A stretch of DNA of 64,000 nucleotides from Mustelus asterias (lineage: Eukaryota). The first letter of the stretch is position 1, and every line of letters starts with the position of its first letter. The stretch lies in the NCBI RefSeq assembly GCF_964213995.1, contig NC_135804.1, positions 58,776,001 through 58,840,000 on the forward strand, given 5' to 3'. The notes below the pieces were generated by a model that was not told where the DNA came from, made no database searches, and saw only the letters and a list, made by a program, of their open reading frames with translations. Of this stretch, positions 1 through 64,000 are shown in pieces. Position numbers and translations under genes: made by a program.

Positions 1-321
1 TTGGACTCATATAGTTGTTTCAGTGATTGTTCACCATATGATGACATCAACAAGTTCCATCCCACCATCAGACTCACCATGGACTACTCTCCAGAATCAG
101 TTGCATTCTTGGACACACACATCGCTAAGGATGGTCACCTCAGCACCTCACTGTACCGCAAGCCCACGGATAACCTCACGATGCTCCACTTCTCCAGCTT
201 CCACCCTAAACATGTTAAAGAAGCCACCCACTACGGACAAGCCCTCCGTATACACAGGATCTGCTTGGATGAGGAGGATCGCAACAGCCCCCTCCAGACG
301 CTGAAAGATGCCCTCCTAAAA

Positions 322-660
322 GGGTGGCACGGTAGCACAGTGGTTAGAACTGCTGCTTCACAGTTCCAGGGACATGTGTTTGATTCCCGGCTTGGGTCAC
401 TCTGTGTGGAGTTTGCACATTCTCCTTGTGTCTCCGTGGGTTTCCTCCAGGTGCTCCGGTTTCCTCCCACAGTCCAAAGATGTGCGGGTTAGGTTGATTG
501 GCCATGCTAGAATTGCCCCTTAGTGTGTCCTGGGATGCGTAGATTAGAGGGATTAGCAGGTAAAATATGTAGGGATATGGGGGTGGGGCTGAGGTGGGAT
601 TGTGGTCGGTGCAGACTCGATGGGCTGAATGGCCTCTCTCTGTACTGTAGGGTTTCTATG
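322..660 (+). mobile_element. HE1-type (V-SINE, tRNA-derived) shark SINE inserted in the Penelope ORF
   Basis: tRNA-like head GGCACGGTAGCACAGTGGTTAG, V-domain GGGTTTCCTCC.GGTGCTCCGGTTTCCTCCCACAGTCCAAAGA, CR1-like tail ending TTCTATG. Confidence 0.9.
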
Positions 661-1588
661 ACTAAGAACAGGATATGGCGCTCGACTCATCGATCTACAG
701 TTCCGATGCGCCACAGCGAAAAACCGCACCGACATCCTCAGAAGACGAACACGGGACACAGTGGACAGAGTACCCTTTGTCGTCCAGTACTTCCCTGGAG
801 CAGAGAAGCTACGGCATCTTCTCCAGAGCCTTCATGTCATTGCTGAAGACTAACATCTCGCCAAGGCCACACCCCGACTTCTTGCCTTCAAACAACCGCA
901 CAACCTCAAACAGACCATTGTCCGCAGCAAACTACCCAGTCTTCAGGAGAACAGTGACCACGACACCACACAACCCTGCCACAGCAACCTCTGCAAGACG
1001 TGCTGGATCATCGACACGGATGCCGTCATCTCACGTGAGAACATCATCTACCAGGTACACGGTACCTACTCTTGCAACTCTGCCAACGTTGTCTACCTGA
1101 TATGCTGAAGGAAAGGATGTAAATTGGGGAAACCATGCAGATGCTACGACAACGGATAAATGAACACTGCTCGACAATCACCAGGCAAGACTGTTCTCTT
1201 CCTGTGGGGGAGCACTTCAGCGGTCACTGGCATTCAGCCTCTGATCTTCGGGTAAGCGTTCTCCAAGGCTGCCTTCACGACAGCGCAGAGTCGCTGAGCA
1301 GAAACTGATAGCCAAGTTCCGCACACATGAGGATGACCTAAACCGGGATGTTGGGTTTATGTCACACTATCAGTAACCCCCACAGCTTGCCTGCTGGACT
1401 TGCAGAATCTCACTGGCTGTCCTGTCTGGAGACTATACACATCTCTTTAACCTGTACTTAATGCTCCTTCCACTCACATTGTCTGTATCTTTTAAGACCT
1501 GGTTGGTTGTAGAGATTCGCATTTTAATCCGTATTCTGTAACTTGATTTTGTGTCTCTGTATACCCTGTTTGAGAGCAGATATCCACT

Positions 1589-1625
1589 CCATCTAACGGA
1601 GGAGCAGCGCTCCGAAAGCTAATGG
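1589..1625 (+). ncRNA. Degenerate minimal hammerhead ribozyme in Penelope tail
   Basis: CCAT-CTAACGG-A-GGAGC-AGC-GCTCC-GAAA-GC-TA-ATGG. Stems are intact but the core CUGANGA is mutated. Confidence 0.6.
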
Positions 1626-3944
1626 CATTTGCTACCAAATAAACCTGTTCTACTTTAACCTGGTGTTAAAACTCTTGTTGTGTTTACCCCAGTCCAACGC
1701 TGGCATCTCCACATCATCATGACTGCCTTCAAGTCTGACTCCAGGAGTTGCTGGTCAAGGAATGTTGCTAAATAAGTTGAGTAACTTGTGAATCCTTAAT
1801 GTACACCAACGGTAGACAGTAAGAGCAGGAGAAATTTCCATCACATGGTCAGCCATGTGATGGAAATTTATTGAAGCCTCTACCATCACTATCCGTAGTC
1901 TTGGGGTACAACATAATGTAATGGTGTGTTACTAGAGCAACTGACTCCTTGGAGGGTAAAATTGCTGGTGTCTATCAGACTGGTACCAATAGTCTGGGGG
2001 TTAATCCAACTGGAGTGGATTGGGACCTGCCTCCTGGCTGTGAGATCCGAGTGCTGTAGGTTAGACCTGCCTTCAGGCAGAGTAGAGGAATCGAATACCC
2101 TGGGTCTACAGCTATAAAAAGCTCAATCTTGGAATGTTTTTAGATTCTCGACTTCTCTCTCTTTGTCATGTTTACTTCTGCATACTCTACATGTTTGTCT
2201 TGCTGTTTAGATTTTGATGTTTTCTTGAAGTCAGCGAGCTGCAGAGTGGCGTAAGTCAGCTTGTTATCTCCGCTTTGTTTAGTCTGTGAAAGCAATATTT
2301 AATACCTGTTAACTTGTCAGCTCATTACTTGAGGCAATCAGATTTTTAAAAAGGCTGTAATGAAGTTTTCTCTAATTTCAAGTCACAGTTAATAAGAACA
2401 CCACAGTCCATCAAGTTTTAAAGAGCTCTCTTTGGAGCAATTTAGTCCCCTTTTATGCTGACGAAAAGTGGCCATCCAATTTCCTTTTGAAATTATGGGT
2501 CTCTGCTTCCCTCTATCCCTGGCAGCCCACAAACCGATCTGCAACCTGTTTTTAACCCCTACCCCCTCCCCCAACATCCCTTGCCCAAAAACCTCATTCT
2601 TATACCATCAGCTAATGGGAACACCACAATGAATCTCTGCTCCAAGGAGAGCAACACCAGCTTTTTCGTGCCGAGAACCATTGTTACATTTCCTCTTTAG
2701 GGCCCACACATACTAATGTGCGCTGACCTGAGCAGGCTGCAAAATCTGTGGCCTAACCAAAACTTTATAAAGCTTGAATATTAGAACCATGGAATCCATC
2801 AAGTGTGCATTGACTATCCAGGCCCACTAACCCTGTGCCTTTAGTATATCTAACCTACACAATCTACTTTTCATGTTTTACTCACCATTCCCTTACTATG
2901 TCCTGCACTACCACCTTCAAAGATTGATGCACGTAGACTCCCAGTTCCCTCTGTTCTGCACACTCTTTAGAACTGCGCCAGTACATCGATGATGTTTATC
3001 CTTATCCCTTCTGCCAAAGTCCAGCACCTTGTGTTTTTAGATTGCATTTTGCCACTTATCTGCCTATTCTGCAAGTTTATGTCCTGATGCAGCCCATTAC
3101 AACTCCTCCTTTGTTAGCTCCTCCAAGTTTGGTGTCATTGACAATTGTTTGTATTGGTTTTATTTTGAGTCTCTCTCCTCTTCAAAGTCCTCCCCCAAAT
3201 TGTGTTGGTATTCTGTTTCAATCTTCGAGTTCCCCTGCTATTATAACCAATTTAAGACAGCAGATACATACTTCAATTAAAATAACAGACAAATGAATTT
3301 CATACTTGCAGACTGGTGGTTACTTGTATGCTGGGATGATGTGGCTACATATGGGGTCACTTGGCAGGAGTGCAGGTAGACACACAGCATGCTGCTCAGA
3401 GTATTCCATAAACTGTTATTATTGTAATACTTGGTCGCCAGTTATTGGAACCCAGCAAAGAATATTTGACAAGCTAGTGTTACAATTGTGGCTTAAGACT
3501 GAATTTTGCATGAGCCCAGCTAATCTATCTGATCTACTTACCCCTGGGGAAAGGCTCCAAGGTCCTGTTTACCCACTGGCTTCCTCTCCCCTCTTTCCCC
3601 CCCAAATCTCTGGGCCATGAGGCAAATATGAATGTGGCTGAGATCAGTCAACAGAATCAGTTGGTTGATTAAAATGTGGGGCCTTCCCAATTGCTGCAGC
3701 TCAGTGTAGTACCATTTAACACTGAGGGTGTTTCAATTAATGATCTGAGCTGTACCTGGAAATATACAATACTCTTCTCTATCTGTATGGGTTTGCATTT
3801 TTCCTGGTGCTGGTTTCGACAGGGGCGTTGTTAGTTGAGTTTCTTACTTTGTGGTTTAGAACAGAGTCCAGTGTCCTTTTTATATTGCCTCTGATTGCTT
3901 TTTCCAACTAAATCAGTTGGAGAGATGCTGGTGCTTTAGGACTC

Positions 3945-3950
3945 TTTATT
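3945..3950 (-). promoter_or_regulatory. Candidate poly(A) signal of the receptor gene
   Basis: AATAAA on the minus strand about 97 nt after the TGA at 4049-4047; conserved in copy B (58726-58721). Confidence 0.45.
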
Positions 3951-4046
3951 CTGTCCAATAAAGTCAAAACCACACTGTGCAGTTTCAGTAATGATTGTGA
4001 TAACAGTGTTGATCTTGAATGAAAATAGTTTGGGTATTAATTGACC

Positions 4047-4175
4047 TCAGTCCCTTCGTCCTACCTGGGAATAGATGGTGTGCTCTTTCTCATATCTCCG
4101 TTTGGAGGGTCCATTGTCATGTTTCAAGTTTAGACCGGCATAGGCAACAATTTCATTATTTGGTCCTTGTTGAAC
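4047..4175 (-). CDS. Receptor exon 6: cytoplasmic signalling exon with ITIM (VAYAGL) and ITSM (TIYSQV)
   Basis: Acceptor TTTTTTTTTGCAG|GTT, phase 0. Translation VQQGPNNEIVAYAGLNLKHDNGPSKRRYEKEHTIYSQVGRRD*. Confidence 0.88.
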   Translation of the reverse strand, partial: VQQGPNNEIVAYAGLNLKHDNGPSKRRYEKEHTIYSQVGRRD

Positions 4176-7100
4176 CTGCAAAAAAAAATGGAATATTGGT
4201 TGAGAGTCATCTATCAACATTTGGAACTGAGTCTGAGAATGTAAATATGTAGACGGTAACTGATAACATTAGGGTACCATTACACACTATCCACTGATTT
4301 TATCTAATATTTCACAAATTATTTACCCGTATTTACAATTTAGATGATCTTGAGCATCACTAATAACTATCCTATGAACAATACAAACAAATCATTTCCT
4401 CCCCCTTTCTCAATTATCCCCTTTTACTTAATTTGACCTTTTCGACACCTTCCATCCCTCAGTAGAAATCTCCAATTCCACCGCCGAACCCAGAGGTGTA
4501 GTGTGCTGAACAATTCAGGTACCTGCAGCCAATCTGAATCAGCTAAGACACCAGAGGCAGGGATAGAAGCACGTAACAATGTAAGGATTAGGAGTAAAAC
4601 TAGGCCACATGACCCATTGGCATGCTCCACCATTCAATAGGTTAATGGCTGATTTGGTTGAGGTCTCAACTCCACTTTCCTGTTTATCCTCTAAGAAGAA
4701 ATTCCTCATCTTTGTCTTTGAATACTGTGGTAGGGTGGCATTTGTTGTCTCACTCCATTTAAATAGTTTAAATGATATTCTATGTTGAATATCTACGTTG
4801 GAGGAGGCCATTTGGCCCTTGGAGCCTGCTACCCGATTCATCATGATCATGGCTGATCATCCAACTCAGTAGCCTAATCCTACTTTCTCCTCCTAACCTT
4901 TGATCCCATTCACCCCAAGTGCTCTATCTAGCTGCCTCTTGAATACATTCAATGTTTTGGCATCAACTGATTCCTGTGGTAATGAATTCCACAGGCTCAC
5001 CACTCTTTGGGTGAAGAAATGTCTCCTCATCTCTCCTAAATGGTCTATCCTGAATCCTCAGACTGTGACCCCTGGTTCTGGACTCTCCCCACCATCGGGA
5101 ACATCCTCCCTGTGTCTATCTTGTCTAGTCCTGCTACAATTTTATAAGTCTGAGATTCCCCCCCTCATTCATCTGAACTCCAGTGAAAACAATCCTAACC
5201 TAGTTAATGTCTCCTCATACATCAGTCCCTATGTGGCACAAATGAAGATGGAGATTAATCATCTCAGCCCTAGTACACCATTGCAGGACTTTCTCAGGGT
5301 AGTGCCCGAGACCCAATCGCCTTCAGCTGCTTCATCAATGACATTCATTCAATCAAATATGGGTTTGACTGCACAATGTTCAGCACCATTCGCAACTCCT
5401 AACATACTGAAGCAGTCCATGCACAAGTGCAGCAAGACCCAGACAGCATCCAGGTTTTTGGCAAACAAGTGGCAAGTAATATTCATGCCACACAAGTGCC
5501 AGGCAATGACCATCTCCAACAAGAGATGGTCCATTGCCCTTTGACATTTGATGACATTACCGTCACTGAATCCCACACTATCAATATCCATTGACCAGAA
5601 ACTGAACTGGACTAGCCATAAAAATACTGTCACTACTAGAGCAAGATGAAAGTTAAGAATCCTGTGGCGAGTAACTCACTTCCTGACTCCCCAAATCCTG
5701 TCCACCATCTACAAGGCAAAAGTCAGGAGTGTAATGGAATACTCTCCATTTGCCTGGATAAATGCAGCTCCAAAAACACTGAAGAAGCTGGACACCATTC
5801 AGGCCAAAGCAACCCAATTGATTGATACCCTTTCTCAAACTATCTACAAGATGCATTGCAGGCGCACACTGAGGTTCCGAAGGCAGAACCTTCCAAACAC
5901 ACGGCCACTACTGTCCAGAAGGATAAGGTCAGCTGATACCTGCAAACACCATCACCTGTACAAAGAACAAACAAAGAACAGTACAGCACAGGAAACAGGC
6001 CCTTCGGCCCTCCGAGCTTGTGCCACTCATTGGTCCAACTAGACCATTCGTTTATATCCCTCCATTCCCAGTCTGCTCATGTGACTACCCAGGGAAGTCT
6101 TAAACGATGCCAGCGTGTCTGCCTCCACCACCCTACTTGGCAGCGCATTCCAGGCCCCCACCACTCTCTGTGTAAAAAACGTCCCTCTGATATCTGAGTT
6201 ATACCTCGCCCCTCTCACCTTGAGCTCGTGACCCCTCGTGATCGTCACCTCCGACCTGGGAAAAAGCTTCCCACTGTTCACCCTATCTATACCCTTCATA
6301 ATTTTGTACACCTCTATTAGGTCTCCCCTCATTCTCCGTCTTTCCAGGGAGAACAAGCCCAGTTTACCCAATCTTGTAAGTTCCCCTCCAAGTCACTTAC
6401 CATCCTGACTTTGAAATTCATGCTACTCCTTCACTATCCTTGGGTCGAAATCCTGTGATTCCTTTGCTAACAGCACTGTGGGTGCACCTCAGGAACTGCA
6501 GCAGTTCAAGAAGGCAGCTTATCACCACCTTCTCAAGGACAAATAGGGATGGTCAGCAAATGGTAGTTGAAAAAAATTCATTGGTGGGATATGGGTGTCG
6601 CTGGCTGGCCAGCATTTATTGCCCATCCCTAGTTGCCCTTGAGAAGGCGGTGGTGAGCCACGTTCTTAAATCACTGCAGTCCATGTGCTGAGGGTTGACC
6701 CACAATGCCATTGGAGGGAATTCCAGGGTTTTGACCAACCAACTGTGAAGGTACAGCAACAATATATTTCCAAGTCAGGATGGTACGTGCCTTGGAGGGG
6801 AACTTGTAGGTGGTGGTGCTCCCAAGTATCTGCTGCCTTTGTCCTTCTAGATGGAAGTGGTCGTGGGTTTGGAAGGTGCTGTCCAAGAATCATTGGTGAA
6901 TTGCTGCAGTGCATCTTGTAGATAGTACACACTGCTGCTATTGAGCGTCAGTGGCGCAGTGAGTGGATGTTGTCAAGCTTCTTGAATGTTGTTGGAGCTG
7001 TATCCATCCAGACAAGTGGGAAGTATTCCATCACACTCCTGACTTGTGCCTTGTAGATGGTGAATAGTTTTTGGGAAGTCAGGAGGTGAGTTACTTGCCA

Positions 7101-10100
7101 CAGTATTCCTAGCCTTTGACCTGCTCTTGTAGCCACTGTGTTTACGTGGTGGGTCCACTTGAGTTTCTGGTCAATGATCACCCCAAGGATGTTGAGAGTG
7201 GGGAATTCAGTGATGGTAACACCATTGAATATCAAGAGGCGGTGGTTAGCGTGTCTTTTATTGGTGATGGTCATTGCTTGGCATTTGTGTGGTGCAAACG
7301 TTACTTGCCACTTGTCAGCCCAAGCCTGGATATTGTCCAGATCTTGTTGCATTTGAACATGGACTGCTTCAGTATCTGAGGAGTCGTGAATGGTTCTGAA
7401 CATTGTGCAATCATCGGCGAACATTCTGACTTCTGACCTTATGACGGAAGGAAGGTTATTGATGAAGCAGCTGAAGGTAGTTGGGTCTAGGACACTGCCC
7501 TGAAGGACTTCTGCAGAGATGTCCTGGAGCTGAGATGACTGACCTTCCACAACAACAACCATCTTCCTATCTATCAGGTATGACCCCAACCAGCGGAGAG
7601 TTTGCTACTGATACACATTGATTCCAGTTTTGCCAGGACTCCTTGATGCCACACTCATTTGGATGCGGCCTTGATGTCAAGAGCTGTCACTCTCACTTCA
7701 CCTCTGGAATTCAGCTCTTTTGTCCATGTACTCTAGCTAGCGATGCCCAAATCCCATAAATGAATTAAAAATCACATTTTCCCACATTATACATTATCTG
7801 CCAAATTTTGAACCACTCACTTAACCCATTAATGTCCCTTTGCAGACTTTGTGTCCTGCTCAGAACTTGCTTTCCCACCCACTTTTTAGTACCATCAATT
7901 AATTTAGCTTGTTGGCTGCATGCAAATACAATGATTTCTTTTTACTACATTTCCCTACTCTGAGCGTATTTGCTCCTGCACTCTTATGTTTGTATGCTCT
8001 GCTCCTGTCAAATTGTGGCTATCATTACTCATATCTTTAACCTGCCGTCTTGCCTTGTTCTTTCTTTTCAACTCTCAGCACTAGGCACCTTCCTAATACC
8101 TCTGGTTATGATATGAAATGTGTTAACCAAGCAACTGGGCATATAGGAACCTCCTATTTTTGGAACAATTTGAATTATGAAAATGTTATCAGTTGGAAGA
8201 ATATTTCACAATAAATACTAATATTTATCTTGCTCTTACAAATCATAGAATCCCTAAGGTGCACAAAGAGGCCATTCGGCCCATCATGTCTACACTGACT
8301 CTCAACATAGCATCTTTCCCAGGCCCATCCCACACCCTATCCTCATAACCCTACACATTTACCTCACTAATCCCCCTAACCCTACATATCTTGGGATACC
8401 AAGAGGCAATTTAGCATGGCCAATTCACCTAACCAGCACATCTTTGGACTGTGGGAGGTAACCGGACAGGGGGAGAATGTGCAAGCTCCACACATTCACC
8501 CAAGGTTGGAATTGATCCCAGGTCCCTGGTGCTATAAGGCAGCAGGGCTCACCACTGTGCCACCCTTAATAATAAAAGCATGTGGGCAAAAAAAGAATTG
8601 ATGCTAAAACATTATAAACCACTTGTAAGTCCTCATTGGTGTATCATGCCCCATTCTGGGAACAACATTGTTGGGAGTGTTAGAAAGCAGGGGTAGGTTC
8701 AAGTGATCTCAGTCTGTATTGTTGGATATTAGAAATAAGGTATGGATTTAAGTGAGTTTCATTTAATGTTTCTGTGTAAGAAAGGATAAAACTCCGATTA
8801 GATTCTTGTTAAACAAAGGTGCATACATGTATGGGGGTGGGGGGGGGGGGAGTTGTTGGTTTCATTTTAAACTGTTTCTATTGTACTTAGAGAGTTTACA
8901 GCATGAAAAGTAAGCAAGAGCTTGGAGAAAGATTGAGCTTTTGTTTAGCAACTAGGGGCCATCTTTAGGGAAAAAGACCTTGTGTTTTTAATTTAACTGA
9001 ACCCATGGCAGATAGAACTTAGCAGCTGGAGAGACAGCAGCTCACTCAGCTCTGCCAGAAGCAAGACAGTGAAGTAATAGGCAAGAATGCATGTCTCAGA
9101 AACTAAAAAACAGTTAGTTCTAGAAACCAGAGAATGAAAAGAGAGGTCGCAGGAAACTGAGGTTTTGAGAACAAGACTGAAAGAAACTGAACAATTGTAC
9201 TATTTATTGAAGTTAAGGACAGAGCTGAGAAGTACAGACTTAGTGATGTTGCTTAGTGAGAAGCCAAAGGTCTGAAGTAATCATAGGGTTGGTGATATCT
9301 TGTTGCAGCCTGCGAAGCAATAGGTGAAACAATTGTGAAGCAATTGGTGGTTCGATCCCTGAGAGATTGTGTGGAAAACTTGAAAGCACGTGCCTATTCA
9401 AGACAAATGAATTACTGAAAGGATAGTTGGAAATTCTGGAAGTGAATCCTTTCTGGAAACAGTTGAGGGCAAGCATTGTTTGAAAGAAGATTTTAAGGCA
9501 TGCCTTTTCGAGAGTGATGATGTGGAGTTGCTGGCATTGGACTAGTGTAGGCACAATAAGTCGTCTCACAACACCAGGTTAAAGTCCAACAGGTTTACTT
9601 GGTAGCACGAGCTTTCGGAGCTTTTGGAGCACTGCTCCTTCATCAGGTGAGTCTCTCCTGACGAAGGAGCAGCGTTCCGAAAGCTCATGCTACCAAATAA
9701 ACCTGTTGGACTTTAACCTGGTGTTGTGAGACTACTTACTTTCCGAGAGTGGAGTCTAAAAACACTCGTGTGAATGCTGGAGTACAGTGATGTTAGGCTC
9801 ACAGTGTAATAAGCATCTGGGAGATTTGAGGGAAAAAAACATAGAAGTTCGACTGGGTGGCATTTGCCACTGGATTTCAGAGTGGGTGTTTTCTGACCAC
9901 AGTTAGCCTGTTGCATTACAAGGATGGTGTATTTATTGAGAATATTCTAGCCTAAGATGTATTTGCAACCTGTGTCATCCTTAAGATTTTCTGTTGTTAA
10001 CAGCTCATTGACAGTCCTGTGACTCGGTTCATCCATGTTTTCTAAAATAAAATGTAAAAGTTACGGTCTTTTGAGCGAGGATCTATTCTGGGACCTTCCC

Positions 10101-13100
10101 TTCCAGTCGCAACATCAACTGGGATTGTAACAGAAGGATGCAAGGCTTGGGAGCAGTTGTCGAGGAGATTTACTAGAACCGTACTGGAGGGAGGGACTTA
10201 CGTTGGGGAGACTAGAGAACCTATTATTGTTCTCCTCAGAGCAGAGAAAGAGAAAGTGTGTTCAAAATTGGGAGAGATTTTGACGAGTAAATAAGGAGTG
10301 TTTTCAATGATGGTTGGTTCAATGTCCAAGAGACAGAAACTTCGGATCATCAAAATCATCAGAGGTAGATGAGCGTTGTAGTCTGGAATGCACTTCCTGA
10401 AAAAGGCGGGGGGGGGGGGGGGGGCGGGGGGCAGACGCAGATTCCCTTGAATAAACAAAAATGAAGGATCATATGTAATGAGTGGGGAGTTGGACTAATT
10501 GAATAATTATCTCAACTAACTGGCACAAAGAGAATAGCCTCCTCTTGGGGCTGCCCCTTATTTCTTTCGATGCACTTCAGTTCTATGCTCCTAATCTTCA
10601 CCCATGCAGAGGCGGGTGGGCAGGGGGAAGGAGGAGGACCGCCTCTTGGGCCTGGCCAAGTTGGCCGTTAAGAGGTCCAGGCAGCCGGCAGTCGAGTTGG
10701 TCGTCTGCCCCTTCACTGCGGCTACGTTCACAGCAAGCTGGATTTGGAGAGGGAGCAGGCTGTGTCTACTGACACATTTCAGGTCGATGGGCGCCACAGG
10801 GGCTGGGGATGCATGATCATGCCCCGGTACTGACATTTATGGTTCAGTTAGTTAAGGTCTTTTGCCATTTGTTTTAGTTACAATGTCCCACCCGGCGCTA
10901 TCATCCTCTGTCCTTTTGATTAATATCAGACCTTTCGTTCTTTTGTAAGATTTAAAAATATGAATTAACTACTTATCGGATTGATTGCAATATTTATTTC
11001 TATTCCTCCCTAATCCCTCTTTTTGGAGTATAAAAACATTGTCTTCTTACCGCCTCCTCACTCTGACCGGCTTCCACAGAATTTCTTTTAACACCTGGAG
11101 AAAAGAAGAACTTGAGCTTGAGTAACTTTCTGAGTGTCAGCAAAACCAACACCATGCTTTCCATTCTGAACACTTTTACTGTCTAAAGGAAGGAGCCTTG
11201 AAAATTGAAATGTTCCATAGTGATGCTACCCCCCAATGGAGCGCACTGCCTTTAGTGTGATAGTGATAAACATGTGAAAAGAGAGTCGGCAAGCTGTTTT
11301 ATGTCGCTAAATTACAATTGAAATACGACCAGAGGGAGACGTAAAACAGTCTGCCAGTTCCATATCAGCCGTTTTACATTGTCGCAGGAAATAAGAGTGT
11401 TTACACTACAAGGTCCTGATATTTTTAAAAATGCGGAACGTTAAGGAGGTGTACAAATTGAATAAACAGTTCGAATGGGAAGATTGAACATCTGCATTTC
11501 AAAATTGATTTGCGTTGCCATATTCAACTCTCAATCACATAACACTCTTGTGGCATCAAATTCATTCTTTAAAGATGCAGCAAGGTGCTCTTTATTCCCT
11601 ATAATGAAGCAATATTCACCCGCCGTTTAAGTCTTAACAATTTAACTGCACATAACAAAATAAAAGTTTGCGGTGAAATAAGAAAGCTTCTTACCAGCTG
11701 AAGCTTTTAATTTGAGTCTCGTCAAAATAATTATCAACAGTACAACAGCCAATGCGCCGCCTGCACATCCGAAAATGAGCGTAAATTCGATTCCTGAAAC
11801 AGCTACAAGATCAACAAATGATTGAAATAAGAAACTATAGAACACAGCGAGAATTATACACAGTCTTGGGTCTAGCAAGGGAGGGCGCGGTGCAAAGTTG
11901 TCTTTCCTGTAATTGTGTCCATTTACTCTGTGTGGGGACCGACACTTTTATTTCTATAGGCAGTAGCTATAGAAGGATTATAACGTGACCCAAACGACAG
12001 TAACGCGATTTATGGAGGAAACTAATCGAGAAAGGCGCAGGAAGTTTCTCTCTCGACGTGAGGGCTTTTCGGTCAGAGTAAAGGGACTTACATTTGTGCC
12101 ACGCCAGACAGACGCGCACCGGCTACAAAGAGACGCAAAGTTTTTCATTCTTCAGCACTGACAACCAGAGAACACCTACTGTAGCTCTTTGTAGGTATAA
12201 GAACAGCTTGCATTTGTAGGTATAAGAACGGCTTGGGTCATTGTATATGTGGAGTTTGCACATTCTCCTCGTGTCTGCGTGGGTTTCCTCCAGGTGCTCC
12301 TGTTTCCTCCCACTGTCCAAAGATGTGCGGGTTAGGTTGATTGGCCATGCTAAAATTGCCCCTTAGTGTCCTGAGATGCGTAGGTTAGAGGGATTAGCGG
12401 GTAAATATGTAGGGATAAGGGGGTAGGGCCGGGGATTGTGGTCGGTGCAGACTCGATGGGCCAAATGGCCTCTTTCTCCACTGTAGGGCTTCTATGATTC
12501 TAAAGTTAAAGCACTGAAGGAGGCCACTCGGCTCATCTTGTCCATGCCAGCTGTATGGTGCCCTTTCAAATCTCACCTTCCTGCGTCCGGCCCATCGCCC
12601 TGTGGCTTACTTAAGGTGCAGATCCAGGTACTTTAAAAAAAAGAGTTTAGAGTCTCTGCCTCCACCAACTCAGTAAGAAGTCTCACAACACCAGGTTAAA
12701 GTCCAACAGGTTTATTTGGTAGCAAATACCATAAGCTTTCGGAGCACAGCTCCTTCTGAGCCGTTTGTGTAAAAAAAGGCATTCCTCGTGTCTTCTCTCC
12801 ACCTTCTGCCACTTTTATTAAATCTATGACCCCTGGTTCTAGAATTCTCCGTCAAGGGAAACGATTTCATCCTGTCCATTCTATCTCTTCCCCTCATAAT
12901 TGTGTACACCTCTATCAAGTCACTTCTCAGACTTCTTTGTTCCAAGGAAAATAATCTCAACCTATCCAATCTCTCTTCATAGCTACACTTTTCTAGCCCT
13001 GGCGATCTCCCGTTTTAGGTCTTTTCAGGAAAATGTTCTCCCTCCTCCAGCTACAAACTATCTTGATCATTTTAATTCGTTCCCATTGATGTGACATTGA

Positions 13101-16100
13101 GATTAAATAAAGTCCACATTAACCCTGTAAATTCGAGTTTGAACAGCTGCCCAGCTACATTAATAATAAATAATACAAATCGGAGTCTTTACCCCTGCTC
13201 GTTTCTGTAAATGTTTCGAATCTTACCTTGCATGACGGTGTAGCTGACACTGGCGGGCACCTGAAGGGAGATATGAGATGCCAGACATGTATAAACGACT
13301 CCGTTCTGGAGAGGCTGCGCTTCTTCCAAAGAACTGGAGACCTCAAAAAGACCATCCACTGTCTCGTTTCTCACAGTTTCTATTCCGGCCAGAATTTCCA
13401 CACCATCTCTTTGCCAGGAGATTTTTAAATCCTCCGGGTAAAATGCAGCCGTTTTACACTCGAATCTTCGAGAAGTCGCTGAATTCTCTTCAATCGGAAC
13501 GATTTTCAGTGGTGTTGGAGGAACTTTTAACAGGGGGAAAAATCATTTTTGAATTGAAAAGAGTAAATTCTCAATTGCCGAACCTCGATACGCTCTTACA
13601 GTCATACTGTGATAATAGTTATGGTGCTGTCGCGTTTTTTTAAACTTCGGGCGTGCATTTATTTTATATAATGTTATACGACGCTCAGCAAAATTGCCGG
13701 ATGTTTTGCAAGCGGTACACAAAGAGGATCATTCTCCCAGGCATAGTAGCAACCAGGAAAGAAGAGGTCACTGCTCGGAATTAAAGCCATGATGTGGAGA
13801 TGCCGGCGTTGGACTGGGGTAAGCACAGTAAGAAGTCTCACAACAGCAGGTTAAAGTTCAACAGGTTTATTTGCCAAATAAACCTGTTGGACTTTAACCT
13901 GGCGTTGTGAGACTTCTTACGGAATTAAAGCAGCAGATCCTGGCGCGGGATTGTGTTTGGCAGCAGTGACCCCGATTCAGATTCCGGTCCGAATATATCA
14001 GAGAGGGAGCACCAACCAGTCGCATGAACATTGGGTTCTACTCGGGTTTTTCTGTAAGAATCATTGTGGTACTAAACTTTGTGTGTTGGTTTGAAAAATG
14101 ACCCACTTCAAATATTTAATGTTTCCAAACGTATTTTGTTTTACTGGTTAATGTTAAGATGCGTGAAATCAAGATACCTCCGATATCTAAATTGGCTCCA
14201 GACAAGACAGAGTTATATGTATAGATTAAAACCCGTGAGTTACCATTGATTACACAACATTTCAATGCCCGTGGTTGAGGTTTCAGATCGTGCAATTTTC
14301 ACCAAAGCATCTTTCTGGGGGCTGGATGCGAATGTTGGAGTATTTTGCAAGCCAGGATAATTTTTGATAATTATATATCGCTATGTAGATCACAACACCC
14401 AGGGATTAATTCCAGAGATAAAAACAGGCCCTATGTTGGGTAAACTCAGCGGTTTGACTGAGTTTTCATTTCAGATTTCCAGCATCCGCAGTATTTTGCT
14501 TTTATTTGACTAGTTAGTTTGCCCTTCTGCAATTTTATTCGATCTGCTGAACACATTTTGTCTGGAGAAGATTCCGCTTCGAGCAGCCCAAAGTTACAAT
14601 TTTCTGATGTGAACCGCTCTATCTATCTGTCCACTCTATCTCCAATCACCTTTTAACTGGAAGTGAAGTCTCGTTTCATCGATTTATTTGTTAGAATCAA
14701 TCTCCTTAATATTTTTTTATTTACAAGTCTACTTTTCCGACATTGTAGCTCCTTGACACAAATTAATAATTTACAAGTATTATTAACTTTCAAAATTATG
14801 TTAGTCTTTATTCCCAGCCAAACCTCAGAATTCCTCCATTCTTTCCCCATGGACCTGCTTTTGGTACAATACAAAATGCGACAGAATTCCCGCTGGGGAG
14901 AAAGAAGCGCACGGGGACTGTACACAGAAGTAATGAATTACACATTAACGTTTATAGAAATGTTCGGTGGTATCCATTCTCCACTTTACCAGTTGTGAGT
15001 GCATCATAGAAAGTCCAGTTGGCGTACCCCAAAGGTTCAAACCAGAGCATCGGGCACCTTAACTGTCCTGTAAAGTCCAGGACCCGGGGTCGAATCCAGC
15101 ATTGAGGGAAAGATCAAAACCCTCCTTCTCAGAGGATTGTAGGATTCCATTGTGGAAAGATTTTGGAATTTTAAACAAGTTACTAATGGACACAACTACA
15201 ACATATAAACTGTTATCCTAGGAACAGGGGCCCATTCAGCCCGACTCACTTTGCTCTGCCAACCTTGGTGATAGTGATTAACACTGCTGCCTCACAACGC
15301 TAGGGACCCGGGTTCAATTCCGGCCTCGGGTCGGTGTGGAGTTTGCACGTTCTCCCCTTGTCTGCGTGGATTTCCTCCCAATGCTCCGGTTTCCTCCCAC
15401 ACTCCAAAGATGTGCCGATTAGATGGATTGGCCATGCTAAATTGCCCCTTAACATTCAGTGGTTTAGCAGGGTAAATACGTAGGGTTAGGGGGATAGGGC
15501 CTGGGTGCGATTGTTGTCGGTGCAGGTTCGATGGGCCAAATGGCCTCCTTCTGTACGGTAGGTATTCTATGGTTCTGCCTGATCTCTAACTTAACTCCAT
15601 TCGTCCGACTTAATTCATACTTAGCAAAAATCTAGCCGTCGCAAATTTAAGGCAATGACGTAAAGAAAGTGTTACATCAGCAATTTTGGGCAGTGGGCGG
15701 AAAAGGGATCTGATTTTGGAAATACTCGTTGCTATACTCGGGGAATTTTCACCTGAGTTTATCATGAAGGCACTTAGAGTGAGGGTTCAGAAAAGATTTG
15801 TTGGAGATTTACCAGGGTCAAGGCACTTAGATTATGTGCAGAGACTGAAGAAACTACAGTTGTTCTCTTTAGACCTGATAGTTTTAAGAGGAGGCTGGAT
15901 AGCGATTTTGAAAGTTCTGACAAATTTGATAAAGTCAGTAAGCAGAAAGTGTTCTCAGTGACACAAGAGTCGGCAACCAGAAGGTGTTTGGCAAAAGAAC
16001 GCAAGGATTCTGATCTTTGAGTGGAACGTAATTACAGTCTCGTCCCTGTTAGTGTTACCATGTTGTTCAGCTTAAATCGCGAGCAGTGAGTGTAGGGATC

Positions 16101-17310
16101 CCGATTGATTTTCGCTTCCTGGTTAAATCAACTAACTCGGCATTTCGAAACGGCCCTGCAACAAACAGAAATGCCTTGAATAACCGGTCTTACTTTCCTC
16201 GAAATCTTCTTTTTGCAATCACCTTTGCGGGGGAATATTCCTTCCTTTTTGATTTAAGTTAAATGATCTTTGAAGTTTTGTAAAAGATTTGACCTGGGAG
16301 GTGTTAAGATTGCTGACATTGTTCAATTGTGGCACCATTGTAGCGAGAAGGAACCAGACCCTAACATCCCATTACAACATCAATGCAAAATACTGCAGAG
16401 GCTGGAAATTTGAAATACAAACCGAAAATACCGAGGATGTTCAGAGGTCGGGCAACATCTGTGTAGAGAAAGTGAGTTAACGTTTCGGATCATTTCATCA
16501 TCGACATGAAAGGTTAACTTTGTTTCCCTCCACAGAGAGAACTGACCTGTTGAGGTTTTTCCAAATTTTTCTCTTTATATTTCGTATATTTCCATTGCTT
16601 AATTTCAAAATGAAAATATCCACTGTGCATCGAGGGAGGTCAATGGAGGACAATCCAGTGTTCTGTAAAAATAATTCGCTATAACCAGCTTTTCCTCCAG
16701 TGATAAAAAAATCAAATTGCATATGTGGCGCTGAGCTGAAATCCTCCCGTTTACAATAACACCTACCGTACACAGTGAGCTGGGTGCCAGTTCCAGTTTC
16801 ATTCGATTTTTCTGGATATTTTACTTTACAATAATACACTCCGGAATCTGCAAAAGTCACATTCAGGAATTCAAGCGAACTGCTTTCCTTGTTCACATCA
16901 AATCGCTTTCTGCTGTCTGGTTGAAGAAAGGATTGCTCTCCGCGTCTCCACCAACGAACATCGGGCGCATCTTGAAATGTGGGAAATGTGCAGAACATGA
17001 TGGCATTCGCGCCTCTGCTCACCTTCAAGTATTTAGGGACCTGAAGCACTTTGTTCCAAGTTACTCCGGAGGCTGTCAGGAAAGAAACAAAGGCGGTGAT
17101 GTAACAGATAAAGAAAAATAACTGAGAGAAGTAAATTATAAAAACAAGCAATCGAATTAGAGAAGCACAGTATCCAATTGTACAGTGGGTAACAGCTGAA
17201 GAGTCATTTAAATTAGGATTTGCTATTGTGAAATATTGTGAATAACTAAATGTACCTGGCCAAAACACGCCCAGAAGAGCCATGTAGTGAACTGTAACTT
17301 GTATCGACAT
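4047..17310 (-). CDS. SIRP-like inhibitory IgSF receptor (leader-V(J)-C1-TM-ITIM/ITSM), 6 coding exons, 312 aa: join(17310-17256,17072-16767,13523-13227,11802-11695,11094-11051,4175-4047)
   Basis: All junctions are GT-AG with phases 1,1,1,1,0. The joined 939 nt ORF has no internal stop and one domain per exon, the typical IgSF layout. An extra small exon hidden in the 6.9 kb last intron cannot be excluded. Confidence 0.88.
4795..5230 (-). mobile_element. CR1 LINE 3' fragment
   Basis: Reverse complement of the CR1 ORF2 C-terminus (FFTQRVVSLWNSLP) and 3'UTR. Confidence 0.8.
5232..6560 (+). mobile_element. CR1/L2-group LINE RT 3' fragment, interrupted by a minus-strand CR1 at ~5960-6372
   Basis: ANKWQVIFMPHKCQAMTISNKR and MEYSPFAWINAAPKTLKKLDTIQ. 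The nested CR1 encodes LFSLERRRMRGDLIEVYKIMKG and has an AAAGAAC-type tail. Confidence 0.8.
6575..7760 (-). mobile_element. CR1/L2-group LINE RT fragment (same family, opposite strand)
   Basis: ORF 6948..7589: QGSVLDP..FINNLP..MFADDCTMF (RT core). Confidence 0.85.
8242..8565 (-). mobile_element. HE1-type SINE
   Basis: Reverse complement of the SINE consensus seen elsewhere in the window; duplicate at ~63018-63341. Confidence 0.85.
8678..10132. mobile_element. Solo LTR inserted in a CR1 fragment
   Basis: Termini TGTTA...TAACA with a near-perfect 4-bp TSD (GGAG/GAAG). The CR1 reading resumes after 10132. Carries a nested Penelope hairpin. Confidence 0.7.
9517..9740. mobile_element. Miniature Penelope-tail inverted repeat with two hammerhead motifs
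   Basis: Arms CTCACAACACCAGGTTAAAGTCCAACAGGTTT / AAACCTGTTGGACTTTAACCTGGTGTTGTGAG. TSD-like CGAGAGTG on both sides. CUGAUGA (-) and CUGACGA (+) cores at the centre. Confidence 0.85.
10545..10870 (+). mobile_element. Tx1/L1-clade LINE ORF2 C-terminal fragment
   Basis: GC-rich island encoding DRLLGLAKLAVKRSRQ, resembling the LLLGLAKLAIYRSRQ end of Tx1-type ORF2. Confidence 0.6.
11051..11094 (-). CDS. Receptor exon 5: short cytoplasmic exon (GVKRNSVEAGQSEEA)
   Basis: Strong acceptor TTCTTCTTTTCTCCAG| and donor GCG|GTAAGA. At 44 nt it converts phase 1 to phase 0, exactly as exon 6 requires. Confidence 0.85.
11695..11802 (-). CDS. Receptor exon 4: transmembrane exon
   Basis: AVSGIEFTLIFGCAGGALAVVLLIIILTRLKLKASA: hydrophobic span with no charged residue, then a basic stop-transfer. 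Donor CTG|GTAAGA. A second in-frame acceptor would start the exon at 11793. Confidence 0.9.
12228..12501 (+). mobile_element. HE1-type SINE (5'-truncated)
   Basis: V-SINE core and tail. Confidence 0.85.
12505..13000 (-). mobile_element. CR1 3' fragment with nested Penelope tail (~12671-12757)
   Basis: ORF 12712..12969 LFSLEQRSLRSDLIEVY. Nested CAGTAAGAAGTCTCACAACACCAGGTTAAAG with half a hammerhead motif. Confidence 0.75.
13227..13523 (-). CDS. Receptor exon 3: Ig C1-set domain
   Basis: VPPTPLKIVP...FECKTAAFYPEDLKISWQRDG...DGLFEVSSSL...YTCLASHISL...VMQ. Has the FYP turn and the [FY]xCx[VA]xH C1 signature. 297 nt, phase 1-1, donor CAAG|GTAAGA. Confidence 0.93.
13789..13920. mobile_element. 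Minimal Penelope-tail hairpin insertion
   Basis: About 48-bp near-perfect inverted repeat centred on TTTGCCAAA, flanked by the direct repeat GGAATTAAAGC (TSD). Confidence 0.85.
15266..15575 (+). mobile_element. HE1-type SINE
   Basis: tRNA-like head with B-box GGTTCAATTCC; V-SINE core. Confidence 0.85.
16385..16600. mobile_element. Old palindromic repeat, probably a second Penelope-tail family
   Basis: AAATACTGCAGAGGCTGGAAAT...GAGTTAACGTTTC followed by its degenerate reverse complement. Related pieces at ~14440-14505, 18065-18200, 29900-29980 and 34110-34165. Confidence 0.5.
16767..17072 (-). CDS. Receptor exon 2: Ig V-set domain with germline-joined J-like G strand
   Basis: B-strand Cys (IMFC), C-strand Trp (VRWW), DSGVYYC, and GTGTQLTV. 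Acceptor TTTCTTTCCTGACAG|, donor TACG|GTAGGT. 306 nt, phase 1-1. Confidence 0.95.
17256..17310 (-). CDS. Receptor exon 1: signal peptide (MSIQVTVHYMALLGVFWP)
   Basis: ATG plus 55 nt ending CCAG|GTACAT, phase 1; short hydrophobic leader 183 nt upstream of the V exon. Confidence 0.8.
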
Positions 17311-17845
17311 GTTGCATTTCGTTGGCTACTTGCTGCAAATGAGAATGATATCTACGATGGTTTGCCTAAGTAATAGATTTCATGGTTAAATATACGAAAC
17401 GTGTGACGATGACATGAGAGACCACATGACTAAAACAGCGTATTGTGTTCGTTTACATTTCTGTGTGTGTGTTATATGTGGGGTGGGGAGGGTGGTGGTC
17501 GCGGGAGAAGCTGACCTCCTAACTGCCGCCGAAAGGCTATCACTTGAAGACCAATTTTATGCAGCCACTTTCGGAACACTTCGTTCCCGATTTTCTTTGT
17601 CAACACCAGACTTTGATTCTTCACTTAATCCTGAAAATAACGATGCCGGCTGCAGGCGGCCTTCCAGCGCTTCATCTGAGATATCCTTTTTCCTGTAGGA
17701 GCATAAAGTCTGCAAATATTTAGACCTGAGTACTTTGAACTGAGTGCGATCGGGACCTCAAGCAACCTCCAGCCACCTGACTTGTAGCAGAATCACTGGA
17801 ATAACTATTCAGATTAACAATCTCCCTATATTAGTTGCACTCCAC

Positions 17846-17882
17846 TCACCTGATGAAGGAGCAGCGCTCCGAAAGCTAGTGA
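17846..17882 (+). ncRNA. Minimal type I hammerhead ribozyme with intact core, in an isolated Penelope tail (~17834-17927)
   Basis: TCAC-CTGATGA-A-GGAGC-AGC-GCTCC-GAAA-GC-TA-GTGA. Stem I is TCAC/GTGA, stem II GGAGC/GCTCC, stem III the palindrome AGCT. TATATTA direct repeats flank the insertion. Confidence 0.8.
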
Positions 17883-19469
17883 TACCAAATAAACCTGTTG
17901 GACTTTAACCTGGTGTTGTGAGACTTATTATATTAATTCCAAAGTTGTTGAGGCCAAGTTTAACCTCACAGCGCCAGACATGAAACTTTAGCCCTTTTTC
18001 TACATGTTTCCATTTTACAGTCCAGCAGATCGGATGCGCAACAAGTAATTGTCGTGGGAATAACAATAGCAAAATACCACGGATACTAGAAACCTGGGAA
18101 AATAAACCCAGAAAGCGCTGTAAACAACTCAGCAGGCCATCTGCAGAGCGAGCAACCCAGTTAAAATTTCGAGTCGAATATAACTTTATTCGGAAGGAAG
18201 GGATTTTTGCGGTGTGTTGGGTGATTTCCGCAGATGGAATTGCCAGGAGAAGAAAACTAAAACGACCCTCGTCAAGCTGGTTGCAAAAGGAAAGGACATC
18301 TCAATAAAAGTAAGGCCGATTATTGGCGACATTCAGTTTGTGATGGGTTGCAGTTTTCAAATCCGCTCTTTTGTCGAGTTAGTTGATCTGAATCAGGGGA
18401 GAAAATCAACCAGGAATCCTGCTCCTCGCTGCCGCCCATTGGAGCTGCAGCTTTGGTAAGAACAGGATGAGACTAGATTGTAACTAACTTCCATCTGTAT
18501 ACCCGAAACCTCGGCTTCTTTTGCCAATCACCTTAAATCTGTCTTCTGCTTCCCGATGTTTGTGTTACTGGGAACACTTCTTACTTACTTTATCAAAATT
18601 GTTCATAACTTTAAGGTCGCTATGCAGCCTCGTTTTAACCTTCTGGACTCTAAGGAGAACAACCATAGCTTCTCCGGTCTCTCCACCTAATCCCAGTCCC
18701 CAACTTTGGCAAATCTCCAACAAATCTGCGCCCTCTCTAAATCCCCGACATCCTTCAGACTTGAACAGATTAGTCCAACTCAGGCTGAACTGGTGGTTTA
18801 TGAAGGTTTAGAATAGCTTCCTTACTGCATTCTGTGTCTCTGTTAAAGAAGTCCCGTATTCTCTATGTTCTCAACAGCTTCCTCATTTGTTCCCGAAACC
18901 TTCAAATATCGCATATTCACCCCGAGATCTTTACTTTCATTGAAATCTCCTTTCTCTCAGCAATCAGTAAAATGCGATTATCTCAGTTTCTCCTCATAGT
19001 TCTATATTTACGGAGGGTAGCAAAGGTGGCAGATCTTTAGTAAATATAAATGTAAGTGTGCTGACATCTCAGCTAATTAGAGGGGGGTTAGCCATACAAT
19101 TACTTCTGTTATTTGGTAACAGTGAATGCAAATTCAATCTTGTCGTGAGGCATATGATAGCGAAATGGAATAGATAGTATTTCTATTTACTCCGGCCTGT
19201 TCTGAAGGAGGGAACTTGTGGCAGCATCTTGATTAGTGAAGAATAATTGTCCGCCTCAACTCTCCTCCCTTACTGAATCCAATATTCGCCCAACGCTTCG
19301 CCCCTATAGAGGAACCTGTTATCCCGTGGGGATTTACAAGAAACACCTAAAATAAAAAAAGAATCATGATGGCCAACATTGGAACAGATCCAGAACGCCG
19401 AGCCCAGGAATGTCTCAGTTGTTTGTGACTGCTCCTGAAATTTTCAAAGGGAAATGCCTCTAATAACTA

Positions 19470-19755
19470 ACGCACTGCTGCCTCACAGCGCCAGGAACCC
19501 AGGTTCGATTTCAGCCTTGGGTGACTGTGTGGAGTTTGCACGTTCTCCCTCTGCGTGGGTTTCCTCCAGGTGCTCCAGTTTCCTCTCACAGTTCAAAGTT
19601 TAGGTGGACTGGCCCTTAGTGCCCCAAGTGTGTAATTTAGAGAGATTGTGTGGGGTTACAGAGATGGGAGGGGGGTGTTTGGTAAACTGCTCTGTCGGCG
19701 ATTCGGTGCCGACTCGATGGGCAAAATGGCCTTCTTCCAGACTGTAGGGATTCTA
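19470..19755 (+). mobile_element. HE1-type SINE
   Basis: B-box GGTTCGATTTC and V-SINE core. Confidence 0.8.
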
Positions 19756-20054
19756 AAAATGCTGCATGACATTTTCCATTAGAAGCGCTTGCAGTGGTGA
19801 GTAAACCATAAGAATATGTCACAGACCAATAATTTCTCATTGAACAGAAGATCTAGATTCATGAAAACAAAATTGATGAATGTTGGAAACATGAAATTAA
19901 ATATCAAATGTTCGAAATGGAATAAAGAGGTCCCGGATTCTGTAGAAAAAGTCAGAAGGCACAGAGAGGCTGATGTACTTCTGAAGATTCAATCATATGG
20001 CCTTGTCCATGTAATGTGAAATGACATTGGAACAAGAGTCGCGCACTTTTGCTC

Positions 20055-20305
20055 TGTGAGAAGGGCAGTGAGTGGGAGAATCGGAGGAGGGAAGCGGTGA
20101 ACGGGAGGGGGTAAGAGGGAAGCAGCTAATGGGAAGGTCAGGACAGCGAAACGGCGAGCGGGAAGTTTGGGAGAGGGAAGTGGCGAGAGGGAGTTTCAGC
20201 AAGTGGGAAGTTTAAGAGAGGTGGTGAGCAGATGGGTCGGGAAAGGCGACAAGGGGAAGAGATGAGAGTGGTGGTGAGCGGAAACTTCGGGAAAGCAGCA
20301 AGCAT
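20055..20305 (+). repeat. Purine-rich degenerate tandem tract with about ten GGAA motifs
   Basis: Recurring GCGAGCGGGAAGTTT / AGTGGGAAGTTT-like units. Confidence 0.6.
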
Positions 20306-20499
20306 GAGAAAAGTTAACGGGGTCATTAAATTATGTGGAGTTAACAAGTTAGTTGGAGTATTTTTGTGCCAACTAGGTTTAAGGCAGCGCATAGAATCTT
20401 TCAATCAGCTGTGTATAACGATGCCGAGTCTATTAGAGATGGCATTTGGATTTAATTGATGATGGTAAACAAACGTGTCAACCGTGTCTCATTGGTAGT

Positions 20500-20755
20500 A
20501 CTTCGATTCCTGGCTTGGGTCACTGTCTGTGTGGAGTTTGCACGTTCTCCTTGTGTCTGCGTGGGTTTCCTCCGGTGCTCCCGTTTCCTCCCACAATCCA
20601 AAGATGTTCAGATTAGGTGCATTGGCCATGCTAAATTCTCCCTCAGTGTACTCAAACAGGCGCCGGAGTGTGGCGACTAGGGGATTTTCACAGTAACTTG
20701 ATTGCAGTGTTAATGTAAGCCTACTTGTGACACTAATAAATAAACTTTAACTTTA
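20500..20755 (+). mobile_element. V-SINE variant with a different tail (TAAACTT repeats)
   Basis: V-SINE core, then GGCGACTAGGGGATTTTCACAGTAAC...AATAAATAAACTTTAACTTTAA. The same tail occurs reversed at ~46100-46170. Confidence 0.75.
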
Positions 20756-20996
20756 ACACTTTCTCCATGTGCCAAAGGTGATGGGCTCTATTCCCACTCC
20801 AATAAGGTCAACACAAATTCTAGCAGCACTGATGAAGAATTGCGTGACAGATGATGCTCTATTTTGGAAGAGACATTAGAACAAGACTCCCTCATTTTCC
20901 AGCGGTGAATGTAAATAATCCCAACAGACAATTGGAGGAAGAGCAGATGAGTTCTCCTTCCATACAATATTTATCACTTGTCGCTTAAAAGTAAAT

Positions 20997-21390
20997 GGCC
21001 GGAATTTTTCGGCCCTTGCTCCTGCAAGCGAGGGCGGAAAATTTGGCGCTCAGTCAAATGCCATTAACTGCAAGAGGACCAGAGAATCCCGCTGGCATGA
21101 ACAGCCGGAAAATATCTCGTATTTATCTGTGTTGTTTGGGGGACTCTGCACAAATTGTTGTCTATTTCCAAAAACAGTGACTGCATTTTGAAATGTACAT
21201 CATTAGTTAAAATGCTCTGGGAAGTTTGTATAGCTTGTATACAAGGCTTGTATAGACTTGCTTTCTTTTCTTGAATGCCAGTCGCACCCGCGGATTCCCT
21301 GGTCCGCTGCAGCAAACGAAGATTTGGCTCAGTGCCAAATTCTCCGTCCTACCTTCCGCAGGGCGAGAACAGCCAGAAAATTATGATCAT
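20997..21390. mobile_element. Two short inverted MITE-like (possibly Harbinger-type) elements
   Basis: GGCCGGAATTTTTCGG...CCGGAAAAT termini at 20997-21115; a related reversed copy at ~21280-21385. Confidence 0.4.
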
Positions 21391-21962
21391 GCAGCCTCCG
21401 TATGTGATGCATATTTTTCCAATGGTCTTGATGTGCAAAACAAACTCCACCAACTTAACTGGAGTTGTCATAAGTAAACGGTTGGGCATTTTGCTGCACT
21501 GTGAAGGATTAGATCAGATGTATCTATACTGCTAAAAAGGGATATGTTGTTGAAGCTTTTTCTCTTGTACTGTTCAGGTAAAAGGCAAGAATGTCATATT
21601 TCAAACCAACAGAAAAAGTTAGGCCACAGGAGAAAAGAGGAGCTGATTGCTTGACAGGTCAACTCTGATTGGCCGAAATATTGCCATGAAGAAAGCAACT
21701 GGGAACTATAGGTGCTGCATGCTTCCAGGCAATTCAGAAAGATGCAGAGCATGGTCGTTTTGTTTGCAGAGAACCGGCCCCTGAATTTGAATGGAGGTTA
21801 TATGTAGCATGTGTAAAACAGCCATGTCACTAATTTGACTAATTACTTTATTTGGTTGTTAGTATACTATAACACAGCCACAATTGTTCAACAAGTGCTG
21901 CTAAGTCACAAAATCACATCTCACAGTAGATGTTTGGTTTAGATTTTGCAAACGTGGCCTGT

Positions 21963-22900
21963 AGACCATAAAGGCCATAGGATATAGGAGCAGAATTAGG
22001 CCATTCAGTCCATCAAGTCTGCTCTGCCATTTGATCATGGCTGATATGTTTCTCAACCCCATTCTCCCGCCTTTTCCCCCAACCTTTGATCCCATTAGCA
22101 ATCAAGAACTTATCTATCTCTGTCTTAAATAAACTCAATGAGCTGGCCTCCACAGCTTTCTGTGGCAATTGATTCCACAGATTCGCCATGCTCTGACTGA
22201 AGAAATTCCTCCTCATCTTGGTTCTAAAGGGTTGTCCCTTTATTCTGAGGCTGTGCCTTCGGATCCTATTCTTTCCGACTAATGGAAACATCTTCTTCAC
22301 GTCCATCCTATCCAGGCCTTTCAGTATTCTATAAGTTTCAATGAGATCCCCCTTCATCCTTCCAAACTTCATTGAGTACAGACCCAGAGTCCACAAATGC
22401 TCCTCATACATCAAGCGTTTCATTCCCGGGATCATCCTCATGAACCTCTTCTGGTCCGTCTCCAAGGTCAACACATCCTTCCTTAGATACAGGGCCCAAA
22501 ATTGCTCACGATATTCCAAATGTGGCCTGACCAGAGCCTTATAAAGCCTCAGCAGTGCATCCCTGCTTTTGTATTCCAGTCCTCTTGAAATGAATACTAA
22601 AATTGCATTTGCCTTCTTAATTATCAACTCAACCTGCAAGTTAACCTTATGAGAATCCTGAACTAGGATTCCCAAGTCCCTTTGCGCTTCTGATTCCTGA
22701 ATGCTTTCCCCATTTAGAAAATAGTCTATGCCTCTATTCTTTCTACCAAAGTGCATAACCTCACACTTTCCCACATTGTATTCCGTTTGCCATTTCTTTG
22801 TCTACTCTCCGAACCTGTCCAGGTCTTTCTGCAGCCTCTCTGTCTCCTCAATACTACCTGTACCTCCACCTACATTTGTATCATCTGCAAACTTTGCCGC
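21963..22900 (-). mobile_element. CR1 LINE ORF2 3' fragment
   Basis: ORF 22013..22774: [35 protein letters not shown]. Confidence 0.92.
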
Positions 22901-23719
22901 AATGTTATTATCCATTACAGCTGAAAATAAAGCAGGCTGCACGCAAAGCTATTTCTGGAATGTTCTCAGAAAAACAACGACATTTCTCTAAAATTAACTA
23001 TACTTTAACATTGATGCTGATTTCAAGATTTTTGGTTTGCCTTTCAGTTTTCAGAATCAGCACGCCGGGGATCGCAGAACATATTTACAAATGTTTTGTT
23101 GAGAGATGTGAGGTTTCAAATTAATGTCTTAAATTATTCTTCATCTCAACTTTGAACGAGTAACACAGGCATTGTGCAACTTGCAGGTCCTAAAATGGGC
23201 GCAGCGTCTAACCACAAGTGTTTCCATTATACCATGAGCAGAATCGCTGTGCAGTTCTTGCAATTTCCCATTAGCTCTAGCTACCAGTGCACGTTGTGGT
23301 ATATAATTAACTGATTGAAGAAATCAGCTATAAGAAGAGACATTGTATATAGACAAGTTGCAAAGGTTCTCACTTGAGCAACAGCAATCGCGCATTACAA
23401 CACAAATCTAAAATTGATGCCTTTGTAGTCATCATCAGAATTGAACAGATTATAAACAGGAAGAACTTACAAAGGATAACAAATGGAAATAGGAGTTAAA
23501 CTCACACATAAAGACCACCCACACAGTCACACACATAGAACAAGTGGTATTTGTAATGTACCTTCGACGTAGTAAATTATCACAAGACCATTATCAAACA
23601 CGTTTTAATACTGAGCAACGTTGGTGACTGGCAGACTTTAAAGGAAGACAGAGAGAAGCAGAGTTGTTTTGGGGATGGAATTCCTGACCTTAGGCCCTTT
23701 GCAGCTGGCATGACTGCCA

Positions 23720-24458
23720 ATTTTGATTTTGATTTGATTTATTGTTGTCACATGTATTAACATACAGTGAAAAGTATTGTTTCTTGCACGCTATGCAGAC
23801 AAAGCATACCGTTCATAGAAAAGGAAAGGACAGAGTGCAGAATGTAGTGTTACAGTCATAGCTAGGGTGTAGAGAAAGATCAACTTAATGCAAGGTAAGT
23901 CCATTCAAAAGTCTGAAAGCAGCAGGGAAGAAGCCGTTCTTGAGTCACGTTGGTAAGTGACCTCAGACTTTTGTATTTTCTTCCCGATGGAAGAAGGTGG
24001 AAAAGAGAATGTCTGCGGTGTGTGTGGTCCTTAATTATGCTGGTTGCTTTGCCGAGGCAGCGGGAAGTGTAGACAGAGTCAATGGATGGTTTGCGTGATG
24101 GATTGGGCTACATTCATGACCTTTTGTACTTTCGTGTGGTCTTGGGCAGAGCAGGAGCCATACCAAGCTGTGATACAACAGAAAGAATGCTTTCTATGGT
24201 GCATCTGTAAAAGTTGGTGAGAGTCGTAGCTGACATGCCAAATTTCCTTAGTCTTCTGAGAAAGCTGAGGTGTTGGTGGGCTTTCTTAACCATGGTGTCG
24301 GCATGGGGGGACCAGGACAGGTTGATAGTGATCTGGACACCTAAAAACTTGAAGCTCTCGACCCTTTCTACTTCGTCCCCATTGATGTAGACAGGGGCAT
24401 GTTCTCCTTTACGCTTCCTGAAGTCGATAACAATCTCCTTCATTTTGTTGACATTGTC
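23720..24458 (-). mobile_element. Rex1/Babar-type LINE 3' fragment
   Basis: KEIVIDFRK..FKFLGVQI..KAHQHLSFLRRLRKFGMS..FYRCTIES, with an ATCAAA-repeat tail. Confidence 0.85.
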
Positions 24459-24637
24459 TGCCAATGGCAGTGATGAAAATTGGAGATGGAGCGGAGGCCA
24501 CAAGTGAAGTAGACTCAAGCTCCTGGAGGTTTTTGAAAACTAGGATGGGAATTTTAAACTAAAGGTGCTGTAGGACCAGAAGGCAATGTTGACCAGCCAG
24601 TATGGAGTGATGAATTAACAGGACGTGGGATGGGTTA

Positions 24638-25310
24638 TACACATGTACACAAATTCATATAAGCACACGCAGTACACATTCACATATAAGCACATGCATG
24701 TGCAGAAACACAGGTACACATAGACATTCACACACACTCATGAATAGTCATTTTGTACTACAAAACTTTAGTATTGCTGATGATATAAGTTGAGATGTAA
24801 TATTCTTTTGAATCTGTCCTGGTGAGTTAAAGACAAAAAGCTTGAACAGCATATTTCTTTTTTCAGCAATGCTCATGAATGGAAAGACTTGTATTTTTGG
24901 AGCAACTGTCATGATTTCAGGATGCCCCAAAACATTTTTCAGCCAATGAAGTGTAGTCACTGCTATAATGTTTTATTCATTTACAGCGTGTTTGCATCAT
25001 TGGCCAGATCAGCATTTATTGCCCATTCCTAGTTGTCCTTCAGAAGATGGTGGTGAGCTGCCTTCTTGAACTGCTACAGTCACTGAGGTGTAGGTACACC
25101 ACAGTGCTGTTAGGAAGGGAATTTCATGATTTTGACCCAGCGACAGTGGAACAGCGATATATTTTGAAATCAGAATGGTGTATGACGAGGAATACATATG
25201 CAAGCTCATATACACACAGGTACACCAATATACATTCACACACACATATATAAACATGTATATATATGTAAACATACACCCATATGTAGGCATACACGCA
25301 GCCACACAGG
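24638..25310. repeat. Degenerate (CA/TA)n tracts split by inserted repeat fragments
   Basis: ACAC-rich segments at 24638-24740 and 25195-25310 with SINE/LINE-tail sequence between them. Confidence 0.55.
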
Positions 25311-26289
25311 CAGGGAAATTGTGAAACACTTAAATGGAAAACAAGGGATCAATCTCCTTCCTTACTCAAACAGCATGTTTATATTTCCACATTCCTCTGT
25401 ATTATACACATTTTATCTACAATATTTTGCCTGTTCAGGTTTCCATCCCACCTCAGCGACCCTGGACAAATTCACAAATGAAATTCTCTGTGCTGATGAC
25501 CACACAACCTCTTCATTGCAAAGACTGTCTTCTATTACCTCTGTAACGTTATCTGTCGTCACCCCATCTCAATCCTCCGAGCAGAAACAGTTAGCCATGC
25601 CGAGTTAAATTCCATTATGGAAATACAAATCTGGAGAGATATGAAATGCACTGTCCACCCACTTGCACCACTATACACAGTGACAATTACACCAATGTAT
25701 TCCTGGCTGAGTTCTTCCACCCTGCTGACTTCCAGTTTGCATAAACTTTAGCTTATTCATAGCTCTGCTGCCAATATAATTTCTTGCACCAAGTCTTGTT
25801 CAACCTTTTTTCTTATTCTGGCTGACCTACAATTGTTTCCCAAACCCTAGTGCTTCAAATGTAAAATTCTCATATTTAGTTAGATTTAGTCTTGACCTTG
25901 GTCTTGCCCACCTCAGGAACTCGCCCAGCCAATCACCCCCCCATTATTCATTCCCTATCTGCGGAACGTAATGCATTACCTAACCCTTTACCTTCACTGC
26001 CCAGACTTTATTCTCTCTCTAAACCTGTTTCCTGCACTTCTTCTGTTCCACTAACATTGTCTTTATTTTCCAGGAAAAAGAATCCCTACAGTGCAAAAGG
26101 AGACTATTCGGTCCATCAAGTCTGCACCAACTCTTCAACAGAGCATCTCACTTAGGCCCTATCCCCATAATCCCATGTTTTTACCCTGCTATTCCCGCTA
26201 ACCCACACATCCTGGGACTCTGAGGAGCAATTTAACATGGCCAATCCACCTAACCTGTTAGAGCCACATCTTCGATCAAACTTAGTCAC

Positions 26290-29200
26290 AGAGGTTCATA
26301 GCATGGAAGCAAGCCCTTCAGGCCAACTTGTCCATGCCACGCAGTTTTTACCACTAAGCTAGTCCCAATTGCCCGCATTTGGCCCATATCTCTGTTACCT
26401 ATCTTACCCATGGAACTGTCTAAATGCTTTTTAAAAGACAAAATTGTATCTGCCTCTACCATTACCTCTAGCAGCTCATTCCAGACGCTCACCACCCTCT
26501 GAGTGAAAAGATTTCCCCTCTGGACCCTTTTGTATCTCTCCCCTCTCACCTTAAACCTATGCCCTCTAGCTTTAGCCTCCCCTACATTTTGGAAAATATG
26601 TTGACTATCTACCTTATCTATGCCCCTCATTATTTTATAGACCTCTATAAGATCACCCCTGAGCCCCCTGCGCTCTCGGGGTAAAAAGTCCCAGTCTATC
26701 CAACCTCTCCTTATAACTCAAACCATCAAGTCCCGGTAGCATCCTAGTAAATCTTTTCTGCACTCTTTCTAATTTAATAATATCCTTTCTATAATAGGGT
26801 GACCAGAACTCTACACAGTTTCCAAGTGTGGCCTTACTAATGTCTTGTACAACTTCTACGAGATGTCGCAACTCCTGTATGTAATGTTCTGACCAATGAA
26901 ACCAAGCATGCCGAATGCCTACATCACCACCCTGTCCACCTGTGACTCCACTTTCTAGGAGCTATGAACCTGTACTTCTAAATCTCTTTGTTCCATAACT
27001 TTCCCCAATGCCCTACCATTAACTGAGTAGGTCATGCCCCGATTTGATCTACCAAAATGCATCAGCTCACATTTATCTAAATTAAGCTCCATCCTGCCAT
27101 ACATCGGCCCACTGGTGTAACTGATCAAGATCCTGTTGCAATCCTAGATAACCTTCTTCACTGTCCTCTATGCCACCACTCCTAGTGTCATCTGCAAACT
27201 TACTTGGGTCTGTACTCGGAGTTTAGAAGGCTGAGGGGAGATCTTATAGAGACATATAAGATAATGAAGGGGCTAGACAGGATAGAGGCAGAGAGATTCT
27301 TTCCACTTAGAAAGGAAACAAGAACTAGAGGACACAGCCTCAAAGTAAAGGGGAGTCAGTTTAGAACAGAGTTGAGGAGGAACTTCTTCTCTCAGAGGGT
27401 AGTGAATCTCTGGAATTCTCTACCCATTGAAGCAGTGGAGGCTACCTCATTAAATCTGTTTAAGTCACAGGTAGATAGATTTCTGATCAATAAGGGAATT
27501 AAGGGTTATGGGAAGCGGGCGGGTAAGTGGAACTAAACCACTATCAGATCAGCCATGATCTTATTGAATGGCGGGGCAGGCTCGAGGGGCTAGATGGCCT
27601 ACTCCTGTTCCTATTTCTTATGTTCTTATGTTCTTATCCATGCCTGATAAATTCTCATCTAAATCATTAATATAAATGATACAGTGGACCCAGCACTGAT
27701 CCCTGAGGCACACCACTGATCACAGGCCTCCAGTTTGAAAAACAACCCTCTACAGCCATCCTCTGTCTTCGGTCATCAAGCTAATTTTGTATCCAATTGG
27801 CTACCTTACCCTGGATCCAATGAGATTTAACCTTATGCAACAACCTACCATGAGGTACCTTGCCAAAGTCCATGTAGGCAACATCAACTGCACTGTCCTC
27901 ATCTACCTTCTTGGTTATCCCTTCAAAAAACTCAATCAAATTCATGAGACATGATTTTCCACTCACAAAGCCATGCTTGCTGTCTCTAATTAGCCCTTGC
28001 CTCTCGAAATGCCTGTAGATCCTATCCTTCAGAATACCTTTTAACAGCTTACCCATTACAGTTGTTCGGCCAACCGGTCTATGGCTCCCAGGCTTTTCCC
28101 TGCAACTCTTGTTAAACAAAGGCACAACATTTGCCACCTCCAATCTTCAGGCACCTCACTCGTGGCTGTCGATGATTCAAATATCTCTGCTAGGGACCTT
28201 CAACTTCCTCCCTAACCTCCTCCCTGGGGTACATTTCATCAAGTCCCGGGGATTTATCTACCTTGATGTGCTTTAAGACTTCCAGCACTTCTTTCTCTGT
28301 AATATGTATACTCCTCAGGCCATCACTATTTATTTCCCCAAGTTTCGTAAAATCCATGCCTTTCTCAACAGTAAATACCGATGAGAAATATTAATTTAGG
28401 ATCTCACCCATCTCTTGTGGATCCGCACATAGATGATCTTTTTGATCCTTAAGAGGTCCTACTCTCTCCTTAGTTCGTCTTTTGCCCTTTGTGTATTTAT
28501 TTGTAGAAGCTCTTTGGATTCTCCTTTGCCTTATCTGCCAAAACAACCTCATGTCCCCTTTTTGCCCTCCTGATTTCTCTCTTAATTCTACCCCTACACC
28601 CTCTATACTCTTCAAGGGATCCACTTGATCCCAGCTGCCTATGCATGTCATGTGCCTCCTTCTTCTTGTTGACTAGTGCCTCCATATTACAAGTCACCCA
28701 GGGATCCCTACTTCTACCAGCCTTGCCCTTCACTCTAAGAGAATGTGCTTACCCTGAACGGCACGGTAGCACAGTGGTTAGCACTGCTGCTTCACAGCTC
28801 CAGGGACCTGGGTTCGATTCCCGGCTTGGGTCAATGTCTGTGTGGAGTTTGCACATTCTCCTCATGTCTGCGTGGGTTTCCTCCGGGTGCTCCGGTTTCC
28901 TCCCACAGTCCAAAGATGTGCGGGTTAGGTTGATTGGCTGTGCTAAAATTGCCCCTGAGTGTCTTGAGATGCGTAGGGTAGAGGGATTGGCGGGTAAATA
29001 TGTAGGGATATGGGGGTGGGGCCTGGGTGGGATTGTGGTCGGTGCAGACTCGATGGGCCGAATGGCCTCTTTCTGCGCTGTGGGGTTTCTATGATTCTAT
29101 GAACCCTGGTTAACACACTTTTGAAAGCCTCCCACTTACCAGCTATCCCTTTGCCTGCCAACAGACTCCCCCAATCAACTTTTGAAAGCTCCTGTCTAAT

Positions 29201-29375
29201 GTCATGGAAATTGGCCTTGCCCCAATTTAGAATTTTAACTTTTAGGCCAGACCTATTATTCTCCTTAGCTATCTTAAAACGAATATACTTAGTCCCAAAG
29301 TGATCCCTCATTAACACTTCTGTCACCAGCCTTTCCTTATTTCCCAAGAGGAGATCACGTTTTGCCCCCTCTCTA
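26290..29375 (-). mobile_element. Long decayed CR1 ORF2, with a nested plus-strand CR1 (27205-27637) and SINE (28758-29101)
   Basis: Successive minus-strand ORFs (LNWGKANF; ANVVPLFNK..HGFVSGKSCLMNLIEFFE; LERVQKRFTRMLPG). The nested CR1 ends in (TTCTTATG)n. Confidence 0.9.
28758..29101 (+). mobile_element. Young full-length HE1-type SINE
   Basis: Near-consensus A/B boxes, V-domain and TTCTATGA tail repeats. Confidence 0.92.
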
Positions 29376-29573
29376 GCTTTCCTACCTTCTAATACGCCTT
29401 TGAGTGGGTGCATTTTTCTTTTTGGTTAGGTCTTTTGGAAACTCTTTAGTACACATTTCTAATTCAAATGCATACATATAAATATAAGAGGTGTGATTTC
29501 CTCTACTTTTCCAGGTCTGGTGGTGTTGTGGTGATGTCACTGCACTCTCTATTGTGATCTTGGCTAATACTAT

Positions 29574-29890
29574 GGGGGTGGCATGGTGGCACAGTGGTTA
29601 GCGCTGCTGCCCCACAGCGCCAGGGACCTGGGTTCAATTCCAGCCTTGGATCACTGTCGGTGTGAAGTTTGCGCATTTCCCTGTGTCTGCGTGGCATTCC
29701 TCCGAGTGCTCCGGTTTCCTCCCACACTCCAAAGATGTGCGGGTTAGGTTGATTGGCCATGCTAAATTGCCCCTTAGGGTCAGGGGACTAGCAGAGTAAA
29801 GATGTGGAGTTAAGGGGATAGGTAGGGTTGTTGTCGGTGCAGGCTCAATGGGCCAAATGGCCTCCTTCTCCACTCTACGGATTCTATGAC
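29574..29890 (+). mobile_element. HE1-type SINE
   Basis: GGGGTGGCATGGTGGCACAGTGGTTAGC head and V-domain. Confidence 0.88.
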
Positions 29891-30399
29891 AAAGTGTTCT
29901 GATTGAGAGGTTAACTTATTGTTTCGCTTGACAGATGGTGATTTTCCCATTGAGCATTTCCAGTATGTTCTCTTTTATATTACATACAATTGCACTGAGT
30001 CTACAGCACAGATACAGACTATTCGGCCCAATTGATGTATGCTGGCATTTATGCACCTCTCCCTCTCTTCATTTATCCTCACCAACATATTTCCTTCCGC
30101 CTCATCTACGTTTCAAGCTTCCCTCTTAAATGTGTCTATACCATTCTCCTGAATGATCCCTATATCTAGTGTGTTCCACATTCTTACCACTTACTATGTA
30201 TAGAAGCTTCTCATGAATTCTCGATTGGATATATTTATGCCTGTTGTATGTTTCTATCCTCAGGTTTCGGATTCCCCCACAAGTGAACTCATTTTCTCTG
30301 CATCAAACCTATTAACGCCGTTCATAATTTCAATGGCCTCGATCGGGTCTCCCTTCAGCTTCCACTTTTTCACTCATTTACAATGATTCGAGTGTTAGC

Positions 30400-30670
30400 C
30401 ACCATTCACTTGGTAATACTCACTCCTGCCTGACAAAATTGTGCTTTCAAGCCGTACCCCGGGACCTGGCCATAGATTGACATTCCAGTGCAGTGCTGAG
30501 AGAGTGCTGCATTGTCCGAGGTGCTGTCTCCACGATGCGACGTTAAACCTCGGCCCCATCTGCCTTCGTGGGTGCCCGTTAAAGATGTCATGCCACTAGT
30601 TTGAAGAAGAGCAGAAGAGTTATCCCCAGTGTCTTGATCAACTTCATCACTCAATCAACATCACAAAAAA
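30400..30670 (+). mobile_element. DeuSINE-like (SacSINE/AmnSINE Deu-domain) old SINE
   Basis: CAGTGCAGTGCTGAGAGAGTGCTGCATTGTC..GAGGTGCTGTC..GACGTTAAAC..TTTGAAGAAGAGCAG. Related copies at ~20770-20980 and 41080-41270 (-). Confidence 0.6.
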
Positions 30671-31187
30671 ATGAGGTTTTGGGGCGTTTGTTGTGCACAC
30701 GTTTCCTTATCACGGCAGTGGCCACACTTCAGAAGTTGTCTGCAAACGGCGATGGCAAATTCGGTTAAAAAAATTACGAATCATTCCCAGTCATCGAGAT
30801 CGTTGGTACTTTACTCGTTAATAACTGAAGAAAAATATCTAGCAGCTCTTTCTAGCGAAATCTTACATACCTTAACAAAACACTTATTTTCCCCAACAAC
30901 AGGGAGCATCCTCCAAATATCTTCGCAACACTGCTAACCCAGAATGACCAGAGGAGGTCGCTGTTTCCCGCAAATTGTTGCTGGGCTGGAGTAATAATTG
31001 TCGGAATTATGCACCAGCTATAGCTCCGGAATATCTCATTACTCTCAATGTGTAAATTGTGGTCCAAATGTTCACCTTCAAAGAACATTCATTTAAATCT
31101 CCTATCTGTTAATGTGAATTTGCACGCCTATTGTAAAGGTTTGAATTGCAAAGCGATGTGCGCGCAGATGATAAACGTGTGTCTTGC

Positions 31188-33030
31188 CTTTGGCACTGTC
31201 ACAGCTTGAAATACTGCCCAAGGATGACTATCAGCACCATTATTACCAATGGACTCACTCAATACCGAGCGCCACTAGAGGACAACGACATTGGGAGCGC
31301 CTGCAAACCAAGAACAGCAGAGATATAAGGCCGTTAATATCATTACATCCAACGAGAATACCAGGAATACACTGGATCAGAACTCATCAGTGTAGTGACC
31401 ATTTAATACAAATACAGATCTTTAAAAAATCAAATTACTGCCAACTGAAACAGTTCACATTCGGACTAATACTTCGTCAATGTAATAAAAGAATACAACA
31501 ACTTCAAATGCTAACATGGTTCTCAAAAAAAGTCACTGGATTATGAAACAGGACAAACGAACAAGAGTTTCCGAAAAAGAAGTGAACATTTGTAATTTAC
31601 AAATTCGGGTCTGAACAGAAAGAGGAGCCGCTTCTGCGGGTTAATGCCGTATCTTTTTAAGGTGCATACATTCCGACCGTCCTTCACTACTTAGCAGTAT
31701 TGACCCCCAGGTCCAATTTTCATGCTGTTCTTATACTCGAGTCACATGTAGATCTCCAGGGTAAAACTGGGCTGTTTTTCCAGGAAAGTCACTGAGGAGG
31801 ATGGACAGAATTTACACTCGATCGAGTTGATCCTCGGATGAATGGGGCGAATTTGGGAGGGAAGGAAAATGATTTTGTTTTTAAAATATTGATTACTATT
31901 TTATTTCAGTAGCCTATAATTTAGCACACATGTTTAGGACAGGGCATTTAACATCGTGCTTCATTGGAGCTTTTTAAATTTCTTCGTTTTCAAACATTAT
32001 TTATCATGGAATTAGAAATTATATGGACCCTTGAATAGAGGAAGAGAAGTGACAGACATAAATATGTATAGTAGAATCACTGGGCCGTAGAGCATAGAGA
32101 GAGGTAATTCGGCCCAAATTGTCTATGTTGGCTCTTTGAAAGAATTATATAATTGGTCTCACCATTGGTCTTTCTCCAAAGCTCTGGATTTCTAAATTTT
32201 TAAGTATGTGTCCTATTCCCAATAATAAAATTATTATTGCTTCTTCCAGGTAGGGAATTCCGGATCGTAGCATTTTAGCTCGGAAAACATTTTTTCTTCC
32301 CCTCCGATCTTGCTCTTTTGACCATTTTCATGAATTTGGTCCTTTGGTTACTGAATCGTAGTTTATCCTGTTACAGAATCTGATAACCATACACTGTAGG
32401 AATCCATTTGCTCAGTGTGCTTGGTTGGTTCTGCAAATGCCATCCAGTTTGTCTAATTGACCTATTTATTCATTTACCTTTAAAAAATATGGATAATCCT
32501 GCTACAATAACAAGTTGTAAACTTAAATAGATGTATTGTAAATCTTACTCCGAGGCTGGCTGGATGCTGATACTAGATGCAAACCCCTATGCAGTTGTTT
32601 CATTCCTGCACTCTTCACTAACTCGTTGATATTTTACCAAGTATCTTTTGTATAGTTGATCCCTGAAACATCCAGAACTTGCAACTCAAGGGGCACGAGG
32701 ATCTTTGAGCCGGTTCCATTCCCAATTCTCCTTTACGACAGTATACTGACCTTATGGCCAGATTCTTTGAAAATCACAGTGAAGAAATAGAGGGCTTCTC
32801 CACACTTTTTGTTTGGAAGATTTGTCTTTCGCTTCTTCGTTGTCCAAGAGTTTTTCGTTATCCTACTGCCACCAATAGGTCTTTCGTTGACTCCTCTTGA
32901 AAGTGAAGGAAGATGCAGTACCCGGCGATGTTTGTTCGTTTGAGCGCAACTTTAAGTGGAGAGGATTTGGCTAATTGTGAAATCCCCCAACAACCATCAG
33001 AAAGCCAATATAAATACGAAAATAGACATC
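31188..33030 (-). pseudogene. Decayed paralogue of the V(J)-C1-TM receptor
   Basis: Three remnants in the correct order and strand. V at ~33030-32690 (YCIFLHFQE / TYWW / TVIFKESG / GNGTGSKILV). C1 at ~31850-31600 (KTAQFYPGDLHVT, versus KTAAFYPEDLKIS in the intact gene). TM at 31300-31188 (VSPLVIMVLIVILGQYFKL). All contain stops or frameshifts. Confidence 0.8.
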
Positions 33031-33149
33031 TGTGGCAGTGCAATCCCCAGGATCAGAATACATCTGAAGCATTCCGGACAATTCAAGTTGACTGAATGCA
33101 AGCAACAAATGACATCCGATAGTTCGGATTTTGTGGGTTCAGCAAAGAT

Positions 33150-34100
33150 CAGACGAGAATAGGTCAGAGGTCAGTGACATCATGTGTAGAGTGGGGAGTT
33201 TTGCTGATGATTGCACTACGTACAGAATCATTCACAACTCCTCAGGCACTGAAGCAATACGTGTCCATATGAGACAAGAACAGCAAAACCTTCGGGCTTT
33301 GCTTAATAAGAGGCAAGTGACATTTGCACCACACCTCGTGCAAGGCAATAACCATTTCCAAACCGAGGGAATCAACCCATCATTCCTGAGTTTCAAGGGC
33401 TATACCGTGGCCTAATATCCTCCTCCCCCTGTCACCACCACTAAACCAACCCCCAGCTCTAACTATTGTGGGTTGGTGTTGACAAGAATACTAATTGACT
33501 CAGCCTTGCAAATACTGTGGTTACATGAACAGATGAGAGGCTGGGAATTCTGTGGCAAGTAACTCATCACCTGACACCCCAAATCCTCTGTATTATCTAC
33601 TAGACACAACTCAATTGTATGATGGAGCTTGCCTGGATGAATGTGGTTCCAGAGGTTGGGCACTATCAAGGACAAAGCTGTCCGTTTGCTTAGCACCCCA
33701 TCCATCACTTCACACATTCGCTTCCTCTACCATTTGTCCCAAGAGCAAAAACATCTACACAATGCAATGGGACAACTCACCAAGTCTGCACGAATGTCAC
33801 CATCAATTCCAAATCCTATACCTTGACCACCTGGAGAACAAGGGCAGCAGATGCATGGGAATTCCAGACCTGTACGTTCCTTTCTGAGTGACACAACATC
33901 TTGACCTGAAACCATATCACCATTCCTTCTCTGCCCCTGGTCTAAACTCCTGGAACTCCCTCCCACCATCACCCCCGGAACACCCTTCAGGTGTTCCTTC
34001 ATCATATGGACTGCAATGATTTAAGAAACAGCTCACCATCATCTTCTCAAGGGAAATTAGGGATGGATAATTAATGCCTGTTTTGCCATATCCCTTGAAC
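33150..34100 (+). mobile_element. Old CR1/L2-group LINE RT fragment
   Basis: GSFADDCTTYRIIHNSSGTEA..RQVTFAPH; same family as 6575-7760. Confidence 0.75.
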
Positions 34101-35924
34101 CAGTAAAAGATGTGATGCAACCTGTAGAACATTTCCTGTTTTACTTTCAGATTTCCAGTATCCACATCATATTATAACTCAAAAGTGCTCCCTGAGTGGT
34201 TGTTCCTTGTGGAGGAATTGTTATTGGAATGGAAAACAGTAAGTTTGAAGGGCAAAAGTGCGTAAAGGGCAAATTGGTTGTAAGGGGCTTATTAAATGGG
34301 CAATATGTTTGGAACATCATTTATGACCAAGAATGAAAATGCCCTTTCTTCAAAAACTGTCTGTACTGCAGCTTGTAAGATAACAATCACTCCAGGTGAA
34401 TCAGCTAAGCCTTATTTTCTGAATGCACAGCTTGCAGGCTTTGCAGTTACAATGGCAGCCTTGGAATGAACGCTTGGGCTTCCAGGCTCTTAGCTAAAGT
34501 CAGCAGAATTTATTCCATTTGTTAAGAACCAGTTGATGGAAATTGCTAGGATATTCCAAATCCCAGAAGGGAAACCTGGAATACTGGGTGCTAACTGTGT
34601 TTTTTTGCAATTTACTCTAACGTGCGGAAAGGTGTGAAAATCAGAGTAGAATACATCAGCCTTGCTGTAACAATCAAAATAAATGTTTATTAAACAGTAA
34701 TATACACAACAAGACAACTAAAACACCAAACACTTAGCTACATTAATAGCCAATCACAATGCCTTTTAACTGATCCACCTTCAAATTTCTCTATTTTCCT
34801 AACTTTATGGCTAAACCACTCCAAATAACATCCCATAACTTTTAAACTGTAAGCAAAATCTAGCAATAGTGACCACATCCGGCACATATATCTCTTGTGA
34901 GGTTACTTCTGGCTTAGAATAGAGACAAACTGGCTGTTGAAAGATGCTTTCTCAGGCACTTCTTGTTGTGGGAATGAACACAACTTCCTGCTGTGTGTGG
35001 CTGTGATGTTCGACCAGTTTCCTGTATAGGATAAACTCTGCCACTGATGTACCACTTTTTCCTTTTGATCTTTTCTTATCTGCATTACCTGTCTTCGAGG
35101 TCCCTCTCAATGACACTTCTTACATATGCTCACCCTTTTAAAAATAAAGTTTGCCATTCACCCTCATCTTCTCTTTTGAACATTTACCATTTTTATTTTA
35201 ACGCTTGAAATTCTATGCCCCATTGTTATCCACTTCCTGTTGGTAAATATCAGTTGACAGTATTACCTGGCTAATCTTCATATCCAAAACCTCAGTTACT
35301 TCAGCTCAGTCAACATGTCTTCCTAACCAATTCCCATTTAAATATAGTTTGCTCCCTTATAATCATGCCCCACCAGAACATATTTTGAATTATTAGATTC
35401 CTTAACTTTTATGTTATCACAATTCCTTGACACATTGCTGACTACAAGCTTATTTATCCTGTGAACTAGCTATGATATAAATGGTTAAACAATAAGCAAG
35501 TGAACTATTAAGTCATTAAATTCTGCAGCCGATGCTTTGAACAATTCTCTTTGTCATCTTCCACCACCTGGTTGTTTTCATACATGGATCAGAGTCAGGT
35601 GCAAACGTGAATATTTTTTATATATTTTGATCCAACCATTAACGTTTTTTTAAAATCAAATTGTTTGTTTTGGCTCTTGTGAAGGGGCATGTCTTCTATT
35701 TCTGTTTGAAGGAACTTGTTACTTGAAATTATGAAAACTGAAGAGAGAAGTTCTGATTTTGGATACCTCCTTAGACCAACCAACCATTTTATTTTAGAGT
35801 AAGCCTTTAAACTAAATAGTGAAGAAGGATTGTTCAACTGGAAGGAATATTAAAAAATTAAATTGAGTACAAGGCAATAGTGTAGGTAGAGACAGGAGCA
35901 ATGATAACCAGAATGGAAACATCA

Positions 35925-38640
35925 AAACATAGAAACTAGAAGCAGGAGTAGGCCATTTGGCCCTGAGAGCCTGTTCTGCCATTCATAATGATCATGGCTG
36001 ATCATCAAATTCAATTTACTGATCCCCCTTGCCCCCATATCCCTTGATCCCTTTAGCCCCAAGAGCTATATCTAATTTCTTCTTGAAGTCAAAGTTTTGG
36101 CCTCAACTACTTTCTGTGGTAGTGAATTCCACACATTCACCACTCTCTGGGTAAGAATTTTCTCCTCACCCCTGTTCTGAAAGGTTTACTCTTCCAACTA
36201 CGCCTCCTAGTTCTGGGCTCCCCCATTATTGTGAACATTCTTTCTGAATCTACCCTGTCAAAGCCTGTTAGAATTTGATAAGTTTCTAGAAGATATCCTT
36301 TCACTCTTCTAAACTCCAATGAATGTAATCCTAACCAACTTAGTTTCTCCTGATACGTTAGACCTGCCATCCCAGGAATCAGCCTGGTAAACCTTCATTG
36401 TACTGCCTCTATAACAAGGGCATCATTCCTCAGATAGGGATACCAGAACTGCACACAATACTCCAGATGTGGCCTCACCAATGTCCTGTACAATTGCAGT
36501 TAAACATCCCTATTCCAATACTCAATCCTCTCGCTATGAAGGCCAACATGCCATTGCCTTCTTTACGGCCTGCTGTACCTGCACACATACTTTCAGTGAC
36601 TGATGCATGAGAACATCAAAGTCTTGAGTATCCACTTCACTCAATTTACACCCATTTGACTATTAATCTGTCTTCCTATTATTGCTACCAAAGTGGATAA
36701 CCTCACATTTATTCACATTATACTGCATCTACCATGCAAATACCCATAAACTCAACCTGTCCAAATCATGCCGAAACATCTCTGCATCCTCCTCACAGCT
36801 CACCCTCCCACCCAACTTTGTGTCATCTGCAAATTTGGAGACAGTACATTTAGTTTCCTCTTCCAAATCATTAATATATAATATGAACAGTTGGAGTCCC
36901 AGCAGAGATCCCTGCAGTAGCCCACTAGTCACCATGTGCCAGTCAGAAAAAGACACATTTATGCCAACTCCTTGTTTCCTATCTGCTAACCAGCTTTCGA
37001 TCCATCTCAAGACATTGTTTACAATCCCAACTTTACATAGTAGTCTGCTATGTGAGACCTTGTCGAAAGCCTTCTGAAAGTCTAAATAAGCCACATCCAC
37101 TGGTTCTCCTCAGTCAACTCTACTCGTTAAACCCTCAAAATGTGGAAGTTAAAATGTTCAGATTGAAGTTTCGTACTTTGAAAGTTAAATTGTGTGACTG
37201 TTAAAGTGTTCAAATTAAAGTTTCATGCTTTCTCTGTACAGTAGTGGAAAATGTTTATCAGCTTACTGACCTTCAAAGGGAGTCAGTCTCTGCTATTTTT
37301 TCAAAGGCCCCATAACATTTTCCTTTTTTGGCCCTCATCAGAAGGTGAGCAAGACCAGATTTTTTCCATAACAAATACCAAAGGTGAGATATGAGGATAT
37401 GCTATGCAAATGAATGATTAACAGAAGTCAATGTTTCATCAAATGAGAAAGGGCGAAAAGCCAGGATTTAATTGGCAAATATGTATGTCAATGAAAGATG
37501 TGAAAAATCTCTTGTCCTGATTTGCTGTGATTGACTATAACTGCTGAGCTGTTTCTTTGTGAACTCAGAACTGCTCTGGCCATTCCATGTTGGGTGGAGG
37601 GAGTTCTCCTTGTGCACAATTAATTAAAGACCTTGCATTGGGTGCATGTGTCCAGCGCTGTTTGTGTAAAGAGCCGATTGAGTACCTTTAGATTGCTGTT
37701 ACTCAGAGAACTCTGACAAAAGAACTCTAATAGATCCTATAAGCATGATTTCCCCTGTGTACATCCAAGCTGACTTAGTCTGATTATACCACTGCCTTCC
37801 AAACGCTGAGTTATTAAATCCTTGATGATGGACTCGAGCAATTTCTCCAGTACTAACGTTTGGCTCACTGCTCTATAGTTCACTGTTTTCTCTCTACCTT
37901 CCTTTTTGAATAGTGGGCTTACATTAGCTACCCTCCAATCTGTAGGAACCAGTGTAGAGTCCAAAGAATTTTGGAAAATATCCACCAATGGATCTACTAT
38001 TTCCATGGATAATTCCTTAAGCACACTGGGATGAAGATCATCAGGCCCTGGAGATTTATCCACCTTCAATCCCATCAATTTCTCCAAAGCCATTTCTCTA
38101 CTATTACTGATTTCCTTCAATTCCTCACTGAAACTTGTTTCTGTCAGAACTTCTGGTACATGTTTCATGTTTTCCTTTGTGGAGATTGAAGCAAAGTATG
38201 TATTTAATTCTTTGACCACTTCTTTGTTCCCCGTTATGAATTCTCCTGTTTCTGACTGTAAGGGGCCTACATTCGTTTTTACCAATCTTTTTCTCTCTAC
38301 ATATCTGTAGAAACTTTTACAGTCAGTTTTTCTGTTCCTCACTTGCTTACTTCCATACTCTCTTTTCCCCTTGTTAATCAATCCCTTGGTCCTCTTTTGC
38401 TGAATTTCAAACTGCGCCCCATCGACAGGCCTATTGGTTTTTCTTGCCAATTTGTATGCTTCTTTCTTGAATCTGATACTATCTCTAATTTCCCTTGTAA
38501 GCCATGGTTTGGGCACAGTTCCCTTACCACTCTTGCGCCAGATAGGAATAAACAGCTTCTGGGGTTCACCTATTCATTTCTTAAATGCCTGCCATTGCCT
38601 ATCCACTGTCTTTCCTTTCAGTAATGTTTCCCAGTCCATC
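35925..38640 (-). mobile_element. Long decayed CR1 ORF2 interrupted by a solo LTR
   Basis: ORF 37737..38516 (KSPGPDDLHP..DWRVANVSPLFKK), 36729..37100 (YLDFQKAFDKV..KFADDTKL), and 36137..36370. Confidence 0.92.
37141..37718 (+). mobile_element. Solo LTR (578 bp)
   Basis: TG...CA termini, AAAA/AAAG flanks, ATTAAA at ~37623. The CR1 sequence joins up when it is removed. Confidence 0.7.
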
Positions 38641-38959
38641 ATGGAATGTGACATGAAGGGACAGAGCGTACCAATCTAACAGTGCACCAGCAAATGGGAG
38701 TAGAGTAGGAAACATAGTACAAGGACAAAATTTGATTCAATTGTGGTTTCCAAAGGAGAATTGGACAATTATCTGGCGAGAGAAAATGTAGGGCTACGGG
38801 GAAAAGTGCATGAAGTGGGACTAGGAGAGTTGCCCTTGCAAACAGCTGGCATGGACATGACAGGCAAAATGCCCTTTTTTCTAAATATCCTGTTTTCTAA
38901 ATATCCTGAACTTTCAACATTCAGATCCTCAGCCATGTCTCTGTTATAGTGTCAAATTG

Positions 38960-40200
38960 TACTTATTTATTTCTGTGTGCGCATTCGGCTCATCTGTGTT
39001 GTTTCGAATGCTACATTCCAATGTGGAGCTTTTAGTTTTATCCTTTTGTTCTTTTATAACCTAAAATCAGTCAGATTTGCACTCTGCCCCTTCCTGTCAC
39101 AATCTGTTTCTTTTATTTCCCATAAAAAGTGTTCTCTTTTGCCTTGTTTGTTAGATCTACCACATCTTCCCAAATTTAATCTCTTGCCCCCACTATTTAG
39201 TTTAAAATCCTCTACTTAATTACATGGCATGCAAGAACATCAGCCGCAGCATATTTCAGATGTAGACCATCCCAACAATACCAATCTCACTTTCCCCAGT
39301 GCTGGTACTAGTGCCCCAAGAACTGGAACCCACATCTCCCATACCTGTCTTTGAACCACTAATCTGATTCATTCATCCTATGGCAATTTGCAAATGGCTG
39401 AGGTAATTATCCCGAGATTACGAACCTTGAGGTTCTGCTGCTTAATTTGGTGCCTAAATTCTCATATGCCCATGAAGAATGTCCTCCTTTATCCTGCCTA
39501 TATTGTTGGTATTTGTGTTGACCATGACAACTGGGTCCTCCCCATCTCACTGCAGGTTCCTCACCAACCCTGAGCAGATGTCCCGAGCCCTGGTACCAGG
39601 CAGGCAAAATGGCCATCTGGGCTCATGTGCTTTTCTGCAGAGAATGTTATCAATCCCTCTGACTATACTATCCCCGACACTGCTGTTCTTTTTTTTTGTC
39701 CCCACAGTGCCATGATCAGTTAACCCCTCCATCCTGCAGCCCCCCTCATTCAAACAAGCTGAAAAAACTTCAAATCTGTTGGACAATTCTAAAGACGAAT
39801 GCTCCTGTGCTCCAGCCCTCTTGAGGCCCCTTACCTGTCTGATGCTTTGTAATGTCTGATTTAGCTTCAAGTTAATTCTGAGTCAAAGCTGCTTGAACTT
39901 CAAACACTTGCTGCAAACATGTTTGCCCTGGATCAGACTGGCATCTAGGAGCTACCACATTACAGCTGTGACACATCACCTATCCTGCCATCTTTGTGTT
40001 CTAATTAATTATTTTGTCTTGTGCTTTATTAATCATACCATCAGTTGCTAGACTATTTCGCACCTTTGGAATAGACTAACCAGTAGTCACTTAAAGATAC
40101 TTGCTAAATAACTAGCTGCTGCTTCTGTAATAGTGTAAGGCCACTTCCTGAAGGCTGAGAAAGTTAGAAAGCAAAAGAGCATTTCTTCCCTTATTCCCCT
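38960..40200 (-). mobile_element. CR1 ORF1 (SGNH esterase-like) and 5' region, decayed
   Basis: LELSNRFEV..VGDSIVRGID..CLPGTR (ORF 39547..39870). Confidence 0.75.
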
Positions 40201-41689
40201 CACTCCCTTAATTACCCAACTCCCAGCACTCTATTCTGAATCGCACTTCTTGTTGTAAAACTTATCTAAAGCACCTCTTTTACCCAAATGCACCAGATTC
40301 CCAAATACATTCACCTGGTTTCTCTGTTTTCAGCCAAGTGTCCCCTTGCTGACCATGCACCTCTTAATATTTTTTAGTGTCATTGGGAGAGGGATACATT
40401 TTGCCATAGTGTTATGACGATTGACCACAGCAGATATTAATTGCTGAGCAAACCAAATCCCAGAAGGAACTTTGCTTACAGGTTATACTGATCTCGGCAG
40501 AAAGTCCAGTAACACTTTTTAAGACTTTAAAGTCAAAGGTTTATTAACCAGAAGTCAACATAAAGTTACAAATTATAATTACACAGAATTTTGCAAAACA
40601 TTCCCCCAATGTCTCCCTACTTAGTCAGACGCAAAGGTAAACCCCTTCCAGGCAACACATCTTAGATGTTTAACTCTAAAACTCCAGTAATATTACCCAA
40701 GGTGAAGTTGCTCTCGCTTTAAGGTATACTCCACAACCTCTCAATTCCTTCCACTCTGCTGTGGAAATCTAAATGTAATATACCCTCTTCTGTTTATCCA
40801 TGCAACTCCTGTAAGTTGCAGAATGTTCTTGGCACCTCTGAGAATTTGAATATCAAAGGGAATATAACCCAAATGTTGGATCCAACTTTTTTACCAACCA
40901 TAATGTCTCATTGCAAATTCACAAACCAAGCACCTCATGTCTTCATTCTACCAGATAAATGGTCTTCTTTTACTAGAGTCAATACAGAATACACACCATA
41001 TTCCCCCCCCCCCCCCCCACACACAAAATATGAAGAAAACATCCATTTTCACAATAATAATGGAAATCTTGTGATCATGAAGCAATGCCATGGGGCTTTT
41101 TGAACAGGCAGACTGGGCCTAGGCCAATCTTTCATCTGAAAAGTGGCATTTTTGAAAGGGCAGTGCCAATTTAATATTGCATTAAAGTCAGGCCCAGGTT
41201 GTGTGCAAATGTCTTTGATTTTTCTGATCTTGTGACTAAAGGATGAATGCTGCCACTGAATCATAGCTGGTGTTGGTGTAAACAAAGCCTGCTTGCTCCA
41301 AAAACTCCCCTCTCCATAAAACAGATGTCAGTTGGCTCAGCAGCTAATGCATGTTGAAAGTTATGGTGGCATCTCTGAAACCTAATTTGCCATTAGTTTT
41401 GAGCAGGTAAGATGTGGGGAATATGCCAAAGCTTCAGTGTTAGAATCAACAAAGCATCATTCCAATTGACCAGTGAAATATTGGACCTGATGGAGCAAGA
41501 AGGAAAGTAAAGAAAATCAATCAACAGAAATATCAAGAATTGCATAAAAAGATTAAACAAATGTTGAATGTAAAGGAGTTGGAAAATGTAGGCATTTTTC
41601 AGTCTGTGTTTTAAAGACATTAGGGAGCTTGTAGGACATTTGGGTGTGTATCTTGCAGATTGATCAAAGAGAAACATGGTCCCTTTTAC

Positions 41690-42925
41690 GTAGAACAGTA
41701 CAGCACAGTACAGGCCCTTTGGCCCACGATGTTGTGCCGAACCTTTTCCGAAACCAAGATCAAGCTATCCCACTCCCTATCATTTCTAGTGTGCTCCATG
41801 TGCCTATCCAATAACCGCTTGAAAGTTCCTAAAGTGTCCGACTCCACTATCACAGCAGGCAGTCCATTCCACACCCCAACCACTCTCTGCGTAAAGAACC
41901 TACCTTGGACATCCTTCCTATATCTTCCACCACGAACCTTATAGTTATGCCCCCTAGTAACAGCTACATCCACCCAAGGAAATAGTCTCTGAACGTCCAC
42001 TCTACCTATCCCCCTCATCTTATAAACCTCTAAGTCGCCTCTCAACCTCCTCCGCTCTAAAGAGAAAAGCCCTAGCTCCCTCAACCTTTGCTCATAAGAC
42101 CTACCCTCCAAACCAGACAGCATCCTAGTAAATCTCCTTTGCACTCTTTCCAGTGCTTCCACATCCTCCTTATAGTGAGGTGACCAGAACTGCACACAAT
42201 ATTCCAAATGTGGTCTCACCAAGGTCCTGTACAGTTGCAGCATAACCCCACAGCTCTTAAACTCAATCCCCCGTTGATAAACGCTAACACACTATAGGCC
42301 ACCTTCACGGCTCTATCCACTTGAGTGGCAACCTTCAGAGATCTGTGGATATGAACCCCAAGATCTCTGTTCCTCCACATTCCTCAGAACCGTACCTTTG
42401 ACCCTGTAATCCGCATTCAAATTTGTCCTACCAAAATGAACCACCTCGCACTTATCAGGGTTAAACTCCATCTGCCATTTTTTCAGCCCAGCTTTGCATC
42501 CTATCTATGTCTCTTTGCAGCCTACAACAGCCCTCCACCTCATCCACTACTCCACCAACCTTGGTGTCATCTGCAAATTTATCCACCCTTCAGCCCCTTC
42601 CTCCAAGTCATTTATAAAAATCACAAATAGCAGAGGAACCAGCACTGATCCTTGTGGTACACTGCTGGTAACTGGTCTCCAGTCTGAATATTTTCCATCC
42701 ACCACCACCCTCTATCTTCTATGAGATAGCCAGTTACTTATCCAATCGGCCAAATTTCCCTCTATCCCACACCTCCTTCCTTTCTTCATGAGCCGACCAT
42801 GGGGGACCTTTATCAAACGCCTTGCTAAAATCCATGTATATGACATCAACTGCTCTACCTTCATCAACACACTTAGTCACCTCCTCAAAAAAATTCAATC
42901 AAATTTGTGAGGCAAGACGTACCCA
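41690..42925 (-). mobile_element. CR1 LINE ORF2 3' fragment
   Basis: ORF 41686..42243: [32 protein letters not shown]. Confidence 0.92.
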
Positions 42926-43865
42926 AGACTTTTCCATGATAACTTCCACAAGTATGCTTGTAAGATGGACTGAATGAATACAAGACTTTTGGAGACAACA
43001 AACAAGAAGAACAAAATGGTACAAAGATCATGAAGGATGAAAGAACATTAAGATGAAAAACAGTAAAGTTGAAGGCCCAGATGAAGTGTCACCCAGCAAA
43101 TAAAATTTAGAAGATGTGGAATAGACAGACTGATTTATCTTTAATAAAGTTTGACATGGTAAATCCCAGAAGACTTGAGTAAATCAATAGCATTGCACTC
43201 CCTAAAAGATGTAATAAGGGTGTTGCGTTGTGCAGGAATCTTTGTAGATGGAGAGTTTAAGCGCACTATAATGTGAGTTCAGGTAAATGGTGCAATTACT
43301 GCATATTTATTGTTGCAAAAACTGTTCCACATGAGTGAGCTGCTCTGAAATACTGAAGAAATGCAGCAAAACAAACCTAGATGTTTGGGCACTATCTTTT
43401 TATATTGCTTATCTTCTCTGTATATTTGACTGGAAAGCTGCTCAGCTATTTCGGTGCACTCAAATCAAAATGGACACGTCCCTTAATCCATGTTCAGCAA
43501 GTTAAGGTCCTATCAGGATTGGGTTCATACCAGTTCCTGTTCATATTCCAATTCAAGTTCAAAGCCAAGTAGCCAAACACATTTTCTCCCGGTTCTCTCT
43601 CCAGATGTCAAACATCACATCCGTTTACTTCTGTGGGCACTCAGACAGTCAAGGCCCCTCTTTTTTCATATCAGCCTCTTGCTTCCTGTCCCTGTTTCCA
43701 TATGATGCCTTCAGGGAAACAGTGCGTATGACCAGTGTAATTCTGGCCTGAAACGAATGATGCAGGGAGGTGCTGTCCCTTTTCAACCCTGCCCACTGCT
43801 GTGTTAAAGTTCAGAGCCGTTGAATGAATGTTAACTCCGTTGAACCATCAGTCTGTCCCATTACT

Positions 43866-45110
43866 AAGATCCTTTTTCAAGTACAGATTTGATTTATTGT
43901 CGCATGTATTAACATGCAGTGAAAAGTATTGCTGCTTGTGCACTATACAGACAAAGCATACCATTCCGAGAGAAGGAAAAGAGAGTGCAGAATGTAGTGT
44001 TACAGTCATAACTAGGGTGTAAAGAAAGATCAACTTAATGCAAGGTAAGTCCATTCAAAAGTCTGACAGCAGCAGGGAAGAAGCTGTTCTTGAATCGGTT
44101 GGTACATTACCTCAGACTTTTGTATCTTTTTCCTGACGGAAGAAGGTGGAAGAGAGAGTATCTGTGGTGCGTGGGGACCTTGGTTATGCTGGCTGCTTTG
44201 CCAAGGCAGTGGGAAGTGTAGACAGTCAATGGATGGGAGGCTGGTTTGTGTGATGGATTGGGCTGCATTCACCACCTTCAGTAGCCTCTTGTGGTCTTGG
44301 GCAGAGGAGGAGCCATACCAAGCTAATGCACCATAGAAAGCATTCTTTCTGGTTGTACCTGTAAAAGTTGGTGAGAGTCGTAGCTGACGTGCCAAATTTC
44401 CTTAGTCTCCTGAGAAAGTAGAGGCTTTGGTGGGCTTTCGTAACTATAGTATCAGTGTGGAGGTACCAGGACAGGTTGGTGACCTGGACGCCTAAACTTG
44501 AAGCTCTCAACCATTTCTACTTTGTCCCCGTTGATGTAGATGGGCATGTTCTTTACGCTTCCTGAAGTTGATGACAATCTCCTTTGTTTAGTTGACCTTT
44601 AGGGAGAGATTATTGTTGCTGAACCAGTTCACTAGATTCTCTAACTCATTCCTGTACTTTGCCTCACCATTGTTTAAGATCCGACCCACTACGGTGGTCG
44701 TCAGCAAACTTTGAAAATCGAATTGGAGGGGAATTTGGCACCACAGTCATAGGGGTAGGGGCACCAGTGTTGAGGATGATCGTGGAGGTGGTGTTGCCTA
44801 TCCTTACTGATTGTGGTCTGAGTTAGGGAGTTCAGGATCCAGTCGCAGAGGAGATGCCGAGGCCCAGGCCAGAGCTTGGAGATGAGTTTCGTGGGAATAA
44901 TGGTGTTGAAGGCTGAGCTGTAGCCAATAAATAGGAGTCTGGCATAGGTGTCCTTGTTGTTTAGGTGTTCCAGGGTTGAGTGCAGGGCCAGGGAGATGGC
45001 GTCTGCTGTGGAGCTGTTGTGGCAGTAGGCAAACTGTAGTGGATCCAGGTAATCCGGGAGGTTTGAATTGATTTGTGCCATGACTAGCCTTTCAAAGAAC
45101 TTCATAATGG
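43866..45110 (-). mobile_element. Rex1/Babar-type LINE RT fragment
   Basis: [35 protein letters not shown] and KAHQSLYFLRRLRKFG. Confidence 0.88.
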
Positions 45111-45399
45111 ATGCATAGGGCCAAAAGCAAGATAAAGCCAGAAATTTCAGCACTTGTGTGATTTATTTTGTAGAAGATAGAGGAAGGAGAAATGTTAGCT
45201 TTCTGAAAGAGCCATAGAGATGAAAAAAGATGTATTCATGTTTTTTTATTCATTATAGGAAGATGCTTTTAAGGTGAAATGTGAAGAATTGATGAGCATG
45301 CTAGAGTCTCTTGACCGTAGTCTCAAAGATCTTGGTGATAAATCTTTAATGGGAACAAGCTGCAACCAGAACAGTGGAGAACAATTCGTGATTTTGCAA

Positions 45400-46070
45400 A
45401 GATTAAAGTGGGGTCTGGCAAAAATGTGTTTTCTCCCCCAAGTTTTTAAAATTTGGTTTATATATTGAAAATATTCTTGAGCTTGCTGAAATTAGTTGGC
45501 GGTTACAACCTTTATATACACCAATGATCCTGTTCTTATTGCCGATTCTGAAGAGAAACTGAGATTTTGGATTGAGTTCAGTGAAAGTGAGAAGGGCTGA
45601 GCATAAATTGTAAGAAAATGTCTAGCAGTGTCCAAAAAGAAAATCCGTGCAACCAAGAAATAAGACAAAGGATGCAGTGGCTGAAGATGCATTTGAGAAC
45701 TCCAAATTAGCCATGAAAACAAAGTTGAGAATCCTGGAATACTATAACTTAATTGTCATGAGTGCATGTTGGACCATCAGTGAAGCACTGCAGAGTTTTT
45801 TTAGGTGAATAATGAAAATCTCTGGCTATGTTGGAGAATGAAGAGGTGCTAGTTTAAATGAGACCGAAAGAACTCTGCTGACCAAAATGAGGAAGAGACT
45901 GTTGGAATATCCTGGGCACGTAATAAAAACTCGATTGAGAAGCTTTGCAATGGGGAATGTAGGTGATAAAAGTGAGAAACTATTTTAAAAAAGCCTTTCA
46001 AACTGGATGAATGAAGATGATCCACACCCCTCGAGCCAGATGAATGTAGAGGTCTGTGGTTGTCAATGTC
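45400..46070 (+). mobile_element. Very decayed RTE-clade LINE RT remnant (upstream pieces may lie at ~41400-41680 and 42940-43300)
   Basis: Frameshifted VGGYN..ND.VLIADSEEKL..EKG.SINCKK..CNQEIRQR, resembling RTE RT around the YADD motif. Confidence 0.5.
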
Positions 46071-46639
46071 CTCTTAAAGCATGGTACCCGATGACAGATT
46101 TTTAAGTTTGTTTATTAGTGTCACAAGTAGGCTTTTATTAACACTGCAGTGAACTTTGACAATCCCCTAGTTGCCACAAGCTGGTTCCTGTTTGTCGATG
46201 AAGCATTCTACATCCCTCTCAGCTCGTCCTCCCATCCAGCTTCGTTTCATCTGCAAATTTGGAGATATTGCACTTGGCTCCATCTAAATTCATTAATATG
46301 TGAATAGTTGGGGTCCGAGCACTGATCCGTGTGGTACTGTTATACTGCAACGGTACACTGAGGAAGAACTTTGCATGGCCAACAAACCTAACAAGTCTTT
46401 CGGACTATGGGAGGAAACTGGAGCCCTGGAGGAAACCTGTGCAGACTCCACACAGACAGTGACCCAACTCGGGTCCCTGCTGCTGTGAGGCAGCCATGCT
46501 ACGCACTACCACCATGCATTATGGGGGAGAGCCTGATGTCAGTAGAGGGGAAAAATTCAAGAGTCCGATTGTCCAGGTTAAAATAACAATACTTGGAAAA
46601 CAGTGGCAGAATGAGACAGTTGGTGTGGATTTGAGGGAA

Positions 46640-47931
46640 AGGATGATTGACAAATCAACTGGAATTGTAACTAGTAGAGTTGATGGGGAGCCAGTGGATG
46701 TGGTTTATTTCCATTTTCAGAACGCTTATGATAGTTAAATACATGGGATTGCAGTCAAGCGTATTGAGATGGATAGAAAACTCATTGGCAGACAGTAGAA
46801 ATAGATCTCTTTCTAAATGGCAGGCAGTGACTAATGTGGTACCATAGGGATCAGTGCTAGGACCCCAACTATTCGCAATATATATTAATGAATTTGGATG
46901 GAGCCAAGTACAATATCTCCACATTTACAGATGAGACTAAGCTGGATGGGAGGATGAGCTGAGGGATGTAGAATGCTTCATTATGATTTGGATAAGCTGA
47001 ATGAGGTGGGCAAATGTATGGCAGATGCAGTATAATGTGAATAAATGTGAGGTTATCCCCATTGGTAGCAAAAACAGGAAGGCAGGTTATTATCTGGCTG
47101 TAAATTGAGAGGGAGGAATGTGCAACGAGATCTGGGTGTCCTCCGTACACCGTCACTGAAAGAAAGCAAATAGTATGCTGGCCTTAGTGAGAGGATTTGA
47201 GTACAGGAGTTGGAATGTCTTGCTGCAATTATACAGGGCCTTGGTGAGGCCACACCTGGAATATTGTGTGCAGTTTTGGTCTCGTGTGAGGAAGGAAGTT
47301 CTTGCTGTACAGGGAATGCAGCAAAGGTTTACCAGGCTGATTCCTGGGATGGTGGGACTGACGTCCGAGGAGCGGTTGAGCTGGGTAGGATTATATTTGC
47401 TGGAGTTCAGAAGAATGAGGGGGAAATCTCAAATCTATAAAATTCCTGCAGGACCCAATGGTGGGGGGAGTCCAGAACCAGGGGTCATAGTCTAAAGATA
47501 TGGGGTAAATCTTTTTTAAGACTGAAATGAGGAGTAATTTCTTCATGCAGAGAGGGAGGCCTGTGGCATTTAATATCCCAAAGCAATTGAGGCCAAAACA
47601 TTTTGTTCTCGAAGTTAGACTAATTCTTGGACAAAGGGAGATCAAAGAGTATGGGGAAAGGTGGGATCAGGCTATTGAGTTGGATGATCTGGCACAGTGG
47701 TCAGCACTGCTGCCTCAGTGCCAGGGACAGGTTTCGATTCTGGCCTTGGGTTCTATCTGTGGAGTTTGCACAATCTCCCCACATCTGTGGGTTTCCTCCA
47801 GGTGCTCCAATAGGTTGGGGTGGATTAGCCATGCTAAAGGCACAGTTATGAGAATAGGGCCTGAATAAGATGCTCTTTCAGTGAGTTGGTGCAGACTCAA
47901 ATGGCCTCCTGTGCTGTCAGTGTTCTATGAT
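46640..47931 (+). mobile_element. CR1 RT fragment followed by an HE1-type SINE (47690-47931)
   Basis: VDVVYFHFQNAYD and [17 protein letters not shown]; SINE core follows. Confidence 0.85.
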
Positions 47932-48004
47932 CTGTCCATGATACTGAATGGTGTGTTCTGAACTTGCCGTTTTCCTGCCAGGTTTGGGCTGCTCTCTTTA
48001 CTAG

Positions 48005-48217
<213 letters not shown>

Positions 48218-49611
48218 TAACAAAGGAATATAATTCTTGCACACTACGTCATTCAGATCTACAGATTGCTTAGAGGGAAAGGCTCAGGAGGGGGATCAGC
48301 ACTAATTTGTTCTATTATTTTGCATTGGCTTTTTATGGCAGTTGCCTTAACTGCAGATAATAAATGCACTAGTTTTGAATCTGATCGATACTGATATATT
48401 TGGATCCTTGCATCTTAAAAGTAAGACCCAGAGGGGTGGGTCCTACTGGGGATTACATAGAATATTGTGACAACATGTTGCATTTTTTTTTTTGTCAACA
48501 TGTTTGCCTTTATTTCCAAGTTAACTGTGTATTTGAGCAAATTAAACTCTTCATTCTTTGCCCTACTTGCATGAGGGAAATGAGGAGGCAATTTAACCCT
48601 GTAAACCTATTCCACTATTCAGTGATGTCATGGCAGACCTACAACTGAACTCCGAATACAGGGCATTCTCTCTCATGCCCCACGCTATTTGTTTAAATTT
48701 CTATGAAGGGCCCTGTTCTTGAAATAGTGTGAAACTGAAGAGAGACATTCTGATTTGGAAGCCCCTTTTTAGATCATCCAGAATCTTCCTGTAGAAACCC
48801 TGCCTCAGCAAATTCAGCCCATCGTGTCTTGTGTGTATGGTTAATTGGACCTTCAGATGAAAATTTTTGCATTGTAAATTGCTGCAACTGCCAACAGTTA
48901 ACAGAACGAGGGGGTTTCTGAGACTCTCGAACAAGGTAAAGTGCATCTCATGAGAAATAAGGATTGAGAAATAGGGTGGGTTGTGTCCAATCTGAACAGG
49001 ATACAAAGATTAGATTGGTGGGGAAAAATCCATTAAAGGGGTACTTGTGATCAAAAATTATTCGGTTTTAATTTTGTGGTCAGTTAATGAACAGTTGATA
49101 TATAAATCTCATGGGAGTTTGAGCTTTCACAAATGAAGTGGTGTACTTTGTCCAGCAACTTGTGGCAATTCACAATTTTGGGAATAGCTCTTCAATATGA
49201 AGTTGGTGGCCAATTTTCACAAGCAGTGTGTCAATCGTTTTTTTTTCTCCCCCCTGAATTTTGTCCCTATCAAAAGTTGGGATGTTTACATGAGCTGAGG
49301 GAGAAGACCCCTTTTAGTAAAGGGCATCTGTCCCCACCATCCTTTGTTCCTGTGACTCATTTTCTGCGAAGAATTTGTTGACTCTTTAAAACCATTCCTA
49401 TTAGCATAGTACAACTGATTCTGGGGGATTCCAATTTGGGTTACATCAGCTGCTTTAGTGCATACAATCGGACAGCCTGAAAACTAATGCAGCTTTCTTG
49501 AAAGGATTTAATTAATGCCCTTGTAATTAATTGCATTGTTCATATTTGGAGAAAATCAATTTCTTTACAGTAAATGTTTACACTTTTCAATGTATCTCTT
49601 TTGAATTCTAG

Positions 49612-49633
49612 GTTTAATTTTATTTATAACTGA
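49612..49633 (+). CDS. NUDT21: NUDT21 last coding exon ((R)FNFIYN*)
   Basis: TTGAATTCTAG|G TTT AAT TTT ATT TAT AAC TGA; phase 2 matches the previous exon. Confidence 0.95.
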
Positions 49634-52080
49634 AGTTTATGAATATCTCAGACAATATCATGGCCATCTAAGTCCAGTTTCCCTGAACATTGACCATGGC
49701 TTCTATCAGCCATGGACTTGATCAGTTCTTCAAATCCAACCAGTGGCATTTTGTAGCACCTGCCCTGACTTGGCTGGTGCTTCTGTTCAACTCTACAATA
49801 AATGAAGACAAAGAACTAACTGGCGCATTTTTAAAAAAAGAAGAAATGTTTCTTTCTGCTTGTGTAATTGTTGCGTTTTCTACTTTATTAAATGGATAAA
49901 AATAACTTTTCTGAGGGTTTTAATTGTATAGAGATATTTCACCCTGATCATTTTGACTTTACTTTGTAATTGGATGTAGCACTCAATCTAGTAAGATTGA
50001 CAATTCACTGAATGGATTCTGTGGCTTTGATTTCTGTGATAGAAAGTGTTTTGCCCTCCTCTTGCTGTCCAACTCTCATCTCGTACATATTTAGTCTTGT
50101 TTATGATCAGATCTGGGACCTGTGGCTTTATACAGTGGGTTGAGATTTTAACTTTTATCTGTTTTACACAAATTAATGTTTTCTGGTCATTCCATGTGAT
50201 TAAGGTGTGTAAATGACCTGACTGCTGCTAGTTTGAGGGCCTGTTCAATTTGCCCCAGTGTCTGAGTATGATTTAAATTGTGTGAAGTATTTTAATCTTC
50301 AGAAAATTGCAATGCTCAGAATCAGTGGGAACTACAGTAAATGCCAGATTGCAGGCAGTCATAAGGCTGTTTGCAGATCTTAATGTGTTTTTTTAAAAAA
50401 AAACTTGAGTGTTCAAACTATAAAGCAATTTGAACTGGACTAAAGTATTGAGGTGAGCCTGGGCTGTTTTTTAAAACAAATTGTAATTCTGAATGGTAAT
50501 GAACCAAGTCCACGTCTAGGGGTTTTGTGCTTCCAGTTGGTGGGACAACAGTTCATTTATTACTTATTTTGTGTGGGAATTATGTTGAATTCCTTCTTGG
50601 CAAGAAATCTGAAAGTTAGAATATGGGAATTTTAGAATCATTATTGACTAGTAGTTCAAGGCCCACTGTAACCTTGGTGATAAACAAGTCCTTGCCTGTA
50701 TTATCTGCATTTGAAAATAGCATCTTGCCTGTCTTGAAGCTGTATGTCCATAGTGTTGCACATCACACTGGCAGAATGGAATGCTAGAACATCACCGTTG
50801 GCAGATGTGGGATGCAATTAATAGTGCTGTCAGTAGGATTGCAGTAATCCGATATAATTAAACTGCACTGAAAATGTTGCAGTTTATACAATGTTTTGCC
50901 TTAAGATTGGTTGGTGCCAGGAGAGAACTGTAAGGATAGTAAAGTAAGAATGGGTCCATTACTAGTGGGAGTGATTTCAAAAAAATATTACTTTAGTGTG
51001 CAGCACTTGACTTGATATAGTCTTATCAAATGCCAGGAGGACTATCACTGGTCTTGCTGTAGCTTTGACAACCTAAAAGAAATAATAAACAGTTGATTAT
51101 ACTTTTTGTGGTTTCACTCCATCTCCTTCCATGTTGGCCCCTGTTTCTTATCACCTTTCCACGCCGCCCCCCCCCCCCCCCCCCCCCCCCCACCTGCCAA
51201 ATAAAAATTTAAAATTGATCTCCATTTTCAGCAAAGTAGCCCTGTGGAATTTCATAATCTGTGTATACAGTCCCTGTATTCTTATTTATGGAACCTGACC
51301 ATGGTTCCTGTATCTTCTGACCCATAGGAATTAGTTGATTTACAATGGTGAACCTTGTGCATAAACAATGTGTTTAGCCAGCTGGCACATTTGGTATCAC
51401 TGCAATGAAAACTGCAGCGGTTAGCACTGCTGTCTCAGTGCCAGGGACCCAGGTGCGATTCCTGGCTTGGGTCACTGTGTGGAGTTTGCGCATTCTCCTA
51501 ATGTGTACGTGGATTTCTTCCAGATGCTCCAGTTTCCTTCCACACTCCAAAGATGTGCTGGTTAGGTTGGCCATGCTAAATTGCCCCTTAGTGTCAGGGG
51601 GTTAGTAGGGTTATGGGATAGGTCCTGGGTGGGATTGTGATTGGCCGCTTCCTGCACTGTAGGAATTCTATGATAGCACAGTTGGTGTCTGTTAGCTAAA
51701 TTGTTTCCTTGACCCTGTTGGATCTTTGGGGTTGACTAACTGAACTGTACTTCCCTGGGAGCAGCACAAAAATGAAGCAATTTTTCAGTAGTTGCTGTCA
51801 AAAGTATTCTGACTAGCCTAGTTATGTTTTCTCCTTTTTTAAAAGGTAGGATTATGTTGTTGCGGGCAATAGGCTTATCTGTCCCTCTATTGAAACTGGA
51901 TAACTTATTCTTGGGTTCTATTAAACAGTTTGAATTTTGTGGAATGGTGGTGCATTGAATTTCCCATTATCCTATGCCACATGGTTGGTGATTACAATAC
52001 ATGTTTGCTGTTGCCTCAAACAGAACAAATTTTTAAAAAAACTTGTTAAACACAATAAATATTTGTTTTATTAAAGTTGA
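49634..52080 (+). promoter_or_regulatory. NUDT21: NUDT21 3'UTR region with several candidate poly(A) signals
   Basis: AT-rich and largely TE-poor. AATAAA at ~49797, ~51084, ~51199 and ~52054. A SINE at 51415-51673 lies within it. The true 3' end is uncertain. Confidence 0.6.
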
Positions 52081-52531
52081 ATTGATTGGCACTTAATGCT
52101 CCAAAAGGAATATCCAAGTCTGATCTCAAACCATGGAATTTCAATTTTAAGAACTATCATAAACTGACATTACAAAATCTGTATGACTTGGTTGATATTG
52201 TTTCAAACTTGAGCAAATTTATAACATGCTACCCAAAGTAATAAAATATTTGCAAAGCCTTCTTGGTATGAAAAGGAACTGATATTAGACTTGTTCCATT
52301 GGATAAGTGACCAATTCTCCTGTTTTACCACCTTGGCTTTGTGGATTCTCACCATTGTTCTGTACTTTAATTGCGATGAATGAAACTCTACGGTTAATGA
52401 ACAAATATCAGGAGGCCTTGTGGCACAGTGGGTACCTGCTTCTGAGGCAGAAGCTCTGGGTTCAAGTCTGACACAGTAAGAGTTTTAACAACACCAGTTT
52501 AAAGTCCAGCAGGTTTATTTGGTAGCAAATG

Positions 52532-52568
52532 CCATTAGCTTTCGGAGCGCTGTTCCTTCGTCAGATGG
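52532..52568 (-). ncRNA. Minimal hammerhead ribozyme, core intact
   Basis: CCAT-CTGACGA-A-GGAAC-AGC-GCTCC-GAAA-GC-TA-ATGG, with one stem II mismatch. Confidence 0.72.
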
Positions 52569-55500
52569 AGTGGATATCTGCTCTCAAACAGGGCATACAG
52601 AGACATAAAATCAAGTTACAGAATACTGATTAGAATGCAAATCTCTACAGCCAGCCAGGTCTTAAAGATGCAGACAATGTGAGTGAAGGGAACATTAAAC
52701 ACAGGTTAAAGAGATGTGTATTGTCTCCAGACAGGACAGCCAGTCAGATTCTGCAAGTCCAGGAGGCAAGCTGTGGGGGTTACTGATAGTGTGACATAAA
52801 CCCAGCATCCCAATTTAGGCTGTCCTCATATGTGCGGAACCTGGCTATCAGTTTCTGCTCAGCGACTCTGCACTGTCGTGTGTCGTGGAGAACGCTTACC
52901 CGAAGATCTGAATGCCCGTGACCGCTGAAGTGCTCCCCCACAGGAAGAGAACAGTCTTGCCTGGTGATTGTTGAGCGTTGTTCATTTATCTGTTGTTGTA
53001 GTGTCTGCATGGTATCCTCAATGTACCATGCCTCGGGACATCCTTTCCTGCAGCGTATCAGGTAGACAACGTTGGCTGAGTTGCAAGAGTAGGTATCGTG
53101 TACCTGGTAGATGGTGTTCTCACATGAGATAATGGCATCTGTGTCGATGATCCAGCACGTCTTGCAGAGGTTGCTGTGGCAGGGTTGTGTGGTATTGTGG
53201 TCACTGTTCTCCTGAAGGCTGGGTAGTTTGCTGTGGACATTGGTCTGAGGTTGTGCGGTTGTTTGAAGGCAAGAAGTGCGGGTGTGGGGATGGCCTTGGT
53301 GAGATGTTCGTCTTCATCAATGACATGTTGAAGGCTCCGGAGGAGATGCTGTAGCTTCTCCGCTCTGGGGAAGTACTGGACGATGAAGGGTACTGTGTCC
53401 TGTGTTTGTCTTCTGAGGAGGTTGGTGTGGTTTTTTGCTGTGGCGTGTCGGAACTGTCGATCGATGAGTCAAGCGCTATATCCTGTTATGAGGGCATCTT
53501 TCAGCGTCTGGAGGTGTCTGTTGCGATCCTCCTCATCCGAGCAGATCCTGTGTAAAAGGAAGGCTTGTCTGTAGGGGATGGCTTCTTTAACGTGTTTAGG
53601 GTGGAAGCTGGAGAAGTGGAGCACCGTGAGGTTATCCATGGGCTTGCGGTACAGTGAGGTGCTGAGGTGACTATGCTTAATGGAGATGCGTGTATCCAAG
53701 AATGCAACTGATTCCGGAGAGTAGTCCATGGTGAGTCTGATGGTGGGATGGAACTTGTTGATGTCGTCGTTGTTTCAGTGATTGTTCACCATGAGTCCAA
53801 AGGAAGAAAATGTCATCGGTGTATCTAGTGTATAGCATCGGTTGAAGGTCCTGTGCGGTGAAGAAGTCTTGTTCGAACCTGTGGATGGAGGTGTTGGCAT
53901 ATTGAGGTGCGAATTTGGTCCCCATGGCTGTTCCATGTGTCTGGGTGAAGAACTGGTTGTTGAAGGTGAAGACATTGTGGTCCAGGATGAAGCGGATGAG
54001 TTGTAAAATTACATCTGGAAACTGGCAGTTGTCGGCGTTGAGTACTGAGGCCGTTGCAGCAATGCCATCATCATGGGGGATGCGGGTGTAGAGTGCCGAG
54101 ACATCCATTGTGATGAGTGCTCCTGGTTCAACTGCTCCATGTGTGCTGATCAAGACCTTTTTGATCCAGACCTTCAGAGCACCCTCCGTGCTCTTATCCC
54201 ACATACTCCCCGCATTGGAGATCTCTACTGCCTCCCGAAGATACACAAGGCAAACACACCCGGCTGTCCCATCATATCGGGCAACGGGGCCCTGTGCAAG
54301 AACCCCTCCAGCTACATCGAGGGCATCCTGAAACCAATTGTACAAAGAACCCCCAGCTTTTGTCGCAAAACTACGGACTTCCTACAGAAACCCAGCGCAC
54401 ATGGAGCAGTTGAACCAGGAGCACTCCTCATCACAATGGATGTCTCGGCACTCTACACCAGCATCCCCCACGATGATGGCATTGCTGTAACGGCCTCAGT
54501 ACTCAACGCCGACATCTGCCAGTTTCCAGATGTAGTTTTACAACTCATCCTGGACCACAATGTCTTCACCTTCAACAACCAGTTCTTCATCCAGACCCAT
54601 GGAACAGCCATGGGGACCAAATTCACACCTCAATATGCCAACATCTTCATCCACAGTTTCGAACAAGACTTCTTCACCGCACAGGACCTTCAACCGATGC
54701 TATACACTAGATACATCGATGACATTTTCTTCCTTTTTGGACTCTCAGTTGTTTCAGTGATTGTTCACCATATGATGACATCAACAAGTTCCATCCCACC
54801 ATCAGACTCACCATGGACTACTCTCCGGAATCATTTGCATTCTTGGACACACTCGTCTCCATTAAGGATGGTCACCTCAGCACCTCACTGTACCCCAAAC
54901 CCACGGATAACCTCACGATGCTCCACTTTCCAGCTTCCACCCTAAACATGTTAAAGAAGCCACCCACTACGGACAAGCCCTCCGTATACACAGGATCTGC
55001 TCAGATGAGGAGGATTGCAACAGACACCTCCCAGACGCTGAAAGATGCCCTCATAAAAGGGCGGCACGGTAGCACAGTGGTTAGAACTGCTGCTTCACAG
55101 TTCCTGGGACATGTGTTTGATTCCCGGCTTGGGTCACTGTCTGTGTGGAGTTTGCACATTCTCCTTGTGTCTGTGTGGGATTCCTCCAGGTGCTCCGGTT
55201 TCCTCCCAAAGTCCAAAGATGTGCGGGTTAGGTTGATTGGCCATGCTAAAATTGCCCCTTAGTGTGTCCTGGGATGCGTGGATCAGTGGGTAAAATATGT
55301 AGGGATATGGGGGTGGGGTCGAGGTGGGATTGTGGTTGGTAAAGACTCGATGGGCCAAATGGCCTCTTTCTGTACTGTAGGGTTTCTATGACTAAGAACA
55401 GGATATGGCGCTCGACTCATCGATCGACAGTTCCGACGCGCCACAGTGTAAAACCGCACCGACCTCCTCAGAAGACAAACACAGGACACGGTGGACAGAG

Positions 55501-56325
55501 TACCCTTTGTCGTCCAGTACTTCCCCGGAGCGGAGAAGCTACGGCATCTCCTCCGGAGCCTTGATGTCATTGCTGAAGACTAACATCTCGCCAAGGCCAC
55601 ACCCCCACTTCTTGCCTTCAACCAACCGCACAACCTCAAACAGACCATTGTCCGCAGCAAACTACCCAGCCTTCAGGAGAACAGTGACCATGACACCACA
55701 CAACCCTGCCACAGCAACCTCTGCAAGACGTGCCAGATCATTGACACGGATGCCGTCATCTCACGTGAGAACACCATCTACCAGGTACACGGTACCTACT
55801 CTTGCAACTCGACCAACGTTGTCTACCTGATACACTGAAGGAAAGGATGTACATTGGGGAAACCATGCAGACAGTACGACAACGGATAAATGAACATCGC
55901 TCGACAATCAGCAGGCAAGACTGTTCTCTTCCTGTGGGGGAGCACTTCAGCGGTCACGGGCATTCAGCCTCTGATCTTCGGGTAAGCGTTCTCCAAGGCG
56001 GCCTTCACGACACACGACAGCGCAGAGTCGCTGAGCAGAAACTGATAGCCAAGTTCCGCACACATGAGGACGGCCTAAACTGGGATGTTGGGTTTATGTC
56101 ACACTATCAGTAACCCCCACAGCTTGCCTCCTGGACTTGCAGAATCTGACTGGCTGTCCTGTCTGGAGACAATACACATCTCTTTAACCTGTGTTTAATG
56201 CTCCCTCCACTCACATTGTCTGTATCTTTAAGACCTGGTTGGCTGTAGAGATTCACATTCTAATCAGTATTCTGTAACTTGATTTTGTGTCTCTGTATAC
56301 CCTGTTTGAGAGCAGATATCCACTG

Positions 56326-56362
56326 CATCTAACGAAGGAGCAGCGCTCCGAAAGCTAATGGC
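56326..56362 (+). ncRNA. Degenerate hammerhead ribozyme (core CUAACGA)
   Basis: Paralogous position to 1589-1625; shares the G-to-A core change. Confidence 0.6.
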
Positions 56363-58711
56363 ATTTGCTACCAAATAAACCTGTTCGACTTTAACCTGGT
56401 GTTAAAACTCTTACTGTGTTTACCCCAGTCCAACGCTGGCATCTCCACATCATGACTGCCTTCAAGTCTGACTCCAGGAGTTGCTGGTCAAGGAATGTTG
56501 CTAAATAAGTTGAGTAACTTGTGAATCCTTAACGTACACCAACGGTAGACAGTAAGAACAGGAGAAATTTCCATTACATGGTCAGCCATGTGATGGAAAT
56601 TAATTGAAGCCTCTACCATCACTATCCATAGTCTTGGGGTACAACATAATGTAATGGTGTGTTACTAGAGCAACTGACTCCTTGGAGGGTTAAATTGCTG
56701 GTGTCTATCAGACTGGTACCAATAGTCTGGGGGTTAATCCAACTGGAGTGGATTGGGACCTGCCTCCTGGCTGTGAGATCTGAGTGCTGTAGGTTAGACC
56801 TGCCTTCAGGCAGGGTAGAGGAATCGAATACCCTGGGTCTACAACTATAAAAAGCTCAATTTTGTGTTGTTTTTAGATTCTCGACTTCTCTCTCTTTGTC
56901 ATGTTTACTTCTGCATACTCTACATGTTTGTCTTGCTGTTTAGATTTTGATGTTTTCTTGAAGTCAGCGAGCTGCAGAGTGGCGTAAGTCAGCTTGTTAT
57001 CTCCGCTTTGTTTAGTCTGTGAAAGCAATTTTTAATACCTGTTAACTCGTCAGCTCATTACTTGAGGCAATCAGATTTTTAAAAAGGCTGTAATGAAGTT
57101 TTCTCTAATTTCAAGTCACAGTTAATAAGAACACACAGCCCATCAAGTTTAACCAGCTCTCTGTGGAGCAATTTAGTCCCCTTTTATGCTGACAAAAAGT
57201 GGCCATCCAATTTCCTTTTGAAATTATTGGTCTCTGCTTCCCTCTATCCCTGGCAGCCCACAAACCTATCTCCAACCTGTTTTTAACCCCCACCCCCTCC
57301 CCCCAACATCCCTTGCTCAAAAGCTTCATTCTTGTACTATCAGCTAATGGGAACACCACAATGAATCTCTGCTCCAGGGAGAGCAACACGAGCTTTTTCA
57401 TGCCTAGAACCATTGTTACATTTCCTCTTTTAGTGCCCACACATACTAATGTGTGCTGACCTGAGCAGGCTGCAAAACCTGTGGCCTAACCAAAACTTTA
57501 TAAAGCTTGAATATTAGGACCATGGAATCCATCAAGTGTGCACTGACTATCCAGGCCCACTACCCCCTCTATCCTATAACCCTGTGCCTTTAGTATACCT
57601 AACGTACACAATCTACTTGTCATGTTTTACTCACCACTCCCTTACTATGTCCTGCACTACCACCTTCAAAGATTGATGCACGTAGACTCCCAGTTCCCTC
57701 TGTTCTGCACACTCTTTAGAACTGCGCCAGTACATCGATGATGTTTATCCTTATCCCTTCTGCCAAAGTCCAGCACCTTGTGTTTTTAGATTGCATTTTG
57801 CCACTTATCTGTCTATTCTTTTGTCCTGATGCAGCCCATTAAAACTCATCCTTTGTTAGCTCCTCCAAGTTTGGTATCATTGACAATTGTTTGTATTGGT
57901 TTTATTTTGAGTCTCTCTCCTCTTCAAAGTCCTCCCCCAAATTGTGTTGGTATTCTGTTTCAATCTTCGAGTTCCCCTGCTATTATAACCAATTTAAGAC
58001 AGCAGATGCATACTTCAATTGAAATAACAGACAAATGAATTTCATACTTGCAGACTGGTGGTTACTTGTATGCTGGGATGACGTGGCTACATATGGGGTC
58101 ACGTGGCAGGAGTGCAGGTAGACACACAGCATGCTGCTCAGAGTATTCCATAAACTGTTATTGTTCTAATACTTGGTCGCCAGTTATTGGAACCCAGCAA
58201 AGAATATTTGAAAAGCTGGTGTTACAATTGGTGCTTATGACTGAATTTTGCATGAGCCCAGCTAATCTATCTGATCTACTTACCCCTGGGGAAAGGCTCC
58301 AAGGTCCTGTTTACCCACTGGCTTCCTCTCCCCTCTTTCCCCCCAAATCTCTGGGCCATGAGGCAAATATGAATGCTGGCTGAGATCAGTCAACACCATC
58401 AGTTGGTTGATTAAAATGTGGGGCCTTCACAATTGCTGCAGCTCAGTGTAGTACCATTTAACACTGAGGGTGTTTCAATGAATGATCTGAGCTATACCTG
58501 GAAATATACAATACTCTTCTCTATCTGTATGGGTTTGCATTTTTCCTGGTGTTGGTTTCGACAGGGGCGTTGTTAGTTGAGTTTCTTATTTTGTGGTTTA
58601 GAACAATCATTACTGTAGCCAGCCCCAAAAAGGGAACAGAGTCCAGTGCCCTTTTTATATTGCCTCTGATTTGCTTTTTCCAACTAAATCAGTTGGAGAG
58701 ATGCTGGTGCT

Positions 58712-58951
58712 TTAGGACTCTTTATTCTGTCCAATAAAGTCAAAACCACACTGTGCAGTTTCAGTAATGATTGTGATAACAGTGTTGATCTTGAATGAAA
58801 ATAGCTTGGGTATTAATTGACCCCAGTCCCTTCGTCCTACCTGGGAATAGATGGTGTGCTCTTTCTCATGTCTCCGTTTGGAGGATCCATTGTCATGTTT
58901 CAAGTTTAGACTGGCATAGGCAACAGTTTCATTATTTGGTCCTTGTTGAAC
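58712..58951 (-). CDS. Terminal ITIM/ITSM exon of a second receptor copy (remaining exons predicted beyond 64000); stop-loss adds 37 aa
   Basis: VQQGPNNETVAYASLNLKHDNGSSKRRHEKEHTIYSQVGRRDWGQLIPK...QNKES*. Acceptor intact; TGA->TGG relative to copy A. Confidence 0.85.
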   Translation of the reverse strand, partial: VQQGPNNETVAYASLNLKHDNGSSKRRHEKEHTIYSQVGRRDWGQLIPKLFSFKINTVITIITETAQCGFDFIGQNKES

Positions 58952-61900
58952 CTGCAAAAAAAATGGAATATTGGTTGAGAGTCATCTATCAACATTTGGA
59001 ACTGAGTCTGAGAATGTAAATATGTAGACGGTAACTGATAACATTCGGGTACCATTACACACTATCCACTGATGTAATCTAATATTTCACAAATTATTTA
59101 CCCGTATTTACAATTGAGATGATCTTGAGCATCACTAATAACTATCCTATGAACAATGCAAACAAATCATTCCCTCCCCCTTTCTCAATTATCTCCTTTT
59201 ACTTAATTTGACCTTTTACTTCGACACATTCCATCCCTCAGTAGAAATCTCCAATTCCACTGCCTAACCCAGAGGTGTAGTGTGCAGAACAATTCAGGTA
59301 CCTGCAGCCAATCTGAATGAGCTAAGACACCAGAGGCAGGGATAGAAGCACGTAACAATGTAAGGATTAGGAGTAAAACTAGGCCACATGACCCATTGGC
59401 ATGCTCCACCATTCAATAGGTTAATGGCTGATTTGGTTGAGGTCTCACCTCCACTTTCCTGTTTATCCTCTAAGAAGAAATTCCTCATCTTTGTCTTTGA
59501 ATACTGTGGTAGGGTGGCATTTGTTGTCTCACTCCATTTAAATAGTTTAAATGATATTCTACGTTGAGTAGTACATAGAAGATAGGAGGAGGCCATTTGG
59601 CCCTTGGAGCCTGCTACCCCATTCATCATGATCATGGCTGATCATCCAACTCAATAGCCTAATCCTACTTTCTCCTCCTAACCTTTGATCCCATTCACCC
59701 CAAGTGCTTTATCTAGCTGCCTCTTGAATACATTCAATGTTTTGGAACCAACTGATTCCTGTGGTAATGAATTCCACAGGCTCACCACTCTTTGGGTGAA
59801 GAAATGTCTCCTCATCTCTCCTAAATGGTCTACCCTGAATCCTCAGACTGTGACCCCTGGTTCTGGACTCCCCCCACCATCGGGAACATCCTCCCTGCGT
59901 CTATCCTGTCAAGTCCTGCTAGAATTTTATAAGTCTGAGATTCCCCCCTCATTCATCTGAACTCCAGTGAAAACAATCCTAACCTAGTTAATGTCTCCTC
60001 ATACATCAGTCCCTATGTGGCACAAATGAAGATGGAGATTAATCATCTCAGCCCTAGTACACCATTGCAGGACTTTCTCAGGGTAGTGCCCGAGACCCAA
60101 TCGCCTTCAGCTGCTTCATCAATGACATTCATTCAATCAAATATGGGTTTGACTGCACAATGTTCAGCACCATTCGCAACTCCTAACATACTGAAGCAGT
60201 CCATGCACAAGTGCAGCAAGACCCAGACAGCATCCAGGTTTTGGCAAACAAGTGGCAAGTAATATTCATGCCACACAAGTGCCAGGCAATGACCATCTCC
60301 AACAAGAGATGATCCATTGCCCCTTGACACTTGATGACATTACCGTCACTGAATCCCACACTATCAATATTCATTGACCAGAAACTGAACTGGACTAGCC
60401 ATAAAAATACTGTCACTACTAGAGCAAAGTGAAAGTTAAGAATCCTGTGGCGAGTAACTCACTTCCTGACTCCCCAAATCCTGTCCACCATCTACAAGGC
60501 AAAAGTCAGGAGTGTAATGGAATACTGTCCATTTGCCTGGATAAATGCAGCTCCAAAAACACTGAAGAAGCCGGACACCATTCAGGACAAAGCAGCCCAA
60601 TTGATTGATACCCTTTCTCAAACTATCTACAAGATGCATTGCAGGCGCTGAGGTTCCGAAGGCAGAACCTTCCAAACACACGGCCACTACCGTCCAGAAG
60701 GATAAGGTCAGCTGATACCTGCAAACACCACCACCTGTACAAAGAACAAACAAAGAACAGTACAGCACAGGAAACAGGCCCTTGGGCCCTCCGAGCCTGT
60801 GCCACTCATTGGTCCAACTAGATCATTCGTTTGTATCCCTCCATTCCCAGACTGCTCATGTGACTATCCAGGTAAGGCTTAAACAATGCCAGCGTGTCTG
60901 CCTCCACCACCCTACTTGGTAGCGCATTCCAGGCCCCCACCACTCTCTGTGTAAAAAACGTCCCTCTGATATCTGAGTTATACCTCGCCCCTTGAGCCCG
61001 TGACCCCTCGTGATCGTCACCTCCGACCTGGGAAAAAGCTTCCCACTGTTCACCCTATCTATACCCTTCATAATTTTGTACACCTCTATTAGGTCTCCCC
61101 TCATTCTCCGTAGTTCCAGGGAGAACAAGCCCAGTTTACCCAATCTTGTAAGTTCCCCTCCAAGTCACTTACCATCCTGACTTTGAAATTCATGCTACTC
61201 CTTCACTATCCTTGGGTCGAAATCCTGTGATTCCTTTGATAACAACACTGTGGGTGCACCTCAGGAACTGCAGCAGTTCAAGAAGGCAGCTTATCACCAC
61301 CTTCTCAAGGACAAATAGGGATGGTCAGCAAATGGTAGTTTTTAAAAATTCATTGGTGGGATATGGGTGTCGCTGGCTGGCCAGCATTTATTGCCCATCC
61401 CTAGTTGCCCTTGAGAAGGCAGTGGTGAGCCACGTTCTTAAATCACTGCAGTCCATGTGCTGTGGGTTGACCCACAATGCCATTGAGGGAATTCCAGGGT
61501 TTTGACCAAACAACTGTGAAGGAACAGCAGCAATATATTTCCAAGTCAGGACGGTAAGTGCCTTGGAGGGGAACTTGTGGTGGTGCTCCCATGTATCTGC
61601 TGCCTTTGTCCTTCTCGATGGAAGTGGTCGTGGGTTTGGAAGGTGCTGTCCAAGAATCATTGGTGAATTGCTGCAGTGCATCTTGTAGATAGTACACACT
61701 GCTGCTATTGAGCGTCAGTGGTGCAGTGAGTGGATGTTGTCAAGCTTCTTGAATGTTGTTGGAGCTGTACCCATCCAGACAAGTGGGAAGTATTCCATCA
61801 CACTCCTGACTTGTGCCTTGTAGATGGTGAATAGTTTTTGGGAAGTCAGGAGGTGAGTTACTTGCCACAGTATTCCTAGCCTTTGACCTGCTCTTGTAGC

Positions 61901-64000
61901 CACTGTGTTTACGTGGTGGGTCCACTTGAGTTTCTGGTCAATGATCACCCCAAGGATGTTGAGAGTGGGGAATTCAGTGATGGTAACACCATTGAATATC
62001 AAGAGGCGGTGGTTAGCGTGTCTTTTATTGGTGATGGTCATTGCTTGGCATTTGTGTGGTACAAACGTTACTTGCCACTTGTCAGCCCAAGCCTGGATAT
62101 TGTCCAGATCTTGTTGCATTTGAACATGGACTGCTTCAGTATCTGAGGAGTCGTGAATGGTGCTGAACATTGTGCAATCATCGGCGAACATTCCGACTTC
62201 TGACCTTATGACGGAAGGAAGGTTATTGATGAAGCAGCTGAAGGTAGTTGGGTCTAGGACACTGCCCTGAAGGACTCCTGCAGAGATGTCCTGGAGCTGA
62301 GATGACTGACCTTCCACAACAACAACCATCTTCCTATCTATCAGGTATGACCCCAACCAGCGGAGAGTTTGCTACTGATACACATTGATTCCAGTTTTGC
62401 CAGGACTCCTTGATGCCACACTCATTTGGATGCGGCCTTGATGTCAAGAGCTGTTACTCTCACTTCACCTCTGGAATTCAGCTCTTTTGTCCATGTACTC
62501 TAGCTAGCGATGCCCAAATCCCATAAATGAATTAAAGGAGGATAACCTCACATTTTTCCACATTATACATTATCTGCCAAATTTTGAACCACTCACTTAA
62601 CCCATTAATGTCCCTTTGCAGACTTTGTGTCCTGCTCAGAACTTGCTTTCCCACCCACTTTTTAGTACCATCAATTAATTTAGCTTGTTGGCTGCATGCA
62701 AATACAATGATTTCTTTTTACTACATTTCCCTACTCTGACCGTATTTGCTCCTGCACTCTTATGTTTGTATGCTCTGCTCCTGTCAAATTGTGGCTATCA
62801 TTACTCATATCTTTAACCTGCCGTCTTGCCTTGTTCTTTCTTTTCAACTCTCAGCACTAGGCACCTTCCTAATACCTCTGGTTATGATATCAAATGTGTT
62901 AACCAAGCAACTGGGCATATAGGAACATCCTATTTTTGGAACAATTTGAATTATGAAAATATTATCAGTTGGAAGAATATTTCACAATAAATACTAATAT
63001 TTATCTTGCCCTTACAAATCATAGAATCCCTACAGTGCACAAAGAGGCCATTCAGCCCATCATGTCTACACTGACTCTCAACATAGCATCTTTCCCAGGC
63101 CCATCCCACACCCTATCCTCATAACCCTACATATTTACCTCACTAATCCCCCTAACCCTACATGTCTTGGGATACCAAGAGGCAATTTAGCATGGCCAAT
63201 TCACCTAACCAGCACATCTTTGGACTGTGGGAGGTAACCGGACAGGGGGAGAATGTGCAAGCTCCACACATTCACCCAAGGTTGGAATTGATCCCAGGTC
63301 CCTGGTGCTATAAGGCAGCAGGGCTCACCACTGTGCCACCCTTAATAATAAAGGCATGTGGGCAAAAAAAGAATTGATGCTAAAACATTATAAATCACTT
63401 GTAAGTCCTCATTGGTGTATCATGCCCCATTCTGGGAACAACATTGTTGGGAGTGTTAGAAAGCAGGGGTAGGTTCAAGTGATCTCAGTCTGTATTGTTG
63501 GATATTAGAAATAAGGTATGGATTTAAGTGAGTTTAATTTAATGTTTCTGTGTAAGAAAGGATAAAACTCCGATTAGATTCTTGTTAAACAAAGGTGCAT
63601 ACATGTATGGGGCGGGGGGGGGGGGGGGGGGGAGGGCGGAGTTGTTGGTTTCATTTTAAACTGTTTCTATTGTACTTAGAGAGTTTACAGCATGAAAAGT
63701 AAGCAAGAGCTTGGAGAAAGATTGAGCTTTTGTTTAGCAACTAGGGACCATCTTTAAGGAAAAAGACCTTGTGTTTTTAATTTAACTGAACCCATGGCAG
63801 ATAGAACTTAGCAGCTAGAGAGACAGCAGCTCACTCAGCTCTGCCAGAAGCAAGACAGTGAAGTAATAGGCAAGAATGCATGTCTCAGAAACTAAAAAAC
63901 AGTTAGTTCTAGAAACCAGAGAATGAAAAGAGAGGTCGCAGGAAACTGAAGTTTTGAGAACAAGACTGAAAGAAACTGAACAATTGTACTATTTATTGAA

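Follow-up and report, generated by a model that had tools for sequence, protein, structure and literature searches.

The stretch of Mustelus asterias DNA analysed here (the window, 64,000 nucleotides of contig NC_135804.1) holds a complete receptor gene, A1, and the last two cytoplasmic exons of its copy A2, the remainder of which lies to the right (Table 1). The receptor is intact in all three units of the repeat described below (genes A1-A3), with GT-AG splice sites and an open frame for 354 amino acids that runs from a joined VJ domain through a C1 domain, encoded by one C1 exon in each gene, to a transmembrane segment (TM) and a tail with four tyrosine motifs (VAYAGL, TIYSQ, LTYATL and VEYAEV). 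The AlphaFold2 model of the A1 V domain has a mean pLDDT of 92, and RefSeq-type models from another shark agree with the tail exons. The array receptor is predicted from its sequence to be inhibitory, i.e., a "brake". A 72-base candidate cytoplasmic exon (9970-10041) was rejected, because its phase breaks the frame and it is absent from another shark's models. As a weak side observation, the alignment of a putative-RNA contig of another organism ends exactly at the V donor (16767), and the contig continues for 431 bases.

Table 1. Features of the 64,000-nucleotide window, in window coordinates
Feature	Position	Strand	Remarks
Repeat unit 1, right part	1..38890		Start 17,697 bases left of window (C4:58758303)
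A1 last exon	2140..2283	-	LTYATL, VEYAEV, stop
Decayed extra tyrosine-motif exon	3755..3840 (approximate)	-	Frameshifted in A1-A3; open in gene B and P0060
A1 cytoplasmic exon	4065..4175	-	VAYAGL and TIYSQ
A1 cytoplasmic linker exon	11051..11094	-	Counterpart in P0060
A1 uncharged transmembrane exon	11695..11802	-	Same segment in horn-shark models P0044, P0060
Putative conversion tract 2 (C1 exon)	13222..13535	-	About 313 bases; 2 fixed differences
A1 C1-set exon	13227..13523	-	Pfam C1-set E 7.1e-9
Putative conversion tract 1 (leader, intron 1, V exon)	16711..17316	-	About 605 bases; 1 fixed difference from activating-type genes
A1 joined VJ exon (V-set)	16767..17072	-	Pfam V-set E 2.6e-14; G-strand GTGTQLTV
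A1 leader exon	17256..17310	-	Leader matches models P0001 and P0046
Pseudogene of membrane-arginine gene C	30908..33186	-	Leader, V, C1, TM remnants with stops and frameshifts
Unit junction	38881..38906	+	T-run, then 10-base insert copied from just inside next unit
Repeat unit 2, left part	38891..64000		Extends to window-equivalent 95,569
Orphan NUDT21 3' end	48102..52059	+	PF13869 match at 48,101
Inverted pair of Penelope-like retroelement fragments	52471..56419		Arms 88-90% alike; short interspersed repeat inserted
A2 last two cytoplasmic exons	56873-57016, 58841-58951	-

An earlier note had read the locus as a tandem duplication of about 54.7 kb, in which positions 1-9211 recur at 54737-64000, and self-BLAST bears out this recurrence (95.7% identity over 9309 columns, with 32 gap openings). 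The duplication is real, but its period and copy number had to be corrected. The figure of 54.7 kb is a local offset only, which applies beyond an insertion of 1,931 bp that unit 1 alone carries and is too short by 1.9 kb, and the assembly holds three head-to-tail units with periods of 56,588, 56,679 and 57,451 bp, the third ending near window-equivalent position 153,000. The divergence had been put at 1-6%; mean substitution divergences between units are 1.9, 2.2 and 1.4% over 53,732 columns, and 6% is reached only in the Penelope-like stretch of unit 1. The second full gene that had been expected to reach about 72 kb was found there (window-equivalent positions: C1 68,668, V 72,204 and leader 72,447), as was the V exon of a third copy at 130,382. 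Each unit contains the four parts that had been proposed for it: the receptor together with a dead paralogue, the orphan 3' end of NUDT21 and an inverted Penelope-like element.

The unit boundary at 38,891 lies within a NUDT21 intron, and the second junction of the array is built on the same plan as the one in the window. Large indels are private to each unit (1,931; 499; 1,396 bases), and unit 2 is a mosaic, with its first third nearer to unit 3 and several later stretches nearer to unit 1. The array, with its head-to-tail units and defined junction, is thus a tandem segmental duplication of the birth-and-death type, and it lies, in line with the earlier proposal, within a larger cluster of V-C1 genes. 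The head-to-tail multiplication of the receptor gene is young; tandem duplication taken alone is ordinary.

With respect to the other contents of the unit, the pseudogene scores 68-76% to gene C. The NUDT21 remnant consists of the penultimate exon (48102-48216), the last coding bases (49612-49633), which we take to encode the NUDT21 C-terminal peptide, and the 3' UTR up to an AATAAA near 52054. The inverted retroelement pair, whose unit 1 copy ends at 1683, gave weak RVT_1 matches to a reverse transcriptase below the Pfam cut-off, and its Penelope label presumes a GIY-YIG-like motif to which Pfam gave no score.

At least two copies of the unit are secure, and three copies on one chromosome are likely, since the sequence favours three and depth fits two or three. 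The assembly crosses the array without N gaps, and contigs of runs X3 and X9 bridge the junction with 0 mismatches over 179 and 209 bases, which makes a pure assembly artefact unlikely. These are two of four runs and belong to one study, so that they are perhaps not independent animals; the contigs of X1 terminate on either side of the junction, and those of X5, which carries a different organism label, continue into other sequence at both of its ends. It is nevertheless conceivable, if unlikely, that each haplotype has only two real units, from which the assembly made three. The same mosaic of unit 1-like and unit 3-like stretches could result from mis-joining two haplotypes with two units each, the depths of the X1 contigs (41.8, 50.2 and 57.5, as against ~20-26 for small contigs) are compatible with two or three copies, and the same cluster contains an Ap1/Ap2 block of 65.6 kb that is 99.71% identical. 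However, the pairwise divergence of 1.4-2.2% between units is 6-10 times that of this block, every unit has its private large indel, and the two gap-free junction regions differ from each other by about 1.5-2%.

The array stands at the left end of a cluster that spans 1.2 Mb and comprises 28 V-C1 genes. By their membrane segments, 12 of these are uncharged and 13 combine a short tail with an arginine near the outer end of the TM, the remaining 3 being unassigned. Four arginine-type genes, Ap1-Ap4, lie 0.66-1.16 Mb away from the array and in opposite orientation to it. Paired receptors are defined, in the available text of PMC3533184, by similar ectodomains, with an ITIM tail on one member and a short tail and a TM Arg or Lys on the other. 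Judged from sequence, this cluster combines all of these, namely similar ectodomains, an ITIM-tail member and a short-tail TM-Arg member, and the arginine-type genes are predicted to be activating ("accelerator"). For the TM of the zeta/FcR-gamma family, there are two matches in the genome; the FcR-gamma chain has been reported absent from sharks (PMC4016189). That the arginine-type genes are decaying truncated copies rather than activating receptors is quite improbable. They stop within the TM exon, their tails are shorter than that of the catshark model, and the TM exon of E2 is damaged, but Ap1-Ap4 retain undamaged L, V and C1 frames and splice sites, and the same arginine TM is found in models from other sharks.

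The L-V and C1 exons of Ap1-Ap4 are 94-98% identical to those of the array, whereas the introns hardly match. Across the six distinct A-type genes, there are 2 fixed sites and 10 sites shared between the classes in 658 columns of exon, as compared to 148 fixed and 2 shared sites in 975 columns of flank (Fisher P 1.6e-12, calculated over sites that are not independent). In the tree, A1 groups with Ap4 (99/96), and the catshark activating model P0001, whose V is only 75-79% identical to the A-type genes, is sister to all six (clade of seven 100/100, six alone 88/57). The pattern of exon-limited identity is repeated in subfamilies B, E and F. This identity between predicted inhibitory and activating genes points to gene conversion between paired receptors, such that the outward-facing exons of A and Ap are likely near-identical because sequence was copied between them. 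An inversion is not required for this, since F1 and F2 have a 3.9-kb tract in common in the same orientation.

Some features of the V exons qualify this reading. Each A/Ap pair retains 2-8 synonymous V differences, and a comparison of A1 with Ap4 still yields 5 synonymous and 3 non-synonymous V differences, showing that the matched pairs are not fresh copies. The shared V sites are all non-synonymous (6/6 versus 8/18 private ones, P 0.024), and 2 of them lie at CpG, so that some of the sharing may be due to parallel change or selection. Among the A copies, V dN/dS is at or below about 1, which does not indicate positive selection. The one V contig listed for X1 equals Ap1 at 13/13 listed exon sites, but a homogenisation reading of this was dropped because contigs drop variants. 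Purifying selection on an old duplicate, under which exons would be conserved beyond introns as they normally are, and with which the uniformly non-synonymous shared sites could be reconciled, is a very unlikely substitute for conversion: synonymous sites diverge by 3-12%, whereas the neighbouring intron bins mostly differ by 11-28% and beyond that do not align, intron 1 contains only 1 fixed difference in 183 columns, and the V of the catshark activating counterpart has diverged by 21-25%, which shows that this domain is not slow. Finally, a false copy of one haplotype as the source of the entire duplication, for which only the general risk in segmental duplications speaks, is next to inconceivable and was rightly argued against in the earlier note, as the junction lies at a non-homologous point, is present twice and is bridged without mismatch by contigs of two samples.

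We thus consider it highly probable that the window contains the junction of an array in which a predicted inhibitory VJ-C1 receptor is repeated in three tandem units, and that gene conversion with the predicted activating receptors, which lie 0.66-1.16 Mb off on the opposite strand, likely keeps its leader-V and C1 exons alike. The first duplicate may have arisen from one replication or end-joining error that cut inside NUDT21 and left the 10-base templated insert, and unequal crossing-over may have given rise to the third copy and the mosaic units. SHP-1/2-type phosphatases would be the partners recruited to the four-tyrosine tail, and a CD3-zeta/FcR-gamma-type adaptor would carry the signal of the arginine-type genes. 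Short conversion tracts, together with selection on few V residues, would keep brake and accelerator seeing the same ligand, most likely a self ligand mimicked by pathogens, or a pathogen adhesin. A bolder and rather doubtful extension is that sharks possess a brake-and-accelerator system of the SIRP type, where every tandem brake copy would have its own V haplotype matched to its own accelerator (A1-Ap4, A3-Ap1/Ap2 and, loosely, A2-Ap3), nested as the arms of a megabase hairpin, so that the young array would fix several matched specificities on one chromosome, and that the family is the cartilaginous-fish root of the SIRPs.

The paired-receptor principle is known from mammals and frogs, and the shark family looks little described: none of the papers listed by our literature search describes this cluster, though some shark immune-gene work may cover it. 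The available text of a 2022 review lists SIRPs for mammals, birds and lizards alone and treats their origin as unknown (PMC9652883). Sharks and rays, with their large family of VJ-C1 paired receptors, provide a concrete candidate for this origin. Conversion limited to exons, in four subfamilies, would mean that the arms race over decoy receptors seen in mammals and frogs also takes in the oldest lineage of jawed vertebrates. From the matched V variants, specific residues can be chosen for ligand tests, namely 7, 9, 11, 31, 59 and 62; in the model, residue 31 is part of the B-C loop and residue 62 of the D-E loop.

Among known systems, NKp30 has a joined VJ exon, a similar G-strand and a membrane arginine, all seen in the shark family, but its single V stands directly before the TM with no C1, which the shark receptors possess. 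Identity with NKp30/NCR3 was rejected because of this C1 exon and of a better candidate, a separate gene on contig C8 that matches NKp30 structures first; NKp30 is also absent from the best 60 of 89 PDB matches for the window's V. UrIg and UrIg2 resemble the family as non-rearranging shark VJ with C1, and UrIg2 is the top PDB match of the C1 exon, but UrIg2 contains many C domains and is linked to antigen receptors, UrIg is linked to the MHC, and inhibitory/activating pairs are not mentioned for either in the available text of PMC12227049 and PMC10751288. In Xenopus and human CEACAMs, according to the available text of PMC5112662, conversion is confined to ligand-binding exons of oppositely oriented inhibitory and activating genes, much as proposed here; however, CEACAMs are another Ig family whose activators bear their own ITAM, and the shark V and C1 lie in separate tracts, over 0.66-1.16 Mb.

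The earlier analogy to KIR, SIRP and NITR clusters holds best for the SIRPs, with KIR and NITR serving only as a general pattern. The receptor family is SIRP-like in design, its SIRP orthology being unproven. Fold searches gave generic V-set matches that did not distinguish families, with SIRP and NKp30 absent among the matches listed, and the PDB profile search was dominated by multi-Ig proteins; among the matches listed, SIRP-alpha was the best non-antibody immunoreceptor PDB match for V and V-C1, and the top two Atlas clusters were SIRP-alpha (score 0.93). The shark receptor is ~26% identical to a rodent SIRP-beta-like protein, and the single rodent SIRP-type row in the tree has a very long branch. 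The neighbouring genes are NUDT21 and a CUE-domain gene, probably AMFR. The mammalian SIRP neighbour is NSFL1C, a single synteny marker for which SEP-domain matches, with only the best candidates scored, fell on C7 and C20 and none on C4; family searches of the genome for CD47 and OGFOD1 gave no match, and neither did their controls. SIRPs carry two C1 domains and, in the activating member, a TM lysine, whereas A1-A3 carry one C1; the skate model P0035 combines two C1 domains with a tyrosine motif. The activating SIRP pairs with DAP12 in the available text of PMC3533184. In this DAP12-type pairing, SIRP-beta differs from the shark activating-type genes, which have the membrane arginine instead. 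What the shark family shares with the SIRPs is the ectodomain of a joined VJ followed by C1, the clustering of inhibitory and activating members and, in the tail of the array receptor, the SIRP-alpha layout of four cytoplasmic tyrosine motifs.

The recurrence of window 1-9211 at 54737-64000, which an earlier note had read from the sequence, was borne out by a self-comparison of the window (95.7% identity, 32 gap openings), and in the gapless surrounding region it extends to an array of three units. The tandem duplication thus stands, but not its proposed period of ~54.7 kb: the units measure 56,588, 56,679 and 57,451 bases, and 54.7 kb is the offset after an insertion of 1,931 bases private to unit 1. 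Over 53,732 shared columns, substitution divergence is 1.9% between units 1 and 2, 2.2% between 1 and 3 and 1.4% between 2 and 3. The 1-6% given earlier narrows to unit means of 1.4-2.2%, and a 6% stretch is found only in the Penelope-like element of unit 1, with 190 private changes in 3,963 columns versus 384 in 35,217 elsewhere. CpG decay does not account for this excess, and sequence from another copy may have replaced the element.

Locations of features in and around the window (G000:C4 is contig NC_135804.1; the window is G000:C4:58776001-58840000)
Feature	Location	Strand	Remark
Region fetched	G000:C4:58.576-60.240 Mb		no N gaps
Array	G000:C4:58758303 to ~58929013		three units
Divergent Penelope-like element, unit 1	window 1-1700 plus 2.3 kb left of window		
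Cytoplasmic exon of A1 and A2 with VAYAGL and TIYSQ	window 4065-4175 and 58841-58951		
Unit boundary	window 38891		within NUDT21 intron
NUDT21 exons	G000:C4:58745286, 58755646, 58769427		last recurs at 58824101 and 58880734
NUDT21 penultimate exon with edges	window 48089-48226		138 bases
CUE-domain exon	L043:1005-1127 (G000:C4:58697011)	minus	5' of NUDT21, opposite strand
V-C1 loci	G000:C4:58.78-59.96 Mb		28 (tblastn)
Ap1-Ap4	59.56-59.96 Mb	plus	
65.6-kb block	G000:C4:59523966-59589559 and 59682806-59748433		Bp1/Ap1 versus Bp2/Ap2
Gene E4	G000:C4:59655553		
Second large VJ-C1 group, same family	G000:C4:67.6-70.0 Mb		apparent duplication, ~1.35 Mb offset
Lone VJ-C1 member, same family	G000:C4:54.66 Mb		
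V-TM genes	L190:7219-7527 and L188 (G000:C8)		no nearby C1

The unit boundary falls within NUDT21, and only the last of the three exons located recurs. At both junctions the unit ends in a T-run, after which come 10 bases duplicated from slightly within the next unit; the array would have originated in a single template-switch or end-joining event, followed by unequal crossing-over. The junction was checked in contigs of four sequencing runs, three of which (X1, X3 and X9) are samples from one study that may not be independent animals. It is bridged without mismatch in X3 (38770-38948) and X9 (38796-39004), so that at least two units are real; X1 contigs end on either side, as expected at a branch, and those of X5, a run with another organism label, continue into other sequence at both ends. 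Three units on the chromosome are likely, given the large private indels of every unit and a divergence 6-10 times that of a nearby block of 99.71% identity, though unit 2 is a mosaic and contig depth fits two copies as well as three. The duplication looks lineage-specific.

Over the penultimate NUDT21 exon and its edges the three units do not differ, although two NUDT21 copies lack upstream exons; this may be due to chance. The CUE-domain exon is probably AMFR, and its placement relative to NUDT21 would differ from the human order.

A predicted second full gene was indeed found, as a 354-aa frame with GT-AG sites is intact in all three copies (A1-A3). It encodes a leader, a joined VJ (Pfam V-set), a C1 domain (Pfam C1-set), an uncharged TM and a tail with the motifs VAYAGL, TIYSQ, LTYATL and VEYAEV. 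These TM and tail exons recur in horn-shark models, which contain one additional tyrosine exon; that exon is open in the neighbour gene B but carries a frameshift in A1-A3. In A1, read-through of the exon encoding VAYAGL and TIYSQ would run into a stop shortly after TIYSQV, but A2 and A3 no longer have that stop. In a contig from another organism's run, guessed to be RNA, the alignment stops exactly at the V donor site, a weak hint at splicing. The pseudogene paralogue expected in the unit is a dead copy of gene C, present in every unit, hence A together with the pseudogene probably goes back to an older duplication of the B-C pair next to it.

A TM-exon scan of the 28 V-C1 loci gave 12 uncharged types and 13 whose TM has an arginine towards its outer end and is soon followed by a stop; E2, E4 and H2 were given no class. 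The genome search listed 61 V matches, and in the second group C1 lies within 8 kb in 15 of the 16 regions fetched. For the L190 V, NKp30 structures were the first matches. Among 76 proteins found by profile search, 46 were classed (45 matches from cartilaginous fish together with one cluster mate; five possibly non-independent records, two partial matches and the unrelated multi-Ig proteins were set aside): 13 have a tyrosine-motif tail, 20 a short tail (about 10 with a TM arginine, judged by eye), three a long tail without motif and 10 no TM. Their database names vary (SIRP-alpha-like, tapasin-related, Ig lambda-like, NCR3LG1-like). The 65.6-kb block of 99.71% identity stems from a recent unequal crossover or from a mis-join of haplotypes; the units around it are otherwise 90-97% alike, and the middle one looks chimeric. 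The TM exon of E4 is of the inhibitory type but has acquired an arginine at a position occupied by cysteine in its paralogues E3 and E5, and homologous TM exons of the F subfamily have glycine versus arginine. Activating types may have evolved on more than one occasion.

Ap1-Ap4, the arginine-type counterparts of A, match it only around L-V and around C1. Ap2 was omitted from the site counts, its V and C1 being identical to those of Ap1. In 658 exon columns of the six remaining genes, class differences are fixed at 2 sites and variants are shared across classes at 10; the corresponding numbers in 975 flanking columns are 148 and 2. The inferred conversion tracts (~16711-17316 and 13222-13535) end near exon edges. 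Four V variants are common to A1 and Ap4 only, two to A3 and Ap1 only, and a tree joins A1 with Ap4 (support 99/96); the mirror-like order of the A/Ap matches has by itself a ~1-in-6 chance. Identity likewise breaks at the TM in B/Bp, in E1/E3 (96.5% over 376 bases, opposite strands) and in F1/F2 (98% over 3.9 kb, same strand). Judged by sequence, the activating type is old, since the catshark protein model P0001 joins an A-type ectodomain to an arginine TM; its V is only 75-79% identical, versus 91-98% between A1 and the Ap genes. Conversion is patchy and not very recent: between matched A/Ap partners 2-8 synonymous differences remain, each of the six shared V sites is a residue change (two at CpG), and V dN/dS is not above ~1. 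Selection probably shapes which shared variants persist.

Paired receptors are defined by a tyrosine-motif tail for inhibition and a TM arginine or lysine for an ITAM adaptor (PMC3533184). By this definition, the four-motif tail would make A1-A3 inhibitory, and the arginine-type genes would use an ITAM adaptor. The genome has two matches to the zeta/FcR-gamma family; PMC4016189 reports no FcR-gamma found in sharks. In Xenopus CEACAMs, exon-limited conversion between opposed genes was interpreted as a way of countering pathogens with decoys (PMC5112662). Conversion may serve the shark receptors likewise, and by this analogy a decoy function appears likeliest.

Neither tandem arrays nor converted paired receptors are new as kinds. 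We found no published description of this shark cluster in an incomplete coverage of the literature, and it is absent from the available parts of PMC11599192 and PMC13262535. The contribution of the window is twofold: its expansion is dated and the junction validated, and the sharing of exons between the two signalling classes has direct evidence at the level of sites. An identity of the array receptor with NKp30 was rejected, as was UrIg on domain count (PMC12227049 and PMC10751288, as far as available). SIRPs are placed at the tetrapod level in PMC13262535. Among the best-scored candidates, SEP-domain matches, taken as a marker of NSFL1C, which neighbours SIRP in mammals, lie on C7 and C20 and none on C4; in the tree, the one rodent sequence sits on a very long branch. 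We chose not to file the receptor under SIRP: the system would work like SIRP-alpha/beta, but its receptor has one C1 and its activators are arginine-type.

Follow-up and report, generated by a model that had tools for sequence, protein, structure and literature searches.

A decayed V-C1 receptor gene with a transmembrane arginine within a large VJ-C1 gene family of the shark Mustelus asterias

Results

The window, by which we mean the whole stretch of 64,000 nucleotides of Mustelus asterias DNA that was analysed, lies on the chromosome designated C4 and carries an intact receptor gene, A', at 17310-2140 on the minus strand. This gene consists of seven exons with canonical splice sites. The first-pass annotation of this DNA had put the intact protein at 312 amino acids, a figure that our gene models revise to 354. 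The domains of the A' family were assigned by Pfam, and the tail of A' carries the motifs VAYAGL, TIYSQT, LTYATL and VEYAEV. The exons of A' and the start of the next tandem unit are as follows.

17256..17310, minus strand: leader exon of A'
16767..17072, minus strand: V exon of A' with a joined J-like GxG motif
13227..13523, minus strand: C1-set exon of A'
11695..11802, minus strand: transmembrane (TM) exon of A', uncharged, with a phase-1 donor
11051..11094, minus strand: first cytoplasmic exon of A'
4065..4175, minus strand: tyrosine exon of A' (VAYAGL, TIYSQ)
2140..2283, minus strand: last exon of A' (LTYATL, VEYAEV, stop)
54737..64000, no strand assigned: beginning of the next tandem unit, 95-97% identical to 1-9211; it contains the tail exons of the A' copy that follows

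A decayed middle tyrosine exon of A', which lacks its acceptor, lies at 3828-3734 on the minus strand; it is intact in the ITIM gene A of the same chromosome (at 58.9505 Mb), and the next copy of A' differs there by a 29-nt indel. The introns and spacers of the window are full of transposon fragments (5349-7604, 22013-22801, 37737-38573, 52471-56419 and others), presumably LINE-like and Penelope-like reverse transcriptase elements and SINE-like repeats.

Remnants of a leader, a V exon, a C1 exon and a TM exon lie in gene order on the minus strand in the 31188-33072 region. They are best described against gene B at C4:58.99 Mb, 180 kb away, in which the leader, V, C1 and TM exons are open.

33032..33072, minus strand: leader remnant of the pseudogene, with the ATG at 33072 and a +1 insertion (by alignment to gene B)
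32690..32993, minus strand: VJ-type V exon with about 11 small indels; acceptor AG changed to GG, donor GT to TT
31587..31851, minus strand: C1 exon with frameshifts and 9- and 20-nt deletions; acceptor AG changed to AA, donor deleted
31188..31300, minus strand: TM exon of 113 nt (115 in B), with the acceptor intact, in-frame stops, and the phase-2 donor GT changed to GC
31265..31267, minus strand: arginine codon CGG of the TM exon, paired with CGA in B and in frame with the hydrophobic core
30908..31094, minus strand: intron that follows the TM exon, with 71% identity to gene B

A V-C1-TM pseudogene had been proposed here from a few peptide remnants, and every one of these falls on the minus strand in the order given (32917-32894, 32877-32869, 32777-32757, 32723-32694, 31778-31740 and 31301-31260). 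The span then assigned, 31188..33030, contains them all and leaves out the leader remnant at 33072-33032. The YYC segment of the V domain had been reported as missing; its codons are indeed damaged, by a deletion of about 5 nt plus substitutions, and the SVYC that follows persists in another frame. Compared with gene B, the leader has lost its donor together with about 125 nt of intron 1. Five of the six internal splice sites are non-canonical or lost, the TM acceptor being the only canonical one. The exon-intron order is kept, the lesions are disabling and the parent lineage is intact, which marks the remnant as a duplicated (unprocessed) pseudogene.

A DNA search of the genome found two further copies of the pseudogene, at C4:58.864 and 58.922 Mb, that are 98-99% identical to it. 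The three tandem copies differ from one another at 19-25 of about 2050 positions and have the TM lesions in common; the gene therefore died before the 55-58 kb unit was triplicated. The TM exon showed zero differences from contigs built from two DNA runs, which represent two samples within a single study (one of them possibly the assembly's own sample). Mismatches are flat across the three codon positions (V, 0.26/0.24/0.38; C1, 0.28/0.24/0.23), a pattern that is not proof of neutral decay because the V exons of the intact genes A' and A are flat as well.

To place the pseudogene, we compared it with intact genes at the DNA level. Its V exon region is 68% identical to that of B over 458 nt (E 1e-29), the C1 region 70% over 319 nt and the leader 76% over 150 nt; the flanking introns align too, and identity ranges from 68 to 76% throughout. 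Local alignment scores against B were 457, 384 and 163, compared with shuffle maxima of 120, 119 and 75. Gene B was the only gene matched by the pseudogene DNA, both in a search of the genome and within the 1.2 Mb of fetched family loci, and the horn-shark orthologue of B finds the pseudogene by tblastn (E 5e-10). The first-pass annotation had proposed the intact receptor A' as the query; its V and C1 domains gave no significant tblastn alignment to the pseudogene (the best piece, at 22.7 bits, barely exceeded the shuffle maximum of 22.3), and B is the appropriate query instead.

A tree of 84 V+C1 rows places the pseudogene as sister to B (100/94; branch 0.61 versus 0.15) and joins the two to the horn-shark protein P0001 (100/100). 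The pseudogene row was read through the frame of B, with X at the breaks, which favours B; the unguided DNA searches are therefore the independent support for this placement. We conclude that the pseudogene is the sister of gene B. This bears out the earlier description of an older, divergent family member.

The charge of the TM segment had been left ambiguous, with one reading that contained an arginine and another, uncharged, that required two frameshifts (LVALGI). In the TM segment of B, an Arg precedes a hydrophobic stretch of 16 residues. The TM exon of the pseudogene is 2 nt shorter, and its best alignment to B needs one 2-nt deletion, located upstream. This single deletion explains the length of the exon. 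The uncharged reading is unnecessary, and no paralogue matches LVALGI. In the CGG register, the pseudogene reads A-R-Y-stop-V, followed by the hydrophobic run. Aligned to B, the exon scores 91, compared with 59 for the next best exon and 28-29 for ITIM-class neighbours. The Arg homologous to that of B is encoded by CGG at 31267-31265 and not by the CGC at 31271 called in the first-pass annotation, an overlapping codon offset by four bases. Taking CGC as the Arg codon, through a 4-nt duplication, would call for two indels and gives a lower score against B. The two registers are close (11 versus 9 of 21 nt against B) and both contain an Arg; across eight Arg exons, four favour the CGG register, three the CGC register, and one is a tie.

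The phase-2 donor of the pseudogene TM exon is shared with seven Arg-TM exons that stop right after the TM segment, whereas the TM exons of ITIM genes have phase-1 donors. Tyrosine exons were sought with a DNA profile built from 18 such exons. None was detected by this profile in 25 kb below B or in 14 kb below the three pseudogene copies, in agreement with the earlier failure to find an ITIM exon, and no tyrosine-motif exon was found from the pseudogene TM exon down to the next gene. The same profile does recover the decayed tyrosine exon of A' (24.6 bits), although a divergent tail exon could escape it since the B lineage sits on a long branch. Both B and the ancestor of the pseudogene thus have an Arg near the outer end of the TM segment and a short tail without an ITIM. 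The pseudogene is a real, ordinary and non-coding member of the Arg-TM class.

Other features of the B lineage would fit a different history, in which B and its relatives are secreted or signalling-dead V-C1 decoys, the Arg-TM exon is a little-used relic and the pseudogene derives from such a decoy. Word-index and full HMMER searches found a single orthologue of B, in the horn shark (78% V identity), and both of its modelled isoforms end nine residues past C1 without a TM segment. No exon resembling this C-terminal stub was found below B. Moreover, an insertion that we take to be hAT-like sits at the TM donor of B and interrupts it; its ends are terminal inverted repeats, and its 8-bp target duplication matches at 7 of 8 positions:

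L015:6490-7058 (C4:58.9865-58.9871 Mb): insertion of 569 nt at the TM donor of B

B may therefore be impaired, and no near-identical ITIM partner of B occurs among the 57 V matches described below. However, the TM exon of B is open and has a canonical acceptor, and read-through into the insertion, which meets a stop four codons in, would still give an Arg-TM protein with a short tail. Gene models often miss exons, and those of the horn shark may omit the TM exon. We consider a decoy origin unlikely.

The V domain of A' has at least 61 matches in the genome, at least 57 of which are on C4: 28 at 58.8-59.96 Mb, 28 at 67.7-70.0 Mb and one at 54.7 Mb. The family thus comprises about 57 non-rearranging VJ-C1 loci, off the MHC contig and away from the marker families of the SIRP locus. 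That the family had duplicated at least twice, as first suggested, is correct and understates its size. Both C4 clusters contain recent large duplicated blocks, such as the identical pairs 59.534/59.693 and 59.564/59.723, and the series at 68.1-68.7 Mb is repeated at 69.4-70.0 Mb. Arg-TM and ITIM forms were also found in catshark, white shark, bamboo sharks, sevengill, manta and chimaera. The V-C1 genes of cartilaginous fish in RefSeq belong to the same family (XP_067906043-48, XP_038662025, XP_041048274 and XP_007902825 are examples), where they are named [quoted passage not shown], "tapasin-related protein-like" or "NCR3 ligand 1-like". These names are automatic and inconsistent, none of them flags a pairing of Arg and ITIM forms, and the pseudogene has no protein record.

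Among the 55 loci with a C1 exon, we scored the 36 with a clear TM segment and at least 10 kb scanned, and dropped 19. Tyrosine exons were absent from 18 of 20 Arg-TM loci and present at 14 of 16 non-Arg loci, so that the proposal of a paired inhibitory/activating family is upheld by the distribution of exons. The association has a Fisher p of 4e-6, which overstates its strength because the loci are related and not independent. The exceptions carry both features (59.657, where the tyrosine exon is frameshifted, and 69.430, plus 69.293 outside the scored set) or neither (59.059 and 59.383). At least five ectodomain clades of the tree contain both Arg-TM and ITIM types. Two zeta/FcR-gamma-type TM exons with an Asp are also present in the genome.

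At C4:59.657 Mb (minus strand; L052-L053), a new TM Arg accompanies the frameshifted tyrosine exon, and the ITIM sisters of this copy lie at 59.500 and 59.833; the copy may be in the course of switching to the activating type. At C4:59.366, 59.467, 59.630 and 59.805 Mb (plus strand), a Gly-to-Arg change has occurred in a TM exon of the ITIM class and no tyrosine exon was found, while the sister locus at 59.209 retains the Gly and two tyrosine exons. Judged from their exons, these four loci represent a second route to a putative activating type.

The first-pass annotation had raised the possibility that the pseudogene was an activating partner for the receptor next to it. The ectodomain of the pseudogene lineage is too different for this: B and A' share 37 of 100 V residues and 38 of 97 C1 residues, and with V domains of B and A' only 37% identical, the pseudogene is not the pair of A'. 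Closely similar ectodomains, joined to an ITIM tail in one gene and to a charged TM segment without a tail in the other, were found instead between A' and four intact plus-strand genes at C4:59.564, 59.723, 59.898 and 59.954 Mb (L048, L056, L063 and L065). These genes are inverted relative to A' and lie 0.8-1.2 Mb from it; their V and C1 exons are 91-98% identical to those of A', against about 70-76% for the introns, and each has an Arg in the TM segment and a stop within a few codons. Between A' and the 59.954 gene, third-position mismatches number 5 of 102 in V and 4 of 99 in C1, whereas blocks of the V-C1 intron are 70-75% identical and similarity stops before the TM exon. Gene A and the locus at 59.874 show the same pattern of similar exons and diverged introns. 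The tree joins individual A' copies to individual inverted partners, 58.793 to 59.954 (100/96) and 58.848 to 59.898 (97/75). These patterns suggest that the V and C1 exons of A' and the inverted genes are likely kept alike by exon-limited gene conversion. We predict from the sequences that the functional pairing of A' is with these intact Arg-TM genes at 59.56, 59.72, 59.90 and 59.95 Mb, and this set of partners is the strongest result of the analysis.

The pseudogene and A' nevertheless travel together. Gene B lies upstream of the ITIM gene A (58.96 Mb), and the pseudogene and A' repeat this order on the same strand. The pairs are colinear, and their non-coding DNA shows comparable identity (about 68-77%). 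In the horn shark, the accessions of the relatives of A and B follow one another (XP_067906043-46 and XP_067906047-48), and the contigs that bear them are equal in length. Adjacency on one strand, inheritance as a cassette and this horn-shark arrangement would all suit a dedicated activating partner that recognises a common ligand with the neighbouring ITIM receptor. Against this stand the low identity between the lineages (37% in V, 39% in C1), the lack of a significant alignment of the pseudogene to A', and the 91-98% identical Arg-TM genes elsewhere; we regard such a partnership as very unlikely. We find it hardly credible that the pseudogene descends from an inhibitory or dual receptor and that its ITIM exons have been deleted or have decayed past detection. 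Three family loci do carry both an Arg and tyrosine exons, but no tyrosine exon was detected below B either, and the phase-2 donor is unsuited to phase-1 tail exons. Moreover, the V and C1 exons and the introns of the pseudogene can still be aligned at 70%, and a tail exon as old as these ought to be visible too.

Discussion

We consider it probable (about 0.8) that the pseudogene is the duplicated remnant of a V-C1-TM gene with a TM Arg, and that this gene was likely of the activating type within a family of paired shark receptors. According to our model, an old cassette of A and B was duplicated, the copy of B died, and the unit of A' plus the dead B was later triplicated; death likely came soon after the two-gene cassette had been copied. 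When alive, the ancestor would have stood at the cell surface with a dimer of the FcR-gamma/CD3-zeta type, its Arg paired with the Asp of the adaptor, and may have signalled through the ITAM of that adaptor. Pairing of an Arg with the Asp of an ITAM adaptor is the basis of coupling in NKp30, NKp46, GPVI and LILRA. The tail of A' would recruit SHP-1/2. As a protein the pseudogene would now be inert, a passenger of the unit that amplifies A'.

On a broader reading, to which we give slightly better than even odds, the cartilaginous fish possess a complex of about 57 VJ-C1 genes that lies apart from both the MHC and the SIRP locus. Within it, inhibitory genes would swap ligand-binding exons one-to-one, by conversion, with mirror-image activating decoys. 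Activating forms would have arisen repeatedly, through an old Arg-TM exon and through Gly-to-Arg changes with loss of the tail, making the complex a shark counterpart of the KIR, LILR and SIRP complexes shaped by pathogens, with the pseudogene as one of its fossils. Alone, the pseudogene has little weight; it is a record of birth and death in a receptor cluster. Little is charted of the expanded paired receptors that serve NK or myeloid cells in cartilaginous fish, unsplit VJ-C1 genes are relevant to the origins of antigen receptors, and near-identical on/off pairs offer a direct handle on ligand and adaptor coupling.

The C4 family resembles the SIRP family in having a joined-VJ V domain with a C1-set domain, in clustering and in its predicted opposite signalling types, and A' in particular has four tail tyrosines. 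Among single-domain matches in the PDB, the V domain of SIRP-alpha is the best for that of A', although this match is weak (E 2e-6). SIRPs have two C1 domains, whereas each C4 locus has one in the fetched DNA and two occur in 2 of 59 V+C homologues. The TM segment of SIRP-beta carries a Lys; the C4 family instead has an Arg near the outer face. The human SIRP locus lies between NSFL1C and PDYN. No SIRP-locus markers were found on C4; SEP-domain matches fell on C7 and C20 and opioid-precursor matches on C5, C7 and C20, with paralogues undistinguished in both cases. In the accessible part of a survey of this family, SIRP-alpha is inhibitory, SIRP-beta activating and SIRP-delta soluble, SIRP clusters are known down to lizards, and their origin is called unknown (PMC9652883).

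PRARP/VJC1 and UrIg, as far as the available portions of their descriptions go, likewise have an unsplit VJ exon followed by C1 and do not rearrange (PMC10751288, PMC12227049, PMC11599192). They are presented in those portions as linked to the MHC or to antigen receptors (PMC10751288, PMC12227049), whereas the C4 cluster lies off the MHC contig; the comparison is one of gene architecture.

Paired receptors with exon-limited conversion are an already established pattern. In the sections available of the Xenopus study, paired CEACAMs have opposite orientation, homogenised ligand-binding exons and diverged introns (PMC5112662). A' and the inverted genes resemble them in orientation and in the restriction of similarity to exons. 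They differ in that the ectodomain is unrelated, that the CEACAM activators described there have ITAM-like tails of their own, and that both the V and the C1 exons appear to be converted on C4. The accessible text of PMC6795676 holds nothing on the C4 VJ-C1 family. We found no description of the cluster in the literature searched, with supplements and some key papers outside its scope, and absence from print is thereby not established.

With NKp30/NCR3, to which the first-pass annotation had likened the TM Arg, the C4 family shares a single VJ exon and an Arg in the TM segment. The Arg of NKp30 lies near the outer TM end, and to this extent the analogy holds. It fails for the ectodomain, because the C4 family has a C1 exon and is not V-only, and for location, since the C4 family is off the MHC contig and all 140 MHC class I matches are on C8. 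These are exon matches, most of them at 21.6-24.7 Mb. V-only VJ exons, which we take to be NCR3/NKp30-like, occur on that contig at C8:7.147, 20.504 and 20.522 Mb (L097, L098 and L100), two of them about 1 Mb from the very large class I array.
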